Positions 1 through 64,000 of a DNA stretch of 64,000 nt are shown piece after piece. Numbering within the stretch: position 1 is the stretch's first letter; each line of letters starts with the position of its first letter. Position numbers and translations under genes: made by a program. The notes beneath the pieces are model-generated. The model was not told the origin of the DNA. It saw only the letters and a program-made list of their open reading frames with translations, and did no database searches. The DNA is from Candidatus Poribacteria bacterium (GTDB taxonomy: Bacteria; Poribacteria; WGA-4E; WGA-3G): contig OZ251518.1 of NCBI GenBank assembly GCA_965242965.1, positions 2,272,001 to 2,336,000 of the forward strand, read 5' to 3'.

Positions 1-197
1 TTCTGCTCGCGTCAACGTTTATCGGCAGTGCGTTAGCGAAGTTTGGGTTTGAGGAGCTCTTCAAACGGGTGCTTGACAACCTGCGGGAAAAGGGGATGAC
101 AGACGCGGCGATTTTGGAGAAGATTGAGGGGTATCCGATTTCCAAGGAGTTGAAGCGGAGTTTGCGGGAGTCTATGGCTTCTCGCGGTGATGCCTAG
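1..197 (+). CDS. 3' end of hypothetical protein (partial, runs off window start)
   Basis: Open frame from nt 3: LLASTFIGSALAKFGFEELFKRVLDNLREKGMTDAAILEKIEGYPISKELKRSLRESMASRGDA, stop TAG 195-197. Confidence 0.6.
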   Translation, partial: LLASTFIGSALAKFGFEELFKRVLDNLREKGMTDAAILEKIEGYPISKELKRSLRESMASRGDA

Positions 198-240
198 TTC
201 ATTTCTGTAGTTTGGGCTCGCCCGAGCCCGAACCGGGTTA

Positions 241-1251
241 GAATCAGGCAAGTTTGACCTAATCCGTCAACGGATCCCTACATTCAAGCGAAGGGTTTTT
301 GCCATGGATGACGGTGGCGAAAATTGATACCGAGATTTGATAATACGGGAACCTCTTAACACTGACTCGGTCTATATCCGCGATCGAGTTCATATACCAA
401 TTAAGAGCGTTTCCAAGCGGTACCGCCTCGTTCAACATCGGGACGTTTTCGATGCATTAGCGGCAGCATTGGGGCAAATTGTCCCAGATGTCCAGTCGCT
501 CGATCCTAAACTGAAGCTCACCGAGTATGGCGAAAGGATGTGGGTTAATTTTACCTTACCCAATTATCGCCTAAATGAAGGGGAAAACTCTCCTATCGTT
601 CTCGTGGTGAATGGTTTAAATTCGGTAGATGCAACCGCATCACTAGATATTAAGTTAAGTTGGGTTGATAACGATTCTGGCATCCGAATACCGTACGGGA
701 TGGTATCCGGATATTGGAAGCAGGTGAATTTCAGGAGAAAACACCTGAAAAAGAAAAAACAATCGGAAACGGTTGATTCTGAAGGAATCGCGGAATTTTC
801 TGCAGAAATCAGAGGATTCTTAACGTCGCACCTTCACCAACTTACAACGGAACAAAGTCGATACAAAAGGTGGGTCGAGGCATCGGTAAGTTGGGGACAA
901 CTTGTCGGTTGGATTGACAATGACCTGAAGAAAAAATGGGGATTGGGCTCAGCTGTAAGAGCCTATCATATTGCCAAAACAGGACATGACGTTCGGGTTG
1001 AAACTCTTGATAAAGAAAAAGAAGCGAATATCAAGCCAATCAAGCCATCCGAACATGAAGTTGTCCTGGCAAATGAAGTCCCCTACGACTTCGCGCCGGT
1101 AGAAAATGCCTTCCATGTTAGTCAAGTTCTCGGTTGGATTGCTAGCCGGCAAGGCACAATACCGGGGCAGCTTAAATGGATGGATATTCCGCCCCTAATG
1201 GAGTCCTTGTTGAAACGGGAGAAACAGCTCGCGCTGAGACTTGGAGGATAG
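241..1251 (+). pseudogene. DUF932-like protein, 5'-damaged (in-frame TGA at 325-327; N-terminus cut off by a REP)
   Basis: ORF 337-1251 has VSKRYRLVQHRDVF...YGERMWVNF...NSVD, typical of DUF932. The same frame continues upstream (ESGKFDLIRQRIPTFKRRVFAMDDGGEN*YRDLIIRE) through one TGA and ends at a GTAG hairpin at 207-233. Confidence 0.5.
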
Positions 1252-1406
1252 TGCAGTTAGTTTACGGGCTGCATTTGCGTCAACTCTCAAAGCGGCAGAG
1301 ATTCCCGTATGCACAACGTCGCATGCGGACAACGCACTGCATCGTGGAACGTTCGGTGCGGTACCACTCGGAAGATTATCCCTAGGGATTACGAGAAGGA
1401 CAGAAT

Positions 1407-2150
1407 ATGGAATTTCAGATCAACGAAACCGAAAAGCAGATTGCCATCTTTTTGCCGATGACGACTCCGACAGGGAAAGCACGCGTTAAGCGGCCGATTG
1501 AGGAACAGCAGGCAGAACCACTCGCAACTCGGCAGCAAACGCTTGAACCCGATGACTATATTGAATGGCAGATTGCTTACGAAACGAGCGACGAGACTGA
1601 ACCTTCTGCTTTAGAAGAAGTGCAGTTCACAAAAGGACAGGAAACTCGTTACGGGGCTGAACTCACTCGACTTCTCGTCGAGTCAAGGCACCTCGGCCTT
1701 CTCTTGCAACAAGACTTTGAAGAGTTAAAGGAATTAATTGGCGCGCCGCTCACAAACGGCATTGAAGAATCCGATAGAATCCTCTTAAGACACTCACCGG
1801 GGGATCTGCTCGCGACGAGACACGGGTTCGCACGGTTCGTTCTTGAGGTGCCGTTTTATGAAAAACGAACCCCCGAGTACGCCATCCAGATTAGCATCTC
1901 AAAAAAGCAACGGGCTGTTGGAAACCAAGCTATGGTTTACGTGTGTTTGCCTATTGCGCATTGCACGTCACGTTCCGCGGAGAATTCCTTCATCGGGCGA
2001 ATAGCAGACGTGAAAGAGGAGGCGACGTATTGCATCACTTCCGCAAACGTGAGTCTGATTATCGATGCAATTGTCGCCTTCGCGATTGCTTCCCAAAACC
2101 ATCGGGAGGATTTTAAACGCATCTTTGAAAAGGTTGAGGCCCTTCCATGA
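1407..2150 (+). CDS. R.PabI-family (HALFPIPE) restriction DNA glycosylase
   Basis: Motifs LPMTTPTGKARVK, YIEWQIAY, KKQRAVGNQAMVYVCLP and AIASQNHRED match recalled R.PabI motifs (LPITRPTSKIRVK, IAWQISY, KQRAVGYQSMVYVCIP, IASETHKND). Confidence 0.85.
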   Translation: MEFQINETEKQIAIFLPMTTPTGKARVKRPIEEQQAEPLATRQQTLEPDDYIEWQIAYETSDETEPSALEEVQFTKGQETRYGAELTRLLVESRHLGLLLQQDFEELKELIGAPLTNGIEESDRILLRHSPGDLLATRHGFARFVLEVPFYEKRTPEYAIQISISKKQRAVGNQAMVYVCLPIAHCTSRSAENSFIGRIADVKEEATYCITSANVSLIIDAIVAFAIASQNHREDFKRIFEKVEALP

Positions 2151-2926
2151 AAACTAACCGCATCATCACCGGCGATGCATGCCACGAATTGCCCAAACTC
2201 CCCGATAACAGCTTCCAAGCCATCATCGCTGACCCGCCCTACTACAACGTCCTCACCGAGGAAGCATGGGATACACAATGGCACTCCGAAGAGGCTTATC
2301 TTGCCTGGTCTCTGCAGTGGGCGCGGGAGTGTATGCGGCTATTGAAAGACGATGGACTCTTTTTCTGCTTCGGGCAACTCGGCAAGCGCGAGCATGTCTT
2401 CATCCATCTCATGTCGCGCCTCTGCACCGAATTTCAGTTCCATGACCTGGTTATCTGGGATCGAGCAGTCGGATACAACGAACGCCGCGATAGTTTCACG
2501 CCTGCATACGAAATGATTCTGGTGCTCCGCAAAAGTGAGCAGGTGAAATTTATCAAGGATGCCATCCGCATTCCTTACGATGAGGAGACGATTGCGGCAT
2601 ATCTCAAGGACAATCGCTACAAGGACAAAGCCGCGCGGCATCAGCATCTGCTGGCGGGTAAATATGCAACAAATCTGCTGCGCGTTCCGAGTCTGAAAGG
2701 GAGCTCCAAAGAGAAGTGTGGGCATCCGAGTCAAAAGCCTTCCGGGCTCATTGAGAAGTTGCTTCTCTGTTCAACGGAGGCAGGCGATCTGGTGCTGGAT
2801 CCGTTTTTAGGTTCAGGGACGACAGCAGTTGTTGCGCAGACGCAGGAAAGAGACTGGCTGGGAATAGAGCGCAATCCGTGCTATGTGAAGATAGCAATGC
2901 GGCGTTTGGAGGAGCGGCTTCTCTAG
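2147..2926 (+). CDS. Beta-class N6/N4 DNA methyltransferase, cognate MTase of the PabI-like enzyme
   Basis: IADPPY motif IV, then HPSQKP and LDPFLGSGTT motif I; ATGA overlap with the upstream gene. Confidence 0.9.
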   Translation: MKTNRIITGDACHELPKLPDNSFQAIIADPPYYNVLTEEAWDTQWHSEEAYLAWSLQWARECMRLLKDDGLFFCFGQLGKREHVFIHLMSRLCTEFQFHDLVIWDRAVGYNERRDSFTPAYEMILVLRKSEQVKFIKDAIRIPYDEETIAAYLKDNRYKDKAARHQHLLAGKYATNLLRVPSLKGSSKEKCGHPSQKPSGLIEKLLLCSTEAGDLVLDPFLGSGTTAVVAQTQERDWLGIERNPCYVKIAMRRLEERLL

Positions 2927-3017
2927 CGTGCCGGCCGCTCTCCTTTTCAAGCGTGATCTTTCGCAGCTCCGCTTGTTCGGGCTCAGGCAAGCCCGAACTA
3001 CAGAAGTTAATGAGCGG

Positions 3018-3584
3018 CTACGCCTCCGCGGCGGATACCAAGTCAAGTTCCGTGAGAAAGGACAGCACACTTTCAATGTCCTCCTCACTCACGTACCATC
3101 CATATTCTTTGGCGACTTGGCGGACCTCTTCAACGGTGCTTTTCTCTCTCCAATTGACAATGTAATGCACCTTCGCGGCGATGAAGAGTTGGTTGAAATC
3201 GTGGGAGATAGGCTGCGCGTTGATACGGTCCAGGGCATCTTTCCATTTTGGAAAATCCTGTTCCTTCTCAATGTCGCTCCACACCTCGTAGGCTTCCTCG
3301 GTTAAGGAATAGGTGTGTCGGCGAATTTCACCGAAGACACTCCGGTGGGGCGAAGCCGTTTTGAAGGACTCTGTCTCTTCCCTAACGAATCCGTGCCCGA
3401 CTAAACTCGCGAGCTGCCCCGCAACTGCACTACTGTAGGGACCGTAGCGATGTGCGGTGAAGTCTAAATTGACTCCCACCAAGACAGATGAGAAATAGAG
3501 TTTCTTTTGCAGGAGCGTTCTCCCGCATAACCCCTCTTCTCCTGCCTCGTTGATAACGAGGAGGATGACATCCATCGTGTACAT
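3018..3584 (-). CDS. YwgA/DUF4065 (Panacea-like) winged-helix protein
   Basis: GRTLLQKKLYF...FTAHRYGPYS motif; SD AAGGAG upstream. Confidence 0.6.
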   Translation of the reverse strand: MYTMDVILLVINEAGEEGLCGRTLLQKKLYFSSVLVGVNLDFTAHRYGPYSSAVAGQLASLVGHGFVREETESFKTASPHRSVFGEIRRHTYSLTEEAYEVWSDIEKEQDFPKWKDALDRINAQPISHDFNQLFIAAKVHYIVNWREKSTVEEVRQVAKEYGWYVSEEDIESVLSFLTELDLVSAAEA

Positions 3585-3729
3585 GTTGTCTCCTTTTAAT
3601 CAGAACGCAAAATGTCTTGAATTTCTACCTCACGTTCCAACAGGTCCTGTTTTTTCGCCAGATCGAGTGGCGCGTAAACCTGCACGGCCTCTGCTGCCCT
3701 GATTCAGGCAACCCACGCCGAAATCGCCC

Positions 3730-4344
3730 TTATTCGCTCGCGCCGGCATCTGACATTGTCAATTCAAACACGGTGTTCAACACGCCGAAAAGTCCCGGCA
3801 AATTATCTACACTAAAACCGGTCCGGTTTTGCGTAAAGGCATCGCCGACAAGCCGCCCAAATTGCCACCATATTCCATCGGTGACAATACCATACACAGG
3901 CAAAGCCGCATCGTCATTGATTTTCTGGGCTGCCACCAATTCAGCAAGACATTGGCCCCAGCCCATCTCAAAATCGTTTTTCTTCGCCTCAACCAGAATA
4001 ACTAAGGGCTTCCCAACTACAGGGCGGCCTAACGCAGACCGGGTAGAGACGAAGTAATCCGGGGTGCCGCTCAATGTCTCATTGCAAAAGATGGATTTCT
4101 TTATCCAGAGCGCGTAGCGATGCGCGTACGCCTTGTAGACTTCCTTCAAAATAGGAAAAATAGCTGCCTCACACCGCGCGCCCTCAGACGCGAAAACATC
4201 AACGTGTTGCCTTGTCCACTCGAAATCCTCAAGGAAATGCGCCGATGGGTTTGATCCTTCACTGTGGAGGAAGTCACTTTCCGTATACGTAATCTGAAAT
4301 TTTTCTAGGACTTCAGACACATTTTTAAAATCGCTGAAAGCCAT
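3730..4344 (-). CDS. PD-(D/E)xK nuclease-fold protein (HsdR-N-like)
   Basis: SGTPDY...LVEAKK...WGQCLAEL...YGIVTDGIWWQFG. Confidence 0.7.
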   Translation of the reverse strand: MAFSDFKNVSEVLEKFQITYTESDFLHSEGSNPSAHFLEDFEWTRQHVDVFASEGARCEAAIFPILKEVYKAYAHRYALWIKKSIFCNETLSGTPDYFVSTRSALGRPVVGKPLVILVEAKKNDFEMGWGQCLAELVAAQKINDDAALPVYGIVTDGIWWQFGRLVGDAFTQNRTGFSVDNLPGLFGVLNTVFELTMSDAGASE

Positions 4345-4437
4345 AAATGTCACCTTCCTAGCTATTATGATAACACTTTTGACAGATGCATGTCAACTGA
4401 AATTTATTGCGAAATTGTGAAAACTAAATTGTTCTGA

Positions 4438-5607
4438 TCACAGCGCAAGATGTGTCTCACATGCGCGGAGCACCGCCGAAACCGCAATCGTATGCATGCA
4501 CGGCGAGGTGCCATCCGACAACGCCTTGCATCCATACTCAAACCCTAAATTGAGACACGGACTACACGAGAACCCCTGCGCATGAAGCACTGTCGCATTA
4601 ACTGCCCACGGACCCCACTGCGCCGAATGGGTGGGACCATGCAACGCGATGACTGGCGTGCCTGCCGCAGCGGCGAGATGCATCGGGCCGCAGTTGCCAC
4701 TAATGACGAGGTTAGCGTGCGAGAAGAGCGCGGCGAGTTGATTGATACGCGTTTTTCCTGCCAACATCACCGGACGCTGCTTCGTCTCCGACGCAATCTG
4801 TTGTGAGACTTCTACCTCGTCCGGCGCGCCGGTCAGGATAATCTGTGCATCATAGCGCGCGACGAGGGCATCCGCTAATTGGACATAACGTTCTAGTGGC
4901 CAGCGTCGGCGAGGTTCGCCGCGTCTGCCTGCTTCCGGGTGCAGCACAACGATAGGTTTGTCCTCCCCAACGTCTTTCCCGTAGGCGAGATTTCCTTGTA
5001 TCAATGCCTGTTCCAGGGTCTCCTGTATCCACTTTCGTTCCGCATCGCTCACCCAAACTTCCAGATGTGTGCCTTGCGGTGGACATTCCAGCCGATAACC
5101 CAGGTCTAAAAAATTCAGCACTTCATGCCGCCCTGGCGTGTGCGGAACTACCTCGGTGAAGAGGAAGTGTCGATGCTGTCCATTAGCACTGAATCCGATG
5201 CGCATCGGCGCGCCGCTGGCATAGGCAAGCAACGCACTCAGGCGCGGCCAATGCTCTAAATCGATTGCCCAATCGTAACGTTCGCGGCGAAGGGTAGCGA
5301 GGAGTTCATAAGAAATGCCGCCGCGAAAGGCGACGCGCGCGTCAATGTAGGGACAGTGCGCCAAATAGTCCAGATTTATGGGTGAGGCGAGTATCGTGAG
5401 GTGGGCATTCGGGAAGCGGTGCCGGATTGCGCGCAGCGTTGGCACCGCTAAAATGGTATCGCCTAAGGCAGAGAGTTGGATAACTAGGATTTTGTTGGGA
5501 GATGCAGTCCGACTAGGGGATGCACGCCTGCGGAAGCCGCCGAGCAAAAAGCACAGCGGGATGCCGAGGTACCGGTCTAACTGTTTTTGAAGATGATTGG
5601 ATTGCAT
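4438..5607 (-). CDS. Glycosyltransferase family 9 (heptosyltransferase-like)
   Basis: ILVIQLSALGDTIL, RRWPLERY, GNCGPMHLAAA, GPT...WGP; start inferred at MQSNH. Confidence 0.9.
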   Translation of the reverse strand: MQSNHLQKQLDRYLGIPLCFLLGGFRRRASPSRTASPNKILVIQLSALGDTILAVPTLRAIRHRFPNAHLTILASPINLDYLAHCPYIDARVAFRGGISYELLATLRRERYDWAIDLEHWPRLSALLAYASGAPMRIGFSANGQHRHFLFTEVVPHTPGRHEVLNFLDLGYRLECPPQGTHLEVWVSDAERKWIQETLEQALIQGNLAYGKDVGEDKPIVVLHPEAGRRGEPRRRWPLERYVQLADALVARYDAQIILTGAPDEVEVSQQIASETKQRPVMLAGKTRINQLAALFSHANLVISGNCGPMHLAAAAGTPVIALHGPTHSAQWGPWAVNATVLHAQGFSCSPCLNLGFEYGCKALSDGTSPCMHTIAVSAVLRACETHLAL

Positions 5608-5721
5608 GTTTTTGTTGTTCGCGAGGCGTTCGCATAGCGGTGTTGGTTCAATAAAGCCGTCATTGAGGTTGTCAATGACTGGATTTTTGTTGCTAATTTT
5701 TATCACTTTATCGGTTTAAGT

Positions 5722-5987
5722 GAGGGTGTTTCATAACTCCGTTTCGGTATTTATCCTGCCTTGGAGGATGGGCGAATACCGGAGGGCATCGGGCCCACCT
5801 CTGTAGTTCGGGAGCGCCCGCTCCCGAACGGGTCAGGATCAGGCGATCCTGACCTACAGGGGTGAGGAGGTCTGACAGCCAAACGGATGGCGAGGGACAG
5901 GCCCTCGCCCTACGTGAAGGGGCGGCGTTTTTTCACCGTAGCGCGGGGCCTGTCCCCGCAACGTTGAGCGATTTATGAAACCCCTTC
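5722..5987. mobile_element. MITE-like REP-cargo element, copy 1 (266 bp)
   Basis: TIRs GAGGGTGTTTCATAA / TTATGAAACCCCTTC; perfect 8-bp direct repeat GTTTAAGT at 5714-5721 and 5988-5995. Confidence 0.85.
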
Positions 5988-6070
5988 GTTTAAGTCCAAT
6001 CAATCTCAAACATCCAGAGCCAGATGCCAAAGTGATTTTGTTCGTGAGCGAATCCGCCTTATGCGTCTGT

Positions 6071-6367
6071 CTATAAATCGGTGCACCTGCCTGCCCGTAG
6101 ATTTTCACGGACTTTTTCAGCGAAAGCGTCAAGTTTTCCGGCTTTCACATCTGCCTCAAACTGCTGTGTCCACGCTTCCCAATCAGCCTCTAAGGCTTCA
6201 TGCAGTTCATGCTCAAGCGATTTCAGCAGTGCCGCTTTTGTGCGTTCCTGACATTTGACTTCGGGAACTTCCGGGATCCACCCAATCCATCCCTCGCCGT
6301 TTCTACGGATATGGGCAATATAGGATTCGTCAAATTCCAGATTCCGGATAGTCTGCACTTGTTTCAT
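6071..6367 (-). CDS. Small antitoxin-like protein (HicB-like N-terminus plus 'W..QFEAD..AGKLD' C-terminus)
   Basis: GWIGWIPEVPEVKCQERT, then DWEAWTQQFEADVKAGKLD; SD GGAGG upstream of MKQV. Confidence 0.55.
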   Translation of the reverse strand: MKQVQTIRNLEFDESYIAHIRRNGEGWIGWIPEVPEVKCQERTKAALLKSLEHELHEALEADWEAWTQQFEADVKAGKLDAFAEKVRENLRAGRCTDL

Positions 6368-6422
6368 GGAACCTCCTATGTTCTCACGTTCGTCTTTGGA
6401 CATCCTCCCCTCACAAATTGGA

Positions 6423-6983
6423 CTACTCCGCAGTGGCATAGCCATACAACTCAAACTCGGCGATTTTGGCGAGTGCAGTAATCGGACCGCTGACATAAGT
6501 GACATACTGCCCGCGTTGGTTTTTGCCGCCTTTGACGTTATCGCGTTTCAGTGCGGCATCATCTGTCGTGCCCCGCACCACCAATTTCACGCCTGTTGTC
6601 TTAACAACCTTCCTGAGTCGGATATCAAGGATTTTTTGCGTGTTGCCCCGCGCCTCATGAATTTTATCCCATTCCCCCTGCGAGTTCAACGCCATCAGCG
6701 TGAATTCCTCCAGATTCGGCGAGTGGATCACGATGCGATAGAGTGACTTTTCCACCGGTAAAAAGACAGTCGCCTCTGATGGCACGCCGAGGTCTGTCCG
6801 AAAATCACCTGAACCCTTTTTGCGTCGCGATTTCCCGACAGTCTCCAACCGCCCATCAATGATACCCGGGTCATTCGCTGTTGCACCGGGTAGGCGCGCG
6901 TAGTTTTCACTCCACTGCTGGCCAAGTGTGCAACCGTAGCACAGAAGCAGCAGGACGAGACTCATGTTTCGTTTCAGTTTCAC
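6423..6983 (-). CDS. Secreted or lipoprotein hypothetical, discoidin/galactose-binding-like fold
   Basis: Hydrophobic signal ending in GC; IIDG..ET and IAEFELYG motifs. Confidence 0.55.
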   Translation of the reverse strand: MKLKRNMSLVLLLLCYGCTLGQQWSENYARLPGATANDPGIIDGRLETVGKSRRKKGSGDFRTDLGVPSEATVFLPVEKSLYRIVIHSPNLEEFTLMALNSQGEWDKIHEARGNTQKILDIRLRKVVKTTGVKLVVRGTTDDAALKRDNVKGGKNQRGQYVTYVSGPITALAKIAEFELYGYATAE

Positions 6984-6985
6984 GC

Positions 6986-7987
6986 TCAGTTCCTCCTCGG
7001 ATTTAATTCTTCAATCGCCTGAAGGATGTCGCTTTTCTCCAATTTTCGCAAGTTAAACTGCAATTCTTTAAAGAACGGCACCAAATCCACGCCTGCGGCT
7101 TTGCTGAAGTAGTAGACGAGAAAACTGTTATTCATCGTGCCCGGGAGCCTTTGGTGGAGCCGGTCTGCTTCCATCATCCGGAAAACCCGGATGTAAAAAT
7201 CGTCGCCGTAATCTTCACGGAGTTTTGAGACGATGGAGTAGGAGTAGTTATACCGCCAGCGCGTGAGCGGACCGCCTGTCAGCGGACTCGTACCGGTGTG
7301 CCCCTTCCAGTCCTCAAGCGCGTTGACACCGTCAAGGTTGAGTTTTAAATCCCTGTCTAGATGGAGTTTGGTATGCGAGTTACCTTTCGCATACTCCGCC
7401 TGAATGAGCCCGGCAAGTCCCTCTGAAAACCACGTTGGAAGGAAATAGATATTGGTGAACGCGTGCGTTAATTCATGCGCCCTCACGTCATGCTGTTCAT
7501 ACATAGCGATCGGGAAATTCATCGTGATTTCGGTGACGAATTTCAGATAGGCACCGTCCTGATATCCTTGGCGATAACTGGTTCCGGTAGTCGCCGCGCT
7601 CCTGGTCCCCCGATAGACATCATACAAAGTCACGTGAATTTTATGTTTCGGTTGAAAGCCGAAGTAGTCGTTCATCGCATCGTAGAGGCTCTCCATGTAT
7701 CCGAGCGCGCTGAGCGCGAAGGTGTGCCGTTCTGCCGGCGTATCAAACGCCTCCAGCACGCGTAAATCTTCGTTGAAGGTGAGGGTATAGTGGTCACTTT
7801 CCCCGAAGAGCGCGTCCGGTGCAATCTGAATGTTTGCCGACGAAGGCGCGAGCATGAGCGTGTCAGCAGTCCGCTCTTCAATCAGGCGTGCCTCTCGCTT
7901 CTGTTGCGCCTCCTGCAAAGCGGTGCATCCGCTGAAAAGGGACGTTACCGCGATGAAAAAGAGTAAAGTTGCGATTCTGTGTTTCAT
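6986..7987 (-). CDS. Lipoprotein, gluzincin (HExxH) metallopeptidase-like
   Basis: Lipobox FSGC; AHELTH...WFSEGLA. Confidence 0.7.
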   Translation of the reverse strand: MKHRIATLLFFIAVTSLFSGCTALQEAQQKREARLIEERTADTLMLAPSSANIQIAPDALFGESDHYTLTFNEDLRVLEAFDTPAERHTFALSALGYMESLYDAMNDYFGFQPKHKIHVTLYDVYRGTRSAATTGTSYRQGYQDGAYLKFVTEITMNFPIAMYEQHDVRAHELTHAFTNIYFLPTWFSEGLAGLIQAEYAKGNSHTKLHLDRDLKLNLDGVNALEDWKGHTGTSPLTGGPLTRWRYNYSYSIVSKLREDYGDDFYIRVFRMMEADRLHQRLPGTMNNSFLVYYFSKAAGVDLVPFFKELQFNLRKLEKSDILQAIEELNPRRN

Positions 7988-8116
7988 AGTTTATTTTTTT
8001 ATTTTAATCGGCGGGGGACAGGCCCCCGCCCTACGGTATTTCAAGGGGCTTGGTATCTGCGCCGTTGCATCAAGAACGTGAGACAGGTCCCCGCCCTACG
8101 GTATCTCTACGGTATC

Positions 8117-9529
8117 TCAATGGGCTGATGGCAGCGGCACTGCCTTCGTTTTGTCGCCGATGCGCCGCATGGTGATGTCCTGTTCAAGCGTCGGATCGGG
8201 GAGGCCGGTTTCGGTGAGACGGCGTTGCAGGAACGCATCCATATCGCCGCGCAAGCGCGCAACCACATTATCCGCTTCCTCTGCGAGATTGTAGACTTCG
8301 TCCGGGTCATCCTCTAAATCGTAGAGTTCTATTTCCGGCGTATTATAGACAGCCGGCGTGCCGCCCGTTTCAATAATCAACTTCCACTGCTTGGTTTGCC
8401 ACCCGCGCTTCTTCATCCAGCCGCACTCGGTGAGGTAAATAGCATCCGCTGTGCCATCGTGCGAACCACTCTCCATGACAGCCCGCAAACTTGCGCCTTC
8501 CATTTTTTCGCGTTCTGCAAGTGTGGATTGCCCGGCGTAATCCAATAGCGTCGGCGCGATATCCTTCAGGCTGACTAAGCCGTCCAACCGCTGGCCGCCA
8601 GCAATCAAATCAGGACAGTGGACGATGAGCGGCACGTGACAGTTAGTCTGATAGAGTCCGTGATGGTCATACCAAAGTTCATGTTCGTCCAATTCTTCCC
8701 CATGGTCGGCGGTAATGACAAGGAGCGTTTCCTCCAGCAGCTCGGCATCTTGCAAATATCGGAAGAGTTGCGCGAGGCACGCATCCATATACGCGATGGA
8801 GGCATCATACTGCGCGTTGACATACCGTCTGTCTGTCCACAACCGCGCTTTGTTCAAATTCGGGGAAAGGGTGTCCGCATCGCCAGGGTCCGGCGTATAC
8901 ATCCACTGCCGGAAATAGTCGGTGAACGGTTCGCATGCGTAAACGGCATCCATGCTGCGGTTGCTCGGGTCGCACTCGTCGCCGCTATAAAACATCTGCT
9001 CAAACGGCATCGGCGGCAAATAAGGCGTGTGCGGGTCCCAATAGTGCAGAAACGCAAACCACGGTTTGTCTTGTGCCTGCGCAATGTCTAACAGTTGCAT
9101 CGCTGTCTGATTGACTGCCTCCGCCTTGCGCGCGCCGCGATAACGGGTCTCCCACTGATACCCGCGGTAATGCTCATCTGAAAAGCCGCGTTGAAACCAA
9201 CGTCCGAGGTTATCCGCCGCCACGGTGAAATAGCCTGCTTCGTTCAGCAATTCCGCAACGGTTTTGACGTTCGTCTCCAACTCAAGACTACCGCCTTGTG
9301 TGATGATCTGGTGTGTCAACACATCTTTCCCGGTAAACATCGTCGTATGCGCGGGATGCGTCGGGATGTGCGGGCTGATACAGCTCTCAAACAGCGTCGA
9401 TTTTTCTGCGAGCGCGTCCAGATGCGGGGTTGTCAAATTGCTATGTCCGTAGCAACTCATGCTAGCGGCACGCAGCGTGTCTAATGAAATCAGAATGATA
9501 TTGCGCAAAAGTTTGCACCTCCCCAGCAT
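8117..9529 (-). CDS. Sulfatase-like hydrolase (alkaline phosphatase superfamily)
   Basis: ISLDTLRA, THPAHTTMFTG, HYWDPHTPY, TADHGE, HHGLY, ELYDLEDDP. Confidence 0.9.
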   Translation of the reverse strand: MLGRCKLLRNIILISLDTLRAASMSCYGHSNLTTPHLDALAEKSTLFESCISPHIPTHPAHTTMFTGKDVLTHQIITQGGSLELETNVKTVAELLNEAGYFTVAADNLGRWFQRGFSDEHYRGYQWETRYRGARKAEAVNQTAMQLLDIAQAQDKPWFAFLHYWDPHTPYLPPMPFEQMFYSGDECDPSNRSMDAVYACEPFTDYFRQWMYTPDPGDADTLSPNLNKARLWTDRRYVNAQYDASIAYMDACLAQLFRYLQDAELLEETLLVITADHGEELDEHELWYDHHGLYQTNCHVPLIVHCPDLIAGGQRLDGLVSLKDIAPTLLDYAGQSTLAEREKMEGASLRAVMESGSHDGTADAIYLTECGWMKKRGWQTKQWKLIIETGGTPAVYNTPEIELYDLEDDPDEVYNLAEEADNVVARLRGDMDAFLQRRLTETGLPDPTLEQDITMRRIGDKTKAVPLPSAH

Positions 9530-9532
9530 TCC

Positions 9533-10390
9533 TCATTTTCCAAAATGTTGCGCGATGTGCGTCAAATCCAAAATGTTAATCGCGCCGTCCCGATTCACAT
9601 CCGCCGCCCGATTCGCTTCCGTAACAGGAGCTCCGAAATGTCCTGCCACGAAAACCAAATCCAAGATATTGACATTGCCATCGCCGTTTACATCAACCGG
9701 TGCATCCGAAGCGTTAAGGATTAGCGTAGAACTTGCAACAGTAACCGCCAACGCTGCATCTTCAACATCGGAGAGATGTATATTAAGCAAGGTAAAGGTA
9801 GGCGCGTTTGCCTTCAGCACCTCAAATGTGAACGTGACAAGCGTGCCATCGGCATCCGATGCGACATCAGGGACTGATGAAGCCAGAATGGAGATACCCA
9901 GCGGATTTTCGCCTGGCACTACTAGTTCTCCCGGCGAGGGTTCTTCTCCTGAAACCGCCGGCCCTTCCAGCGAGGGCTGCTGCAGGTTGATGAGCACCTG
10001 TTCTATCGTGAGTTCCTCGTCTCCGAATTGAACGGAAGGACCTGTCGATGTTTCGCCGCCTGTGATGAGCGTAACTTCGTAACTCCCATCCGCGCGCAAT
10101 TGAGGTGCTATCCATATACCACCCTCTGGGAGGTAATCTCCCGGGGTTGCGCTGATATATCGCAACACATCCGCGTCAAAGGCGAGGAGCAATGCATATC
10201 CTGCAACGCCTTCCCCACCGGCGATGTTCACGCTTACCTCTACGTGTTCGCCGACAGTCAGCGGACTCCCGCCTGTCGCCGCTAGCGAAACCTCCGCCTG
10301 TCCATAACCGTTCGTCGCGACTCCCAAACATGCCACGCACGCCAAAAGGAGAAGGACAAGTTTCAGGTTCGGTGGTGTTAAACTTTTCAT
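9533..10390 (-). CDS. Secreted cohesin plus dockerin-like domain protein
   Basis: Signal peptide; VAGYALLLAFDADVLRY...GTLVTFTFEVL cohesin; two DVNxDGxxNILDL repeats. Confidence 0.75.
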   Translation of the reverse strand: MKSLTPPNLKLVLLLLACVACLGVATNGYGQAEVSLAATGGSPLTVGEHVEVSVNIAGGEGVAGYALLLAFDADVLRYISATPGDYLPEGGIWIAPQLRADGSYEVTLITGGETSTGPSVQFGDEELTIEQVLINLQQPSLEGPAVSGEEPSPGELVVPGENPLGISILASSVPDVASDADGTLVTFTFEVLKANAPTFTLLNIHLSDVEDAALAVTVASSTLILNASDAPVDVNGDGNVNILDLVFVAGHFGAPVTEANRAADVNRDGAINILDLTHIAQHFGK

Positions 10391-11523
10391 TACACATCTC
10401 CTTTCATGGGCTGCGCGCCGCGGATGGCTTCGCACAAGTAGGTAATTCCTTCCGGAATGTCGTCAACGTGGCAATAGGCATACGCGAGGCGAATGGCTTT
10501 AACCTGTTCACTCGCGTAGTGAAACGCGCTGCCGTTGCTGTATCCCACACCTTTTGCCGCAGCAAGTTCCTGCAACTTATTCAAATCAGTCTCTGGCGGC
10601 AGATCGATCCAGAGGAAAAGTCCCCCGCGGGGCCGCGTCCACGTGCAGAGTTCGCTGACGTGTTCGTCAAGCGTTTCAACGACAGCGCGGCATTTCGCGC
10701 CGACAGCGGCGTTCGTCTTGACGAGGTGCGCCTCAAGGTGCTCCATGAAAAATTCGGCGACGATGGCACTCGCCAGCGCGCTCGTGCCGCCATCCCACCG
10801 ATTCTGGTGGATTTGCCCGTAATAGGGTTGCCTAGCGACGAAATAGCCTTGCCGCACGCCCGCGCCTAAAATTTTGGAGAACGTGGCGATGAAAATCACC
10901 CGATTTGACGTATCCAACTTAAAGAGCGATGCCGGGGTCGGCGTAGACGTAAAGTCAATGTCGCCGTAGCAATCGTCTTCAACGATGAGCGTATCGTATT
11001 CCTGCGCCAGCTCCAACATGCGGTGCCGGCGTTCCAGCGACAAAATCGCGCCCGTTGGGTTCTGGTGGTTTGAAGTGGTATAGATGAGCGAGGGCCGGAT
11101 ATCTTGTGCCTTGAGCTCCTTCAACTTCGCCTCCAGCGCGTCCATGTCCATGCCATCAATATAGTCCATCGGCACACCGACGATATTCGCCTTGAAATGC
11201 CGCATGATGCCAAGGGTGCCGCTGTAGGTGTATTCCTCGGTTAGCACCGTGTCCCCAGGGCGGATCAGCGTGCCAAGCACCAATTCAAGTGCCTGCATAG
11301 AGCCGGAGGTAATCGAGATGTTATCAATAGGCAGGGGAATGCCTTCGCGCCGCTCAAACCGCATTGAGGCGAGCTCGCGCAGCCCGCTATAGCCGGATTC
11401 ACCCGGATAGTTCACCAGGTCACCGCCGAGTTTCCGGAGTGCCTTCTCACTCGCGGCGATGAGCCCTTCCGTTGGGAACGTATAAGGGTCTGGCCGGCCG
11501 CCGGTAAACGCAAAATCTTTCAT
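10390..11523 (-). CDS. PLP-dependent aminotransferase class I/II (LysN/MocR-type)
   Basis: HQNPTG, IVEDDCY, TFSKILGAGVRQG, PRGGLFLW. Confidence 0.9.
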   Translation of the reverse strand: MKDFAFTGGRPDPYTFPTEGLIAASEKALRKLGGDLVNYPGESGYSGLRELASMRFERREGIPLPIDNISITSGSMQALELVLGTLIRPGDTVLTEEYTYSGTLGIMRHFKANIVGVPMDYIDGMDMDALEAKLKELKAQDIRPSLIYTTSNHQNPTGAILSLERRHRMLELAQEYDTLIVEDDCYGDIDFTSTPTPASLFKLDTSNRVIFIATFSKILGAGVRQGYFVARQPYYGQIHQNRWDGGTSALASAIVAEFFMEHLEAHLVKTNAAVGAKCRAVVETLDEHVSELCTWTRPRGGLFLWIDLPPETDLNKLQELAAAKGVGYSNGSAFHYASEQVKAIRLAYAYCHVDDIPEGITYLCEAIRGAQPMKGDV

Positions 11524-11560
11524 AGTGCTCTCCTTACAAAAACCGTTTGCCATTTATTAT

Positions 11561-11853
11561 CAGGCTATTTCATAACTCCGTTTCGATATTTATCCTGCCT
11601 TGGAGGGAGGGCGAATACCCGAAGGCATTGGGCCCACCTCTGTAGTTCGGGATCGCCTGATCCCGAACAGATCAAGATCAGGCGATCTTGACCTACAGGA
11701 GTGATGAGGTCTGCCAGCCAAACGCATGGCGAGGGAAACCCGCTCGCATGCGCGTATGGCATGCGAGGACCCACGCCCTACGTGAAAGGGCGGCGTTTTT
11801 TCCGCAGCGCAGGGCCTATCACCTCGACGTTGAGCGATTTATGAAACACCCGC
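11561..11853. mobile_element. MITE-like REP-cargo element, copy 2 (293 bp)
   Basis: Degenerate left TIR CAGGCTATTTCATAA, right TIR TTATGAAACACCCGC; 9-bp direct repeat ATTTATTAT at 11552-11560 and 11854-11862. Confidence 0.8.
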
Positions 11854-11893
11854 ATTTATTATAGCAGCATTCGCAAAAAAAGACAAGTCTCAA

Positions 11894-12877
11894 TTACGAG
11901 GCGCATTGCACAACCTGTCCTGTTTCGGCGGAGCGATACGCCGCGGCTAAAATTTCGTTCGTCCTTAACCCATCGTCTCCGCTGGCAATCGGCGCGGTGC
12001 CGCGATGCACGCATGCCGCAAAATGCTCAAACTGATGCTGATAAAGGTCTTCGTATGACGAGGCGATGCGCGCAGGTTCGCCGCCGAAGTGGGTGCGGAT
12101 TTGCCAGCCATTGTCGTTCTCTACCCAGACGGTGCCTTCTGTCCCGTAGAGTTCTAGCACGATGTCGCACTGCGCGACAGAGAAACTGAGGTCAGTGAAC
12201 GCCTGAGCACCGTTCGTGAAACGCATTAGGATACCCCCTGTCTCCTCAACGGCGTAGTTGTGGATTGCGCTATTGCAAAACGCGCTGACTGCCTCCACCT
12301 CGCCGATGAGATAGCGAAGCAAATCGACGCTGTGCGCACCAAGATCCATGAAGCATCCCCCGCCGCTTTTTTCCGGTTGCGCGCGCCATTCATCATCTGC
12401 CAACTGATACTGCTTCAGAAACGGCATTCTAGCGTGGACTATCTGTCCGAAATGTCCCTCGTCTACCCATGCACGAATCTGCTGGAAGCAGGAGTGGAAC
12501 CGAAAGAGGAAGCACACCTGCAAATGCACGCCGTTGGCTTCGCAGGCGGCGAGCATCTGTCTGCATTCCTGCGGCGTGAGAGCCATCGGTTTATCGCACA
12601 ACACGTGTAAACCGCGCTCTGCTGCGGCGATAACCTGTTCGCAATGCAAGTAGACAGGCGTTGAGACGTAAATTGCGTCCAGCGCGTCGTCAGCCAAGAG
12701 CGCGTCAACGTTGGTATAGGCGGCAGTCGCGCCGTAGTCAGCAGCGAGTTGTCTTGCGCGATTGGCATCGCGGGAGAGGAGCGCGTGTAATTCTGCGCCT
12801 TCTGCCTTTTGGATAGCAGGCATTGCCCGGCGTTGCGCAACACTTCCCGCGCCAAGCACGCCCCATTTTAAGTTCAT
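11894..12877 (-). CDS. Gfo/Idh/MocA family oxidoreductase
   Basis: WGVLGAGSVA, HVLCDKPMA, GGGCFMDLGAHSVD. Confidence 0.9.
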   Translation of the reverse strand: MNLKWGVLGAGSVAQRRAMPAIQKAEGAELHALLSRDANRARQLAADYGATAAYTNVDALLADDALDAIYVSTPVYLHCEQVIAAAERGLHVLCDKPMALTPQECRQMLAACEANGVHLQVCFLFRFHSCFQQIRAWVDEGHFGQIVHARMPFLKQYQLADDEWRAQPEKSGGGCFMDLGAHSVDLLRYLIGEVEAVSAFCNSAIHNYAVEETGGILMRFTNGAQAFTDLSFSVAQCDIVLELYGTEGTVWVENDNGWQIRTHFGGEPARIASSYEDLYQHQFEHFAACVHRGTAPIASGDDGLRTNEILAAAYRSAETGQVVQCAS

Positions 12878-12996
12878 TGGTTTCAATTCCTCTGTTTTTT
12901 TCGTATAGTGCGTCTGTTTTGTTAGTGTAAAAGTATACACGATTTTCGAGCATCTGGCAAGTTAAAATTGTGTTATCCAAACAACTCTTGTTAAAA

Positions 12997-13345
12997 CGTA
13001 GGGCGGGGGCCTGTCCCCCGCCATGGTCAAGACCGCGAGTTACGGCGACGCGCTATTAGGCATTGAGCGTCACCCCTGTAGGTCAGGATCGCCCAATCCT
13101 GACCCGTTTGTGATCAGGCGATCACAAACTACAGAGAGTAACGAAAAAAACGTCTCTTGTTCTCTTCAGGTCCGTAGGACCTAAGACGGCATCTTGACGA
13201 TGGAGCACGCGGGGGAAACCCGCTCGGATGCGCGTATGGCATCCGAGGGCCCCGCGCTACGGGAACATCGAGACCAGGAGGTCTCTCCTACCAATGCATA
13301 CCGAAATGCATCGAGACCGGGAGGGAGCACCTACCAACGCGCTAC
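12997..13345. repeat. GTAG-REP hairpin cluster without TIRs
   Basis: GTAGGGCGGGGGCCTGTCCCCG, GTAGGTCAGGATCGCCCAATCCTGACC, nested GGATGCGCGTATGGCATCC, and GAGACCAGGAGGTCTCTCCTAC. Confidence 0.8.
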
Positions 13346-14103
13346 TAGGCTAATAACAAATGCACACCAGTTGCAAGCAGGAATCCGAGGACGATTCTGG
13401 AAAAGAGCCGCTCCGGCACACGGTTATTGAGCGAAATCCCTGTCAGCACGCCGAGCCCGATAAAGGGAAGCAAAGCAACCGCCTCAGCCAGAATCTCGAA
13501 AGAGAAGAGTTCAAGTTGTGCATAAAACGGGATTTTGACGAAGTTCAGCAAAAAGTAGATGGCAGTTGTCGTCGCGACAAAAGTCGTATTGCCTAAGCGT
13601 TGCGGGAGGAGATACATGACAACAACGAGTCCTCCCATGTGCGCGAGCGTCGTGAAGATGCCGGTAAGCACACCAGCGGCAAATCCTTGCCACGCTTTGA
13701 AGGGATTGTAACCGTATACCGAACTCAATGTCCCTTTTGCGATGCGCGGTTGCCAATAAGGACGCGCCAATTCTAACAGCGCGAACAGACAGGCGATGCC
13801 GCCGATCGCCTTCTTCAGATGAACGTCGGAAATATCCTTTAAAATCAGGCTGGCGACAGCGATGCCGAGGATAGAGCCCGGTATTAAACGCCAGATGCTC
13901 TGCCGGTGCCACTTCTTCCAATAGTGTCGCAGCGAGAAAACGTCTGTCGAAAAGAGCAGCAGGAGCATCAGTCCGACGACACTGCGCGCCGAACGGAAGT
14001 GCGTGAACATCGGGACGACAACCATCCCGATGCCGCCGCCGAAGCCTGCTTTGCTCACACCGGTGAGCCATGCGCCGAAGCATAAGATAATCACTTCAAA
14101 AAT
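13345..14103 (-). CDS. Sulfite exporter TauE/SafE family membrane protein
   Basis: GVSKAGFGGGIG and TTLAHMGG with multiple TM segments; start uncertain (ATT after SD AGGAGG, or GTG at 14094). Confidence 0.85.
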   Translation of the reverse strand: MFEVIILCFGAWLTGVSKAGFGGGIGMVVVPMFTHFRSARSVVGLMLLLLFSTDVFSLRHYWKKWHRQSIWRLIPGSILGIAVASLILKDISDVHLKKAIGGIACLFALLELARPYWQPRIAKGTLSSVYGYNPFKAWQGFAAGVLTGIFTTLAHMGGLVVVMYLLPQRLGNTTFVATTTAIYFLLNFVKIPFYAQLELFSFEILAEAVALLPFIGLGVLTGISLNNRVPERLFSRIVLGFLLATGVHLLLA

Positions 14104-14256
14104 AGTGGTGCCTCCTCTGGCACGGAATATAGCACATTTCGGTGGAATTGTCAAACGCGCATCGGCACCAGCCCGATCTTGACATGGTTATAAATGCCAG
14201 AATTTTCAGACGCGTGCGAATGGCGCGAATAGGTAGTCTTGACAGAAAAAAAAGAT

Positions 14257-14285
14257 TTGACATTCGGGTTGAAATGTGGTATAAT
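14257..14285 (+). promoter_or_regulatory. sigma70 promoter of rpsU
   Basis: TTGACA-17 bp-TATAAT with extended -10 TG. Confidence 0.8.
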
Positions 14286-14329
14286 ATACGTAACTAGTTT
14301 TATATCACGCTACAAGGAGGAATCTGAAA

Positions 14330-14551
14330 ATGGTTCAAGTAGAAGTTAACGTGGACTCCGGTGAAGCGTTTGACCGCGCCCTGGCACGTTTTAAGAAGAT
14401 GTGCGGGAAAGCGGGGATCGTGACAGAAATTAAAAAACGCAGCTTTTATGAGAAGCCGAGCGAGAAACGGCGGCGCATCGAGATGAAACGGCAGCGGAAA
14501 GTCAAACCGCGCACGATGGAATACCGGCCGCGCTATAACAACGGCCGCTAA
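14330..14551 (+). CDS. rpsU: 30S ribosomal protein bS21
   Basis: EAFDRALARFKK...EIKKRSFYEKPSEKRR; SD AAGGAGG. Confidence 0.95.
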   Translation: MVQVEVNVDSGEAFDRALARFKKMCGKAGIVTEIKKRSFYEKPSEKRRRIEMKRQRKVKPRTMEYRPRYNNGR

Positions 14552-14571
14552 CGCGCCGCGAGGAGGCACAC

Positions 14572-15090
14572 ATGACGACAGTTCTGCCTACGGATGAGAC
14601 GGTAGAGAACTACAAAGGGCAGCTCATCCAGTATTGCCAAGAGCGCGGCCTCGGTCAGCCTGTTTATACCGAGACGCAGCACGGGCCGGCGGACTCGCCG
14701 AGTTGGCACGTTACCATCAGTTACGGGGACTGCACGCATGAGACACCGGAACTGGTTCCCGGTTCAAAAAAGTTCGCGCACCAAGTCGCCTCCAAGCAGG
14801 TGTTGGAGGAGATCGATTCTCGGCGCGAAAACTTTTTGGCTGGCGAGGTGAAAACTGAGTCCGCGCCGGCCACCGAACCGCCACCCACGCCGACGGTTGC
14901 CATTGAAGTGCCGATTGACATCGTCGCAAGCGCGATGACGATTGCGAACGAACGGTTGACAGCATCGCAACCGACGCGATACCGCACACTCTCCGATGCA
15001 GAATTCTCGCAGAAACTGGCCCGATTGACGCTCCAAATCGTCCGAGAACTCGTCGAGAAGGCTCAACAAGACGAGATTACGTTGATGTGA
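14572..15090 (+). CDS. Stand-alone double-stranded RNA-binding motif (dsRBD) protein
   Basis: NYKGQLIQYCQ...PVY...GP...WHVTI...GSKKFAHQVAS dsRBD followed by a Pro-rich linker and helical C-terminus. Confidence 0.7.
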   Translation: MTTVLPTDETVENYKGQLIQYCQERGLGQPVYTETQHGPADSPSWHVTISYGDCTHETPELVPGSKKFAHQVASKQVLEEIDSRRENFLAGEVKTESAPATEPPPTPTVAIEVPIDIVASAMTIANERLTASQPTRYRTLSDAEFSQKLARLTLQIVRELVEKAQQDEITLM

Positions 15091-15394
15091 GGGTGTTTCA
15101 TAAATCGCTCAACGTCGCGGTGACAGGCCCCCGCGTTATTGCCGGTAGGAGAGACCTCCTGGTCTCGATGAGGTAAGGCGTGCCCGCGCCTGACATGTTT
15201 GTGCTCGGACGCTTGCAAACGACAGCGGGTGTCTCTCCTACAGGGACATTGCTCGCATCGAGACCGGGAGGTCTCTCTTACGGGGACATCACTTGCATCA
15301 AGACCGGGAGGTCTCTCTTACCAAGAGGGCGCGGGAGTCGCCTGCTCTCCAAGGGGAATAAATAAATACCGAAACGGATTTATGAAACACCTTC
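15089..15394. mobile_element. MITE-like REP-cargo element, copy 3 (306 bp)
   Basis: TIRs GAGGGTGTTTCATAA / TTATGAAACACCTTC; 10-bp direct repeat ACGTTGATGT / ACTTTGATGT (1 mismatch). Confidence 0.8.
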
Positions 15395-15419
15395 ACTTTG
15401 ATGTAACGCTGCTATCCGG

Positions 15420-15452
15420 CGGGGCAGGCACCCTTGCTGCCTGCCCTTTTCC
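15420..15452 (+). terminator. Probable intrinsic terminator of the rpsU operon
   Basis: GGGCAGGCA...TGCCTGCCC stem followed by TTTT. Confidence 0.5.
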
Positions 15453-15537
15453 TTTGACAAGCAAACTCGGTTGATTGAAGTCTCCCGAATTCGACACCGT
15501 AGCAATGTGTATTGAAACATAACTGCTACCGCCTCTA

Positions 15538-16773
15538 TCACAAAAGCGATTCAACCGTGACGTTTTTCAAGGTTTCCACCTGAATGCGCTGGAGCTCCCG
15601 TAATATCCGCGTTCCCTCTGGGGTAACAGGCAGTGTTGATGTGAAATGTTCGGAAAGCCCGCCTTCAACAACGTCAACAACCTGAGCGAGGGTGATGTCG
15701 CTGAGCACCTGCGCGGGGAGATAGCCTGTCGTGTCGCCTTCAACTTCATAGATGAGCCCCGCGGTTTTGAAGCGTCTGAAACAGTTATCTACCACTTCTG
15801 CCGGGATACCCGATAGGGTGACAATGTCATCTGTGGAGCATGCGCCCTTGCCACGGTGGAAGCGTTCCGCTACTACGAGGAACAGCGCAATCGCACCGGC
15901 AACGTTGATATAACTGACTTTTTCATCAGCCGGCATCGCGTTCGGGTGCTCGTTCCTACCGGAGTGCTGCACGGCGTTCGTTACTTCCGCACCGAGTAGG
16001 ATGATAACCCAGGTGGCGTATGTCCAAATGGCGAGAATCACAAGCAGTGCCAATGCCCCGTAGATTTCGTTATAATTTTTCCAGACGAGTTCAAAATAGC
16101 GTCCGAACGGGAGGCGCGCAATTTGGAACAGCGTGCCCGCGATGAGCGTCCCGATGAGTGCCGGCCCCCATTTCACGGACGTATTCGGCAGCGCGATATA
16201 CATCAGCAAAAAGATGCAGTAAAACAGCATCCAGGGGAATACGTGAGAGAAGAGCCAACTGTTGGCAGTTGAAAAAAAGAGCCAGATTAAGAGCGGGCCG
16301 AGGGACAGCAGCGTGTAAAAGACAGCGTATTTCTGGAACGCTTGGAGGAGCGGCAGCCGCCGACGCGCACCCCAGATGTCGTTGAAGTGCTGTTCAACCG
16401 ACATAAACAGCATCGTTGAAACCAACAGGAAAAATAGAAACCCACCGACGCTGAGGCTACCGAGGTTTTTATTCGTAAATTCCGTGAGACGTGAGACAAT
16501 CTCCTCGGCACCGTACCGCGGTAGGAAATTGCCGAGTGAGGCTATCAGTGGGGACTCTTCGTTTTCAACCACACCGAAGGTTTTGAGTAAGAACAGCGCG
16601 ACCGCGGACAACGGCACAAGGCAGAGGAGCGTATTGAAGGCGAGCGATGAAGCTTGCTGAAGGCACTTGTCCTCAATGAATTGATGCCACACATTTGCAC
16701 TGATGCGCCACGTATAGGTGTAAAACGCGCGGAAACGCCCGCGAAACTTTTCCATAATGTAGAGAACGCTCAT
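15538..16773 (-). CDS. YihY/virulence factor BrkB family membrane protein with C-terminal winged helix
   Basis: ASSLAFNTLLCLVP, YNEIYGALA, IILLGAEV. Confidence 0.85.
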   Translation of the reverse strand: MSVLYIMEKFRGRFRAFYTYTWRISANVWHQFIEDKCLQQASSLAFNTLLCLVPLSAVALFLLKTFGVVENEESPLIASLGNFLPRYGAEEIVSRLTEFTNKNLGSLSVGGFLFFLLVSTMLFMSVEQHFNDIWGARRRLPLLQAFQKYAVFYTLLSLGPLLIWLFFSTANSWLFSHVFPWMLFYCIFLLMYIALPNTSVKWGPALIGTLIAGTLFQIARLPFGRYFELVWKNYNEIYGALALLVILAIWTYATWVIILLGAEVTNAVQHSGRNEHPNAMPADEKVSYINVAGAIALFLVVAERFHRGKGACSTDDIVTLSGIPAEVVDNCFRRFKTAGLIYEVEGDTTGYLPAQVLSDITLAQVVDVVEGGLSEHFTSTLPVTPEGTRILRELQRIQVETLKNVTVESLL

Positions 16774-16909
16774 CCGTTAACGAACGGGACTTCGGACGGC
16801 ACTGTTTTCAACCGCGCCTACCGGGTTCGTTCCGCGTCAGGCATAACACAATCAAAAACCGCTCTGAGCCGATGAAATCAGAGCACGAAAAGGCAGACTG
16901 GCTGAAAAG

Positions 16910-17629
16910 ATGCTCCACCAACGTCCTGATTTTATTGCGCGGCTCAAACGCCGAATGAGACAAAACCGACTGCTCGCTCCCTTCATCGGATGTCCCTATC
17001 CTGCATCCCGCTGGAACAAAAGTGTGCGCCGCGTCCTTGACTACTGCGGAAACGACGCGACTATCCTCGACCTCGGTTCCGGCATTCGCCGCCGCTCACC
17101 CAACATTATTAACCTTGAAATCGAAGCAGGCACCGAAGTCGATGTCATCGCCGATGGACACCTCTTGCCTTTCAAAGACGAAACTTTCGATGCCGTTATC
17201 TCCGAAGCCGTGCTTGAACACGTTCGTTCCCCAAACCTCGTCGTCGCAGAGATGTATCGCGTGCTGAAGCCGGGAGGGGTTGTCTGCGTCGCTGTGCCTT
17301 TCCTTCAAGGGTATCACGCCTCGCCGCACGATTATCAGCGGTGGACGTTGCCGGGCATCGTTGAACTCTTCGCGGCGTTCTCTGAAGTGGAGAGCGGCGC
17401 GTGCGCCGGGCCAACGGCTTCCCTGCACTGGATTTTCCGTGAATATGTCGGGATGCTCTATTCCTTCGGGAGCCTCGTATTCGGGAAACTCATCTCGCTC
17501 ATTGTCGGGTGGATTACATTTCCGCTGCTGCTGCTAGACAGGATGCTCCTCTGGCACCCGCACGCGCACATTCTGGCATCGGCGGTTTACTACCTCGGAA
17601 AGAAGCCATCGCTTGAACGTGAATCGTAA
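16910..17629 (+). CDS. Class I SAM-dependent methyltransferase
   Basis: ILDLGSG, LPFKDETFDAVISEAVLEH, RVLKPGG, HASPHDYQR. Confidence 0.85.
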   Translation: MLHQRPDFIARLKRRMRQNRLLAPFIGCPYPASRWNKSVRRVLDYCGNDATILDLGSGIRRRSPNIINLEIEAGTEVDVIADGHLLPFKDETFDAVISEAVLEHVRSPNLVVAEMYRVLKPGGVVCVAVPFLQGYHASPHDYQRWTLPGIVELFAAFSEVESGACAGPTASLHWIFREYVGMLYSFGSLVFGKLISLIVGWITFPLLLLDRMLLWHPHAHILASAVYYLGKKPSLERES

Positions 17630-17644
17630 TGTGCAGTTCCCCTA

Positions 17645-17794
17645 AATCGAGACCGGGAGTTTCTCCAAATCGAAACCGGGAGGTCTCTCCTACTGGGGGA
17701 GTGACATCCTTGTCCCGATATGCGTTTGGGTAGGAGGGACATCCTTGTCCCGATGCTGAGGAGGGACATCCTTGTCCCGATATATCTCTCCTAC
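17645..17794. repeat. REP cluster (GAGACCGGGAGGTCTC and three GGACATCCTTGTCCCGAT units)
   Basis: Repeated palindromic units between convergent genes. Confidence 0.75.
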
Positions 17795-19608
17795 GGTGCC
17801 CACTCACTCGCCTTGACATAATAGAGGAATCCGATGCACATCTCATCTGTCGTCTTTTCGCCCCAGCCGACAGGGACAGGCGGTTCGTGCGGATTCACAG
17901 GATTCTCCGCGGAATTGTCAAAATGCGCCACTAACTCCACCTGCGTTCCTTCCGGCAAGAAGAGCGGTTCGCGGTAGTGGTAAATATCCTGCCAATTGAA
18001 ATCCCAATCCTGAATCCAAATCAAATCGTGCTGTTTTCCCTCTGGCGTTGTGGCGATGAGCCGCATATCCCGTCCGAGCAGATGCATGTGCGGCATTGTG
18101 GCGAGGAGATAGGCATCCCTCTTGATGCGCCGCGATGCCAACACTTCGTGCCAACTCGCGCCAGCCGGTATCTCAAATTCCGAATTAATCGCCGAGACGA
18201 TGTGCAACTCCGCTGTCTCCGGGGTTTTCGAGAAGTAGATTCCCAAACGCGACCGGTCGAATTCAGTGTGTCCCGTGCGGTAGTAATGCACCTGCATGAC
18301 GATGTCCGCGCCTTTCGGCAATAGATAGCCAACTCCCGCAGGCAGAACCGAGGGGGTTACGCCCGGAGCCCAGCCGCCAAGCGTTCCCGCATCGTCAAAA
18401 CCGGGGCCTGTGCCTTCTGTCACATAGCCCGGCTTCTCGTCTTGCGCGTCCAATTTGCGCGCCTCGCCGTTCACATCAAGGTAAGCGATGACGTGATGCA
18501 CCGTTTTCCGATTCCCCGGTTGCACGTCAACGGCTTGCACATACATATCCTGTTCAAAATCCGTCGGTATGATAAAGTGGCGATATTCGTCCTCGCCTTC
18601 CGGTCCTATCTCGTATTCCACCGGCATTTCGACAATCCAATCTGGTTCGCCGAGGGCCCAACCTTCAGGAAATTTCGGGGCAGGTGGGACTGCGTCTAGT
18701 TCTCCTGCAGGCGCGCCTGTTTCAACCCATCGAGAAATCGTCGCAATCTCGGTATCGGTGAGGCGGCGTTCGTTTTTGAAGTGTCCGTAACCGGCGGCAG
18801 GTTTCCACGGCGGCATCAACCTTGCTTTCGTGTATGCGGCAATTTCTGTCGCCCATGCCTGTGCATCGCCATAATCTACAAGTGAAAACGGCGCGACTTC
18901 GCCTTGCCGATGGCACGACTGGCATTCACGTTGCAGTATCGGCGCGATGTGCTCGCTATAGGTAACCTCCACCGGCACCCCTCGCTCAGAGATATGGAGC
19001 GTGCAACCGAACGATGGAACTTCACGAACCGACACGGGGCCGCCGTTCACCACAGCATCCAGAGCGTCTTTCAGATAGTGATGCTTCACCCGCGTCTCGT
19101 AACGGTTGTCATCAATCGGGCCTCGGTAGCGCAGCGTGCCTTCTGCATCAACGACGATGGCTTGCGGTGTCATCGTCGCACCGAGGTGGCGAGCCAGTTG
19201 TCCGGTTGCATCCTTCACAATCGGGAATGCGTAGCCCGCCTTTGCGATGTAGGTTTTTATCTCCGCTTCCGATTCGTTGGTGTTCGGATACACGGCGACA
19301 AAATGAACCTGCTTCTCGCCAAATTCGGCGTGCAAGCGATTTAACCGCACGGCGTAGCGTTGCGCGACAGGACATTCTGTCGCGAGGAACACGAACGCGA
19401 CGTTTCCTTGCGTTTGGAGCGTCTCACCTGTCAGCGTTTTGGCAGTGATATCCGCCACCTTTGTGCCGACAGGCACATCGTTTGCGTGCAGCGATGCTTC
19501 TTGGATAACGCGATGTTTATTCGTAATCGTCCATTCAGATGCCGCCTGCACGAAGCCCAGTGGCAGTGTAAGTAGCAGTAAAAAGGTTAAGAGTTGTGAT
19601 TGTTTCAT
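17791..19608 (-). CDS. Redoxin + c-type haem motif + copper type II ascorbate-dependent monooxygenase-like protein
   Basis: Signal peptide; ATECPVA...YRGPIDD...FGC redoxin; CQSCH; VHHVI; PHMHLLG; DEMCIG. Confidence 0.85.
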   Translation of the reverse strand: MKQSQLLTFLLLLTLPLGFVQAASEWTITNKHRVIQEASLHANDVPVGTKVADITAKTLTGETLQTQGNVAFVFLATECPVAQRYAVRLNRLHAEFGEKQVHFVAVYPNTNESEAEIKTYIAKAGYAFPIVKDATGQLARHLGATMTPQAIVVDAEGTLRYRGPIDDNRYETRVKHHYLKDALDAVVNGGPVSVREVPSFGCTLHISERGVPVEVTYSEHIAPILQRECQSCHRQGEVAPFSLVDYGDAQAWATEIAAYTKARLMPPWKPAAGYGHFKNERRLTDTEIATISRWVETGAPAGELDAVPPAPKFPEGWALGEPDWIVEMPVEYEIGPEGEDEYRHFIIPTDFEQDMYVQAVDVQPGNRKTVHHVIAYLDVNGEARKLDAQDEKPGYVTEGTGPGFDDAGTLGGWAPGVTPSVLPAGVGYLLPKGADIVMQVHYYRTGHTEFDRSRLGIYFSKTPETAELHIVSAINSEFEIPAGASWHEVLASRRIKRDAYLLATMPHMHLLGRDMRLIATTPEGKQHDLIWIQDWDFNWQDIYHYREPLFLPEGTQVELVAHFDNSAENPVNPHEPPVPVGWGEKTTDEMCIGFLYYVKASEWAP

Positions 19609-19651
19609 GCGAATTACTTCCTCCAAAAGTTTTTTGTGTTCTCATGCAATT

Positions 19652-19722
19652 ATTATATCATAAACCGGTGGATATGTCAAATGGAAAAAAGATTTGCATT
19701 TTGTATCAAAATGTGGTATCAT
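19652..19722. promoter_or_regulatory. Back-to-back sigma70 promoters
   Basis: Minus strand TTGACA(19680-19675)-17-TATAAT(19657-19652); plus strand TTGCAT(19694)-17-TATCAT(19717) with extended TG. Confidence 0.65.
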
Positions 19723-19734
19723 CTTATTAGAGGT

Positions 19735-20030
19735 CGGGGTGTTTCATAAATCGCTCAACGTCGCGGGAACAGGCCCCGCGCTGCGGTGAAAAAAACGCCG
19801 CCCCTTCATGTAGGGCGAGGGCCCTCGGATGCCACACGAGCATCCGAGCGGGTTTCCCTCGCCATGCGTTTGGCTAGCAGACCGCCTCACCCCTGTAGGT
19901 CAGGATCGCCTGATCCTGACCCGTTCGGGAGCGGGCGCTCCCGAACTACAGAGATAGGCCCGATGCTTGCTGGTATTCGCCCGCCCTCCAAGGCGGGATA
20001 AATACCGAAACGAAGTTATGAAACACCCTC
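19735..20030. mobile_element. MITE-like REP-cargo element, copy 4 (296 bp, inverted relative to copies 1-2)
   Basis: TIRs CGGGGTGTTTCATAA / TTATGAAACACCCTC; degenerate 9-bp direct repeat ATTAGAGGT / ATTAAAGGC. Confidence 0.8.
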
Positions 20031-20181
20031 ATTAAAGGCATCACCGCGTCCAATTCAGCCGCTTCCGTGAGATAGAGCGGGTTTGGACAGGGGTAGCCAT
20101 TTTTAACGAGGAAACGATGGCAAATTCACCTAAACTACTTGGTGTTAACCACAACTTTGCCAGCGTCACAAGGAACAGATT

Positions 20182-23100
20182 ATGCCGACAGACTATAAAA
20201 ACATCAATCCAAAAATCAATCTGCGTAGTGTCTTCACGCGGCTTGCCGGGGACAAAGCGCATTTCGTCTATGAACTCATCCAGAATGCTGACGACAGCGA
20301 GAGTCAGTGTTTGGAGATGCACATGGAGACAGATTCCTTGCTAGTTTGGAATGATGGGCGCGCCTTCACCGAAAAAGATGTTCACAGCATCTGTTCAGTA
20401 GGTTCAAGTAATAAGGACCTGACCCAAATCGGTAACTTCGGCATTGGTTTCAAGGCAGTCTATAACTACACGGATCTTCCGGAAATCTACTCTGGAGAAG
20501 AGCGTTTTCGTATCCGCGACCTCACAGACCCCGAGGGTATTGATGGGGTGGATTCGTGGATTCAAACGCTGGTAGACGAAGGCAAAACAGTCTTTCGCTT
20601 GCCATTTAGAGATAGAGCAGATCTTGCTCTTCTGAGGGATCGACTCGGCAATTTCCAAAAGCGAACCCTACTCTTCCTGCGCCATCTAAAAACGGTTCGA
20701 TGGTATGACGATTGCAACGGCCGCGCGGGCTCTTATTCTTGTCATTCCCACCCTCATGGGACGGTTCAAAACGCGTCGCAAGTTGAACTAAACGTGTCAA
20801 TAAACGGTGAAAGCCGACTGCCGGAAACTTTCCTCGTCTTCCATAAAGCAGTTAAACCCCCTCAGGCGATGATTAATGAGGTTCTGCTGCAAGCGGAAGA
20901 TGACGAGGAACGAGGACGTATTGAGCGAGAATCAGACAAACAACAGCCGATTGAAGTAGCGTTTGGGCTAACTGATGCCCGAATTACATCAATGGATAGG
21001 GGTAAGTTGTTTGCCTACCTTCCAACCGACAAAGAGACGCACCTCCGATTCATCATTCAGGCACGGTACCAGACAACTCCCGCTCGTGACAATATTCCAA
21101 CGGACAGTCCATGGAATGACTGGTTAGTGCAGGAAACCGCCAATTTCCTTCCTGACATATTGGAACAGTTGAAAGCGGGAGATTTGCTGGACCCGGCATT
21201 TTTTAACGTGCTGCCTCTGGAAGAAGACAATGTGCCGTTGGAGTTTGCGCCTATCGCAACAGCAGTGCAGCAGGCGATGAAGGAGCGTCCCTTTGTCCCG
21301 ACTAAGGGCGGCGGGTATGCCAAAGCCGAAAACGTGTTCTATCCCCACGCCGAATCCCTGCAAAATCTTGTTGAATGCGATTGGATACACCCGAACAGCA
21401 ACTGGTTGCATCCTGACATCCGCGATGTAGAAGAGTTCCGTCGGTGCTTTAACCTAATGCGTGAGGCAGGCGTAAAAGAGATCAGCGTCAGTCAAGTCTT
21501 ACGTTGGCTTGAAGAGCAGTCTCCTGACTGGTTTGCCGGGAAACCTGTTGAATGGCTGCGCGCCTTGTATGCCTATTTGAACCAGCAGAAGTCTGAATCG
21601 GCACGGATAAAAAAGCTGCCTCTGGTTCGTCTCGAAAATGGACAGCACGTCTGTGCCGGCGATGAGTTGGCGTTCTTCCCTCCCGATACGGATGAGGCCC
21701 GTGAAGAAGTCGCACCGTTCATCAGCGAACTGCCTATTCTGCAGTCGGCACTCCTTGAAATTGACGGTGATGAGCATGGCGAGATGAAAACCTTCTTGAG
21801 GAAACTAGGCGTTCGGCCGTTGTCCCCAAAAGCGATGATTAGCGAATGGATTTGTCCAAAATACGATAGAGACGACAAACCTTCCGCTGCGCAAAACCGG
21901 ATGCATGTCCGTTACCTTTTTAAAGTTTGGGATAAGATTTCGGAATCAGAGCAGGTAGATATTCAGAACCTGCCGATTCTGTGGGCTTATCACGGAGAGC
22001 AACGAGAAACCGCTGATTTTGTCGTGCCTTGCGATGCCTATCTGCCGGAAGCCTACACCGGTGATGCGGATTTGGAAACCTACTTTTCCGCGTGCAACGA
22101 GGACATTTGGTTCGTAGACGGTGGGTATCTGGAGAACAACGACGCGGAAACTTGGCTCCGGTTTTTGAAAGGAATTGGTGTTAAGGATACGCCGCTGGTT
22201 ATTAAGAACTGGCCTGTCACGGACGCAAACTTTCGGAACTTTAGTCTCGACCGGGAACATACCAGGTATCCAGCCAAGCAAACTATTGAAGAATCTTACT
22301 TCCATGGTTTATTGGAAGTGTTGGATAAAATTAGCAATCACGGCGAAACAGGTTTTTCTCAAGTCCTCTGGAGAATTTTGGTTGGAGCCGTTTCAGCACA
22401 CGGCCGGGACACCTTATTCCATGTTAATTATCGTTGGTTCTTTCGCTGGGATCGATCAAAGACCTCTAGGTATCCTACACCATTCTATCGCCAACTCAAG
22501 GAAGCAGCTTGGCTTCCGGACGAACAAGGTAATCTTCGTCTTCCCTCAGAGTGTTTTGCGCCAACTCCTGAAAACCGCCGACTCCTAGGAGATAGCGTCG
22601 CTTACCTGCACCCCGAATTCGATCTTAGCGACGAAACTGCACGATGGCTGGCTGAGAAGTTGGGGGTCCATCTCAACGCAAATACCGAAAGTGTCCTCAA
22701 CTGTCTTCAAAACCTAAGTGGCACAACAGTATGCGTTAAGGATATTGAACCCCTCTATCGGTTCCTTGAACAACGGCAGCGCGCACGTCCACGCGAAAGC
22801 TTCCAAGAAAAACCTCTCATCTTCGCTCCGAATCCAGAACCACGCTGGTGGCGAGCGGATGAAGTGTTTTGGGAAAAGGAGGATTTAGTCTTCGGTAACG
22901 CTCGGGGGTACCTATCAGAACATTATCCGGAGATGCTAAAGCCGTTTTTCACCGCACTGGGAGTTTCGGAACGAGCTGCTCCGTTGGACTATGTCCGCCG
23001 CATCCAAGAAGTCACGGACAAAGAAGACGCTAACGATGCGGAAGTTCGCGAGCGGGTTCAGACGCTTTACCGGCGACTCTGGCAGTCTTTACAAGAAGGC

Positions 23101-24342
23101 GAAAATTGGACAGAAGACGAAGAATGGGAGCAGGCCCGCGATGGCAAATGTTGGCTCGGTAAGCAGGGAGACGAATGGGGATTTTTCCCCGCCGATGAAT
23201 TGGTTTGGAACAATCACGCTTATTTCGCCGAGCTTTTTGAAGGCAAGGTTCCATTTTGGACGTTTCCCGATGATTTACGTGCGCTTGCGGAGCATCTAAA
23301 CGTAGAACCTTGTTCTCAAGCCAATGTTGCTTTTCGCCCTTCCGGCGATGAAGAAAAAGACGACGACTGGTCGAAGAGGGTGCGAAATTTGCTCGCGGAC
23401 ATTCAGGTTTTCTTTGAATCACCACTTCTATGTGGGGAGGATAAGTCTGCTGAAGTTTTAAACAGCGTGTCGGTTTGCTTAACTGAAGAACTCATGGTAA
23501 CTTACACGTTGAAAGGCACGCCTGTTACCGATCAAGAAAATCCGCGCCAGAGTTTTTTGGACACGACAGGGCACGCCGAGACGCTCTGGCTAGGCCTCGG
23601 GGCCGACGAAGACGAATACGCCGAACTTATCGGGGATGCCTTACAGGATTATTTTGATGTCCAAGAGTTGCGGGGGTTTGTTGAGGATTTACTCACAAAA
23701 TCCCGCGACAAGGTGCTTGCTCGCTGGAAACAGCGCGGACTTCAGACAGATCTTTGTGCATCTCCCTCGGATCCAGATCCTGAAGATGCTGCAGAGGAAC
23801 CGCCAGAAACGTTTAAAGAACCCGAAAGTGAATATCCGCAACCTGCACCGGATGAATCTGAACCGAGCCCGGAGGACCCAAGTTCGCCGGGAGGCCAGAG
23901 ACACGGCGGTGCCGGTAGGAAAAGCAGAATTTTTGGCGTAGTACCCCAGGTCCCCTCGCCTCCCCACTATCGGCCAGGCAGTGGCGGGGGAGGCGAGGGA
24001 CCAGAACATTATGAACTAAAAACTTACCTCGCGGATAATCCCTCTCTCTTTGGAGAAGGGTTGGAATTGGTTGCCGTCGAGTATACGTTTCCATCAAACG
24101 ATCGAGTGGACATCTTATTTGAGGATGCCGCAGGAACTCCTGTCACCGTAGAGGTAGAAACAGACCAGCCTGCCAGCGGAATTTGGCAAGCCGTGAAGTA
24201 TAAACATCTTGCCGCCGTTGAATACGGGATACCGTGTGAGCAAGTCCGCAGCATCCTCGCCGCGCCAGTAATCTCCGAGGATATTAAGCAGAAGTGCAAA
24301 CGATTGGGAATTGAGCCTATTGAGGTCTCTTGTAAATCCTGA
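20182..24342 (+). CDS. Sacsin/NO VEIN-like GHKL ATPase with C-terminal NucS-like PD-(D/E)xK nuclease
   Basis: YELIQNADD, WNDG..F, IGNFGIGFKAVY, TVFRLPF; C-terminal EY.F...DRVDIL...VEVE...QAVKY. Confidence 0.8.
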   Translation: MPTDYKNINPKINLRSVFTRLAGDKAHFVYELIQNADDSESQCLEMHMETDSLLVWNDGRAFTEKDVHSICSVGSSNKDLTQIGNFGIGFKAVYNYTDLPEIYSGEERFRIRDLTDPEGIDGVDSWIQTLVDEGKTVFRLPFRDRADLALLRDRLGNFQKRTLLFLRHLKTVRWYDDCNGRAGSYSCHSHPHGTVQNASQVELNVSINGESRLPETFLVFHKAVKPPQAMINEVLLQAEDDEERGRIERESDKQQPIEVAFGLTDARITSMDRGKLFAYLPTDKETHLRFIIQARYQTTPARDNIPTDSPWNDWLVQETANFLPDILEQLKAGDLLDPAFFNVLPLEEDNVPLEFAPIATAVQQAMKERPFVPTKGGGYAKAENVFYPHAESLQNLVECDWIHPNSNWLHPDIRDVEEFRRCFNLMREAGVKEISVSQVLRWLEEQSPDWFAGKPVEWLRALYAYLNQQKSESARIKKLPLVRLENGQHVCAGDELAFFPPDTDEAREEVAPFISELPILQSALLEIDGDEHGEMKTFLRKLGVRPLSPKAMISEWICPKYDRDDKPSAAQNRMHVRYLFKVWDKISESEQVDIQNLPILWAYHGEQRETADFVVPCDAYLPEAYTGDADLETYFSACNEDIWFVDGGYLENNDAETWLRFLKGIGVKDTPLVIKNWPVTDANFRNFSLDREHTRYPAKQTIEESYFHGLLEVLDKISNHGETGFSQVLWRILVGAVSAHGRDTLFHVNYRWFFRWDRSKTSRYPTPFYRQLKEAAWLPDEQGNLRLPSECFAPTPENRRLLGDSVAYLHPEFDLSDETARWLAEKLGVHLNANTESVLNCLQNLSGTTVCVKDIEPLYRFLEQRQRARPRESFQEKPLIFAPNPEPRWWRADEVFWEKEDLVFGNARGYLSEHYPEMLKPFFTALGVSERAAPLDYVRRIQEVTDKEDANDAEVRERVQTLYRRLWQSLQEGENWTEDEEWEQARDGKCWLGKQGDEWGFFPADELVWNNHAYFAELFEGKVPFWTFPDDLRALAEHLNVEPCSQANVAFRPSGDEEKDDDWSKRVRNLLADIQVFFESPLLCGEDKSAEVLNSVSVCLTEELMVTYTLKGTPVTDQENPRQSFLDTTGHAETLWLGLGADEDEYAELIGDALQDYFDVQELRGFVEDLLTKSRDKVLARWKQRGLQTDLCASPSDPDPEDAAEEPPETFKEPESEYPQPAPDESEPSPEDPSSPGGQRHGGAGRKSRIFGVVPQVPSPPHYRPGSGGGGEGPEHYELKTYLADNPSLFGEGLELVAVEYTFPSNDRVDILFEDAAGTPVTVEVETDQPASGIWQAVKYKHLAAVEYGIPCEQVRSILAAPVISEDIKQKCKRLGIEPIEVSCKS

Positions 24343-24344
24343 TT

Positions 24345-24660
24345 CAGACAGTTTTCGCGAAGATCGTTGCACGGCGAGGGACAGGCCCTCGCCCTACGGT
24401 ATCCTGACGCGAAGATCGTTGCATGGCGAGGGACAGGCCCTCGCCCTACGATATCCCGACGCATTGGGCGGCCACGGCGAGGGACAGGCCCTCGCCATAC
24501 GATACTGAAAATGCCCCCCAAATACGGAGCGCGGGGACCCTCGGATGCCATACGCGCATCCGAGAGGGTTTCCCCCGCAATGCCGCCGATCCAAAATACG
24601 GAGCGCGGGGGCCCTCGGATGCCATACGCGCATCCGAGCGGGTTTCCCCCGCGATGCCTC
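24345..24660. repeat. REP cluster (three GCGAGGGACAGGCCCTCGCC(C/A)TAC and two nested GGATGCCATACGCGCATCC units)
   Basis: Directly visible repeats between convergent genes. Confidence 0.85.
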
Positions 24661-24684
24661 CACCTTACAAACACCTGATAGCGG

Positions 24685-27600
24685 TTAAGGATTATCCAAT
24701 TCTTCCAATATTTGCTGCACCAGCATCCGAAGCCGCTCATCTTTTGAGGGACGCTCCGCCTCCGGAGTCGGCGGCGTTGCAATAGATGGGGATGCCGCTT
24801 GTCCTAAAAACATCTGCTGGATTGCGCCTTCAAACGACGTATCCCACGCGAGTGCTTTGTTTGCTGCCTTGACGACTACTGCTTCTAGCTTCGGCCGGTT
24901 CTGCACCGGGTCGTTGCCGTTATCTTCCTCTGCCTGCGCATCTTTTTTCGGGACGGTGTAAATCGGCTCAACGTAAAAGATACCCTCCTCAATTGGGATA
25001 ACGTGCAGATTGCCGCGGATGACATCGTTCGCCTTCTCCCATTCAAGGAAACTGCGGGAAAGATGCTTATTAATATCGTCTTCCACCTGCTTAGGTCCCT
25101 CAACACTCACCTGGTTAGACAAAATATAGACGATGCGTTCTCCGTAGTGCGGTGCATCGCAGCGCGCCACCATCCACGCCTTCATATAGTTCACTTTCCT
25201 CGGCGGCGTAAAGGGAATGACGTTGACAAACTCCATCTTCTCCTCGCCCGGCAGCTTGAGCATCGCATAGTAGGGCATCATCTCCTGGTCTGGCACAGCG
25301 GAATAATATGCCTCTTTCGGGATTTTCCACTGCTTATCCTTGTCATAAAAGGTTTTCGCATCACGGACGTGATAGTCGCCATACATTTTCGCTTGGATGC
25401 GGGTGAGGTAATCGGGGAAGCGGAGATGCGCCTGCAACCCAGCCGGCATCTCGTCTATCGTTTTGAATAACTTCGGGAACGCGCGCCGATAGGCATCCGT
25501 AATCCACTCATCGTCCTTAATCGCGTAGAAATTCACCTCGCCGGTGTAGGCGTTGACAACCGTCACCCCCGCGTTCCTGATGTAATTGAATTTCTTAAAC
25601 CGCGGTTCCGCATATAACTCACTATCGGGGAGCAGCGAGGTATCGTCTTTGTAAAATTGCGCGTTCGGGTAATGCCGACTGGTGACGTAGAAATCGATAA
25701 TCCAATAGAGGTTACCGTCGTTGATGACAATATAAGGGTCTGCATCATAGTTAAGAAACGGCGCGATATGCGACAGCCGATCGGTGACAACGCGATTCCC
25801 CTGACGCGTGCCGATCTTCCGCCAGAACATAATCCGGCTCTCCGGTGTAATCGCAGGTTGGCGCAGGATACGGAAGAAGTCAAACCGCAGCGCGAAACAG
25901 AACCGTCGAAACCACCCACTTAACGCGACACCGCCGCTGCCATCGTAGTGATACGTCCCCTCCAGATAAGGCGGCGTGTGCCATTCTTCGGAATCCAGCA
26001 GCTGGTTGAGTTGTGAGTCGCCCGTTCCTAAATCGACTTTCCGGGTGACGTTATGCTCACTCTCGCGAGTGTTCGCGATGACATAGTCCTGCGTCATCTC
26101 GCCGTAATAGATGCGCGGTTGGGAGACGTTCAACTGCGCTGTATAAGCACGTTTGATTTTGATGGGCACATCCTTCACCCATAAATTGGGCAACCCTGTC
26201 CCTTCCAGAAATTCGTTAACCGGGGCGACGCAAACTCCGTAGCCGTGCGTAAAGGTTAGTTTCAGTTTGGACCATTCCTTTGTATCAGGGCTCGGTTCTC
26301 GCGCGGCGATGAGGACTTGTCGGTATTGTGCTGACACATCGCGAGGGACAGGCCCTCGCGCTACGGATTCAGATGTTTCTGGCAGTTCGCGAGGGACAGG
26401 CTCTCGCGCTACGGAATCAGGTGTTTCCGGCACATCGCGAGGGACAGGCTCCTGCTCTACGGAACCAGGCGTTTCTGGCATCGCGCTTCCATCACCAATC
26501 CGATACCTATCGACATCGGTATACGGATGAAAGTCGTGATGCACCTCAATCTGAGCATCGCGGAGGACGTTATAGAGGACGCGCCTGTCCCAAAGTTGGA
26601 TATTCGCCTTGACTTCTTCGTTGCGGTTGATTATCTCCAGCGTCGCCTCGCCTTTCTCATAATCCTTTTCGACGATGCTGTCCAGGTCAAACGCGTTGCG
26701 CGTGTATTCAATGTGCTGAGCGATGTGAGGTGCCTCTTTGGCGGCAGGCGTGTTTCGGACATCCCACCAATACACGGCGAGCGGATAGGCGTGAATCAGC
26801 ACGCCGTAACCGACAAGCCACATCCCTGCGGTGGCATACCACAAAATCCGTTTCCGCCAAAAGAGATTCAGCAGCACCGCAACGCCGACTCCGAGGAGGA
26901 TGCCACAATAAAGCCGAGTCGCGCCTTCAAATTGGACATCAACGTAGAAGAGTCCATGAACAGTGGTAAGTCCCTCCGAAAACGGAGTTGTGTAGACTTT
27001 GTTCCATAGATTAACGAAACTGCGCCATATCCCTGTTGCGAGCAACATGAGCCATAGCATGGAGCCGTGGATGACGATATATTTCTTGACGCGCGTCATC
27101 GTGCGCGCATCGCGCCGATAGTAGAAATTGTAAAGCAACCCGACAACTGCACACGTTACCCACAGCAGTGCCTTTACCCAGAGACTTACCCACTGATGAA
27201 CGGGGAAGTTGAAGAGATAGAAACCTACCGGGTTGCCGAATATAGTGTCGCTTTCCGGGGCAGCTGCATCGTCCGCAAGTTCAAGAGGGACAGGCACTTG
27301 CGCTACGGAATCAGGCATTTTCTCGATAGGGCGATACAGGTAACGGATGGCGGCATCGTCTAAGAGTAACATCGGCACAGCCAATACCACCGCGGCGAAA
27401 AAGATAAGGCAAAAAACGGTCCAGTGGAAAGAGACGGTGCGGGTGTGCGTCCATCGCCGAAATTCGCGCGATTCCGGGCAGAGGCGATTGGCGATGGCGG
27501 CGTTCGCGTTCATAAAACCGAGTGCCACGAGGAAAAATATGCCGAAGATGCCCCAGCGCGTCTGATGAAGTTTCCAGAAGACATCAACGTATCCGACGCT

Positions 27601-27816
27601 TTCAAACCAGAGATGTTCGGTATAGAGATAGGCGAGCGGCACGATGTTGCTGATGGCGATGATACCGCTGAGCCCCCACAGCAGGTATGCCTGCAGTTTG
27701 GCGGCACCGCGGCGGTGCCTGTCCTTCCGACGATACAGGAAAATTCCCCCGACGAACGTAACGATGCCGAGGAGGCTGCTGATGAGTATTTGTGAGATGG
27801 CGAAGTTGACTGACAT
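24685..27816 (-). CDS. UPF0182 family membrane protein with in-frame REP-derived inserts
   Basis: LWFESVGY, NIQLWD, DVDRY, FTHGYG, PRIYYGE, APFLNYDADPY, NYIRN, VIRGNLHVIP, YVEPIY. Confidence 0.9.
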   Translation of the reverse strand: MSVNFAISQILISSLLGIVTFVGGIFLYRRKDRHRRGAAKLQAYLLWGLSGIIAISNIVPLAYLYTEHLWFESVGYVDVFWKLHQTRWGIFGIFFLVALGFMNANAAIANRLCPESREFRRWTHTRTVSFHWTVFCLIFFAAVVLAVPMLLLDDAAIRYLYRPIEKMPDSVAQVPVPLELADDAAAPESDTIFGNPVGFYLFNFPVHQWVSLWVKALLWVTCAVVGLLYNFYYRRDARTMTRVKKYIVIHGSMLWLMLLATGIWRSFVNLWNKVYTTPFSEGLTTVHGLFYVDVQFEGATRLYCGILLGVGVAVLLNLFWRKRILWYATAGMWLVGYGVLIHAYPLAVYWWDVRNTPAAKEAPHIAQHIEYTRNAFDLDSIVEKDYEKGEATLEIINRNEEVKANIQLWDRRVLYNVLRDAQIEVHHDFHPYTDVDRYRIGDGSAMPETPGSVEQEPVPRDVPETPDSVAREPVPRELPETSESVARGPVPRDVSAQYRQVLIAAREPSPDTKEWSKLKLTFTHGYGVCVAPVNEFLEGTGLPNLWVKDVPIKIKRAYTAQLNVSQPRIYYGEMTQDYVIANTRESEHNVTRKVDLGTGDSQLNQLLDSEEWHTPPYLEGTYHYDGSGGVALSGWFRRFCFALRFDFFRILRQPAITPESRIMFWRKIGTRQGNRVVTDRLSHIAPFLNYDADPYIVINDGNLYWIIDFYVTSRHYPNAQFYKDDTSLLPDSELYAEPRFKKFNYIRNAGVTVVNAYTGEVNFYAIKDDEWITDAYRRAFPKLFKTIDEMPAGLQAHLRFPDYLTRIQAKMYGDYHVRDAKTFYDKDKQWKIPKEAYYSAVPDQEMMPYYAMLKLPGEEKMEFVNVIPFTPPRKVNYMKAWMVARCDAPHYGERIVYILSNQVSVEGPKQVEDDINKHLSRSFLEWEKANDVIRGNLHVIPIEEGIFYVEPIYTVPKKDAQAEEDNGNDPVQNRPKLEAVVVKAANKALAWDTSFEGAIQQMFLGQAASPSIATPPTPEAERPSKDERLRMLVQQILEELDNP

Positions 27817-27881
27817 TTTTTATTTTTCCAAAGGGAGTCGGACGCAATAACGGTTCCGCATCAGAACAATCTCATTTATAC

Positions 27882-28182
27882 GAGGGTGTTTCATAACTCG
27901 CTCAACGTCGCGGGGGAACCCGCTCGGATGCGCGTGTGGCATCCGAGGGCCCCGCGCTGCGGTGAAAAAAACGCTTCCCCTTCACGTAGGGCTGTAGGAA
28001 AACCTGTCCCTCGTCATGCGTTTGGCTGGCAGACTGCATCACCCCTGTAGGTCAAGATCGCCTGATCTTGACCCGTTCGGGATCAGGCGATCCCGAACTA
28101 CAGAGATGGGCCCAATGCCTTCTGGTATTCGCTCGCCCTCCAAGGCAGGATAAATACCGAAACGGAGTTATGAAACACCCTC
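27882..28182. mobile_element. MITE-like REP-cargo element, copy 5 (301 bp)
   Basis: Perfect TIRs GAGGGTGTTTCATAAC / GTTATGAAACACCCTC; perfect 8-bp direct repeat ATTTATAC at 27874-27881 and 28183-28190. Confidence 0.9.
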
Positions 28183-28184
28183 AT

Positions 28185-28946
28185 TTATACATAAGGCGCG
28201 ATGCACTCAGGCGAATCGTTCATCGGACGATTGACAAACCGCGACACCGGGTATGCCTCCATCTCCTCACTCGGATAGGGAACGAGGAGCGGCTGCAACG
28301 CCTCCGCTGACTGTTCCTCGGATGCGAGCCACTGCGCGTAGGCATCTGTCGGTAAAATCACCGGCATCCGGTGGTGAACCTGCTTTAACAAGGCGTTCGG
28401 CGCGCACGTGATGATGGTGCAGGAACGCACCGGCTCCTCCATCTCATCTGTCTTCCATACCTCCCATAACCCGGCAAACGCGAACGGCTTCTCGGATTGG
28501 AGCCGAATGTAGATAGGCTGTTTCAGCCTGGCGCCCGGCACCTTCTGCCATTCGTAGTATCCGTCAGCGACGATGAGGCACCGTCGCCGTTTATAGGCAG
28601 CGCGGAAGGAGGGTTTCTCGGCTAATGTTTCTGAGCGCGCGTTAATCATTCGGTTTCCGATTTTCGGGTCCTTCGCCCAAGAAGGGATGAGTCCCCAGTG
28701 GAAGAATTCGATTTGTGGGGAGGGCAGTGACTCGCGAGGGACAGGCCCTCGCGCTACGGTATCCGAAGCGTTTCCCGCGGGCGTGACGGTATCCGAATCA
28801 TTTCTCGCGGGCGTGTTGGTAATGACAGCGACATCTTGCGTCGGCGAGATGTTATAGCGCGGCGAGAGTCGCATCGGTATCTCAATGTCAAAGAAAGTTT
28901 GTGCTACCGTTTCCGTTTCGCTTGCGAGGGTAAATCGTCCGCACAT
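28185..28946 (-). CDS. SOS response-associated peptidase (SRAP/YedK/HMCES family)
   Basis: MCGRF, RYNISPTQ, WGLIPSW, INARSET, RRCLIVADGYYEW, HHRMPVIL. Confidence 0.95.
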   Translation of the reverse strand: MCGRFTLASETETVAQTFFDIEIPMRLSPRYNISPTQDVAVITNTPARNDSDTVTPAGNASDTVARGPVPRESLPSPQIEFFHWGLIPSWAKDPKIGNRMINARSETLAEKPSFRAAYKRRRCLIVADGYYEWQKVPGARLKQPIYIRLQSEKPFAFAGLWEVWKTDEMEEPVRSCTIITCAPNALLKQVHHRMPVILPTDAYAQWLASEEQSAEALQPLLVPYPSEEMEAYPVSRFVNRPMNDSPECIAPYV

Positions 28947-29009
28947 GGTGTCTCCTCCTTTCTAGGGTTTCGGTAGGCTCGGTGACAAACCGCGCTCTCC
29001 AAACGAGCA

Positions 29010-29849
29010 TTAGGTATCCGCTTTGGGTTGCGGCACGAGAATATCATCGCGCCAGCGGAGGCGGAATGAGGGACGCACGAGTGCTTCCGGTGATTGCAGC
29101 GTCAAGCCGCCATCCGCTGTCAAGACGATGCCGGTGACGAAATCTGCCTCATCGGATGCCAAGAAGAGCGCGGCATTGGCGATGTCCTCCGGCTTGCCGT
29201 ACCGTCCGATGGGATAGCAATCGCGCGAGGCTTGTTCCTCCAGCGTGTCCTCGGCGAGGGAGAGTTCGCCGCGTTCTCCAACAATCTGGCCGGGTGCAAT
29301 GGCGTTCGCGCGAATTCCCTCTCTGCCGTAATCAAGCGCGATGCTGCGCGTCAAGGCATTCAACCCACCTTTCCCCGCGCCGTAAAGTCCGAAGCCGGGG
29401 TTCGTAATCGTGGCGTTGACGGTAGAGATAAACACGAGACTGCCGCCGCCGTTGCGAGTCATTTCAGGGATACAATGCTTCGCGCCGAGCCAAGGACCGC
29501 CGAGCGTCACACCGAGGCTCTCGTTCCATTCCTCTAGTGTAAATTCAATCGCTTTTTTGGTGTAGGAGTGCGCGGCGTTATGGACAAGCGTCGTAATTTT
29601 GCCGTAGTTAGCCAACGCTGTTTTGACGAGCGTCTGCCACGTCATCTCATCGGCGACATCGCCCATCACGGCGACGGCTTCACCGCCTGCTTTCTGAATC
29701 TTCGCAACGGTTTCAGCCAATTTTCCTTCTCGGCGGCGGGTATTGACGACTACCTTCGCGCCTTCGCGTGCGAACCGGTAGGCGGTGGCTGCGCCAATGC
29801 CGCCCCATGCCGCCCCAGCGACAATAGCAACTTTTCCTTCAAGTCTCAT
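29010..29849 (-). CDS. SDR family NAD(P)-dependent oxidoreductase
   Basis: GKVAIVAGAAWGGIG, HNAA, YGAGKGG, IRANAIAPG, ADGG. Confidence 0.9.
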   Translation of the reverse strand: MRLEGKVAIVAGAAWGGIGAATAYRFAREGAKVVVNTRRREGKLAETVAKIQKAGGEAVAVMGDVADEMTWQTLVKTALANYGKITTLVHNAAHSYTKKAIEFTLEEWNESLGVTLGGPWLGAKHCIPEMTRNGGGSLVFISTVNATITNPGFGLYGAGKGGLNALTRSIALDYGREGIRANAIAPGQIVGERGELSLAEDTLEEQASRDCYPIGRYGKPEDIANAALFLASDEADFVTGIVLTADGGLTLQSPEALVRPSFRLRWRDDILVPQPKADT

Positions 29850-29874
29850 CGTTATCTCCCCTCTATTGAATGAT

Positions 29875-30035
29875 AATAACCGTCTCGGCCCCCGTAGCGC
29901 GAGGGCCTGTCCCTCGCAATGCCCTGTTGATAATAACCGTCCCGGCCCCCGTAGCGCGAGGGCCTGTCCCTCGCGATCGTGCAGGCCGTTTCCGTAGCGC
30001 GAGGGCCTGTCCCTCGCAACGCCGTAATGCCGCAC
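29875..30035. repeat. REP cluster (three GTAGCGCGAGGGCCTGTCCCTCGC units)
   Basis: Three near-identical palindromes, two within a short tandem duplication. Confidence 0.8.
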
Positions 30036-31396
30036 TACGGACAACATGGAAAACGTTTATGCCATTCGATCGCCTGCTGATAGGCATCCGCAATGTGAAT
30101 CAACCGTTTTTCGTCCCACCACATGCCTGCGAACTGCATCCCGATTGGAAGTCCTGCTTCAGTGAACCCGCACGGTACAGAAATCGCAGGCAAACCGAGC
30201 AGATTAAAAATCCGAGTCTCCTGTGTTAACCGGGGCCGAATTTCGTTTGAGTTGCTCCCCTGAATTAGCGGCGCGGGGATGGGCGTAGCAGGCGTTAACA
30301 GCACTTCAACCTTCCGGAACGCTTCCACAAATTCACGGCGTGCTGCATCTCGCGCGCGGACCGCGGTGACGTAGTCAAATGCCGAAAGTTCAAGTCCCGC
30401 CTCAAGGAGTTCACGGACATCTGCACCGTAATCCTCTCGGCGCGCGAGGAGTTGTTCACGATGGAAATGGGCTGCCTCCGCCATTAAAATCGTGAGGGCA
30501 GCGTGATGTGCCTCCGGCACCGAAGGCATGGATACCTCAATGAATTCAACGCCTAACTCTTCAAGCACCTGTATCGCTGTCTCAATCGCCGATGCCACTT
30601 CCGCGTCCAGATTCTCAAAAAAGTGCGCTTTGTGCAAGCCTACCTTCATGCCAGCGATGGGTTTCCCGAGGTCGGCGGTGTAATCCGAGACAGGTGGCGC
30701 GTCGTCCACGAGGACATTCATCAGCATTGCAACATCGCGCGCCGTGCGGCACATCGGCCCGATGCAATCCAGCGACTGCGCGAGCTCTACCACGCCGTGC
30801 AAACTAATTCTTCCATACGTCGGTTTCAAGCCGACGATGCCACAGAGCGAGGCGGGGATGCGCACGGAACCGCCGGTATCCGTGCCGAGCGCGCCTGCAC
30901 AGAGTCTCGCGGCGACAGCGGCACCCGAACCGCCGCTTGAGCCGCCAGAGACGTGCGCTGTGTTCCACGGGTTGCGCGTCGCGCCGAAGTGCGGATTCTC
31001 TGTCGTTACGCCGAACGCATGTTCGTGCAAGTTCGTCTTCCCGATGATAATCGCGCCGGCGGCTTTCAGGCGTGCGATGACGGTTGCGTCTCTTACGCGG
31101 TTAGACATCGCGCCTCCGAAATTTTTCGCACCGCAGGTAGTCTCTGTCCCGGCGATGTGGATGATATCCTTCACGGCGATGGGTATCCCGCTGAGCGGAC
31201 CGGGGTTTTCGCCTCGGTGTATCTCTGCCTCTATTTCCTTCGCGCGTTGCAGGTTCTCCTCGTAGCACAGCGAGATAAATGCGTTGAGTTGCGGTTCGCA
31301 CCGTTCGATCTGCGCGAACGTCGCCTGAATCAGTTCTGTCGGCGAGATGTCGCTGCGCGTGAGTTCGGCGATGGAGTGTGTTAGGATGTCAGTCAT
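30035..31396 (-). CDS. Amidase signature family protein
   Basis: GIPIAVKD, GKTNLHE, GGSSGGSG, GTDTGGSVRIPAS. Confidence 0.95.
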   Translation of the reverse strand: MTDILTHSIAELTRSDISPTELIQATFAQIERCEPQLNAFISLCYEENLQRAKEIEAEIHRGENPGPLSGIPIAVKDIIHIAGTETTCGAKNFGGAMSNRVRDATVIARLKAAGAIIIGKTNLHEHAFGVTTENPHFGATRNPWNTAHVSGGSSGGSGAAVAARLCAGALGTDTGGSVRIPASLCGIVGLKPTYGRISLHGVVELAQSLDCIGPMCRTARDVAMLMNVLVDDAPPVSDYTADLGKPIAGMKVGLHKAHFFENLDAEVASAIETAIQVLEELGVEFIEVSMPSVPEAHHAALTILMAEAAHFHREQLLARREDYGADVRELLEAGLELSAFDYVTAVRARDAARREFVEAFRKVEVLLTPATPIPAPLIQGSNSNEIRPRLTQETRIFNLLGLPAISVPCGFTEAGLPIGMQFAGMWWDEKRLIHIADAYQQAIEWHKRFPCCP

Positions 31397-31694
31397 GATT
31401 TCGCGGTGTTGCCATCGGGTTTGTATTATTTTAACGTAATTGCGGGGAAATATCAAGAGGATTTTTGTGAGGTTCAACATGCTTGTCTGGGAGCAGGATT
31501 TACCAGATTAGGAAGATTAGCAAGATTATAGGATTTTCAGGATGAGGGTTTCTTGTTGATGCACAAGTCCCTTTTCCGTTCCCTTCTGTAGTTTGTGCTC
31601 GCCTGATCACAAACGGGTTCTCGTTGATGGACAAGTCCCGTTTCGGGTGGTAAGGGCGGATGTCTCTCTCCGCCCATTGCACCGAAATTGGCGA

Positions 31695-33725
31695 TTAACA
31701 ACCGTCACCGTTTTTATCGCCGAGTTTGCCGCTACGGACAACATCGGTGAGGAACTCAAGAAATGCCACAGCCTGCTCAAGAATTTTGGCGAACGCCGCG
31801 CTGCGATCCAGATTATCAAGGTTGAAATGCGTAGCGGCTTTTTCATACCTTGGGTCCTCTAGGATTTCAGGATGCGCACTACTACGAGTCGTCCGCAAAT
31901 CCCAAAGAGAACGGAGAAACCGAATATGCTTCTCGCTCCCGGCGACACCGCGGCACTTGAAAGCCGATTCAAGGAGGCAGATGCTCCTTTCCCCCTTCTT
32001 TCGCTCGGCAACCGGAATCAAATCCTTTAAGCGTTTTTCGTTGAGCGATTTGTCAATTAATACGCTTGTGAGGTCTGACACCAAATCTTTAAAATGGGAT
32101 TCCTCGTCAACGGCAGGAACCCTTATGCGTTGGAGGCGGTACGCGTCCCCCGATCCAAGGGGCTTCAACAATTGCCACCCCAGACATTCGTCGCAGGCCC
32201 TTTGCAACAGTTCATAATGTTCCTTGAACAAGAGATCTGGCTGATCTGAGCCTGTCCATTCGCCCTGGACATTCCGCCTAGAAAAGGTTTCACTCACTCC
32301 ACCTTCCGGCAGAACGTTGTGCACCCGCCAATGGAGCTGCTCCGTGTAAGGCAGATAGCACAGATCACGGAACATCACGCAGACTTTGTCCTGGGCATGG
32401 TTGTCGATTTTCATGCTCCACCACGAAGTCCCCACGCTTGAATCCTTAACAGTGTATTTGTTAGGTTCATGGTAGTACCGGTCCAACACTTGCTTGGAAA
32501 AGTGGATAGGAGTCAGGGAGAAGGGGGCATCCGGATTTTCCTCGGACAAATCGTCCAATTCCCCTGGGTCGCAGGTGTATTCATCGCCGTGAGTGTTGAA
32601 GATAAATTGGATGTAACGCCGCTTGGCTGGCGGGGAAAATTCAACGCAACCGCTCTCGGATTTGGGCGGCGGTTCAATGAGACGCTTTCCCTCCAGACAA
32701 CTATCCACTTGATAATTCCACATGCCGCGAATGTCGTTGTAATCGTGCCGCCAACAGATAAAGTCGCCTGAAGGAAGAGTATCCCAGGTGCTGCCGCTAT
32801 CCTTAAGTTCTGCTGGATCGAGGCATAATTTTTCGGAGGAGCGTTCCGAACGTTCCCAACAGCGGAATTGAATGGAGAGGTACATATCCTTGAGGGCGAG
32901 CCACTCAAGAATCTCCTGGAGCCGTATTTGAACGTGCTTCGGTTCCACAGTCGCTACGACGACTTCTTCCAAATCCTCATCAATTTTGAGGTACCGCTCC
33001 GTCTCTCTATCGTGGTAAAGCCCGTGAAAGTGGCGAAATTCCTCGCAAATTTCCAGCCATTCTTCCTTAGCATGATACCGGTCGTTGTAAATAACCAAAG
33101 GCTCCACCCCGTTTTCTGTGCCGTAGCGGAGGTATTCACCACCGCCCGAAAGGGGCATGCCATCACCGAGCCCGAGGTCCCACTCTGAATCGGAAAGGGC
33201 CTCCTCAATCTGAGCTGCTGGAATCAGCGCGGCATAGATGAAGCGTTCCCGATAGAGATTGTTCGGGCCCTGGGTCTCTATTTGATACACGGTAACCATG
33301 TCCGTCAATCGCAGGGGCCGCCGCAAATATGCCAACGTTTCTGCTTGGGATAGACGTTCCCGTTCTTTGTCAGAATTCATGATTTTTCTCCTTAGTTTCT
33401 CTTCTGATTCCCGCCAATAGGTTTTCGCGAGTTGAATATCGCGCCGCTGTGACGATTTGTCGCCACCACAGAGCAAAAGGACAACGGCGTTACTCACCTC
33501 ACCGAAATAAATCCGATATCCTGCCCCAAAGTGAAGGCGCAGCTCAGAGACACCGTCACCTACCGAACGATAATCACCAAAATTGCCGAGCGTGATGCGT
33601 GTAAGCCGGGCTTCGATTCGGTTTTGTGTCTTTGTATCTGAGATAGACATGAACCATTCGTTGAAGGGTTCATGTCCGTTTGAAGTTTGGAAGAACCGAA
33701 TTTCTCGCGGCTGTGCATTGCGCAT
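31695..33725 (-). CDS. Addiction-module killer (RelE/HigB-like) domain fused in frame to a ~560-aa protein with a C-terminal HEPN-like motif
   Basis: N-terminal GNFGDYRSVGDGVSELRLHFGAGYRIYF...LLLCGGDKSSQRRDI; internal SD AAGGAG + ATG at 33380; C-terminal LWDLRTTRSSAH. Confidence 0.75.
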   Translation of the reverse strand: MRNAQPREIRFFQTSNGHEPFNEWFMSISDTKTQNRIEARLTRITLGNFGDYRSVGDGVSELRLHFGAGYRIYFGEVSNAVVLLLCGGDKSSQRRDIQLAKTYWRESEEKLRRKIMNSDKERERLSQAETLAYLRRPLRLTDMVTVYQIETQGPNNLYRERFIYAALIPAAQIEEALSDSEWDLGLGDGMPLSGGGEYLRYGTENGVEPLVIYNDRYHAKEEWLEICEEFRHFHGLYHDRETERYLKIDEDLEEVVVATVEPKHVQIRLQEILEWLALKDMYLSIQFRCWERSERSSEKLCLDPAELKDSGSTWDTLPSGDFICWRHDYNDIRGMWNYQVDSCLEGKRLIEPPPKSESGCVEFSPPAKRRYIQFIFNTHGDEYTCDPGELDDLSEENPDAPFSLTPIHFSKQVLDRYYHEPNKYTVKDSSVGTSWWSMKIDNHAQDKVCVMFRDLCYLPYTEQLHWRVHNVLPEGGVSETFSRRNVQGEWTGSDQPDLLFKEHYELLQRACDECLGWQLLKPLGSGDAYRLQRIRVPAVDEESHFKDLVSDLTSVLIDKSLNEKRLKDLIPVAERKKGERSICLLESAFKCRGVAGSEKHIRFLRSLWDLRTTRSSAHPEILEDPRYEKAATHFNLDNLDRSAAFAKILEQAVAFLEFLTDVVRSGKLGDKNGDGC

Positions 33726-33797
33726 TGATGCTCACTTGTCGTTTTGTTCGCTAACACATTCACTTCGGCGGCAAATGCCACGTCTAACTCAACAAAA

Positions 33798-33826
33798 AGT
33801 ATAACACATTTGGGCTTATTTGTCAA
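33798..33826 (-). promoter_or_regulatory. sigma70 promoter of the toxin-fusion gene
   Basis: TTGACA-17-TATACT on the minus strand. Confidence 0.65.
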
Positions 33827-34065
33827 GTTGCCTGAATCGCGGATTTCCAAGATGATAGGATTTTCAGGATGAGGGTTCTCGTTGATGTGTAGGTGCCTTT
33901 TCCGGTGACTAGAGAAGGGAAGAACAACGCATGCTACGGTTGACTGCACAGATTCCTTCATTTATCAGAGAGTTTAGGTGCCGCGGGTTTGGGAGGCGGC
34001 GGAGGCGAGGCCTCCACCTTTGGTACCCAGGAAGCCGAACTACACCGACTACCTATTGAATTAGG

Positions 34066-34677
34066 TTACTGCAAGAATCGCAACGCTATCTTCAAAAGAT
34101 GAATAACGTGACGGTGGGGGTTAATAAACTCTGTCGATGCAGGTTCTTCCACGGATTCCCACTCCTTGATCTTACATTCTAGAGTGTTTATTCCCTTTTG
34201 AATTTCGGAGGCTACCCCAGTAAAATCAATATCAGCCGTGTAAGTGCTGAAAACGGTTTTATGGGCATGTAACACCTTGTGCTCAATTAGTTCAAGACGT
34301 TCATAGCCATATTTTCCTGACCGCAAGGATGAGGCCGAGTCAAACACCGATTCTAGCAGGCCGAGTGCGGCAATCTGATTCAACCGTCCCCAGTTCTTCG
34401 CGTAATAATAGGACGCAACCTCTAGACAGTTTGCTAGCCTTCCCGTGTAGAAGGGAACCACCTCATATTTTCTATTGTCCGAATCTGAGCTGATACCAAC
34501 TTCTACGCAGAACCGATCCGAGCGGAACTGCCGGGAGCGGGGCAGCTCCGAACTTGTAGAGCCCTCAGCATTTTCAGGTACTATCGTGACCTGCTGGATT
34601 CGATCCACGTTTATCATGCACAACGGCATAATGGGTTTTTGGTCTCTCATAGGAGAGTGAACCAACACCATATCCAT
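34066..34677 (-). CDS. Hypothetical protein
   Basis: 203-aa ORF with strong SD GAGGAGG; no recognised family. Confidence 0.6.
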   Translation of the reverse strand: MDMVLVHSPMRDQKPIMPLCMINVDRIQQVTIVPENAEGSTSSELPRSRQFRSDRFCVEVGISSDSDNRKYEVVPFYTGRLANCLEVASYYYAKNWGRLNQIAALGLLESVFDSASSLRSGKYGYERLELIEHKVLHAHKTVFSTYTADIDFTGVASEIQKGINTLECKIKEWESVEEPASTEFINPHRHVIHLLKIALRFLQ

Positions 34678-34759
34678 TTTATTACCTCCTCTTTATGCGC
34701 AGGCTGATGAATCTGAATGCGGCTTCTTCGCCGAAACCGTTTTCATCTTGCATTAAATT

Positions 34760-35433
34760 GAGGGGGTTTCATAAATCGCTCAACAAGGGGCCGTTTTTTT
34801 TCCATAGGGCGGGGCCCTCGGATGCCACACGCGCATCCGAGAGGGTTTCCCCCGCGAGCGGTGAGAGAAATGCCGATGACACCGTAGCGCGGGGGCCTGT
34901 CCCCCGCGATGCCTGTCGTCAAGAGGGCATCTTAGGTCCTTTAGGACCTACATGTCTATAGAAAAACGTATCGGCCCATGTCAAGGTCCTTTAGGTCCTT
35001 AATAAAAACACGCGCGGCATATTAAAAACTATTAAGGACCTAAAGGACCTTAGCGTTCTTCGCGGGCGCGCATGCTATAGACATTCAGGACCTAAAGGAC
35101 CTGAAGAGAACGAGTGTCGTTCTTAACCGGAGCGCGGGGGCCTGTCCCCCGCGAGCGTTGGATTGCACGAACGATGGCGAGGGACAGGCCCTCGCCCTAC
35201 GGTAAAACGTGGCCACCTCCGTAGGTCAAGATCGCCTGATCTTGACCCGTTCGTGTCCCCCGCGATCGCTGCATGGCGAGGGACAGGCCCTCGCCCTACG
35301 GTAACCCGGGGCGTTTTTTACCGTCGACCCGTTCGGGATCAGGCGATCCCGAACTACGGTCTCTCGCATGCGCGATGCATCGAGACCGGGAGGGCTCTCC
35401 TACCGGGAAGACATTGATTTATGAAACACCCTC
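34760..35433. mobile_element. MITE-like REP-cargo element, copy 6 (674 bp)
   Basis: TIRs GAGGGGGTTTCATAA / TTATGAAACACCCTC; flanks CATTAAATT / TGTTAAATT; carries an AGGTCCTTTAGGACCT module plus several GTAG REPs. Confidence 0.8.
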
Positions 35434-35439
35434 TGTTAA

Positions 35440-35468
35440 ATTATACCACGCAGAAATACATTTGTCAA
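35440..35468 (-). promoter_or_regulatory. sigma70 promoter firing through element copy 6 toward the 34677 gene
   Basis: TTGACA-17-TATAAT on the minus strand; the -10 box overlaps the target-site duplication. Confidence 0.65.
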
Positions 35469-35623
35469 GTTTTTCTTGCAACGCCCCAAGACGATTCAGG
35501 TTTCCCACATCTGTAGTTTGCAATCGCTTGGGCGCAACCAGGTCAAGATCAGGCGATCTTGACCTACAGAGGTGGGACGCTCTCACGGCATCAGGAACAG
35601 CAGACATGCGAAGGAGTTAGAAT

Positions 35624-35860
35624 GAGGGTGTTTCATAAATCGATGCACACCCGTAGGAGAGACCTCCCGGTCTCGATTCTGCCGGTAGGAGAGACCTCCC
35701 GGTCTCGATGTTCCCGTAGCGCGGGGGCCTGTCCCCCGCGAGCGTTGCATTGCGCGAGCGATGGCGAGGGACAGGCCCTCGCCCTACGGTGAAGTGCCGT
35801 TTTTTCCATGCGGTCCGTCGTGCTATAGACATTAAGGTCTTAACAGACCTTAACGGCATT
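35624..35860. mobile_element. Orphan left end of the MITE family with REP cargo
   Basis: GAGGGTGTTTCATAA followed by GTAGGAGAGACCTCCCGGTCTCG x2 and GCGAGGGACAGGCCCTCGCCCTAC; no right TIR seen. Confidence 0.6.
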
Positions 35861-35992
35861 TTGCGTCTATTGCGAATATCCAAACCGACACCGGGATTCC
35901 AAAGGATGTTGATTGCACAAATCTCCCTAATCCTGATAATCCTATAATCATGGAAATCCTGATTCAGACAGAAGAAGGCAAGCGAACCCACA

Positions 35993-38900
35993 CTACACCT
36001 CCATCCCCGCATCCCGATATGTCTGCTCGATGAGCGCAATCTCCTCCGCCGACAACCCATACAGCCGATAGACGATGGCATCGATTTGCCGCTCCAACGC
36101 GCGAACGTTATCGCTGTCAGGAGCTGCCAAAATCTGCTCAACGAGACGAGAGAGCTCTGTTTTCTGCGCCGCTGTCCGATTCGCAATCGGCGCATGAGCC
36201 ATATACTGGCGAATGAATCGCAAGCCGCCACCTGCCCACGGATCGTTGAGATTCTGAAACTTATGCCGAGCATACCAATCAAAGACTCGGCTATTCAAAA
36301 TCGCAAGTAGCGAGAGGTCTGTCGTTGGTAAAACATAAGTCGTCTGCAAGCAAAGCGTGTTTGTGGTATCGTAGCACGCGCGCATCGACGAACTGATATC
36401 CGGATAGACAATTTTCGGTACTGTGAGCGCGTCATAGTAGGCGCACGAACGGAGTTCCCAATAAAATTTGCCTTTGTCCGCGCGGGCAATAAGCCGTTCT
36501 CTGTAACCACTTAGATGACGATGAACGGCCGGGTAGGTTTTGGCAAAAATCCGTTCTGCCTCTGCGTCGTCTTCTGCATCTGACCAGGGCCATTCTCTAT
36601 TCGCGCTGCTCGCTATCGTTATCAAATACTTATCTGCCCAATGTGCTTGCCATCTGCGGATATCGCGCCCGCGCAGCAAGGGTTTTATCAGTTCGCTGCT
36701 GTTAGAATCTTCAAAAGCCAGCTGCTGATAGACGTTCTCATCTATAATAAAAGCGTCGTTAAAGCCGGTTTTTATGCCAAAAAAGAGCTGCATCTCGCCA
36801 AGAGGAACGCCGGTGCCTTGCAATTTTCCAAGCAAAGCAATTGCATCAGGCGATGTCAATACCCATCCTTCCGCTGTTAATTGGGATGCTTGCATCAGGA
36901 ACAACTGCGTTTCAAACTCTTCGCGGACATCGAAATCCTCAGAGTTTTGCCTGAGGGTTGCAGCGCGAAAATGGTGCCCGGGCGCAGCCGAACCCTTTTC
37001 AACGAGCACGATGCACGTATCCACCGCTGCATCAAAAACCGAGACACTTCCGAAATCCAAGAAGGTCTGAAGCGACATCTCAGCGGAGAGGAATTGCCTG
37101 AGGTTTTTCCCATACCCACTCCGCATAAACTTGTTCGTGCAGATATAGGGTAAGATACCACCATCCCGCAGGAGCTCCGCGCCGCGCTTATAGAAATAGA
37201 CGCTGATGTCCGCCGTGCTGGCGAAAAAGTCCTCAAACTGCGTTTTTAACGCGGGCTTGAGCGCGCGAATCTTCTCGTGACGGATATACGGCGGATTGCC
37301 AATGACAACATCAAACCCATCTTGGATGCCGAACATTTCCTCGGCCTCAAACCACTCGACGGTGGCGTTCTGATTGTAGGGATGCCAGTGGGCGATTTTC
37401 TCGGTATCCGCGGCGGGCATGCCTATCGTCTCTAACTCAGCGGCTAACGCAGCGCGTAAGGCTTCGTCTTGTTTCTGGCAGGCGCGTTTTTGTCGGCGTG
37501 TCGTTGCATGAAAATGCCGCTCTCGGTTGTCGCGCAGTTTTCGTAATAAGTCTCGGGTGGCATCGCTCGTGAACGTCAAGTTGCCTGACAAGCCAATGAG
37601 CGTATTCGCCGCGAGGAAGCGCGTCTCCAAATTCGGCAAGGGACGAATGCCGAAGTTCGCCGCGTCGGCATCTGGTTCTTGCTCAATCGCCAGCGAGATG
37701 AAAAAGCGGAGTTTCGCAATCTGGCACGCCACCGGTTGGATGTCTATACCGTAAATGCAGTTATGGATGAGATATAACTTCCGACCGAAATCGGAATCGC
37801 GATAACGTTTGAATGTCTCATCAATTTCAAGGAGTTCTTCGCGTCGGGTGTCGTCATCGGTTGTATCAAAGGCGGCAGCGGCGCGCTGTTGGGCGCGTTC
37901 GCGTTGTAAACTTTCCCATCGGCGGTTATCGGCATCCAGTCGCCGCAGCACGAGGGTGAGTTTATGCAACAAGCCCATCGGAAACGCACCCGAGCCGACG
38001 GCAGGATCCAAGAGTTTGAGCCCGGAGATGGCGCGCACGAGGTTCTCTGTCTCATCGGCATCAAACCATTCGCTGGCATCGTCAAACGCCTGCGCATAGT
38101 CCAGCAGATAGCGGAGCCGTTCATCCCAGAACTTTGCATCGCCATCGGTTGGCGCGCATTTTTGTTTGAACACGGCGACGAGTGCCTCGTCTACCATGTA
38201 ATCAACGATATCCCGCGGCGTGTAGTAAGAACCGGTGGCTCTGCGCGCCGTCGATTGTGTTTCAGGGTTGTAGGCACCGAGGAGATTTTCAAACACCTTG
38301 CCGAGCAACTCGGGGTCTAACGCAACTTCCTGTTCCACCGGCGTGTTCTCCTCCACGGTGAACTTATAGTGCGAAAAGAGCGGGAAGAGGCCCGCGTCTT
38401 CGTCAAAGAATAACTTCGCGGGAACGTGGAGTCTCCATCGCGCGTTTTCGTCATCGGTGAAGCAATCAATGCGAAAGCCGCCGGCGCGCGTGCCCTCAAA
38501 TGTATCCAAGCATTCAAACAGCCCGCCGTTGACGAACGGCACCTGTTTGAGGTATGCCAGAAATGCATCAGGAGTGCGGAGCAAATCGGCATAGCGATAC
38601 TTGTTAGGATTGCGATGCGCGCTGCGATTACGGGTGCTGAAGGCGCGTTTGTCTATCGGTGTATTGAGCGTCGCGAAGAAGAGATTCTGCAGTATCGCCT
38701 GATAATAGTCGGATGTCTCCAGAGAGAACTCTTTGAGATGCGTCGCTGCGGCATCTTTCTCAAAGAGTGCTATCGGCACCAACTTCTTCTCTTTCAGGAA
38801 CCAGATAAAGAGTAGGCGGGTGATGAGGCGGATAACCTGAAGTTGCGGCGCATCGTCGGGCAAGCGGCATTCGGCGACGGCCCACTGATACCATTCATAC

Positions 38901-39607
38901 AACTCGCCGTAGAATTGGCGGTTGAGTGCCTCGGTGTTCAGAACGCCTTCCCACGCTTTGTGCAGCGTGTCAAAATTGTGAACATTGTGGGTTTGGACGA
39001 GGTTTTCTAGGGAGAGTTCTGTGAGGATGTCAAGATGCGCGCGGTGCGGTGCGCGCAAGTTGATGTCCTTAATGAGCGTGACTTTCTCCAGAATCTGCCT
39101 TGTGCCCCCTACAGCCGCAGGCGTTGCTGCCCGCCTATCCCATCGGCGATTGATAATCGCCAACGTCAGGCAGTGCCCGTAGTGGAACATTACCATGATG
39201 GGTTGCGGCATCTGCTGGTTAATAAAGCGCGTGATGTTGACGAGTTGTGTGCGCGTGTAGGCATCGCCGGACAATTTCAGGGCGGCGAAGAGGTAAGACT
39301 GCATCAGCGCATCGTCAATCGCGTGACTCGCGAACACCCCTTGTTGTGCGTGCATCTCTTCGTCGGTGACTTGGAAGAGGAGGTGAAATGCGTCCCAGTC
39401 GTCACTGCGCAGTTTATCGGCGGTGCTTTGGCGTTGCGCGGTGGCTGCTAGCAGTCGGCGTTTGCGTTCGGCATCGATGCCGGGGTTGCCGATTCTTCGG
39501 CTGTGGTAGCCGAGGGTGTTGAGGAGGCGCGTGCCGGCAGCGCGCAGCGGGAATTCGGCGAAGGTGCGGAGCGTCTGTTTAATTTGTTTTTTGAGTGCTT
39601 CTGACAT
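35993..39607 (-). CDS. Eco57I/TaqI-like gamma-class N6-adenine MTase (type IIG-like) with TaqI_C specificity domain
   Basis: VPFVNGGLF, GSYYTP, LDPAVGSGAF, IYGIDI, FDVVIGNPPY, PLLRGRDIRRW, ID.IVY.LYGLS.EEI. Confidence 0.9.
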   Translation of the reverse strand: MSEALKKQIKQTLRTFAEFPLRAAGTRLLNTLGYHSRRIGNPGIDAERKRRLLAATAQRQSTADKLRSDDWDAFHLLFQVTDEEMHAQQGVFASHAIDDALMQSYLFAALKLSGDAYTRTQLVNITRFINQQMPQPIMVMFHYGHCLTLAIINRRWDRRAATPAAVGGTRQILEKVTLIKDINLRAPHRAHLDILTELSLENLVQTHNVHNFDTLHKAWEGVLNTEALNRQFYGELYEWYQWAVAECRLPDDAPQLQVIRLITRLLFIWFLKEKKLVPIALFEKDAAATHLKEFSLETSDYYQAILQNLFFATLNTPIDKRAFSTRNRSAHRNPNKYRYADLLRTPDAFLAYLKQVPFVNGGLFECLDTFEGTRAGGFRIDCFTDDENARWRLHVPAKLFFDEDAGLFPLFSHYKFTVEENTPVEQEVALDPELLGKVFENLLGAYNPETQSTARRATGSYYTPRDIVDYMVDEALVAVFKQKCAPTDGDAKFWDERLRYLLDYAQAFDDASEWFDADETENLVRAISGLKLLDPAVGSGAFPMGLLHKLTLVLRRLDADNRRWESLQRERAQQRAAAAFDTTDDDTRREELLEIDETFKRYRDSDFGRKLYLIHNCIYGIDIQPVACQIAKLRFFISLAIEQEPDADAANFGIRPLPNLETRFLAANTLIGLSGNLTFTSDATRDLLRKLRDNRERHFHATTRRQKRACQKQDEALRAALAAELETIGMPAADTEKIAHWHPYNQNATVEWFEAEEMFGIQDGFDVVIGNPPYIRHEKIRALKPALKTQFEDFFASTADISVYFYKRGAELLRDGGILPYICTNKFMRSGYGKNLRQFLSAEMSLQTFLDFGSVSVFDAAVDTCIVLVEKGSAAPGHHFRAATLRQNSEDFDVREEFETQLFLMQASQLTAEGWVLTSPDAIALLGKLQGTGVPLGEMQLFFGIKTGFNDAFIIDENVYQQLAFEDSNSSELIKPLLRGRDIRRWQAHWADKYLITIASSANREWPWSDAEDDAEAERIFAKTYPAVHRHLSGYRERLIARADKGKFYWELRSCAYYDALTVPKIVYPDISSSMRACYDTTNTLCLQTTYVLPTTDLSLLAILNSRVFDWYARHKFQNLNDPWAGGGLRFIRQYMAHAPIANRTAAQKTELSRLVEQILAAPDSDNVRALERQIDAIVYRLYGLSAEEIALIEQTYRDAGMEV

Positions 39608-39631
39608 AATTTTCACCTGCAAGCAAATGAT

Positions 39632-39770
39632 GAGCAGGATTTCCAAGATTTAGCAAGATTTAGCAAGATTATAGTTTCTGACGCACCGACACCGCTGGGG
39701 CATGCCACAACCGCGTCGGTGCGTCAAAGCCCTAATCCTGGAAATCCTGGTAATCGTGATAATCCTGCTC
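39632..39770. repeat. ~139-bp hairpin element with 9-nt-period AATCCTG/CAGGATT arms
   Basis: GAGCAGGATT...AATCCTGCTC outer inverted repeat; TGACGCACCGAC / GTCGGTGCGTCA inner inverted repeat. Confidence 0.75.
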
Positions 39771-39835
39771 GAAGATCCCGCGTTTGGTTTGCCCTGACAA
39801 AAGCGGGTGCTCTTTCGCTACAGTTGGGGCTGATA

Positions 39836-42800
39836 TTAGGTAATGATGAGCCACGTGATGAGCTCAAACGCCGTTGTTTCCTGAATTTGGGTCTCGGCAG
39901 CCGGCAGCAGAAAATCGGCACTACGCTCAAGCTTGTCATTGACATGCCGGTTGTATTCGCCGCTGATGGCGTTGACACATGTTTGGATAAGCGCATCGTA
40001 GTGCTCCATGTCCTCGCCGTTGCGCGTCGTTTCGTTAAACCAGTGACAGAGTTCTTGATTCGGGCCCTCTTTCCCGATGCAGAGCGCGCTGAAGAACGCC
40101 AGAATCTGCTTTGGATTTGCGAAACCGATAGACACCTCGCCTGCCTTAGTGACATGAACGAGATAGTAAGGATGAATCGGGTTGAGTTTCTCGTTTTCCT
40201 TCGCCGTATCAGTCTGCCGCAGACAGAAGATAACCCCCGGTTCAATAGCCACGGGACTTCCATCGTGCGTTTGCGGTGCGGTGACGGCATATAAACCGAG
40301 TGGTGCGTCTCGGAGTTGCGCCTCATGTTCGCGGAAATAGTTGAGGAGTTGCGCCCGGAAGTCGTCCAACGTGAATTGATTGAGATTCAGGTTCTCCTCA
40401 ACATCCTCCATGTCAAGAATTTCGGTTTGCATGCGCTTGAGTTGTGCTTCGCGATAGGTAAGTTCGCCTTCGGCGATGCCAGGGTTTTGAGACGCGATGA
40501 GGTTATCGTCGCCGGTGCCGGCGAGATTGACAAGCACCATCCTCGCCTCAACACGCGATTTGAGGTTAATGTAGTCGTCCAATTCGGCTGTCGGCCAGAA
40601 ATTGACGAGTTGCACCTTATCGTTCAGGCTGCCGATTCTGTCAATGCGGCCGAAACGTTGAATAATGCGGACAGGATTCCAATGGATGTCGTAATTGACG
40701 AGGTAATCGCAATCCTGCAGATTTTGGCCCTCGGAGATACAATCGGTGGCGATGAGGAGTTCAATTTCCGGTTCCTGCGTATCGGCGCGCTCCCTAGATA
40801 TCGGCGAGAAATTCGTCAGAATGTCGTTGAACTCATTCCTCCCAAACGTGGCTTTGCTGCCGCTGCCGGTGACAACGGCACACTGAATGTTAAGTTGTTC
40901 GGTAGCCCATGCGTGGAGCGCATCGTAGAGGTAGTTGGCAGTATCGGCAAAAGCGGTGAAGACGAGCACTTTACTGTTGCGCTTCCCCTCTCTGTTCGTC
41001 GTAGGTTCTCGCACTTTCGCCTTGATGAGCCGCTTGAGCTCCGCTAACTTTGCATCTCTGTCCGCCGTAATTTGAACTGCGGCTTTATGCACGCCGGAAA
41101 GGGCAGCCTTATCTTCACGAAGATCTTGTAGCCACCCCCGCAAATCCAAGTGCTCATAACGATAGACGTGATTTCTGCCAGTCTGTATGAAGGCATCCAA
41201 CTCTTCGTCATTCTCCACCTCTTCTGCGCCAAGTTCTGATGGGCCGATAACATCTTCGCCGGTTTCCATTTGCCCGCCATGCAAGCGCGCGAGGATGTCA
41301 GTTTCAATGCCTTCAATTTTTTCCAGCGTGCGCGCCAATGTCTGGACGAAAGAGTAAACGCTACTCTCCAACCGTTTGAGGAAGTTCACCTTCATCATGC
41401 CGATGAGGTTGAATTCACGCTGCCGGATGCGTCCATCCGTATAATGGCGCAGGCATTCGGTGCGGATGTAACCCGATGGATTGAAAAGCGAGAGTTTATA
41501 GCCATCAATCTGGTTGCTAATGATAGCGTAGGCAGGGAACTTCCCGTGCAAATCTATGTCGGGATAAATCGATTGCGGTTTTGCGCGTTCAGGAAACCCG
41601 CCGATTTGCGCCATTGAATCGCTGTAGAAACTCTCAATATGCCGCCGCGAGCGCGCAATAGTGAGGGTGTCAAGCAGTTTCAAGAAGTCTGCGCCTAAGG
41701 TTTGCAATAAACCGCTTCCATGCTTGTCTACCGGCTGCAATCCTGCTGGTTCAGCCGTGCGCCGCGTCCGATAAACATGCGTTTCATCTTCGCCGCGCGA
41801 GGATGCCCACTCCTCAAATTGGCTTTGGGCATCTCGCAGCGTGCCGCGCAGACTCGGAATATCAATGGCACTGAAAGCGTCGTCTTTGTCCGCCGTGATG
41901 AGACAGATTTGATTCTGGAGTTCTAGCAGGCTATTGTTCACCGGGGTAGCCGAGAGCATCAACACCTGCGTTTTGCCGCCGCTCTGGATGATGTCCTCCA
42001 TGAGTTTATTATACCGGCTCTTCCGTTTGTCGGTACCGGCGGGCCGGTTTCGGAAGTGATGCGATTCGTCAATCACGACAAAATCGTAGGTATTCCAATC
42101 AAACTCTGCCAAGTCAATATGGCCCGACATTCCCCTCTCACGACTCAAGTCTGTGTGAGCGAGGACGGTGTAATGGAAGCCATCATTTTTTAACGGGTTG
42201 TGCCTATTGTTGAATTGCCACGGATACAGCGTCCAATTCTGCTCTAGTTTTTTTGGACACAGCACGAGCACGCGGGCTTCCTGCAACTCAAAATATTTGA
42301 TAATGGCGAGTGCCTCGTAGGTTTTGCCTAACCCGACGCTATCGGCGATGATACAGCCGTTATAGTCCCGAATTTTCTGGAGACACGCCAGCACCCCATC
42401 GCGTTGGAAGGGATAGAGTTTCTCCCAAATTTGGGTATCGCGAAGCCGCGTCTGCGCAGGGGTATCCTCACCTGTCGTCCTCTCCGACAAAAAGCGTTCA
42501 AAGACATGGTAGAGCGTCTTGAAGTAGATGAACTCGGGTGCCTTGTCGGTGTAGGCATTTTCAAGGTGCCGCAGCACCTCGGTTTTGACATCTTCAACCT
42601 GGTCTGACTCCCAGAGGTGATCAAACCACATTTTCAGGTCGCGGCAGTCATCTTTGCTGTCAACCTCAAGGTTGAGTTCAATGTTGCTGGCGTTCTCGCT
42701 TAATCCGAGCCCGCGCACCGTGAAGTTAGAGCTGCCGATGAGCGCGTCGTTTTCGGCACCGTTGTCAATGTAATACATTTTGCCGTGCAGAAAATTAGCG

Positions 42801-43144
42801 CGGCGCACCGAACGAATCTCCACTTTCTCCTGAATCCAGTCGGCGCACGCTTTCGCGATATCTTTCTGCAGCAAGTAGTTGTGAAGTTCCAACCCGGCTT
42901 CTGTCAGCAGGAACGCTTTACTCTCCTGCATTTCCAAATCTATCCCGGCGATAAAACTGGGTTCGCCGAACAGAAAACGGAGCTCTTTGATACCGGTGAG
43001 CGATGCCTTAAGTTTATCAAAGGCGTAAATCGTAAAATAGGCAGAGACGATGGAGAGCGCGGAGCCATCTTCGATCTTCTCTTCCAAAAATTGCGCGACG
43101 GTGCCGAAGAGTCTGTTATCGCGGATGTGTGATTGACACTTCAT
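39836..43144 (-). CDS. PLD-nuclease + SNF2-family helicase
   Basis: FLHGKMY...IGSSNFT (HxK PLD); ADSVGLGKT; IDESHHFRN; LSATP; SEGQNLQ; WNPVRIIQRFGRIDRIG. Confidence 0.9.
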   Translation of the reverse strand: MKCQSHIRDNRLFGTVAQFLEEKIEDGSALSIVSAYFTIYAFDKLKASLTGIKELRFLFGEPSFIAGIDLEMQESKAFLLTEAGLELHNYLLQKDIAKACADWIQEKVEIRSVRRANFLHGKMYYIDNGAENDALIGSSNFTVRGLGLSENASNIELNLEVDSKDDCRDLKMWFDHLWESDQVEDVKTEVLRHLENAYTDKAPEFIYFKTLYHVFERFLSERTTGEDTPAQTRLRDTQIWEKLYPFQRDGVLACLQKIRDYNGCIIADSVGLGKTYEALAIIKYFELQEARVLVLCPKKLEQNWTLYPWQFNNRHNPLKNDGFHYTVLAHTDLSRERGMSGHIDLAEFDWNTYDFVVIDESHHFRNRPAGTDKRKSRYNKLMEDIIQSGGKTQVLMLSATPVNNSLLELQNQICLITADKDDAFSAIDIPSLRGTLRDAQSQFEEWASSRGEDETHVYRTRRTAEPAGLQPVDKHGSGLLQTLGADFLKLLDTLTIARSRRHIESFYSDSMAQIGGFPERAKPQSIYPDIDLHGKFPAYAIISNQIDGYKLSLFNPSGYIRTECLRHYTDGRIRQREFNLIGMMKVNFLKRLESSVYSFVQTLARTLEKIEGIETDILARLHGGQMETGEDVIGPSELGAEEVENDEELDAFIQTGRNHVYRYEHLDLRGWLQDLREDKAALSGVHKAAVQITADRDAKLAELKRLIKAKVREPTTNREGKRNSKVLVFTAFADTANYLYDALHAWATEQLNIQCAVVTGSGSKATFGRNEFNDILTNFSPISRERADTQEPEIELLIATDCISEGQNLQDCDYLVNYDIHWNPVRIIQRFGRIDRIGSLNDKVQLVNFWPTAELDDYINLKSRVEARMVLVNLAGTGDDNLIASQNPGIAEGELTYREAQLKRMQTEILDMEDVEENLNLNQFTLDDFRAQLLNYFREHEAQLRDAPLGLYAVTAPQTHDGSPVAIEPGVIFCLRQTDTAKENEKLNPIHPYYLVHVTKAGEVSIGFANPKQILAFFSALCIGKEGPNQELCHWFNETTRNGEDMEHYDALIQTCVNAISGEYNRHVNDKLERSADFLLPAAETQIQETTAFELITWLIIT

Positions 43145-43174
43145 GATGCCCGGTCCTTTTCTTATTTGGAAAAA

Positions 43175-43203
43175 AGTATAGCATTTTCTATTGAATTTGT
43201 CAA
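43175..43203 (-). promoter_or_regulatory. sigma70 promoter of the helicase-MTase unit
   Basis: TTGACA-17-TATACT on the minus strand. Confidence 0.65.
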
Positions 43204-43223
43204 GACAAAAACGGAGTAGGATT

Positions 43224-43396
43224 GAGCAGGATTATCACGATTTCCATGATTTCACAGGATTAGGTCGCTGGGGCACCGGACACCGTTTTGGCAGCCCCCC
43301 GCGGTCTCGGTGCATCAGAAACCTAGCATCTTGCTAATCTTGCTCAATCTTGTAAATCCTGCTCCTATCTTGTAAAATCCTGCTCAAATCCTGCTC
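43224..43396. repeat. Inverted, diverged copy of the 39632-39770 hairpin element plus extra AATCCTGCTC units
   Basis: GAGCAGGATTATCACGATT... is the reverse complement of the 39770 end; AATCCTGCTC at 43355-43364. Confidence 0.7.
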
Positions 43397-44798
43397 AAAT
43401 CTCCGCGCGCACGAAGGCGAGATATGCCCCCGACATCAACACGATGAAAAACAGCACCAACAACAGCAAATCCATCACCGCCGCGTCAAAATCGCGAATG
43501 AGGCTGAATGCGTCTTCAAACTTCGGAATCGCTTCCATTAGGCACGCTTTCTGAGACATGCCTTCGCGCACGCCGATGGCATGCCGACTCTTCACATCAC
43601 CCTGGTCTTCGTCAATGACGAATTCCCGAAACTGTCGGGCATACGGCTTAACGTTCTGCAAGAATTGGCGGTGCCTCTCAAATCCGGTGCCGGCGAACAC
43701 TTCAAACAAACGCTGCACCGTTGCGGCAGGAGAGATGCGGGTGATGCTTCGCGCCTCGTGAATCTGTGCAAGCTGCTGCGTTAAGCGTTCCTCGTTCAAG
43801 CGTTCATGTAGCCGTGCCTCTTCAATGACGTATTCGGAGAGTTCGCGTATCCGCTTTTCGGGTTTATTCTTGTCATAAGTGGCGTATTTCTTCCACAGAT
43901 TATTCCCAATCTCGTCCGCGCGTTTCCGATATTCATCGGCGGACATCGGCGATGAAAACCCGCTTGCAATAGAAGCAAGGGTGCTCGGCATAAACACGAC
44001 AAAGGTTACCCACGTCAATAAGAGGATGACGAGACTCACGGCACTACGCTGCACGCGGGCGGAAACCAACAACCCTAATGCCAAGAAAATGCACAGATAG
44101 AGAAGCGCGATACAAAAGATGATGCCTAACCTGCCCCATGCATCGGCATCGAGATGGACACTGCGCGACATGGAAATTACCAAGAGGTTCATCAAAACGG
44201 CGATAGTGAACGGAATGAGGATACTGACGAACGCGCCGATAAACTTGCCGAATAACACGGCGTGGCGCGGAATCGGATTTGCCAGCATCAGGCGCAGCGT
44301 GCCGCTTTCGCGTTCCCCGGCGATAGCATCAAACGTGAATAGCAGTCCGATCAGACTCAGCACATAACCAACGATGAACCCCCAATCCACCTTTGTCACA
44401 TCGGGCTCAATGTTATCAAGATTAGGGGTGACAGATGGATATTTGAGTCTCCAGATGGCATGCAGCCCATCTCCCCAACTCCAATCGCCGCTCCCTCCGT
44501 CGACAACGTTCGGTAAAAATGCGTCGCCGCCATCTGCACAGAAATGGAGCGACGAGGGATTTTTGTAAAGTTTGCCGGGGCCTCTTTTGACGAGTTCGTA
44601 TAAGTTGTTTGCGCGTTCTCTCAACACGTTCCGCGATTTGGCAACTGCATCGTGATATTTCTGCATCCGCTTGGGATGTTCGTGGAGATGCACCGCGGCG
44701 TTGGTGAGCATCAGCGCGAGTAGCAGGATGGTGGTTAAACCGAATCGGAGGCTATTGAGATTTGCGTAAAGTTCGCGTTTCGCGATATGCCATATCAT
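43395..44798 (-). CDS. ABC-2 type transporter permease subunit
   Basis: MIWHIAKREL, FDAIAGERESGTLRLMLANPIPR..VLFGKF; the ORF-track N-terminal extension is REP-derived. Confidence 0.85.
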   Translation of the reverse strand: MIWHIAKRELYANLNSLRFGLTTILLLALMLTNAAVHLHEHPKRMQKYHDAVAKSRNVLRERANNLYELVKRGPGKLYKNPSSLHFCADGGDAFLPNVVDGGSGDWSWGDGLHAIWRLKYPSVTPNLDNIEPDVTKVDWGFIVGYVLSLIGLLFTFDAIAGERESGTLRLMLANPIPRHAVLFGKFIGAFVSILIPFTIAVLMNLLVISMSRSVHLDADAWGRLGIIFCIALLYLCIFLALGLLVSARVQRSAVSLVILLLTWVTFVVFMPSTLASIASGFSSPMSADEYRKRADEIGNNLWKKYATYDKNKPEKRIRELSEYVIEEARLHERLNEERLTQQLAQIHEARSITRISPAATVQRLFEVFAGTGFERHRQFLQNVKPYARQFREFVIDEDQGDVKSRHAIGVREGMSQKACLMEAIPKFEDAFSLIRDFDAAVMDLLLLVLFFIVLMSGAYLAFVRAEI

Positions 44799-44817
44799 TT
44801 TTTTCGTTTTTTCGTTG

Positions 44818-45148
44818 GTAGGCGGGACATCCTTGTCCCGATAATTGCATCGAGACCAGGAGGGCTCTCCTACTGCATCCTCTGGGTAGGAGGGACATCC
44901 TTGTCCCGATAGGCGTTCGGGTAGGAGGGACATCCTTGTCCCGATAGGCGTTCGGGTAGGAGGGACATCCTTGTCCCGATAGAGGTATTGCATTGAGACC
45001 GGGAGGGCTCTCCTACTGCATCCTCTGGGTAGGAGGGACATCCTTGTCCCGATAGGCGTTCGGGTAGGCGGGACATCCTTGTCCCGATAATTGCATCGGG
45101 ACCGGGAGGGCTCTCCTACCGACGTTGAGCGAGTTATGAAACACCCTC
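44818..45148. repeat. Tandem REP array (six GTAGG(A/C)GGGACATCCTTGTCCCGAT and three GACC.GGAGGGCTCTCCTAC units) ending in an orphan right TIR
   Basis: Units at 44818, 44886, 44921, 44956, 45029 and 45064; TTATGAAACACCCTC ends at 45148. Confidence 0.85.
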
Positions 45149-45149
45149 A

Positions 45150-46658
45150 TTACACTTCACTTCGCACAAAAATCAGGAATGTCATCATAAACAAGACAAG
45201 GCTCGTCAGCAGCAAGAGCAGCACATCCGGCAACGCGCGCTTGGCATTTATCTCAATACCTCTCCGTTCAAAAGAGAACTGCGGCAGCGTGCTCCAATCC
45301 GCCTTGTCTTTGTCGGACAGGAACCATTCCCGCGCGCCGAACGCGTCTTTATCGTCATACCAGTTCAGCACCGTTTTCCGATATTGGCGCGCCGCGTCAA
45401 AAAAGTCGCGGATGCCGAGGAGCCCGGTGCCAGCCCAGGCTTGCGTTGCGGCATCATAACAACCGACAGGCGAGAGTTTCAGCAAAGTCCGCTTAAAATT
45501 CGCCTGCTGAACAAGCGTGTCTACCAACGCATCTTTCCGAATGAGCCACGCCCGTTCCGCCGTCTGAATCGTCAATGGCATGAGGAACCGGTGATAATGT
45601 TGGACGTGCGGCACAGCGGGTTGGTATTCTTCATCAATTTCTTTAAAGGCAAGCATTCTGGCATAAAGATAGATGAGCGTCTTCAAATCTGCAGGGTAAT
45701 CTTCATAAGCATACCCCCAATACCCATCAATATTAAACCGGTAGTCTTCCCCCGGAAAGGCATCCGCGGCTAGGAAGCGTTTCCTCTCCCGGTCAAACTC
45801 CTCCCAAACTTGTTTAATCTGGTTGAACGCAGAAACCGCACGTTCTTGCGGGACATCCGATGTCCTGATAGTCGCGAGGACTATGTTCGGATAGACGAGG
45901 ACGAGAAACCCCCAGACGAACATGGCGAGCATTAACGCCGTGCTGGTTCGATGTGTCACCGCCGAGATAAGCAATCCGATGAGATAGAATACCGACAAAT
46001 ATGCAATTGAAGCGAGGATTATCCCACCGATGCGCAGAAAATCGTCGGAACGCAACGAAATAGAAGCGGATGTCGTCAGCAAAATCAGCGCGAAGAGGAG
46101 GCTGATGACTAACGGGATAAGCAGACACGTCATCGCGCTAACGTATTTGGCGAGGAGAATGTGCGCACGGCTGAGCGGGTTCGTCAGCACGAGGCGCAGG
46201 GTGCCGCGTTCGCGTTCGCCTGCGAGTGCGTCATAGGCGAACATGAGTGCCATCAGGCTGAAGACTACCTCAAAAATAAAAACCAAGTCAATTGAGGAGA
46301 AAAGATTGAGGAACGGATTCTCGGAGCCGTTCATGCGTGCTTCCCACAGCGTCGGCACAATGTTATGCGCAATCCAGATTTCGTTGCCCAACCGTTTATC
46401 CAATCCGACGTTGAAGATGCTCAACGGATTCGGCGGCCGGTCAAGTTCCATTTCTCCCTCTGCATATATTGTTATTTCACGCAGTTCTTGCCGATGCGTT
46501 TTGACAGCGGTGTTGTAATCCGCCAATCGCCGTTCGTAATCCTTGATAAGCACCGCCGTGTTGGCGACGACTAACAATAACGTGCCAAGCAGTGCGGCGG
46601 CGAAGCGGAACGTCATCAGGTTGTCAAGCAGTTCGCGGCGGAGGAGTGTTGTGAACAT
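45150..46658 (-). CDS. ABC-2 type transporter permease subunit (paralog)
   Basis: MFTTLLRREL, YDALAGERERGTLRLVLTNPLSR..ILLAKY. Confidence 0.85.
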   Translation of the reverse strand: MFTTLLRRELLDNLMTFRFAAALLGTLLLVVANTAVLIKDYERRLADYNTAVKTHRQELREITIYAEGEMELDRPPNPLSIFNVGLDKRLGNEIWIAHNIVPTLWEARMNGSENPFLNLFSSIDLVFIFEVVFSLMALMFAYDALAGERERGTLRLVLTNPLSRAHILLAKYVSAMTCLLIPLVISLLFALILLTTSASISLRSDDFLRIGGIILASIAYLSVFYLIGLLISAVTHRTSTALMLAMFVWGFLVLVYPNIVLATIRTSDVPQERAVSAFNQIKQVWEEFDRERKRFLAADAFPGEDYRFNIDGYWGYAYEDYPADLKTLIYLYARMLAFKEIDEEYQPAVPHVQHYHRFLMPLTIQTAERAWLIRKDALVDTLVQQANFKRTLLKLSPVGCYDAATQAWAGTGLLGIRDFFDAARQYRKTVLNWYDDKDAFGAREWFLSDKDKADWSTLPQFSFERRGIEINAKRALPDVLLLLLTSLVLFMMTFLIFVRSEV

Positions 46659-46689
46659 CGGTTTTCCTTGTTGTCTGTAGGATATATAT

Positions 46690-46981
46690 GACGGTGCTTC
46701 AGAACTCGTTTTCCCCAGTAGGAGAGACCTCCCGGTCTCGATGTTCCCGTAGCGCGGGGGCCCTCGGATGCCACACGCGCATCCGAGCGGGTTTCCCCCG
46801 CGAGGGCTCAAGAACCGTTTTTTTATCGTAGCGCGGGGGACAGGCCCCCGCGATCATTGGAATGCGCGTGCATGAACGATGGCGAGGGACAGGCCCTCGC
46901 CCTACGTGAACGGGAGGCGTTTTTTTCACCGCATCGCGGGTGCCTGTCCCCGCGACGTTGAGCAATTTATGAAACACCCTC
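46690..46981. mobile_element. MITE-like REP-cargo element, copy 7 (292 bp)
   Basis: Degenerate left TIR GACGGTGCTTCAGAA, right TIR TTATGAAACACCCTC; flanks ATATATAT / ATATATAG. Confidence 0.75.
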
Positions 46982-47236
46982 ATATATAGAAATCTGTCCT
47001 GATAAGATTCATCGGAGGACTGAATGGTTCTGCTCGCGAGTATAGCATGACGTATCACATTTATCAACCGGAAAAAATTGACTTGCGAAATATCACCGAA
47101 TATGATAAACTACGTTCATGAACCAAAATGAGACTACGCTGTCTAAAATTCTCAGTGGCTCAGTATTCACGCAAATGCCAGAACCGCGCCAACGGTGCTC
47201 GTTCTGCGTAAATTCCAACAAAAAATAGGAGAAAAA

Positions 47237-49477
47237 ATGCGAATCAAATGGACACTCCGCATCATTACCGCAACCCTCTGCCTTTGGGGGCTCGGCTTCA
47301 ACAGTAATGCCGCCGATATTTTCCCGAAGGACCGGGTTGTGGACATCCAAATCACCGTAGCGGAGGAAGATTGGGACAAAATCCGATATCAGTCCCGGAA
47401 CTTTTTCACAGCATTGCACGAAAGTCGGCGATTAAAGCCTCCCGAGCGTCCGTATACCTACGTCGAAGCGAGCGTCACGATTGATGGCGTGACATTTCCG
47501 CGCGTCGGCATCCGCAAAAAAGGATTCCTCGGTTCTCTCAGCGAGACGCGCCCCTCCCTCAAAATCAGGTTGAACCGTGTTGACAAAAATGCCGCATTTG
47601 ATGGGCAGACGCACCTCACGCTGAATAATAATCTGCAGGACATCTCCTTTGTCAGCCAATTCATGGGCTATGCGCTGTTTAACGCCATCGGTTTGCCGGC
47701 ACCGCGGTGCGCCTATGCGAAAGTTACCGTCAACGGCATGAACCTCGGCATCTATTCGCACGTAGAAAGCATCCGTAAGCCGTTCCTCAAACGCGTCTTT
47801 GGGAATGCCGACGGCCCGCTTTACGAAGGCACCGTCGTTGATTTTTACGAGGGATGGGAAAATAGTTTTGAGCACAAACGCGGCGATGACAAACCCGGCA
47901 GAACGAAGATTAAGCAGTTGATTGACGTTCTCTCGGCAAAGGAGATAACTGAAGAAGCCATCGGCGAAATCGTCGATTTAGACGCGTTCTATCGATTCTG
48001 GGCAACCGAAAGCCTGCTCGGTTTTTGGGACGGCTACGCCGGCAACTCGAACAACTTTTTCATCTATCTGCATCCGGATACCGAAAAGTTTCACTTTGTG
48101 CCGTGGGGCGCGGATTCGCTGTTTGTCAAACACAGCAAACTGGAATTCCGGCAAGACAAACGCGCGCCCATCTCCGTCAAAACGCAAGGGCTCATTGCCC
48201 ACAAGTTGTATCAGTTAGAATCCGGCCGTCAACGATACGCTCAGACGATGATGGACATTCTCAACACCCATTGGAATGAAGAAGCGTTGTTGGCAGAGCT
48301 TGACAGCGTCTCGGCACTCATCACGCCACATCTGATTATTGCACAGCGGTACCCTGACAAGGAAGACGAGAGGGGGCGACGCTGGCGAAAAGACAAAAGT
48401 TTCTCCTACAAGGACGCGTTGGAAGAAACACGGCAATTTATCCAGTCCCGGCGCGCCGATATTCTCAAAGAAATTAGTAACGGGATGCCGGTGTGGCGGA
48501 AACGTCCAGACCTGCCTTTTACCCTAGGCGACGATGGCGAATTCAAATTTGATGTCAAGGCACAAATGCCTGAAGATACGCTATGGGGAGCAGCGGTGGC
48601 AGGGAAACTCACCGCGATTGAAGCCGCTCTCGCCGAGGGCATCGATGTGAACGCGCAAGACGATGAACTCGGATTACCGCCTTTAGCATGGGCAGCCTTG
48701 CACGGACAAACCGAAGCGATGCGTCTGCTGATTGAAAAAGGTGCCGATGTCAATGCCAGAAGTGAAGATGGCAACACGCCGCTGCACGGTGCCGCGTTCC
48801 TGGGTCAGGCTGAAGCAGCCAAATTGCTTATTGACAACGGCGCGGACACCACCGCTCGCGACGAAGATGGCGAAACACCCGCGGATGCCTTAAGGGCTGA
48901 CCCGGGAACCACGATGTTTATCGCTGGCATGCTAGGCATCAACCTCAGAGAAGAAGGAAAATTCGCCGCCTTGATAGCCGGCAGAATGGAAGTGGCGAAA
49001 CTGCTCGGCGTTGACGATACCCTTACCGATACCGAGAAAAATGGTGTTTCAGCGGATATCTGGGGAGCCGTAGCCACCGGTAACTTCGCCGCCATTAAAC
49101 GGGCGTTAGCCAACGGTGCCGATGCGAATGCAAAAGAACCCCAAAATGGGACACCTCTTCTCACCTTGGCAGCCCTCATGGGGCACGCCGACATCGCTGA
49201 ATTGCTCATCGAGAACGGGGCCGATGTCAACGCACAGGGAGGAGATGGCGGCACTGCGTTGCACGCAGTTGCGTTCCTCGGCCGCGCCGAATCAGCCAAA
49301 GTCCTGCTCAATCACGGTGCCGATGTCACTATCAGGAATAACGACGGCGCGTCACCGCACGATGTCTTACTCCTTGACTGGAACACGACGCTCTTTGTCG
49401 CGAACCTATTGCAAATCAAGGTAGATAGAGACAAAGTTGAAGCGGGGCGAAAGAAAATCGCGCAGCTCCTCGAATAA
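47237..49477 (+). CDS. Secreted CotH-kinase family protein with C-terminal ankyrin repeats
   Basis: VGIRKKG...RPSLKI, LNN..QD, WDGY...NNF, FVPWGAD; several G.TPLH.AA..G ankyrin repeats; TTGACT-17-TATGAT upstream. Confidence 0.85.
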
Positions 49478-49490
49478 AGGTTTAACACTT

Positions 49491-51455
49491 ATGGCAAAAC
49501 CGATTCACTACACCGACATCCTTGAAACCGGCTCCGCCGACATCTATGACGTTGCAACCCATGCCGCAGGGCCCGAAGGGAGCCTCCCCCTCACCGAAGA
49601 GATGCTCCTTACTCGGCCGAGTGGCGACATCTTTGGGTTAAGCCACAACACCGCCATGGGCTGGGCACCGACTGAGCTCCGCCGCGAGGAGTTCCTCATC
49701 CTCAGCACGCAAGGTGGTATCCGCGCACCCGATGGCACTCCCATCGCGCTCGGTTATCACACCGGACATTGGGAGGTAGGCCTCCTCATGCAGGCGGTGG
49801 CACACGAGCTCAAGGCACTTCGCACTATCCCGTTCGCCGGCTACTGCTCGGATCCTTGTGATGGCAGAACACAAGGCACTGTCGGGATGATGGATAGCCT
49901 CGCCTACCGCAACGATGCGGCGCAGATTTTCCGCAGGCTCATCCGCTCCCTGCCGACACGAAAAGGGGTAGTCGGGGTTGCTACATGCGATAAAGGGATG
50001 CCCGCGATGATGATGGCACTCGCATCCATGCGGGAATTACCGTGTGTTCTCGTCCCCGGCGGCGTGACGTTGCCGCCGACAACAGGCGAAGATGCAGGGA
50101 AAATTCAGACTATCGGCGCGCGCTTCGCACATGGAGAAATTAGTTTGCAAGACGCGGCGGACATGGGCTGCCGTGCCTGTGCAACACCCGGCGGCGGTTG
50201 TCAATTCCTCGGTACCGCGGCGACATCGCAGGTTGTCGGAGAGGCACTGGGGATGAGCCTGCCGCACACTGCCTTAGCCCCCTCTGGACAAAACATCTGG
50301 TCGGACATGGGACTCCGTTCGGCACGCGCCGTTGTCAACCTCGCCGCAAAAGGGCTCGCGATGCGGGATATCGTCACATCGGAGGCGATTCGGAATGCCA
50401 TGGTAGTGCACGCCGCGTTCGGCGGTTCCACGAACCTGCTGTTGCACATTCCCGCCATCGCGCACGCCGCCGGGCTCAAACGTCCCACCGTTGAGGAGTG
50501 GAGTGAAGTCAACCGCACCGTGCCGCGTCTCGTCGATGTGCTACCGAACGGACCGGTCGGACATCCGACGGTGCGAGTCTTCCTCGCAGGCGGCGTGCCG
50601 GAAGTGATGCTCCATCTCCGCGAACTCGGATGCCTCAATGAAGATGTCCTCACCGCTACCGGCGAACCCCTCGGCAGCAATTTGGATTGGTGGGCATCAT
50701 CCGAACGCCGCGCCCGCGTGCGCGCGATTTTGAAAGAAAACGACAGCGTCGAACCCGATACCGTGATTATGAACCCCGATGCCGCTGCAACGAAAGGACT
50801 CACTAGTACCGTGACGTTCCCGCGCGGCAACCTCGCGCCGGAAGGTTCTGTCATTAAAAGCACGGCGATAGACCCGAGTGTTGTCGATGCCGATGGCGTG
50901 TATCGGATGACGGGCCCCGCGCGCGTCTTTGTCCGCGAAGTAGATGCTATCCAAGCACTTAAAAACCGCAACGAAACCATCATTCAACCGGGCGATGTTA
51001 TCGTGTTGTGTTGCCGCGGCCCGCTTGGCACAGGGATGGAAGAGGTTTATCAACTCACCGCCGCCCTCAAGCATCTCTCTTTTGGCAAACATATTGCGCT
51101 GATTACAGACGCGCGGTTTTCCGGTGTCTCCACGGGCGCGTGTATCGGACATGTTGGACCGGAGGCACTCGCCGGCGGCCCCATCGGCAAAGTCATTGAG
51201 GGAGACATCGTGCAGATTCAGATTGATACGCAACGGCTTGAGGGCAGCATCGATCTGGTAGGCCACAACGGACAACACTTCGGCGCGGATGCCGGTGAAC
51301 GGGTGTTAGCAGAACGTCAACCGCGTCCAGACCTCGCGTCGGATGCCGCTTTGCCCGATGATACGCGTCTCTGGGCGGCGTTGCAAGCCGTAGGCGGCGG
51401 CACCTGGGGCGGATGCGTTTACGATGTCGATGCCATCATCAAAGCACTGTCTTAA
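49491..51455 (+). CDS. YjhG/YagF-family D-xylonate dehydratase (IlvD/Edd family)
   Basis: [58 protein letters not shown]. Confidence 0.9.
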
Positions 51456-51457
51456 AT

Positions 51458-51975
51458 GAGGGGTTTCATATTTCGATGGCTTCCCGGTAGGAGAGACCTC
51501 CTGGTCTCGATGCATCCCCGTAGGAGAGACCTCGGGTTTCGATGTTCCCGTAGCGCGGGGGCCTGTCCCCCGCGATCTCCATCATCACGAGGTGGCGTTT
51601 TAGGTCCTTTAGGACCTACATGTCTATAGCAGCCCGTGTCGGCCCGTTTTCAAGGTCCTTTAGGTCCTTAATAGGAAAACACGCGGCACGGCAAAATCCA
51701 TTAAGGACCTAAAGGACCTTAGGGTTCGTCGCGGACGCGCGTGCTATAGACATTAAGGTCCTACGGACCTAAGAGACGTTTTTTCATCTGTAGTTTGTGA
51801 TCGCCTGATCACAAACGGGTCAGGATCAGGCGATCCTGACCTACAGGGTTGAGGCGATCTGCCAGCCAAACGCATGGCGAGGGACAGGCCCTCGCCCTAC
51901 GTGAAGGGGAAGCGTTTTTTCCACCGTAGCGCGGGGCCTGTCACCGCGCCGTTGAGCAATTTATGAAACACCCTC
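51458..51975. mobile_element. MITE-like REP-cargo element, copy 8 (518 bp)
   Basis: TIRs GAGGGGTTTCATA / TTATGAAACACCCTC; 9-bp direct repeat GTCTTAAAT / ATCTTAAAT. Confidence 0.85.
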
Positions 51976-52373
51976 ATCTTAAATACTGGGCACCGCCGCT
52001 CCTCTACATGGGATTGATTTTCGGCATCTCGTCAATGGAGCAGCCGCCGTTCCCGATGCCCGAATTTGAATGGCTGACGATTGATAAACTCTACCACTTC
52101 GTCGAATACGCCATCCTCGGTGCGTTATTGGCACTCGCCTTCGCAAAGGCACCGCCGCGAGGCTTTCCTGCGAAGTGGGGATGGAGCGCGGCAGCACTCA
52201 TCTCCATTCTATACGGCGCGAGTGACGAATGGCATCAAACCTTCGTCCCCGGCAGACTCGCCACCGTTGCCGATTGGGTTGCGGATGTGGTAGGGACAAT
52301 TGCCGGTGTGCTCAGCGTCTATTTCTACAATAGAAGGAGAAAACAGACAAGTGAAAAGGATTTACTTCGGTGA
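51963..52373 (+). CDS. VanZ family membrane protein (start codon lies in the MITE TIR)
   Basis: DKLYHFVEYAILG, YGASDEWHQTFVPGR...DWVAD. Confidence 0.85.
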   Translation: MKHPHLKYWAPPLLYMGLIFGISSMEQPPFPMPEFEWLTIDKLYHFVEYAILGALLALAFAKAPPRGFPAKWGWSAAALISILYGASDEWHQTFVPGRLATVADWVADVVGTIAGVLSVYFYNRRRKQTSEKDLLR

Positions 52374-53828
52374 CAACCTGCAGGTGATGTCAGAACGCGA
52401 CTCGGAGAGGGTTGATATTATTTGTACCGACCCCCCCCCTTCAACAGTTCGCAAAATTATAACATTTTCCTGCCGGGCTCACAAGCGCAAGTCACGGCGT
52501 TTAAGGACATCTGGACATGGAACGATGCCGCCATTGAAGCACGCGATTATGTCCGAAACGAGGCTGAGCGTCACGGGCGTTATCCAGCGGCATACCAGAA
52601 TCTGGATCGGTGCCTTCAGGGCTACGATCTGGTGCTTGACAATGCCGCCACCGGATGGCAAGGCGCAATCCGGTCTTACATGGCGTTCATGGGCCCGCGA
52701 ATAGTTGAGATGCATCGGCTGCTCAAGCCCACGGGTAGCATTTATCTGCACTGCGATCAGACAATGAGCCATTACCTGAAGGTAATGATGGACGCGGTTT
52801 TCCAGCAGGAGAACTTCCAGAACGAAATCATCTGGTCCTATCGCCGCTGGTCCGGTAAGTCCAAGCGTTACCAACGAATGCACGATTGCCTTCTGTTCTA
52901 TACAAAAAGTTCTGACTATACTTGGAACGAACCGATGGAGCCGAAGGCAGAGTCAACTCCTAAGTATCGGCAATACAAGGTAATTGATGCTGAAACAGGT
53001 CAGATGCAGAACAGAATTGATACCTCAACGGTTATAGACACAACCCGAATGCGAGACGTTTGGGAATTGTCCCGCATGGGGCCTGCATCAAAGGAGCGTT
53101 TGGGATTTCCGACGCAGAAGCCGCGAAAATTATATGAGCGAATGCTTCATGCATCGTCAAACGAAGGCGATATCGTGCTCGATCCGTTCTGCGGCTGTGG
53201 CACGACGTTGGATGCCGCGGAGTCCCTCAATCGGCAATGGCTCGGTATTGACATTACGATCTTCGCGCTTGAACCGGTTCAGCGTCGGCTATTCAAAGAG
53301 CATCAGCTGCGCCCCGGTCGCGACTACGAGATTTTCGGCTATCCCACGAACCTTCAAGAGGCTAAGAAATTAGCGCGGGACCACAAACGTCCTCACGACT
53401 TTGAGCGGTGGGCGGTAACCCGATTAGGGCTTGAACCTACGCCTGCGAGTGGTGATAGAGGTATTGATGGGATTCTCCCGACTCTGAAATGGGATGCTCG
53501 GAAAATGGAGCAGGATAGGGTGAACGTTGTCGCTCAGGTGAAGTCAAACGGCTACTCGGTTTCTGCTATCCGCGATTTTCGCACGGCGATGCGAGACGCT
53601 GATGCTGCTATCGGTGTATTCATCGCGCTTGATGGCGGCAACCCTACACCCCGGATGCGAGAGCAGCAGGAGGCGGAGGGAACGATCGAGCACAACGGCA
53701 AACAGTATTATCGCCTGCAATTCTGGTCGGTCGGCGACGAATACTTCAACAATCCGGAGTCTGTCAATCGGAGTGTGCAACTACCGTGGCGGATTGAGCC
53801 AACGTATAAGTTGGACCAGGATTTCTAA
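52351..53828 (+). pseudogene. Beta-class DNA methyltransferase + Mrr-like endonuclease domain, frameshifted at a C9 tract (possibly phase-variable)
   Basis: VKRIYFGDNL...DIICTD in one frame and PPFNS...GFPTQKP...LDPFCGCGTT...GDRGIDG...AQVKS in another; C9 at 52431-52439, where C7 would restore DPPF. Confidence 0.8.
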
Positions 53829-53957
53829 TGCCTATTACTGTTTTCACCTCATGCGAGCCCGAGCAACCGAGGTAAATTCGGCATCAAACGTGATGCGCGG
53901 ATTATAGGCATCTGTCCTTACGATAACATCGAAAACCGAAAAGGAGAACAGAAAAAT

Positions 53958-54758
53958 ATGCATCCACTCGTTGATTTGAAAGTGCCAAACGATGCTGTCG
54001 CCGTTCACTGGTTTGAACAGAGCAGCTTCGCTTTGAAGAATTCAGCTGGCGAGATTATCCAGATCGACCCTTATTTTCCACGGGAACGCCCCGCGGACCG
54101 GTTTATTCATACGACATCACCGCTCGATGAAGCGGACCTGCCGACAGACTACGTGGTGTTAACGCACGCGCACGGGGACCACACTTGTTCCGAGTCTATT
54201 CGGCGCATCTGGGAGACCTCTTCGGCGACGCGGTTTATTGGCCCCGAAGAGAGTGCTAACCAGATTTTGACAGAGACCGATGTCGATGCAGATAAGGTTT
54301 CCACAATCTACGCGGGGCACTCCATCACGATAAGCAGCCACCTCACGGTTCATGCCGTTTATGCGAAGCCGCCTGCAGGCGATATCGATGTCGGCATTGC
54401 GCCGCCCGATGTGACGCACTTGGGATACGTCATCACAACCGAGGGCGCGAGGCTCTACTTCAGCGGCGATCCGATTAACACCTTCGCGGAACACGACAAA
54501 CTGATTGCGGCAGTGGCGGCGTATAAACCGGATATCGGTTTCCTGACGAACCATCCGACGGAAGGTGAATTTCCGTTTTACGACGGTTGCGTCAAAATGG
54601 CGACGCGCATTGGGTTGAAGCATGCCGTGCCGGCGCATCGCGCCTGTTTCGTCACCCGTGATTACGATGCGAAAGAATGGGCGGCGCAATTTCCGCATGA
54701 TGGCCCGAAGCCGCTGATTATTCCGCGGAATTCACATATTCTTTATTCTCATTGGTAG
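53958..54758 (+). CDS. MBL-fold metallo-hydrolase (UlaG-like)
   Basis: IDPYF, LTHAHGDH, LYFSGD, VPAH. Confidence 0.85.
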   Translation: MHPLVDLKVPNDAVAVHWFEQSSFALKNSAGEIIQIDPYFPRERPADRFIHTTSPLDEADLPTDYVVLTHAHGDHTCSESIRRIWETSSATRFIGPEESANQILTETDVDADKVSTIYAGHSITISSHLTVHAVYAKPPAGDIDVGIAPPDVTHLGYVITTEGARLYFSGDPINTFAEHDKLIAAVAAYKPDIGFLTNHPTEGEFPFYDGCVKMATRIGLKHAVPAHRACFVTRDYDAKEWAAQFPHDGPKPLIIPRNSHILYSHW

Positions 54759-54779
54759 TCGCGCTTTCCAAGCGCGACT

Positions 54780-55175
54780 ACCGGCACCGAAGAACCGTAG
54801 GGCGAGGGCCTGTCCCTCGCCATGCCTGGGATTACCGAACGATCGCGGGGGACAGGCCCCCGCACTACGATGAAAGAGGCCGCCCGCGTTACCGTAGGGC
54901 TTGGGCCCTCGCATGCCACACGCGCATGCGAGCGGGTTCCCTTCGCCATGCAACGATCGCGGGGGACAGGCCCCCGCGCTACGATGAAAGAGGCCGCCCG
55001 CGTTACCGTAGGGCTTGGGCCCTCGCATGCCACACGCGCATGCGAGCGGGTTCCCCTCGCCATGCTGCGATCGCGGGGGACAGGCCCCCGCGCTACGATG
55101 AAACGGAATATCGCAGGGGACAGGCCCCCGCACTACGGGAAAACGGAAAATCGCGAGGGCCTGTCCCTCGCCAAA
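54780..55175. repeat. REP cluster with a 114-bp tandem duplication
   Basis: CGATCGCGGGG(G)ACAGGCCCCCGC units start at 54840, 54954 and 55068. Confidence 0.85.
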
Positions 55176-55239
55176 CCCACATTGTAAGGACGGATATCTA
55201 TCCGCCCGATAACCTAAAAACTGAGGATTAACGACAGAC

Positions 55240-55758
55240 ATGCAAAATCAAACTCCCCTCGTTGGCATCGTCATGGGAAGCGATTCCGACCTGGACAGAA
55301 TGGCAGAAGCCGCAAAAGTGTTAGAAGAATTTGAGATCCCGTTCGAGATAACCGTCTCCTCGGCGCATCGTTCGCCGGAACGGACGCTCGCGTGGACAGA
55401 GAAGATTAAGGCTAACGGCGGACAGGTAATCATCGCTGGCGCAGGCCGCGCGGCGCATCTCGCCGGTGTCATCGCCGCGCATACAACGCTTCCAGTCATC
55501 GGTGTGCCGATTGACGGCGGACCGCTCAACGGCGTTGACGCGCTCTATGCCACCGTGCAAATGCCGCCCGGTATCCCTGTCGGCACAATGGCGATAGGTT
55601 CCGGCGGCGCGCGGAACGCGGGCTTGTTCGCTGTGCAGATATTAGCACGCAAATTCCCCGAACTTGACGAGAAACTCCTCGCCTATAAAGCGAAGTTGCG
55701 CGACGGTGTCGCAGAAAAAGCGGCGCGGTTGGAAGAGGTGGGGTATCAAAACTACTAA
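55240..55758 (+). CDS. purE: N5-carboxyaminoimidazole ribonucleotide mutase
   Basis: VGIVMGSDSD, SAHRSPE, AGAGRAAHLAG, LPVIGVP, VQMPPGIPV. Confidence 0.97.
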   Translation: MQNQTPLVGIVMGSDSDLDRMAEAAKVLEEFEIPFEITVSSAHRSPERTLAWTEKIKANGGQVIIAGAGRAAHLAGVIAAHTTLPVIGVPIDGGPLNGVDALYATVQMPPGIPVGTMAIGSGGARNAGLFAVQILARKFPELDEKLLAYKAKLRDGVAEKAARLEEVGYQNY

Positions 55759-55764
55759 GCCATC

Positions 55765-56490
55765 ATGAAAACCACCCAACACCCCCGCAACGATGAGGCA
55801 CAGCGAGGGACAGGCTCTCGTCCTGCGGTTGAAGGGCGGAGCACCGAACTGTTCGATCTGATGGAAACGTCGCTCTACACCGCTGTGATTTCGGATGCCC
55901 TCGATGCAGCCGGATATCGCCAGCAGGTGCTGCGTCATAACGTCAGACCGTTGTATCCGGCGGCGATTGTCGCCGGGCGCGCGCTGACGGTGCAGTGCGT
56001 TGATGTCTACGAAATCCCGGATGAACCCTATCAGATGGAGATTGCGGCGGTGGATAGCCTCAAGCCAAACGATGTGTTCGTCTGTGCCACCGATGCCTCT
56101 GTTCGCAATTGCATCTGGGGTGAACTACTTTCAACGGCGGCACGGGCGCGCGGCGCGCGCGGTGCCGTTATTGACGGGTTCATCCGAGATGCGCGACAGA
56201 TTATGGCGATGCAGTTTCCTGTGTTTATGACAGGGCTCTCGCCTGTTGATTCCAACGGGCGCGGCGAGGTGATTGCGTATAATACGCCAATCGAGTGCGG
56301 TGGCGTGCCGGTCTTCCCTGGCGACATCGTCTTCGGTGATATTGACGGCGTGGTTGTGATTCCGCAAGCAGTTGAGACTGAGGTTATCAGTGCCGCGCTG
56401 GAGAAGGTTAGCGGTGAAAACCGCACGCGCGATGCCCTCCGCAGCGGCGCAACCTTACGGGAAGTTTATGATAAATACGGAATTTTATAG
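55765..56490 (+). CDS. RraA/HMG-aldolase family protein
   Basis: TAVISDALD, WGELLS, GAVIDGFIRD, PGDIVFGDIDGVVVIP. Confidence 0.9.
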   Translation: MKTTQHPRNDEAQRGTGSRPAVEGRSTELFDLMETSLYTAVISDALDAAGYRQQVLRHNVRPLYPAAIVAGRALTVQCVDVYEIPDEPYQMEIAAVDSLKPNDVFVCATDASVRNCIWGELLSTAARARGARGAVIDGFIRDARQIMAMQFPVFMTGLSPVDSNGRGEVIAYNTPIECGGVPVFPGDIVFGDIDGVVVIPQAVETEVISAALEKVSGENRTRDALRSGATLREVYDKYGIL

Positions 56491-56503
56491 TGGAGGAAAA
56501 CCG

Positions 56504-56833
56504 ATGATTTACGAATTGCGCACCTATCAGGTGGTGCCCGGCAAAATGCAAAACCTGAACGACCGGTTTGCGAACATCACGATGCCTTTGTTTGAAAAAC
56601 ACGGCATGAAAGTGATCGGATTTTGGGAAACCGCCATCGGCGAGGCGACGACAACGGAACTCGTCTATCTCCTTGCGTTTGAGGATTTAGGACATTATCA
56701 ACGCGCGTGGGATGCCTTCATCGCCGATCCGGAATGGCAGGCGGCGAAACGGCTGACAGAAGTCGGTGGCCCGCTGGTGAACGTGGCGGGAGCTAAGATT
56801 TTGGAGCCGACGGTGTATTCGCCGTTGCAGTAG
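56504..56833 (+). CDS. NIPSNAP family protein
   Basis: MIYELRTY...PGK...F...HG...FW...W.AF.ADPEW. Confidence 0.9.
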   Translation: MIYELRTYQVVPGKMQNLNDRFANITMPLFEKHGMKVIGFWETAIGEATTTELVYLLAFEDLGHYQRAWDAFIADPEWQAAKRLTEVGGPLVNVAGAKILEPTVYSPLQ

Positions 56834-56902
56834 GAGCACGATCTTTTACAGGGCTCGCAGGCTCCCTGTCGCGAGGCTCGTTGAGTCCTAACCGTGGATG
56901 TT

Positions 56903-56937
56903 AAAAAAGAGGGGCTCGCCGTGTTGCGAGCCCTCTC
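56903..56937 (-). terminator. Intrinsic terminator between convergent genes
   Basis: GAGGGGCTCGC...GCGAGCCCTCTC stem with A6 on + (U-tract on -). Confidence 0.6.
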
Positions 56938-56967
56938 GGAAATCGCAATCATGCATGCATTGACTCA

Positions 56968-57288
56968 TCAATTCAACGCCTTTGGACGTGCGTGTTTCCG
57001 TAAATAATCCACCAGCGTGTGAGCAGAGGCGGGGAGCGTTGCATCATCATAGGCAACAGAGACTTCCGAGTCTCCGTCCGCAATCGTAATGTTATATCGA
57101 TAGAGATCGCGGCTGGATTCCGAGAAACGCGTATCCGATGCGAAAATCCCACTGGCTTTCACCATCTGCTCAATTTCTTCTGGAGTGACTTCTGACAAGG
57201 TTTCTGCTAGCGTGGCGGAATCGGTGTCAAGTTCACACGCCTTGGGCAGGCCGAAAAATCCGCCTGACTGGATAAAACTGATTTTCAC
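56968..57288 (-). CDS. Protealysin inhibitor emfourin-like protein
   Basis: KISFIQSGGFFG...D.YRY.ITI...D; GTG start after SD GGAG. Confidence 0.75.
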   Translation of the reverse strand: MKISFIQSGGFFGLPKACELDTDSATLAETLSEVTPEEIEQMVKASGIFASDTRFSESSRDLYRYNITIADGDSEVSVAYDDATLPASAHTLVDYLRKHARPKALN

Positions 57289-57330
57289 GAGAGAACCTCT
57301 CCAAAGAAATTGCGCGTTAGCCAACTATCT

Positions 57331-58029
57331 CAGGGGGTTTCATAAATCTGTGTAGGAGAGCCCTCCCGTTCTCAATACGAGCGATGCTCCCGTAGGAGAG
57401 ACCTCCCGGTCTCGATGCAATATGGCAGCGCGCCTACCGGGGCCGCGGCGGCAGAAAGCCCCTTCATCGTAGGGCGGTGGGAAAACCTGTCCCTCGCCAG
57501 TGTTCGCGCGCCAGGCCCTATAGGTCAGGCTCGCCTGATCCTGACCTGTTTGTGATCAGGCGAGCACAAACTACAGCGGGGGAAACACACATCGTGACGA
57601 TGGAGATCGCGGGGGAAACCCGCTCGGATGCGCGGATGGCATCCGAGGGCCCCCGCGCTACGATAAAAAACGGCGTGCGTTACCGTAAGGCGAGGGCCTG
57701 TCCCTCGCCATCGCTCGCGCAGCGAAAAAACGTCTCTTGTGCTCTTCAGGTCTGTAAGACCTGAATGTCTATAGCACGCGCACCCGCGATGAACGCTAAG
57801 GTCTGTAGGACCTTAATAGTTTTTGCCAGGGCCGCGCGTGTTTTTTATTAAGGACCTAAAGGACCTTGAAAAGGGACCGGCACGTTTTTCTATAGACATG
57901 TAGGTCCTACGGACCTAAAACGCCACCGCTTGACGATGGAGATCGCGGGGGACAGGCCCCGCGCTACGGGAACATCGAGACCAGGAGGTCTCTCCTACGG
58001 GTGTGCATCGAAATACGACCCTCCCCCTC
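57331..58029. mobile_element. MITE-like REP-cargo element, copy 9 (699 bp)
   Basis: Left TIR CAGGGGGTTTCATAA, eroded right TIR ending CCCCCTC; perfect 8-bp direct repeat AACTATCT at 57323-57330 and 58030-58037. Confidence 0.75.
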
Positions 58030-58137
58030 AACTATCTGGCTAACATTTATTATACACAATTTTTTCCACAAAAAACAACATTAACATTTTCCATAGGGCG
58101 AGGCACAAGGTCTCGTTCAACAGCAACCGAAGAATGC

Positions 58138-60915
58138 CTACTTCCGAATCAGCATCTTCCTCGTCGCAGCGAAATCACCCGCGGTAAGGGTATAGAAATA
58201 GACACCGCTTGCCACAGGCTCATTCTGTTCGTTCCTACCATCCCAATACGCCGCACGGGCTTTGTCCTGATACACACCTGCGGGCAATTCCCCTAAATGC
58301 AGCGTGCGCACCAATTTTCCATCCGCTGCGTGGATGGAGACCATGGTTTTCGCCGGTTTTGCCAACTGATAGGGTATCCAGGTCTCCGGGTTAAACGGAT
58401 TCGGATAGTTGGGTAACAGTGCTGTCGCTCTCGGCATCAACGCTGCCATGAGGTGTTGGAGATAGAGGATGCCTTGTTGATAGTTTGGATCAGCGATGCC
58501 TGCTTTCACTCCTTGCGTCAGCCACTGCTGCACGTCTGCGGCGGAGAGTCCCTCCAAAGTTGCTGGCTGTTCTGGATGTAATGTAGGCGCGGCAGCCGCA
58601 TTCCCTATCTCATTGGCAGCTAAGACCAGGTCGACAATATCGACAATGTTATCCTCATTAATATCCGCCTCATTCTCGCCAGTTTCCCCAAAACGCGAGG
58701 CTATCAACACCAAATCCTGGATATTCAAGATGCCATCGCGATTTGCATCTCCCAGAATCTGGTCCGGTTCAACTGGAGTTATCTGTGCATTTTCAAGGCG
58801 CGGTGCGGACTTTTCCCCATCCGGTGCCACAAGGGATACCTGAGATAACGTCAGCATTGATGCTTTCACCTCAAGGACTTCAAACGTAACACTTGCAAGT
58901 TCTCCACTACCACTACGGGATTCAGCAAGCGCAGTGGCCGCCAGCGTGACACGGTTTCCATCCACGCTTAGCGGGATATGGAACGAACCCGCTGGTAGAT
59001 ATGCACCATAATTACCGCTAACATAGCGGAGTGCTGTCGTATCAAAAATCAGGTTTGCCTGATAGCCCGCGACGTTCTCTCCATCAACAATACCGAGAGT
59101 CACTGTGAGTTCTTCCCCCACGGCGGGTGACTGCACGACAGCAGGCATGACACGCACGACAGTGTCGGTTGAAGTTGACTCCGTTGGAGTGGGCTCACTT
59201 GAAATCAAGACTGTTGAATCGGAAACAGCCCACACAAACACCTGATTATCCCAACTGGAACTCGCGAGTTGCGTGCCATCATTATTGAAGACAAGATATT
59301 CCGTAATGCCGTCTTCAGGCCATGTGAACGTTTTGAGTAATTCTCCAGAGACTACATGCCAGAGCCGCACTTCACCATAACTGCCACTTGCCAGCAATGT
59401 CCCATCGGGACTGAAGGCAAGGCTGCCAAGGGAGGTGTGCGCCATGAAAGTTTTCACTTGGGTAAGCGAGGCTATATCCCAAATGTTAACCGTACCATCC
59501 GTACGCCCATAAGCGACGAGGTTGCCGTGGGGATCGAGTGCCTCACTCCAGACGCTGTATCCCCCTTCATGGAAAGTGTGTAATTGTTTTGACACCGTAT
59601 CGTAAAGAAGGCCTCTTTGTCCAAAATTCCCGTTGCCATGCGCGGCGATTTTCGTGCTATCATGCCCGAAGGTGAAAGCATGGATGGTATCGTCTGGAAA
59701 CCTGACAATCTCTGGCGGTTCACTAAACGTAATATCGGAGAGGTAGATTTGGTTTCCATGGGCACTCGCGAGTATGTTACCAGGCCCAAAATCACAGGCT
59801 TCAAAACCGCCCCATATCCTGGGTAGCGAAAGGTCGCGGAGCCGATCTCCAGAATCGACATCCCAGAGATAAACTTCTACGCCACTCATGGTTGCCAGCG
59901 TCCTACCGTCTTCGCTGAAGGACACTCCACCTACGGCACCGTCGTGGCCTTCCAAAGTTTTTTGCAGCGTCCTTGAACTCGTATCCCAGAGATCCGTTTT
60001 TCCGAAATCACCAATGGCTAGCAGGTTCCTAACGGTTGGGCTGAAATCAATGCCAGCACGGCCCGCTTTGTTTTCAAAACGAGCGATAGCACCTTCGGGT
60101 AGTGACGGATCTTGCGCTAATTCGGTTGAAGTTAACTCCATTGGAGTGGGCTCACTAGCTGTCAAGAACCCAGCCATACCGACATCCATGCTCTCTTTCA
60201 CTTCGTCAGCAGAGAGTGCACGGTTCCAGAGACGCACCTCATCAACCAGACCCGGCCATGTCTCAATCCAACCCACACCCAGCCATGCCTCCCCAGACCA
60301 GGTGCCGATCTGGAGCTGGTTCGTCGTCCTCGCAGGCGCGACAGGATTGTTAGTCTCCACCGCGCCTGTCAATTCTCCATCAACGTAAATCTTCACCAAC
60401 CCGTTGTTGGCGGAGGTATGCGTATAGGCGAGATAATACCACTTGCCGGTATCCAATGCAGTTGCGTTATCAATGACATCCACGAACCCGCCGCCGGCAC
60501 CATTCGTCCAAACCTTCAGGCGGTTGGCGGGGTCCATGCCGAAGCCGAAGCCGATGTGTCTGCCAACGCCGCCCGAGCGGGTGCCGAAGATAATCGCGTG
60601 CGCACTCGGTAACCGCGTGAGATTCACCCACGCCGCCTGCGTGATGGCATCTTCGATGTGAAACGCCGCGTCATCTTCAACCGCGACGAAATCCGCAGGA
60701 GCAGCGAATTCAAGTGCATTCCCGAATTTGCCATCTACCCACTTCGCATTACCGTTGATCTCCCCGGTGAACCCGTTTTCCGAGAAGTCTTCGGTACTCG
60801 TCCCCGTGCCTTCGTCAAGGGGCATGTAAAGCACGAGCCCATCCATCAAATCCGCGGCCGCATAAGTGCAGCAGGCCACGGCAAAAATTAGCGTCAGCAA
60901 CAAATATTTCATCAA
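58138..60915 (-). CDS. Secreted LamG + WD40 + cohesin + dockerin + FlgD-Ig multidomain protein
   Basis: Signal peptide; GKFGNALEF...GLVDEVRLWNRALS LamG; AFSPDG.LLASG WD40; VAGYQ..L.FD cohesin; DANRDGILNIQDL; NYPNPFNPETW tail. Confidence 0.9.
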   Translation of the reverse strand: MMKYLLLTLIFAVACCTYAAADLMDGLVLYMPLDEGTGTSTEDFSENGFTGEINGNAKWVDGKFGNALEFAAPADFVAVEDDAAFHIEDAITQAAWVNLTRLPSAHAIIFGTRSGGVGRHIGFGFGMDPANRLKVWTNGAGGGFVDVIDNATALDTGKWYYLAYTHTSANNGLVKIYVDGELTGAVETNNPVAPARTTNQLQIGTWSGEAWLGVGWIETWPGLVDEVRLWNRALSADEVKESMDVGMAGFLTASEPTPMELTSTELAQDPSLPEGAIARFENKAGRAGIDFSPTVRNLLAIGDFGKTDLWDTSSRTLQKTLEGHDGAVGGVSFSEDGRTLATMSGVEVYLWDVDSGDRLRDLSLPRIWGGFEACDFGPGNILASAHGNQIYLSDITFSEPPEIVRFPDDTIHAFTFGHDSTKIAAHGNGNFGQRGLLYDTVSKQLHTFHEGGYSVWSEALDPHGNLVAYGRTDGTVNIWDIASLTQVKTFMAHTSLGSLAFSPDGTLLASGSYGEVRLWHVVSGELLKTFTWPEDGITEYLVFNNDGTQLASSSWDNQVFVWAVSDSTVLISSEPTPTESTSTDTVVRVMPAVVQSPAVGEELTVTLGIVDGENVAGYQANLIFDTTALRYVSGNYGAYLPAGSFHIPLSVDGNRVTLAATALAESRSGSGELASVTFEVLEVKASMLTLSQVSLVAPDGEKSAPRLENAQITPVEPDQILGDANRDGILNIQDLVLIASRFGETGENEADINEDNIVDIVDLVLAANEIGNAAAAPTLHPEQPATLEGLSAADVQQWLTQGVKAGIADPNYQQGILYLQHLMAALMPRATALLPNYPNPFNPETWIPYQLAKPAKTMVSIHAADGKLVRTLHLGELPAGVYQDKARAAYWDGRNEQNEPVASGVYFYTLTAGDFAATRKMLIRK

Positions 60916-61094
60916 TCATGTTTCTCCTATTGGAATTGTGATGGAAAGATGATAACAGAAACCGCGTAGGTTTGTCAAGTTTTTGTCATTTGAGATTTGA
61001 CAACTCAAATGACATACCGTCCCACTCTAAAGAGCCGTTCTTCTCCCTTGTGCTATGTTCGGCAGGGCTGCAGTGCCATCGCCATGAACTTCCT

Positions 61095-61330
61095 AATCTT
61101 GCTCATCTTGGAAATCCTGAAAATCCTGCTAATCTTGTAAATCCTGATTCAGACAAGTGGCATGGCGAGGGACAGGCCCGCGCTCTACGGTGAAAGGGGA
61201 TGTTCTTGAACTAAAAAACCCTCCCGTTACCGTAGCGCGGGGGCCTGTCCCCCGCGAACGTTCGGTAACCCGATACACGGCGAGGGACAAGCCCTCGCCC
61301 TACGGTAAATAGGCGATAGGCGCGCTCGCA
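61095..61330. repeat. AATC(C/T)TG 9-nt-period repeat followed by a REP cluster
   Basis: AATCTTGCTCATCTTGGAAATCCTGAAAATCCTGCTAATCTTGTAAATCCTGATTCAGACA, then GCGAGGGACAGGCCC.CGC units. Confidence 0.75.
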
Positions 61331-61384
61331 ACGCGCAACTACCGCGATGGATAACGAAAATTCCGAGAAAAGGTTAACTTTAGG

Positions 61385-61413
61385 TTGACATCCGAGTTGT
61401 TTTGTGGTATTCT
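61385..61413 (+). promoter_or_regulatory. sigma70 promoter
   Basis: TTGACA-17-TATTCT with extended TG. Confidence 0.6.
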
Positions 61414-61462
61414 ATATAGAGGCATTCACTTACGATACAGCCTTAACACAAGAGGAGAAAAA

Positions 61463-61876
61463 ATGCGACACACAACTGAAATCAAACTCGCCAATCTAGC
61501 AGACCTGGTTTTGGCAAAGAGAGGTGTTATTAATCCCGAAGAAGTTCGGCGCGTCACCGTCACAGACGCACTGGTTGATACAGGAGCTTCTCGGTTATGC
61601 TTACCGAAACCGATTATCGAACTACTCGGACTGAGTCCTGTCGGAAGGGTGAACTCACTTACCGCTAATGGCAGCGTCACCCGCACTGTTTATGCCGAGG
61701 TCGAATTCACCATCTTGGAACGGACAGAATCCATTCGGGTGACAGATCTGCCCGCGAACGCGCCTGTTCTCGTCGGACACATCATTCTGGAAAAACTGGA
61801 TCTCCATCTTCACATCAAGAAGGGGTTAATCTATAATCCAGACCACGGTGATGAATGGATTGAGGAAGCATGGTAA
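61463..61876 (+). CDS. Clan AA (retropepsin-like) aspartyl protease
   Basis: ALVDTGAS...LGL...TANG...VLVG..ILEKLDL; SD GAGGAG. Confidence 0.8.
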   Translation: MRHTTEIKLANLADLVLAKRGVINPEEVRRVTVTDALVDTGASRLCLPKPIIELLGLSPVGRVNSLTANGSVTRTVYAEVEFTILERTESIRVTDLPANAPVLVGHIILEKLDLHLHIKKGLIYNPDHGDEWIEEAW

Positions 61877-61982
61877 GCGGCATAGCGAGGGACAGGCCCA
61901 CGCCCTACGGGAATGAACAGAACAAGGCATGGCGAGGGACAGGCCCACGCCCTACGAAAATGGACAGAGCAAGGATTTGCTC

Positions 61983-64000
61983 CTACCGCAAAATCGCCAA
62001 TTTCCCGACCTGCTCCACTCGGCCCTCTTCTGTCTGCGCGATGACACGATAGAGATAAACGCCGTTTGCACAGCGGACACCCGTTTCATCGCGGCCGTCC
62101 CATTCGGTTTCATTCGTGCCGCGGCGGGCACTCGCATCGAATAAGGTGCGGATGAGCCTGCCCGCGACGGTGTAAATTTTGATACTCACCGTATCCGGCG
62201 GCTGCGCAAGGTAATAGGTGAACGAGGTTCTACCATCAGGTGTCGGATTCGGGACGTTGAAGACATCGCGGAGTGACACCGCCTCATTTAAGGTGAAGGC
62301 TACCGTCAACTCCGCCGTGTTTTGACTCGTATCGGCGGCGGTGATGTGGAGGTGATAGTCGCCGTTCACCAAATCTAGCGCGAAGGTGACGTTCGCTGTT
62401 GTCGGGGCGGCGGCATCAAATTGGAACACATAAGCATCGGCATCCAACTGCGCGGGTTGTTCATAGACTTCGCTTAAGGCGAGACTGAAGGTGGTATCGT
62501 CAATCGCACCATCGTCGGTGAGGCTGATGTCAAAGCGCGGTTGCTCGGTTAACACGGCACCATCAGTAAAAAGCAGCGGCGGTTCATCGGAATCCGGGTC
62601 CGTGGCGACAATCTGAATCTCAATGTCAGGTGATGTGATGTCCGGCTCTTCCGTGACGAAAAAGCGGTAGGTGATACCGTCCTCCTCGCCGCCGAGGGGA
62701 TTGCCGTTGAAGTCCTGCGCGCGGATTTCAAACGTCCATTCACCGGGGAATAAGAGCGGTTTGTAGTCGATCGGCACGGAATAGATGCCGCTCTCCGCGC
62801 GGCGGTGGTATCCCGTTGGAGAATCGAGCCCGGAGCCTACTGGGGTATCGGGACCCGAGGTCCCTCCTACCGGAGAATCGAGATCCGAGCCTACTGGAGT
62901 ATCGGGACCCGAGGTCTTTCCTACTGGGATAGGTTCAAACTCCGCGCCATCTTTTCGTCTGGCAAGCGTGAGCGTCTCAAGATCGATGCCGTTTGCGTCT
63001 TCGATGAGCATGGAGATAGTAGGCCGCGGCGGAATTACACTGCCGGTTTGCGGCTGGATGCCGTCCACCCAGATCTGAAAAGAGGGCGGCGTGGCATCGG
63101 TGCTGCGCATCAGCGCGAAGTGGGTAAGCTCCCGCACCTCCGCTGTAATCGTGCCGACGCGGGCACTGCTGAATTTAATTTTATCGCCAAACTGAAAATG
63201 CTCGGTGCTATTGTTCACCAGAATTTCAAGCCCGAGGTGACTCAAGAAGAGGTTCTCACCGAGTTTTCCGCGCACCTGAACACCGTTCGGCAGATGCACC
63301 GGATCCGTCGCCGCGTCCCGAATCTCATAATTCTCCGGACCGGTGAAGAAGATGAACCAATCGCCTACCTCAAATTCTGCCTTCTGACCGAGGCGGGTGT
63401 TAACGCTAGCACTGCCGTTCCCGACGTTCGCATTGCGCGTATTGACGAGAATGACATCCCCCTGCGGGTCATAGTCAGTCTCAAACGCTAGCACATCGGC
63501 AAACTCAAAGGCGAAGTTTGGTCCCAGCGGCGTGCTTTCTTTGCCTGGAATCAGTAATTCTAAACCGAACACCTCTTCTCGAAAGGGGATGTCCAGTTGT
63601 CCCGCCTTATCCAATTTCTGGATGAGTGCCTCGCCTTTCCTCTTCAAAAACACCTCATACTGCGAGGCATCCAAAAACAGCACCACCCAACTTCCCGCTG
63701 GCGTGAGGTTTGGGTTGATGGTGATGTTATCCGCCGTGAGTTCTTGTTCGCTGGCGTTTTCTGTCTGGATAGGGGTGACGTAGTTTTCTAATAGAAAATC
63801 GGCAGGGGAATCGGGCTCCGAGTTCTCTCCTACTGGCGCATTGGGCCCCGAGGTTTCTCTTAAGGTAATTTGTGAGGGTAAACGTCGCCATGCGGAGGTA
63901 TCTGCCTGCCACGAATAAATCGCGAGTTGCGCCGCGATTTCAGCGACAGCCGCCTCAAACAGCGGTGTTTCCGGCCGGAGCTCTGTGCTTTCTCGCACGA
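61983..64000 (-). CDS. 3' part of a large secreted Ig-like repeat protein with FlgD-Ig C-terminus (partial)
   Basis: D.TPP repeats; NVPNP...IKIYTVAGRLIR...WDGRDETG...ANGVYLY; runs off window end. Confidence 0.8.
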   Translation of the reverse strand, partial: VRESTELRPETPLFEAAVAEIAAQLAIYSWQADTSAWRRLPSQITLRETSGPNAPVGENSEPDSPADFLLENYVTPIQTENASEQELTADNITINPNLTPAGSWVVLFLDASQYEVFLKRKGEALIQKLDKAGQLDIPFREEVFGLELLIPGKESTPLGPNFAFEFADVLAFETDYDPQGDVILVNTRNANVGNGSASVNTRLGQKAEFEVGDWFIFFTGPENYEIRDAATDPVHLPNGVQVRGKLGENLFLSHLGLEILVNNSTEHFQFGDKIKFSSARVGTITAEVRELTHFALMRSTDATPPSFQIWVDGIQPQTGSVIPPRPTISMLIEDANGIDLETLTLARRKDGAEFEPIPVGKTSGPDTPVGSDLDSPVGGTSGPDTPVGSGLDSPTGYHRRAESGIYSVPIDYKPLLFPGEWTFEIRAQDFNGNPLGGEEDGITYRFFVTEEPDITSPDIEIQIVATDPDSDEPPLLFTDGAVLTEQPRFDISLTDDGAIDDTTFSLALSEVYEQPAQLDADAYVFQFDAAAPTTANVTFALDLVNGDYHLHITAADTSQNTAELTVAFTLNEAVSLRDVFNVPNPTPDGRTSFTYYLAQPPDTVSIKIYTVAGRLIRTLFDASARRGTNETEWDGRDETGVRCANGVYLYRVIAQTEEGRVEQVGKLAILR

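Follow-up and report, generated by a model that had tools for sequence, protein, structure and literature searches.

What kind of mobile DNA joins the terminal repeats of a transposon to an interior built of REP hairpins? This question is raised by a stretch of 64,000 nucleotides from Candidatus Poribacteria bacterium (contig OZ251518.1, positions 2,272,001 to 2,336,000; hereafter the window), in which nine elements and two one-ended copies (35624 and 45134–45148) were located where a sequence-only reading had placed them. According to that reading they form a two-tier system, in which shells mobilised by a DDE transposase carry and disperse REP arrays of RAYT type that are then reshuffled in place. 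One kind of mobile DNA indeed rides here within another: the shell is derived from an insertion sequence (IS) and the interior consists almost entirely of REP hairpins.

Terminal repeats, target sites and empty sites

The terminal inverted repeat (TIR) GAGGGTGTTTCATAA was found with no more than two mismatches 16 times in the window versus 0.05 expected by chance (100 shuffles); the 5.7-Mb genome contains 989 such occurrences (396 exact matches, 411 with one mismatch and 182 with two). It had been described as 15 bp long and common to all elements. The enrichment is real, but the TIR of the parent IS considered below comprises 17 bp, and a number of ends are degenerate: on the left, 11561 and 46690 deviate by more than two mismatches, while the right end of 57331–58029 is reduced to ...CCCTC. 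Genome-wide, 304 neighbouring +/− pairs less than 3 kb apart were registered and 381 of the 989 ends are unpaired; the pairs shorter than 1 kb make up the set of 290 elements analysed further. The MITEs have a median length of 378 bp with a mode at 256–301 bp and number about 500 in this sponge-symbiont genome. All nine in the window are intergenic. They are given here with the one-ended copies, arms A (CTCCGTTTCGG...) and B (ATCGCTCAACG...) being the subterminal arms, which occur in either orientation, as had been noticed before, and TSD being the target-site duplication:

5722..5987, core MITE, 266 bp: TIR, arm A, REPIN 4c+/4b-, REP 2-, arm B, TIR; exact TSD GTTTAAGT
11561..11853, core MITE, 293 bp: A, 4a+/4b-, B; left TIR degenerate; TSD ATTTATTAT
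15089..15394, MITE, 306 bp: B, REP3, A; TSD ACGTTGATGT / ACTTTGATGT
19735..20030, core MITE, 296 bp: B, 4b+/4c-, A; TSD ATTAGAGGT / ATTAAAGGC
27882..28182, core MITE, 301 bp: B, 4b+/4a-, A; exact TSD ATTTATAC
34760..35433, expanded MITE, 674 bp: 1+ 6- 2- 4b+ 2- 4a- 3-; TSD (A/G)TTAAATT
35624..35790, plus strand, one-ended copy: TIR, then REPs 3+ 3+ 1+ 2-; right TIR missing
44818..45148, minus strand, one-ended copy: tandem REP3-type array (periods 35 and 143 bp), arm B, TIR
46690..46981, MITE, 292 bp: 3+ 1+ 2- B; left TIR degenerate; TSD ATATATAT / ATATATAG
51458..51975, expanded MITE, 518 bp: 3+ 1+ 6- 5- 4a+ 4b- 2- B; TSD (G/A)TCTTAAAT
57331..58029, expanded MITE, 699 bp: 3+ 3+ 4a- 5+ 5- 3-; right TIR ...CCCTC; exact TSD AACTATCT

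The flanking repeats cited as examples in the sequence-only reading (GTTTAAGT, ATTTATTAT, ATTTATAC and AACTATCT) are each present on both sides of their element, and the remaining five elements have flanking repeats of 8–10 bp with 0–2 mismatches. Across the genome an 8-bp flanking repeat, with 8/9-bp offsets allowed, was exact in 96 of the 290 pairs and had one mismatch in another 59 (155/290 together), versus 0/290 in the control shifted by 25 bp. The duplications are more frequent than chance; their length is 8 or 9 bp instead of the proposed 8–10 bp. Their AT-rich consensus is A-N-T-T-A-A-N-T, and the target ANTTAANT is evident at all ends. In 135 of the 290 pairs there is no TSD with one mismatch or fewer; these pairs, as well as the unpaired ends, need deletion or recombination after insertion, which was observed at one orthologous locus only.

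Comparison with another genome of the same genus (G001) revealed that the elements are absent from the orthologous site in all six cases that could be assessed (5722, 11561, 15089, 19735, 27882 and 51458; 34760, 46690 and 57331 were left out). Empty sites with a single copy of the TSD do exist in this relative, and two of the sites are bridged by independent metagenome contigs. At 11561 the empty site is clean, with a single ATTTATTAT, a contig of 3,342 bp from run X5 bridges 11549->11856, and synteny with the second congener (G002) breaks at 11561..11853. The site of 15089..15394, an element abutting the stop codon of the ORF 14572-15090, is also empty and clean, and contigs from runs X12 and X15 connect 15088->15418. 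The orthologous interval of 5722..5987 lacks the MITE and has a diverged junction; the 19735 and 27882 elements are missing from a somewhat diverged and a diverged site, respectively, and the G001 site lacking 51458, also diverged, carries a 12-bp tandem duplication. For the one-ended copy 44818..45148 the corresponding site in G001 holds 43 bp with one unrelated REP.

The parent insertion sequence and its transposase

The ends had been assigned to a DDE transposon, and an autonomous IS of about 1.1 kb with identical TIR was indeed detected in related genomes. Its 32 full-length copies (1102–1124 bp), found in loci of relatives, have GAGGGTGTTTCATAA at both ends and the same TSD length (8/9 bp) and target consensus as the MITEs. 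They contain a single ORF of 332–353 aa, and the 332-aa product is a DDE_Tnp_1_3 (IS982-like) transposase named ‘hypothetical’ in NCBI records. Other genera of the family possess intact copies of the IS, seven of them in one genome (G022). Arm B of the MITEs has 21 nt in common with the right end of the IS, and up to 137 bp of its left end is retained at eight loci.

With Pfam PF13612 (DDE_Tnp_1_3) the transposase scored 37.4 and 39.1 bits, above the gathering cut-off of 27, in a search in which control genomes with matches include Lactococcus lactis; with the NCBIfam IS982 equivalog it scored 52.2 and 54.9 bits, below the cut-off of 130. Thus the parent IS resembles the IS982 family in length, in its one ORF of ~330 aa and in exceeding the Pfam threshold, and differs from it in falling short of the equivalog one. 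Members of this family, as defined by ISfinder, are about 1 kb long, with one ORF and TSDs of 3–9 bp, a range that includes the 8/9 bp registered here. The ends GAGGG... are unlike the ‘AC’ ends typical of IS982.

The window encodes no transposase, as had been stated, and neither an intact cognate transposase nor any PF13612 match was found in the whole genome under study (G000), where the cognate IS persists only as a relic at C1:2371353-2371746. Both enzymes had been expected to act in trans; this holds for RAYT, but the DDE enzyme is absent from the genome, and the MITE family therefore looks orphaned. With only a relic of the cognate gene left, it is probably immobile in this host. There is good support for the elements having been moved by a DDE transposase; since a genome with so many copies has no intact transposase, it is from relatives in other genera that we infer mobilisation by the IS enzyme.

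REP hairpins in the interior

The GTAG-led hairpins that were said to fill the interiors are genuine GTAG REPs, of which the genome has 8,391 (8,389 chromosomal) in eight patterns. REP coverage is 30–45% just inside the TIR versus 1–4% just outside, and the jump lies exactly at the TIR, supporting REPs as the cargo of MITEs. The relation might be the reverse, if the IS or MITE targeted pre-existing REP clusters. Elements inserting into REPs are known, IS1397 and similar ones among them. They are also named in the available part of the Delihas review. Yet here the TSDs are AT-rich ANTTAANT and not REP sequence, the DNA just outside the TIR is poor in REPs, and the empty sites of 11561, 15089, 19735 and 51458 have no REP at the insertion point. 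REPs as the target are contradicted by these sites, and such an origin seems extremely improbable.

A single RAYT is encoded in the genome (C1:3147502-3147963). It scores 120.6 bits with NCBIfam REP_Tyr_transpos NF047646 (cut-off 80), matches PDB 4er8 and is surrounded by 14 family-4c REPs (6 + 8), so that a RAYT flanked by these REPs, which the sequence-only reading had suggested looking for, does exist. A search of the genome by tblastn and with PF01797 yielded this RAYT and one IS605-type relic; it disclosed no cognate RAYT beside REP families 1, 2, 3, 5 or 6. Families 1, 2 and 3 are the most numerous.

Only about 20 bp at each end are constant among the 290 elements, which have 209 architectures. 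The most frequent of them, of the A / 4+4- / 2- / B type with differing TSDs, count 26, 15, 7, 6, 5 and 4 copies. Near-identical groups comprise 48 of the 290 elements, all core-like (groups of 16, 11, 5, 4 and 4), and 5722..5987 belongs to the 16-strong one. A near-complete twin was found for 68 of the 91 elements of 230–310 bp and only for 8–16 per longer size class, by a measure of mutual coverage without collinearity, which repeated modules can inflate. The amplifying unit is a core of ~250–300 bp with the family-4 REPIN, while most of the longer forms are unique, entire REP units making the difference between them. Discrete REP-unit indels distinguish the members of ten related pairs, tandem arrays occur within 41 of the 290 elements, and the interior of 34760..35433 includes a palindromic element of family-5/6 of ~190 bp. 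At two orthologous occupied sites in two species the interiors differ even in a subterminal arm, which independent re-insertion into a hot spot explains equally well as change in place.

One might assume that shells move essentially empty and collect REPs later, either as a neutral interior or because resident hairpins attract others. The uniqueness of most long REP-rich forms, the tandem arrays and the differing interiors at orthologous sites are in line with this assumption. However, the core arrangement is shared by dozens of sites whose TSDs differ, forms the near-identical groups and is also carried by an insertion specific to G001 (L081), and no family of REP-free TIR pairs was found among the 290 elements. 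Late filling of empty shells is, therefore, very unlikely.

Relation between the two transposition systems

The two-tier proposal in its full form implies that DDE shells are the main dispersers of REPs and seed their clusters, that RAYT remodels them and that the two systems are coupled. In favour of it, 3,095 of the 8,389 chromosomal REPs belong to clusters in contact with one TIR or more, the cargo boundary is sharp, the core REPIN belongs to the family flanking RAYT, and the genome with the MITE burst has 4,335 family-1/2 REPs versus 1,064 and 610 in two congeners (4–7 times more). This correlation, however, is based on one genome, and G002, with its 610 family-1/2 REPs, has a single TIR match. 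Moreover, 1,443 of the 2,115 clusters, with 5,294 REPs (63%), have no TIR within 120 bp, and degenerate TIRs (up to four mismatches) were registered in only 121 of the 2,886 flanks of TIR-less clusters versus 40 in the control. One such cluster in the window is itself polymorphic among close relatives:

12990..13345, REP cluster without TIR, for comparison: 1+ 4b+ 4a- 3-

The X5 contig, which joins 12985->13335, lacks it, and G001 holds REPs of another family there, which shows REP turnover independent of MITE shells. The REPs predate the MITE burst. Thus, the claim stands in so far as DDE shells do carry REP cargo of RAYT type, but with 5,294 of 8,389 REPs outside them shells are not needed for REP dispersal, and we consider the two-tier system in its full form unlikely. 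Reshuffling in place, its second component, agrees with related copies that differ by whole REP units and with the differing orthologous sites; RAYT may be its agent, but tandem duplication or slippage (arrays in 41/290) and gene conversion are equally open.

Based on these data the family consists of MITEs derived from the 1.1-kb IS982-like IS, probably with a REP core amplified as cargo and interiors diversified afterwards. Binding of the 17-bp TIR would fall to the IS transposase (332 aa, DDE_Tnp_1_3), which would insert the element at A-N-T-T-A-A-N-T via an 8/9-bp staggered cut. From this IS, common in Candidatus Poribacteria, the MITEs have arisen as non-autonomous derivatives, and in this genus GTAG REP/REPIN units, originating from its own RAYT-served REP population, have probably replaced nearly everything between the ~20-bp ends. 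DDE transposition would then have multiplied the core of ~250–300 bp (arm A, family-4 REPIN, REP2, arm B) to hundreds of copies, with its REPs hitch-hiking, after which interiors would have gained and lost whole REP units, possibly through RAYT-mediated insertion beside resident REPs, conversion from other copies, slippage between hairpins or tandem duplication. The data show that the elements are MITEs with this parent IS, TSD and target, that empty sites exist, that the interior units are REPs served by a RAYT, that the cargo boundary is sharp and that copies differ unit by unit; which enzyme or process alters the cargo, and whether before or after insertion, we infer.

Such a combination may be compared with several known systems. 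BIMEs, the mosaic REP clusters of enterobacteria, are not known to possess TIRs or TSDs or to be transposed as units by a DDE enzyme. They are similar in alternating REP orientation, variable composition and tandem expansion. BIMEs are named in PMC2817692 and PMC3184786. REPIN-RAYT systems (Bertels & Rainey 2011, PMC3116915; Nunvar et al. 2010, PMC2817692) share the GTAG-led hairpins in thousands of extragenic copies, inverted doublets (here 4+/4- and 1+/2-), a single-copy RAYT flanked by its own REPs and genus-restricted families; here, in contrast, 37% of REPs lie in clusters bounded by DDE-type TIRs, in units with TSDs, and one RAYT faces five or more REP sequence families. Classical bacterial MITEs (Correia/NEMIS, RUP, Nezha, ERIC and MITEAba12), which are listed in PMC3733652 and PMC6382973, are likewise short, non-coding, intergenic and abundant, with IS-matching TIRs of 15–30 bp, TSDs of fixed length and mobilisation in trans. 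Their interior, however, is fairly fixed, while here it is made of variable REP units of another transposition system and the host genome lacks the helper IS. The minisatellite MITE of Porphyromonas gingivalis also encloses an array of variable repeat number, although, in the part of PMC4596501 available, this is a tandem minisatellite and not a set of independent HUH-type mobile units. Composites of degenerate GTAG units and unrelated stem-loops and TIRtrons/TIRYTs likewise number hundreds of copies and unite GTAG REP material with inverted repeats of another kind, but in the available text of Di Nocera et al. 2013 (PMC3733652) their TIRs flank tyrosine-transposase genes and are unlinked to DDE IS or TSDs, whereas the TIR considered here is that of a DDE IS, with 8/9-bp TSDs.

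The MITE shell can also move larger cargo. Between two TIRs at C1:54311-57212 (2.9 kb) there is an ankyrin/dockerin ORF, flanked by the TSD ATTTAAGT, and both G001 and G002 have single-copy empty sites for this shell.

Terminal repeats, target duplications and vacant sites

The 15-mer terminal inverted repeat (TIR) GAGGGTGTTTCATAA has 16 matches with up to two mismatches in the window (C1:2272001-2336000, C1 being the main contig of the source genome G000), where 0.05 are expected, and the nine elements and two orphan ends delimited by the sequence-only reading all bear TIR matches at their ends. Some of these ends are more degenerate than that reading implied: on the left in 11561 and 46690 (elements are named by their left coordinates) and on the right in 57331-58029. 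Among the flanking direct repeats, GTTTAAGT, ATTTATTAT, ATTTATAC and AACTATCT, quoted as examples of target site duplications (TSDs), are exact, those of the remaining five elements are 8-10 bp long with 0-2 mismatches, and the two subterminal arms, A and B, do occur in both orientations. All nine elements are located between ORFs. The insertion of the one at 15089 hit the stop codon of ORF 14572-15090, and since GA of its TIR completes TGA at 15088-15090, the reading frame stops at the same place as in the same-genus genome G001. An Rfam scan of the window had no hits above gathering thresholds.

In the whole G000 (5.66 Mb plus a 38-kb second contig, for which no match was found in a plasmid collection; 54% G+C) 989 TIR matches were registered (mismatches: none in 396, one in 411, two in 182). 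Among them, 304 neighbouring pairs of opposite orientation lie less than 3 kb apart, with a length peak at 256-301 bp, and 381 ends have no partner. The outer 8 bp at both ends are identical in 63 of the 304 pairs and differ at one position in another 36, while in the control shifted 20 bp outwards none of the 304 has one mismatch or fewer. With 9-bp duplications allowed, TSDs were found in 96 (exact) + 59 (one mismatch) of 290 pairs shorter than 1 kb (control 0/290), and the consensus of the duplicated target is A-N-T-T-A-A-N-T. Of the 16 pairs exceeding 900 bp, a single one has a TSD, and ORFs read in three of these 16 included no transposase. At no more than one mismatch the TIR occurs 807 times in G000 and at most 15 times in any of 40 relatives; G002, a congener assembled in four contigs, has one match. 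About 500 copies in G000 against 15 or fewer TIR matches in each relative searched point to a lineage-specific, dated burst.

All six window elements that can be placed in G001 (flank identity 87-93%) are absent from it; for 34760, 46690 and 57331 homology or the contig stops at the site. One copy of the duplicated target is present in G001 at the sites of 11561 and 15089, and at those of 19735, 27882, 51458 and 5722 the element is absent and the junctions have diverged. Independent metagenome contigs bridge two window sites in agreement with G001: in run X5 a contig of 3,342 bp with 95-98% identity links 11549 to 11856, and contigs of runs X12 and X15 link 15088 to 15418. Contig joints between different repeat copies, which were the majority, were set aside, and repeat-bin depth was not taken as copy number.

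Insertions specific to G001 and missing from G000 also exist. Two sites are occupied in both genomes with the junction in common and with a different interior and even arm, one of the G000 copies having lost its left TIR together with 21 bp of the flank. These differences fit equally well with in-place change, with conversion by a different copy and with repeated insertion at a hot spot.

Synteny with G002 breaks exactly at MITE 11561-11853, the flanks of which are about 150 kb apart there (1159411 versus 1010388 in G002:C1), and G001 is collinear. At its target, the unoccupied ortholog of the 51458 site (G001:C157, near 26186-26193) shows CTTAAA(G/T)ACTGG (12 bp) duplicated in tandem, possibly because of slippage or as the footprint of an excision. 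Insertions at G000:C1:3012258-3012750 and in G001 (locus L011, 3300-3600) have flank direct repeats of 20 bp and 15 bp rather than 8/9 bp, and one TIR among them is partly overwritten by flank sequence.

Parent insertion sequence

The 1.1-kb parent IS was traced via small contigs and contig ends of relatives. Searching 61 family genomes with its C-terminal ORF revealed intact copies of the autonomous IS with the same ends in two further genera, including seven in the related genome G022, and a weak fragment only was detected by the same query in G000. Intact copies are 1102-1124 bp long, with an exact TIR at each end (17 bp complementary) and a single ORF (337-353 aa as listed, 332 aa being typical of database entries); AT-rich TSDs of 8/9 bp were found for IS copies, 32 of which were examined.

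Profile matches of the IS protein
Pfam PF13612 (DDE_Tnp_1_3): 37-39 bits, cut-off 27
NCBIfam IS982: 52-55 bits, below the cut-off of 130

At E <= 1e-5 the protein matches 1,491 homologues, of which only a few have a name, this being "hypothetical", and 48 of 48 IS loci in species genomes are labelled as Candidatus or uncultured Poribacteria. PF13612 has no match in G000, the only IS remnant there is degenerate and adjoins a TIR (C1:2371353-2371746), and among the listed self-megablast matches for multi-copy blocks of at least 700 bp none was a TIR-bounded autonomous copy. Arm B has 21 nt in common with the right end of the IS, and up to 137 bp of its left end are kept at eight loci, which is the sole IS-MITE similarity detected by BLAST beyond the TIR.

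REP arrays inside and outside the shells

GTAG-led hairpins number in thousands according to k-mer counts in G000. Eight fixed patterns match 8,391 REPs, or 3.9% of the genome, with families beyond them, such as GTAGGAGGGACATCC and GTAGGCGCGGTTTCAA, left uncounted.

REP families in G000
Family 1: 2,189 copies
Family 2: 2,351 copies
Family 3: 1,785 copies
Families 4a / 4b / 4c: 668 / 485 / 469 copies
Family 5: 322 copies
Family 6: 122 copies

Across 41 genomes families 1/2 are genus-confined (4,335 in G000, 1,064 in G001, 610 in G002 and 0-2 in the rest). The only RAYT of G000 (154 aa, C1:3147502-3147963; minus strand, 1417-1881 of extracted locus L002) scores 120.6 bits against NCBIfam REP_Tyr_transpos (cut-off 80) and resembles TnpA-REP (PDB 4er8). 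This RAYT is flanked by 6 and 8 family-4c units on its two sides (14 in total). RAYT homologues are present in 26 of 41 genomes, and the remaining PF01797 match in G000 belongs to an IS605-type relic that also has a TnpB gene.

Several side observations concern these repeats and enzymes. No RAYT adjoins the far more numerous families 1-3 in G000, and the best RAYT of G002 is only 56% identical to that of G000. An IS200/IS605-type locus at G000:C1:3124157-3125711 (L001 267-1821) combines an intact 408-aa TnpB-like ORF with a Y1 transposase having two TGA breaks. Family-2 matches at 26344, 26392, 27286, 28737 and 29894-29994 fall inside long ORFs (24685-27816, 28185-28946, 29010-30047). There are two readings of this: REPs located in coding sequence, or ORFs that do not represent genes. 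A palindromic element of about 190 bp made of families 5/6, with motifs AGGTCCTTTAGGACCTAC and CTATAGACAT, is seen at 34930-35110, 51603-51790 and 57805-57900 of the window and recurs both inside and outside shells.

At the 989 TIR ends, REPs cover 1-4% of the outer 400 bp and 30-45% of the sequence from 25 bp inwards, and empty sites of 11561, 15089, 19735 and 51458 have no REP at the insertion point. This step at the TIR and the REP-free empty sites mean that REPs are part of the element rather than of its target. A TIR is lacking within 120 bp of 1,443 of the 2,115 REP clusters (5,294 REPs); 441 are accompanied by one and 177 by both; degenerate TIRs are slightly enriched at edges of TIR-less clusters (121 versus 40 in the control, 2,886 flanks). 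The TIR-less cluster at 12990-13345 of the window is missing in an X5 contig of 95-98% identity, and G001 has a different REP family there, from which it follows that turnover of REP clusters at fixed intergenic sites takes place even in the absence of shells. REPs, therefore, do not depend on shells. The "two-tier system" of the sequence-only reading holds as to the two enzymologies and the carriage of REPs, but it overstated their dependence on shells and ascribed the remodelling to RAYT without evidence.

The 290 pairs comprise 209 architectures. The commonest one (250-301 bp) consists of arm A, inverted doublet 4+/4- (REPIN), REP 2-, optional 1+ and arm B; the end combinations are A/B in 62, REP3-arm/B in 48 and REP3/REP3 in 43 pairs, others being rarer. 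Near-identical full-length groups (at least 88% identity across at least 95% of length) include 48 of the 290 elements, all of them similar to the core, i.e. the form of about 250-300 bp with arm A, family-4 REPIN, REP2 and arm B.

Elements with mutual coverage of at least 0.9, by length (the measure is blind to collinearity)
230-310 bp: 68 of 91
310-400 bp: 11 of 50
400-550 bp: 16 of 68
550-1000 bp: 8 of 57

TSD frequency is alike in non-core (66/199) and core-like (32/91) elements. Ten pairs of otherwise at least 88% identical elements differ by discrete blocks, for instance one REP3, a 2+/1-/3- block or a hairpin of 35 bp located within a REP, and tandem arrays are present in 41 of 290 elements, as well as in the window.

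Origin, novelty and larger cargo

The feature is real and known mechanisms explain it well. In the simplest account a MITE would have originated from an IS982-like IS and had its interior occupied by REPs of the genus, the core of about 250-300 bp would then have been amplified via DDE transposition with REPs as passengers, REP arrays would have grown and shrunk by single units, and the helper IS would have been lost. The IS transposase would be expected to insert at ANTTAANT with 8/9-bp duplications. No new kind of transposition mechanism is involved; the novelty is the family itself, with its unusual REP-only and highly variable interior. Literature search for Poribacteria together with "miniature inverted-repeat" found no paper in the collection searched, and the titles and abstracts surveyed on RAYT/REPIN/MITE describe no REP-filled MITEs. 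REPs, MITEs, BIMEs and GTAG-plus-stem-loop composites are covered by PMC3733652 and PMC3184786, in whose sections on these repeats DDE-type MITEs filled with REPs are not described. Both GTAG families with thousands of members and REP-rich organisms of the PVC group have been recorded before.

A bolder and rather doubtful possibility is that two unrelated transposition systems of this lineage are physically coupled, so that the DDE shell of about 20 bp serves as a general vehicle colonised by RAYT/REPIN, its insertions plant REP seeds at AT-rich sites giving rise to private fast-evolving arrays, and host genes, among them a eukaryote-like ankyrin gene of this sponge symbiont, are also duplicated and relocated by the shell. 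Growth of REP seeds into private arrays would account for 37% of REPs in TIR-touching clusters and for the 209 architectures. The family is a clear natural case of HUH/RAYT REPs riding inside a DDE MITE with a sharp and measurable cargo boundary, and it offers a system for studying REP array growth since one and the same initial array has been replicated independently in every TSD-marked shell. On the practical side, elements of this kind fragment short-read assemblies of sponge symbionts, and at least one synteny breakpoint is marked by them.

Shells can move a symbiosis-type (ankyrin/dockerin) gene as well. Outside the window, a TIR pair at C1:54311-57212 (L003 312-3213) delimits 2,902 bp with the exact TSD ATTTAAGT and encloses, between REP arrays on either side, an ORF of 588 aa with ankyrin repeats, a dockerin domain and an HExxH-like motif. 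In both G001 and G002 the site is uninterrupted, with a single target copy, and a paralogue, 73-76% identical, is located at a syntenic locus elsewhere.
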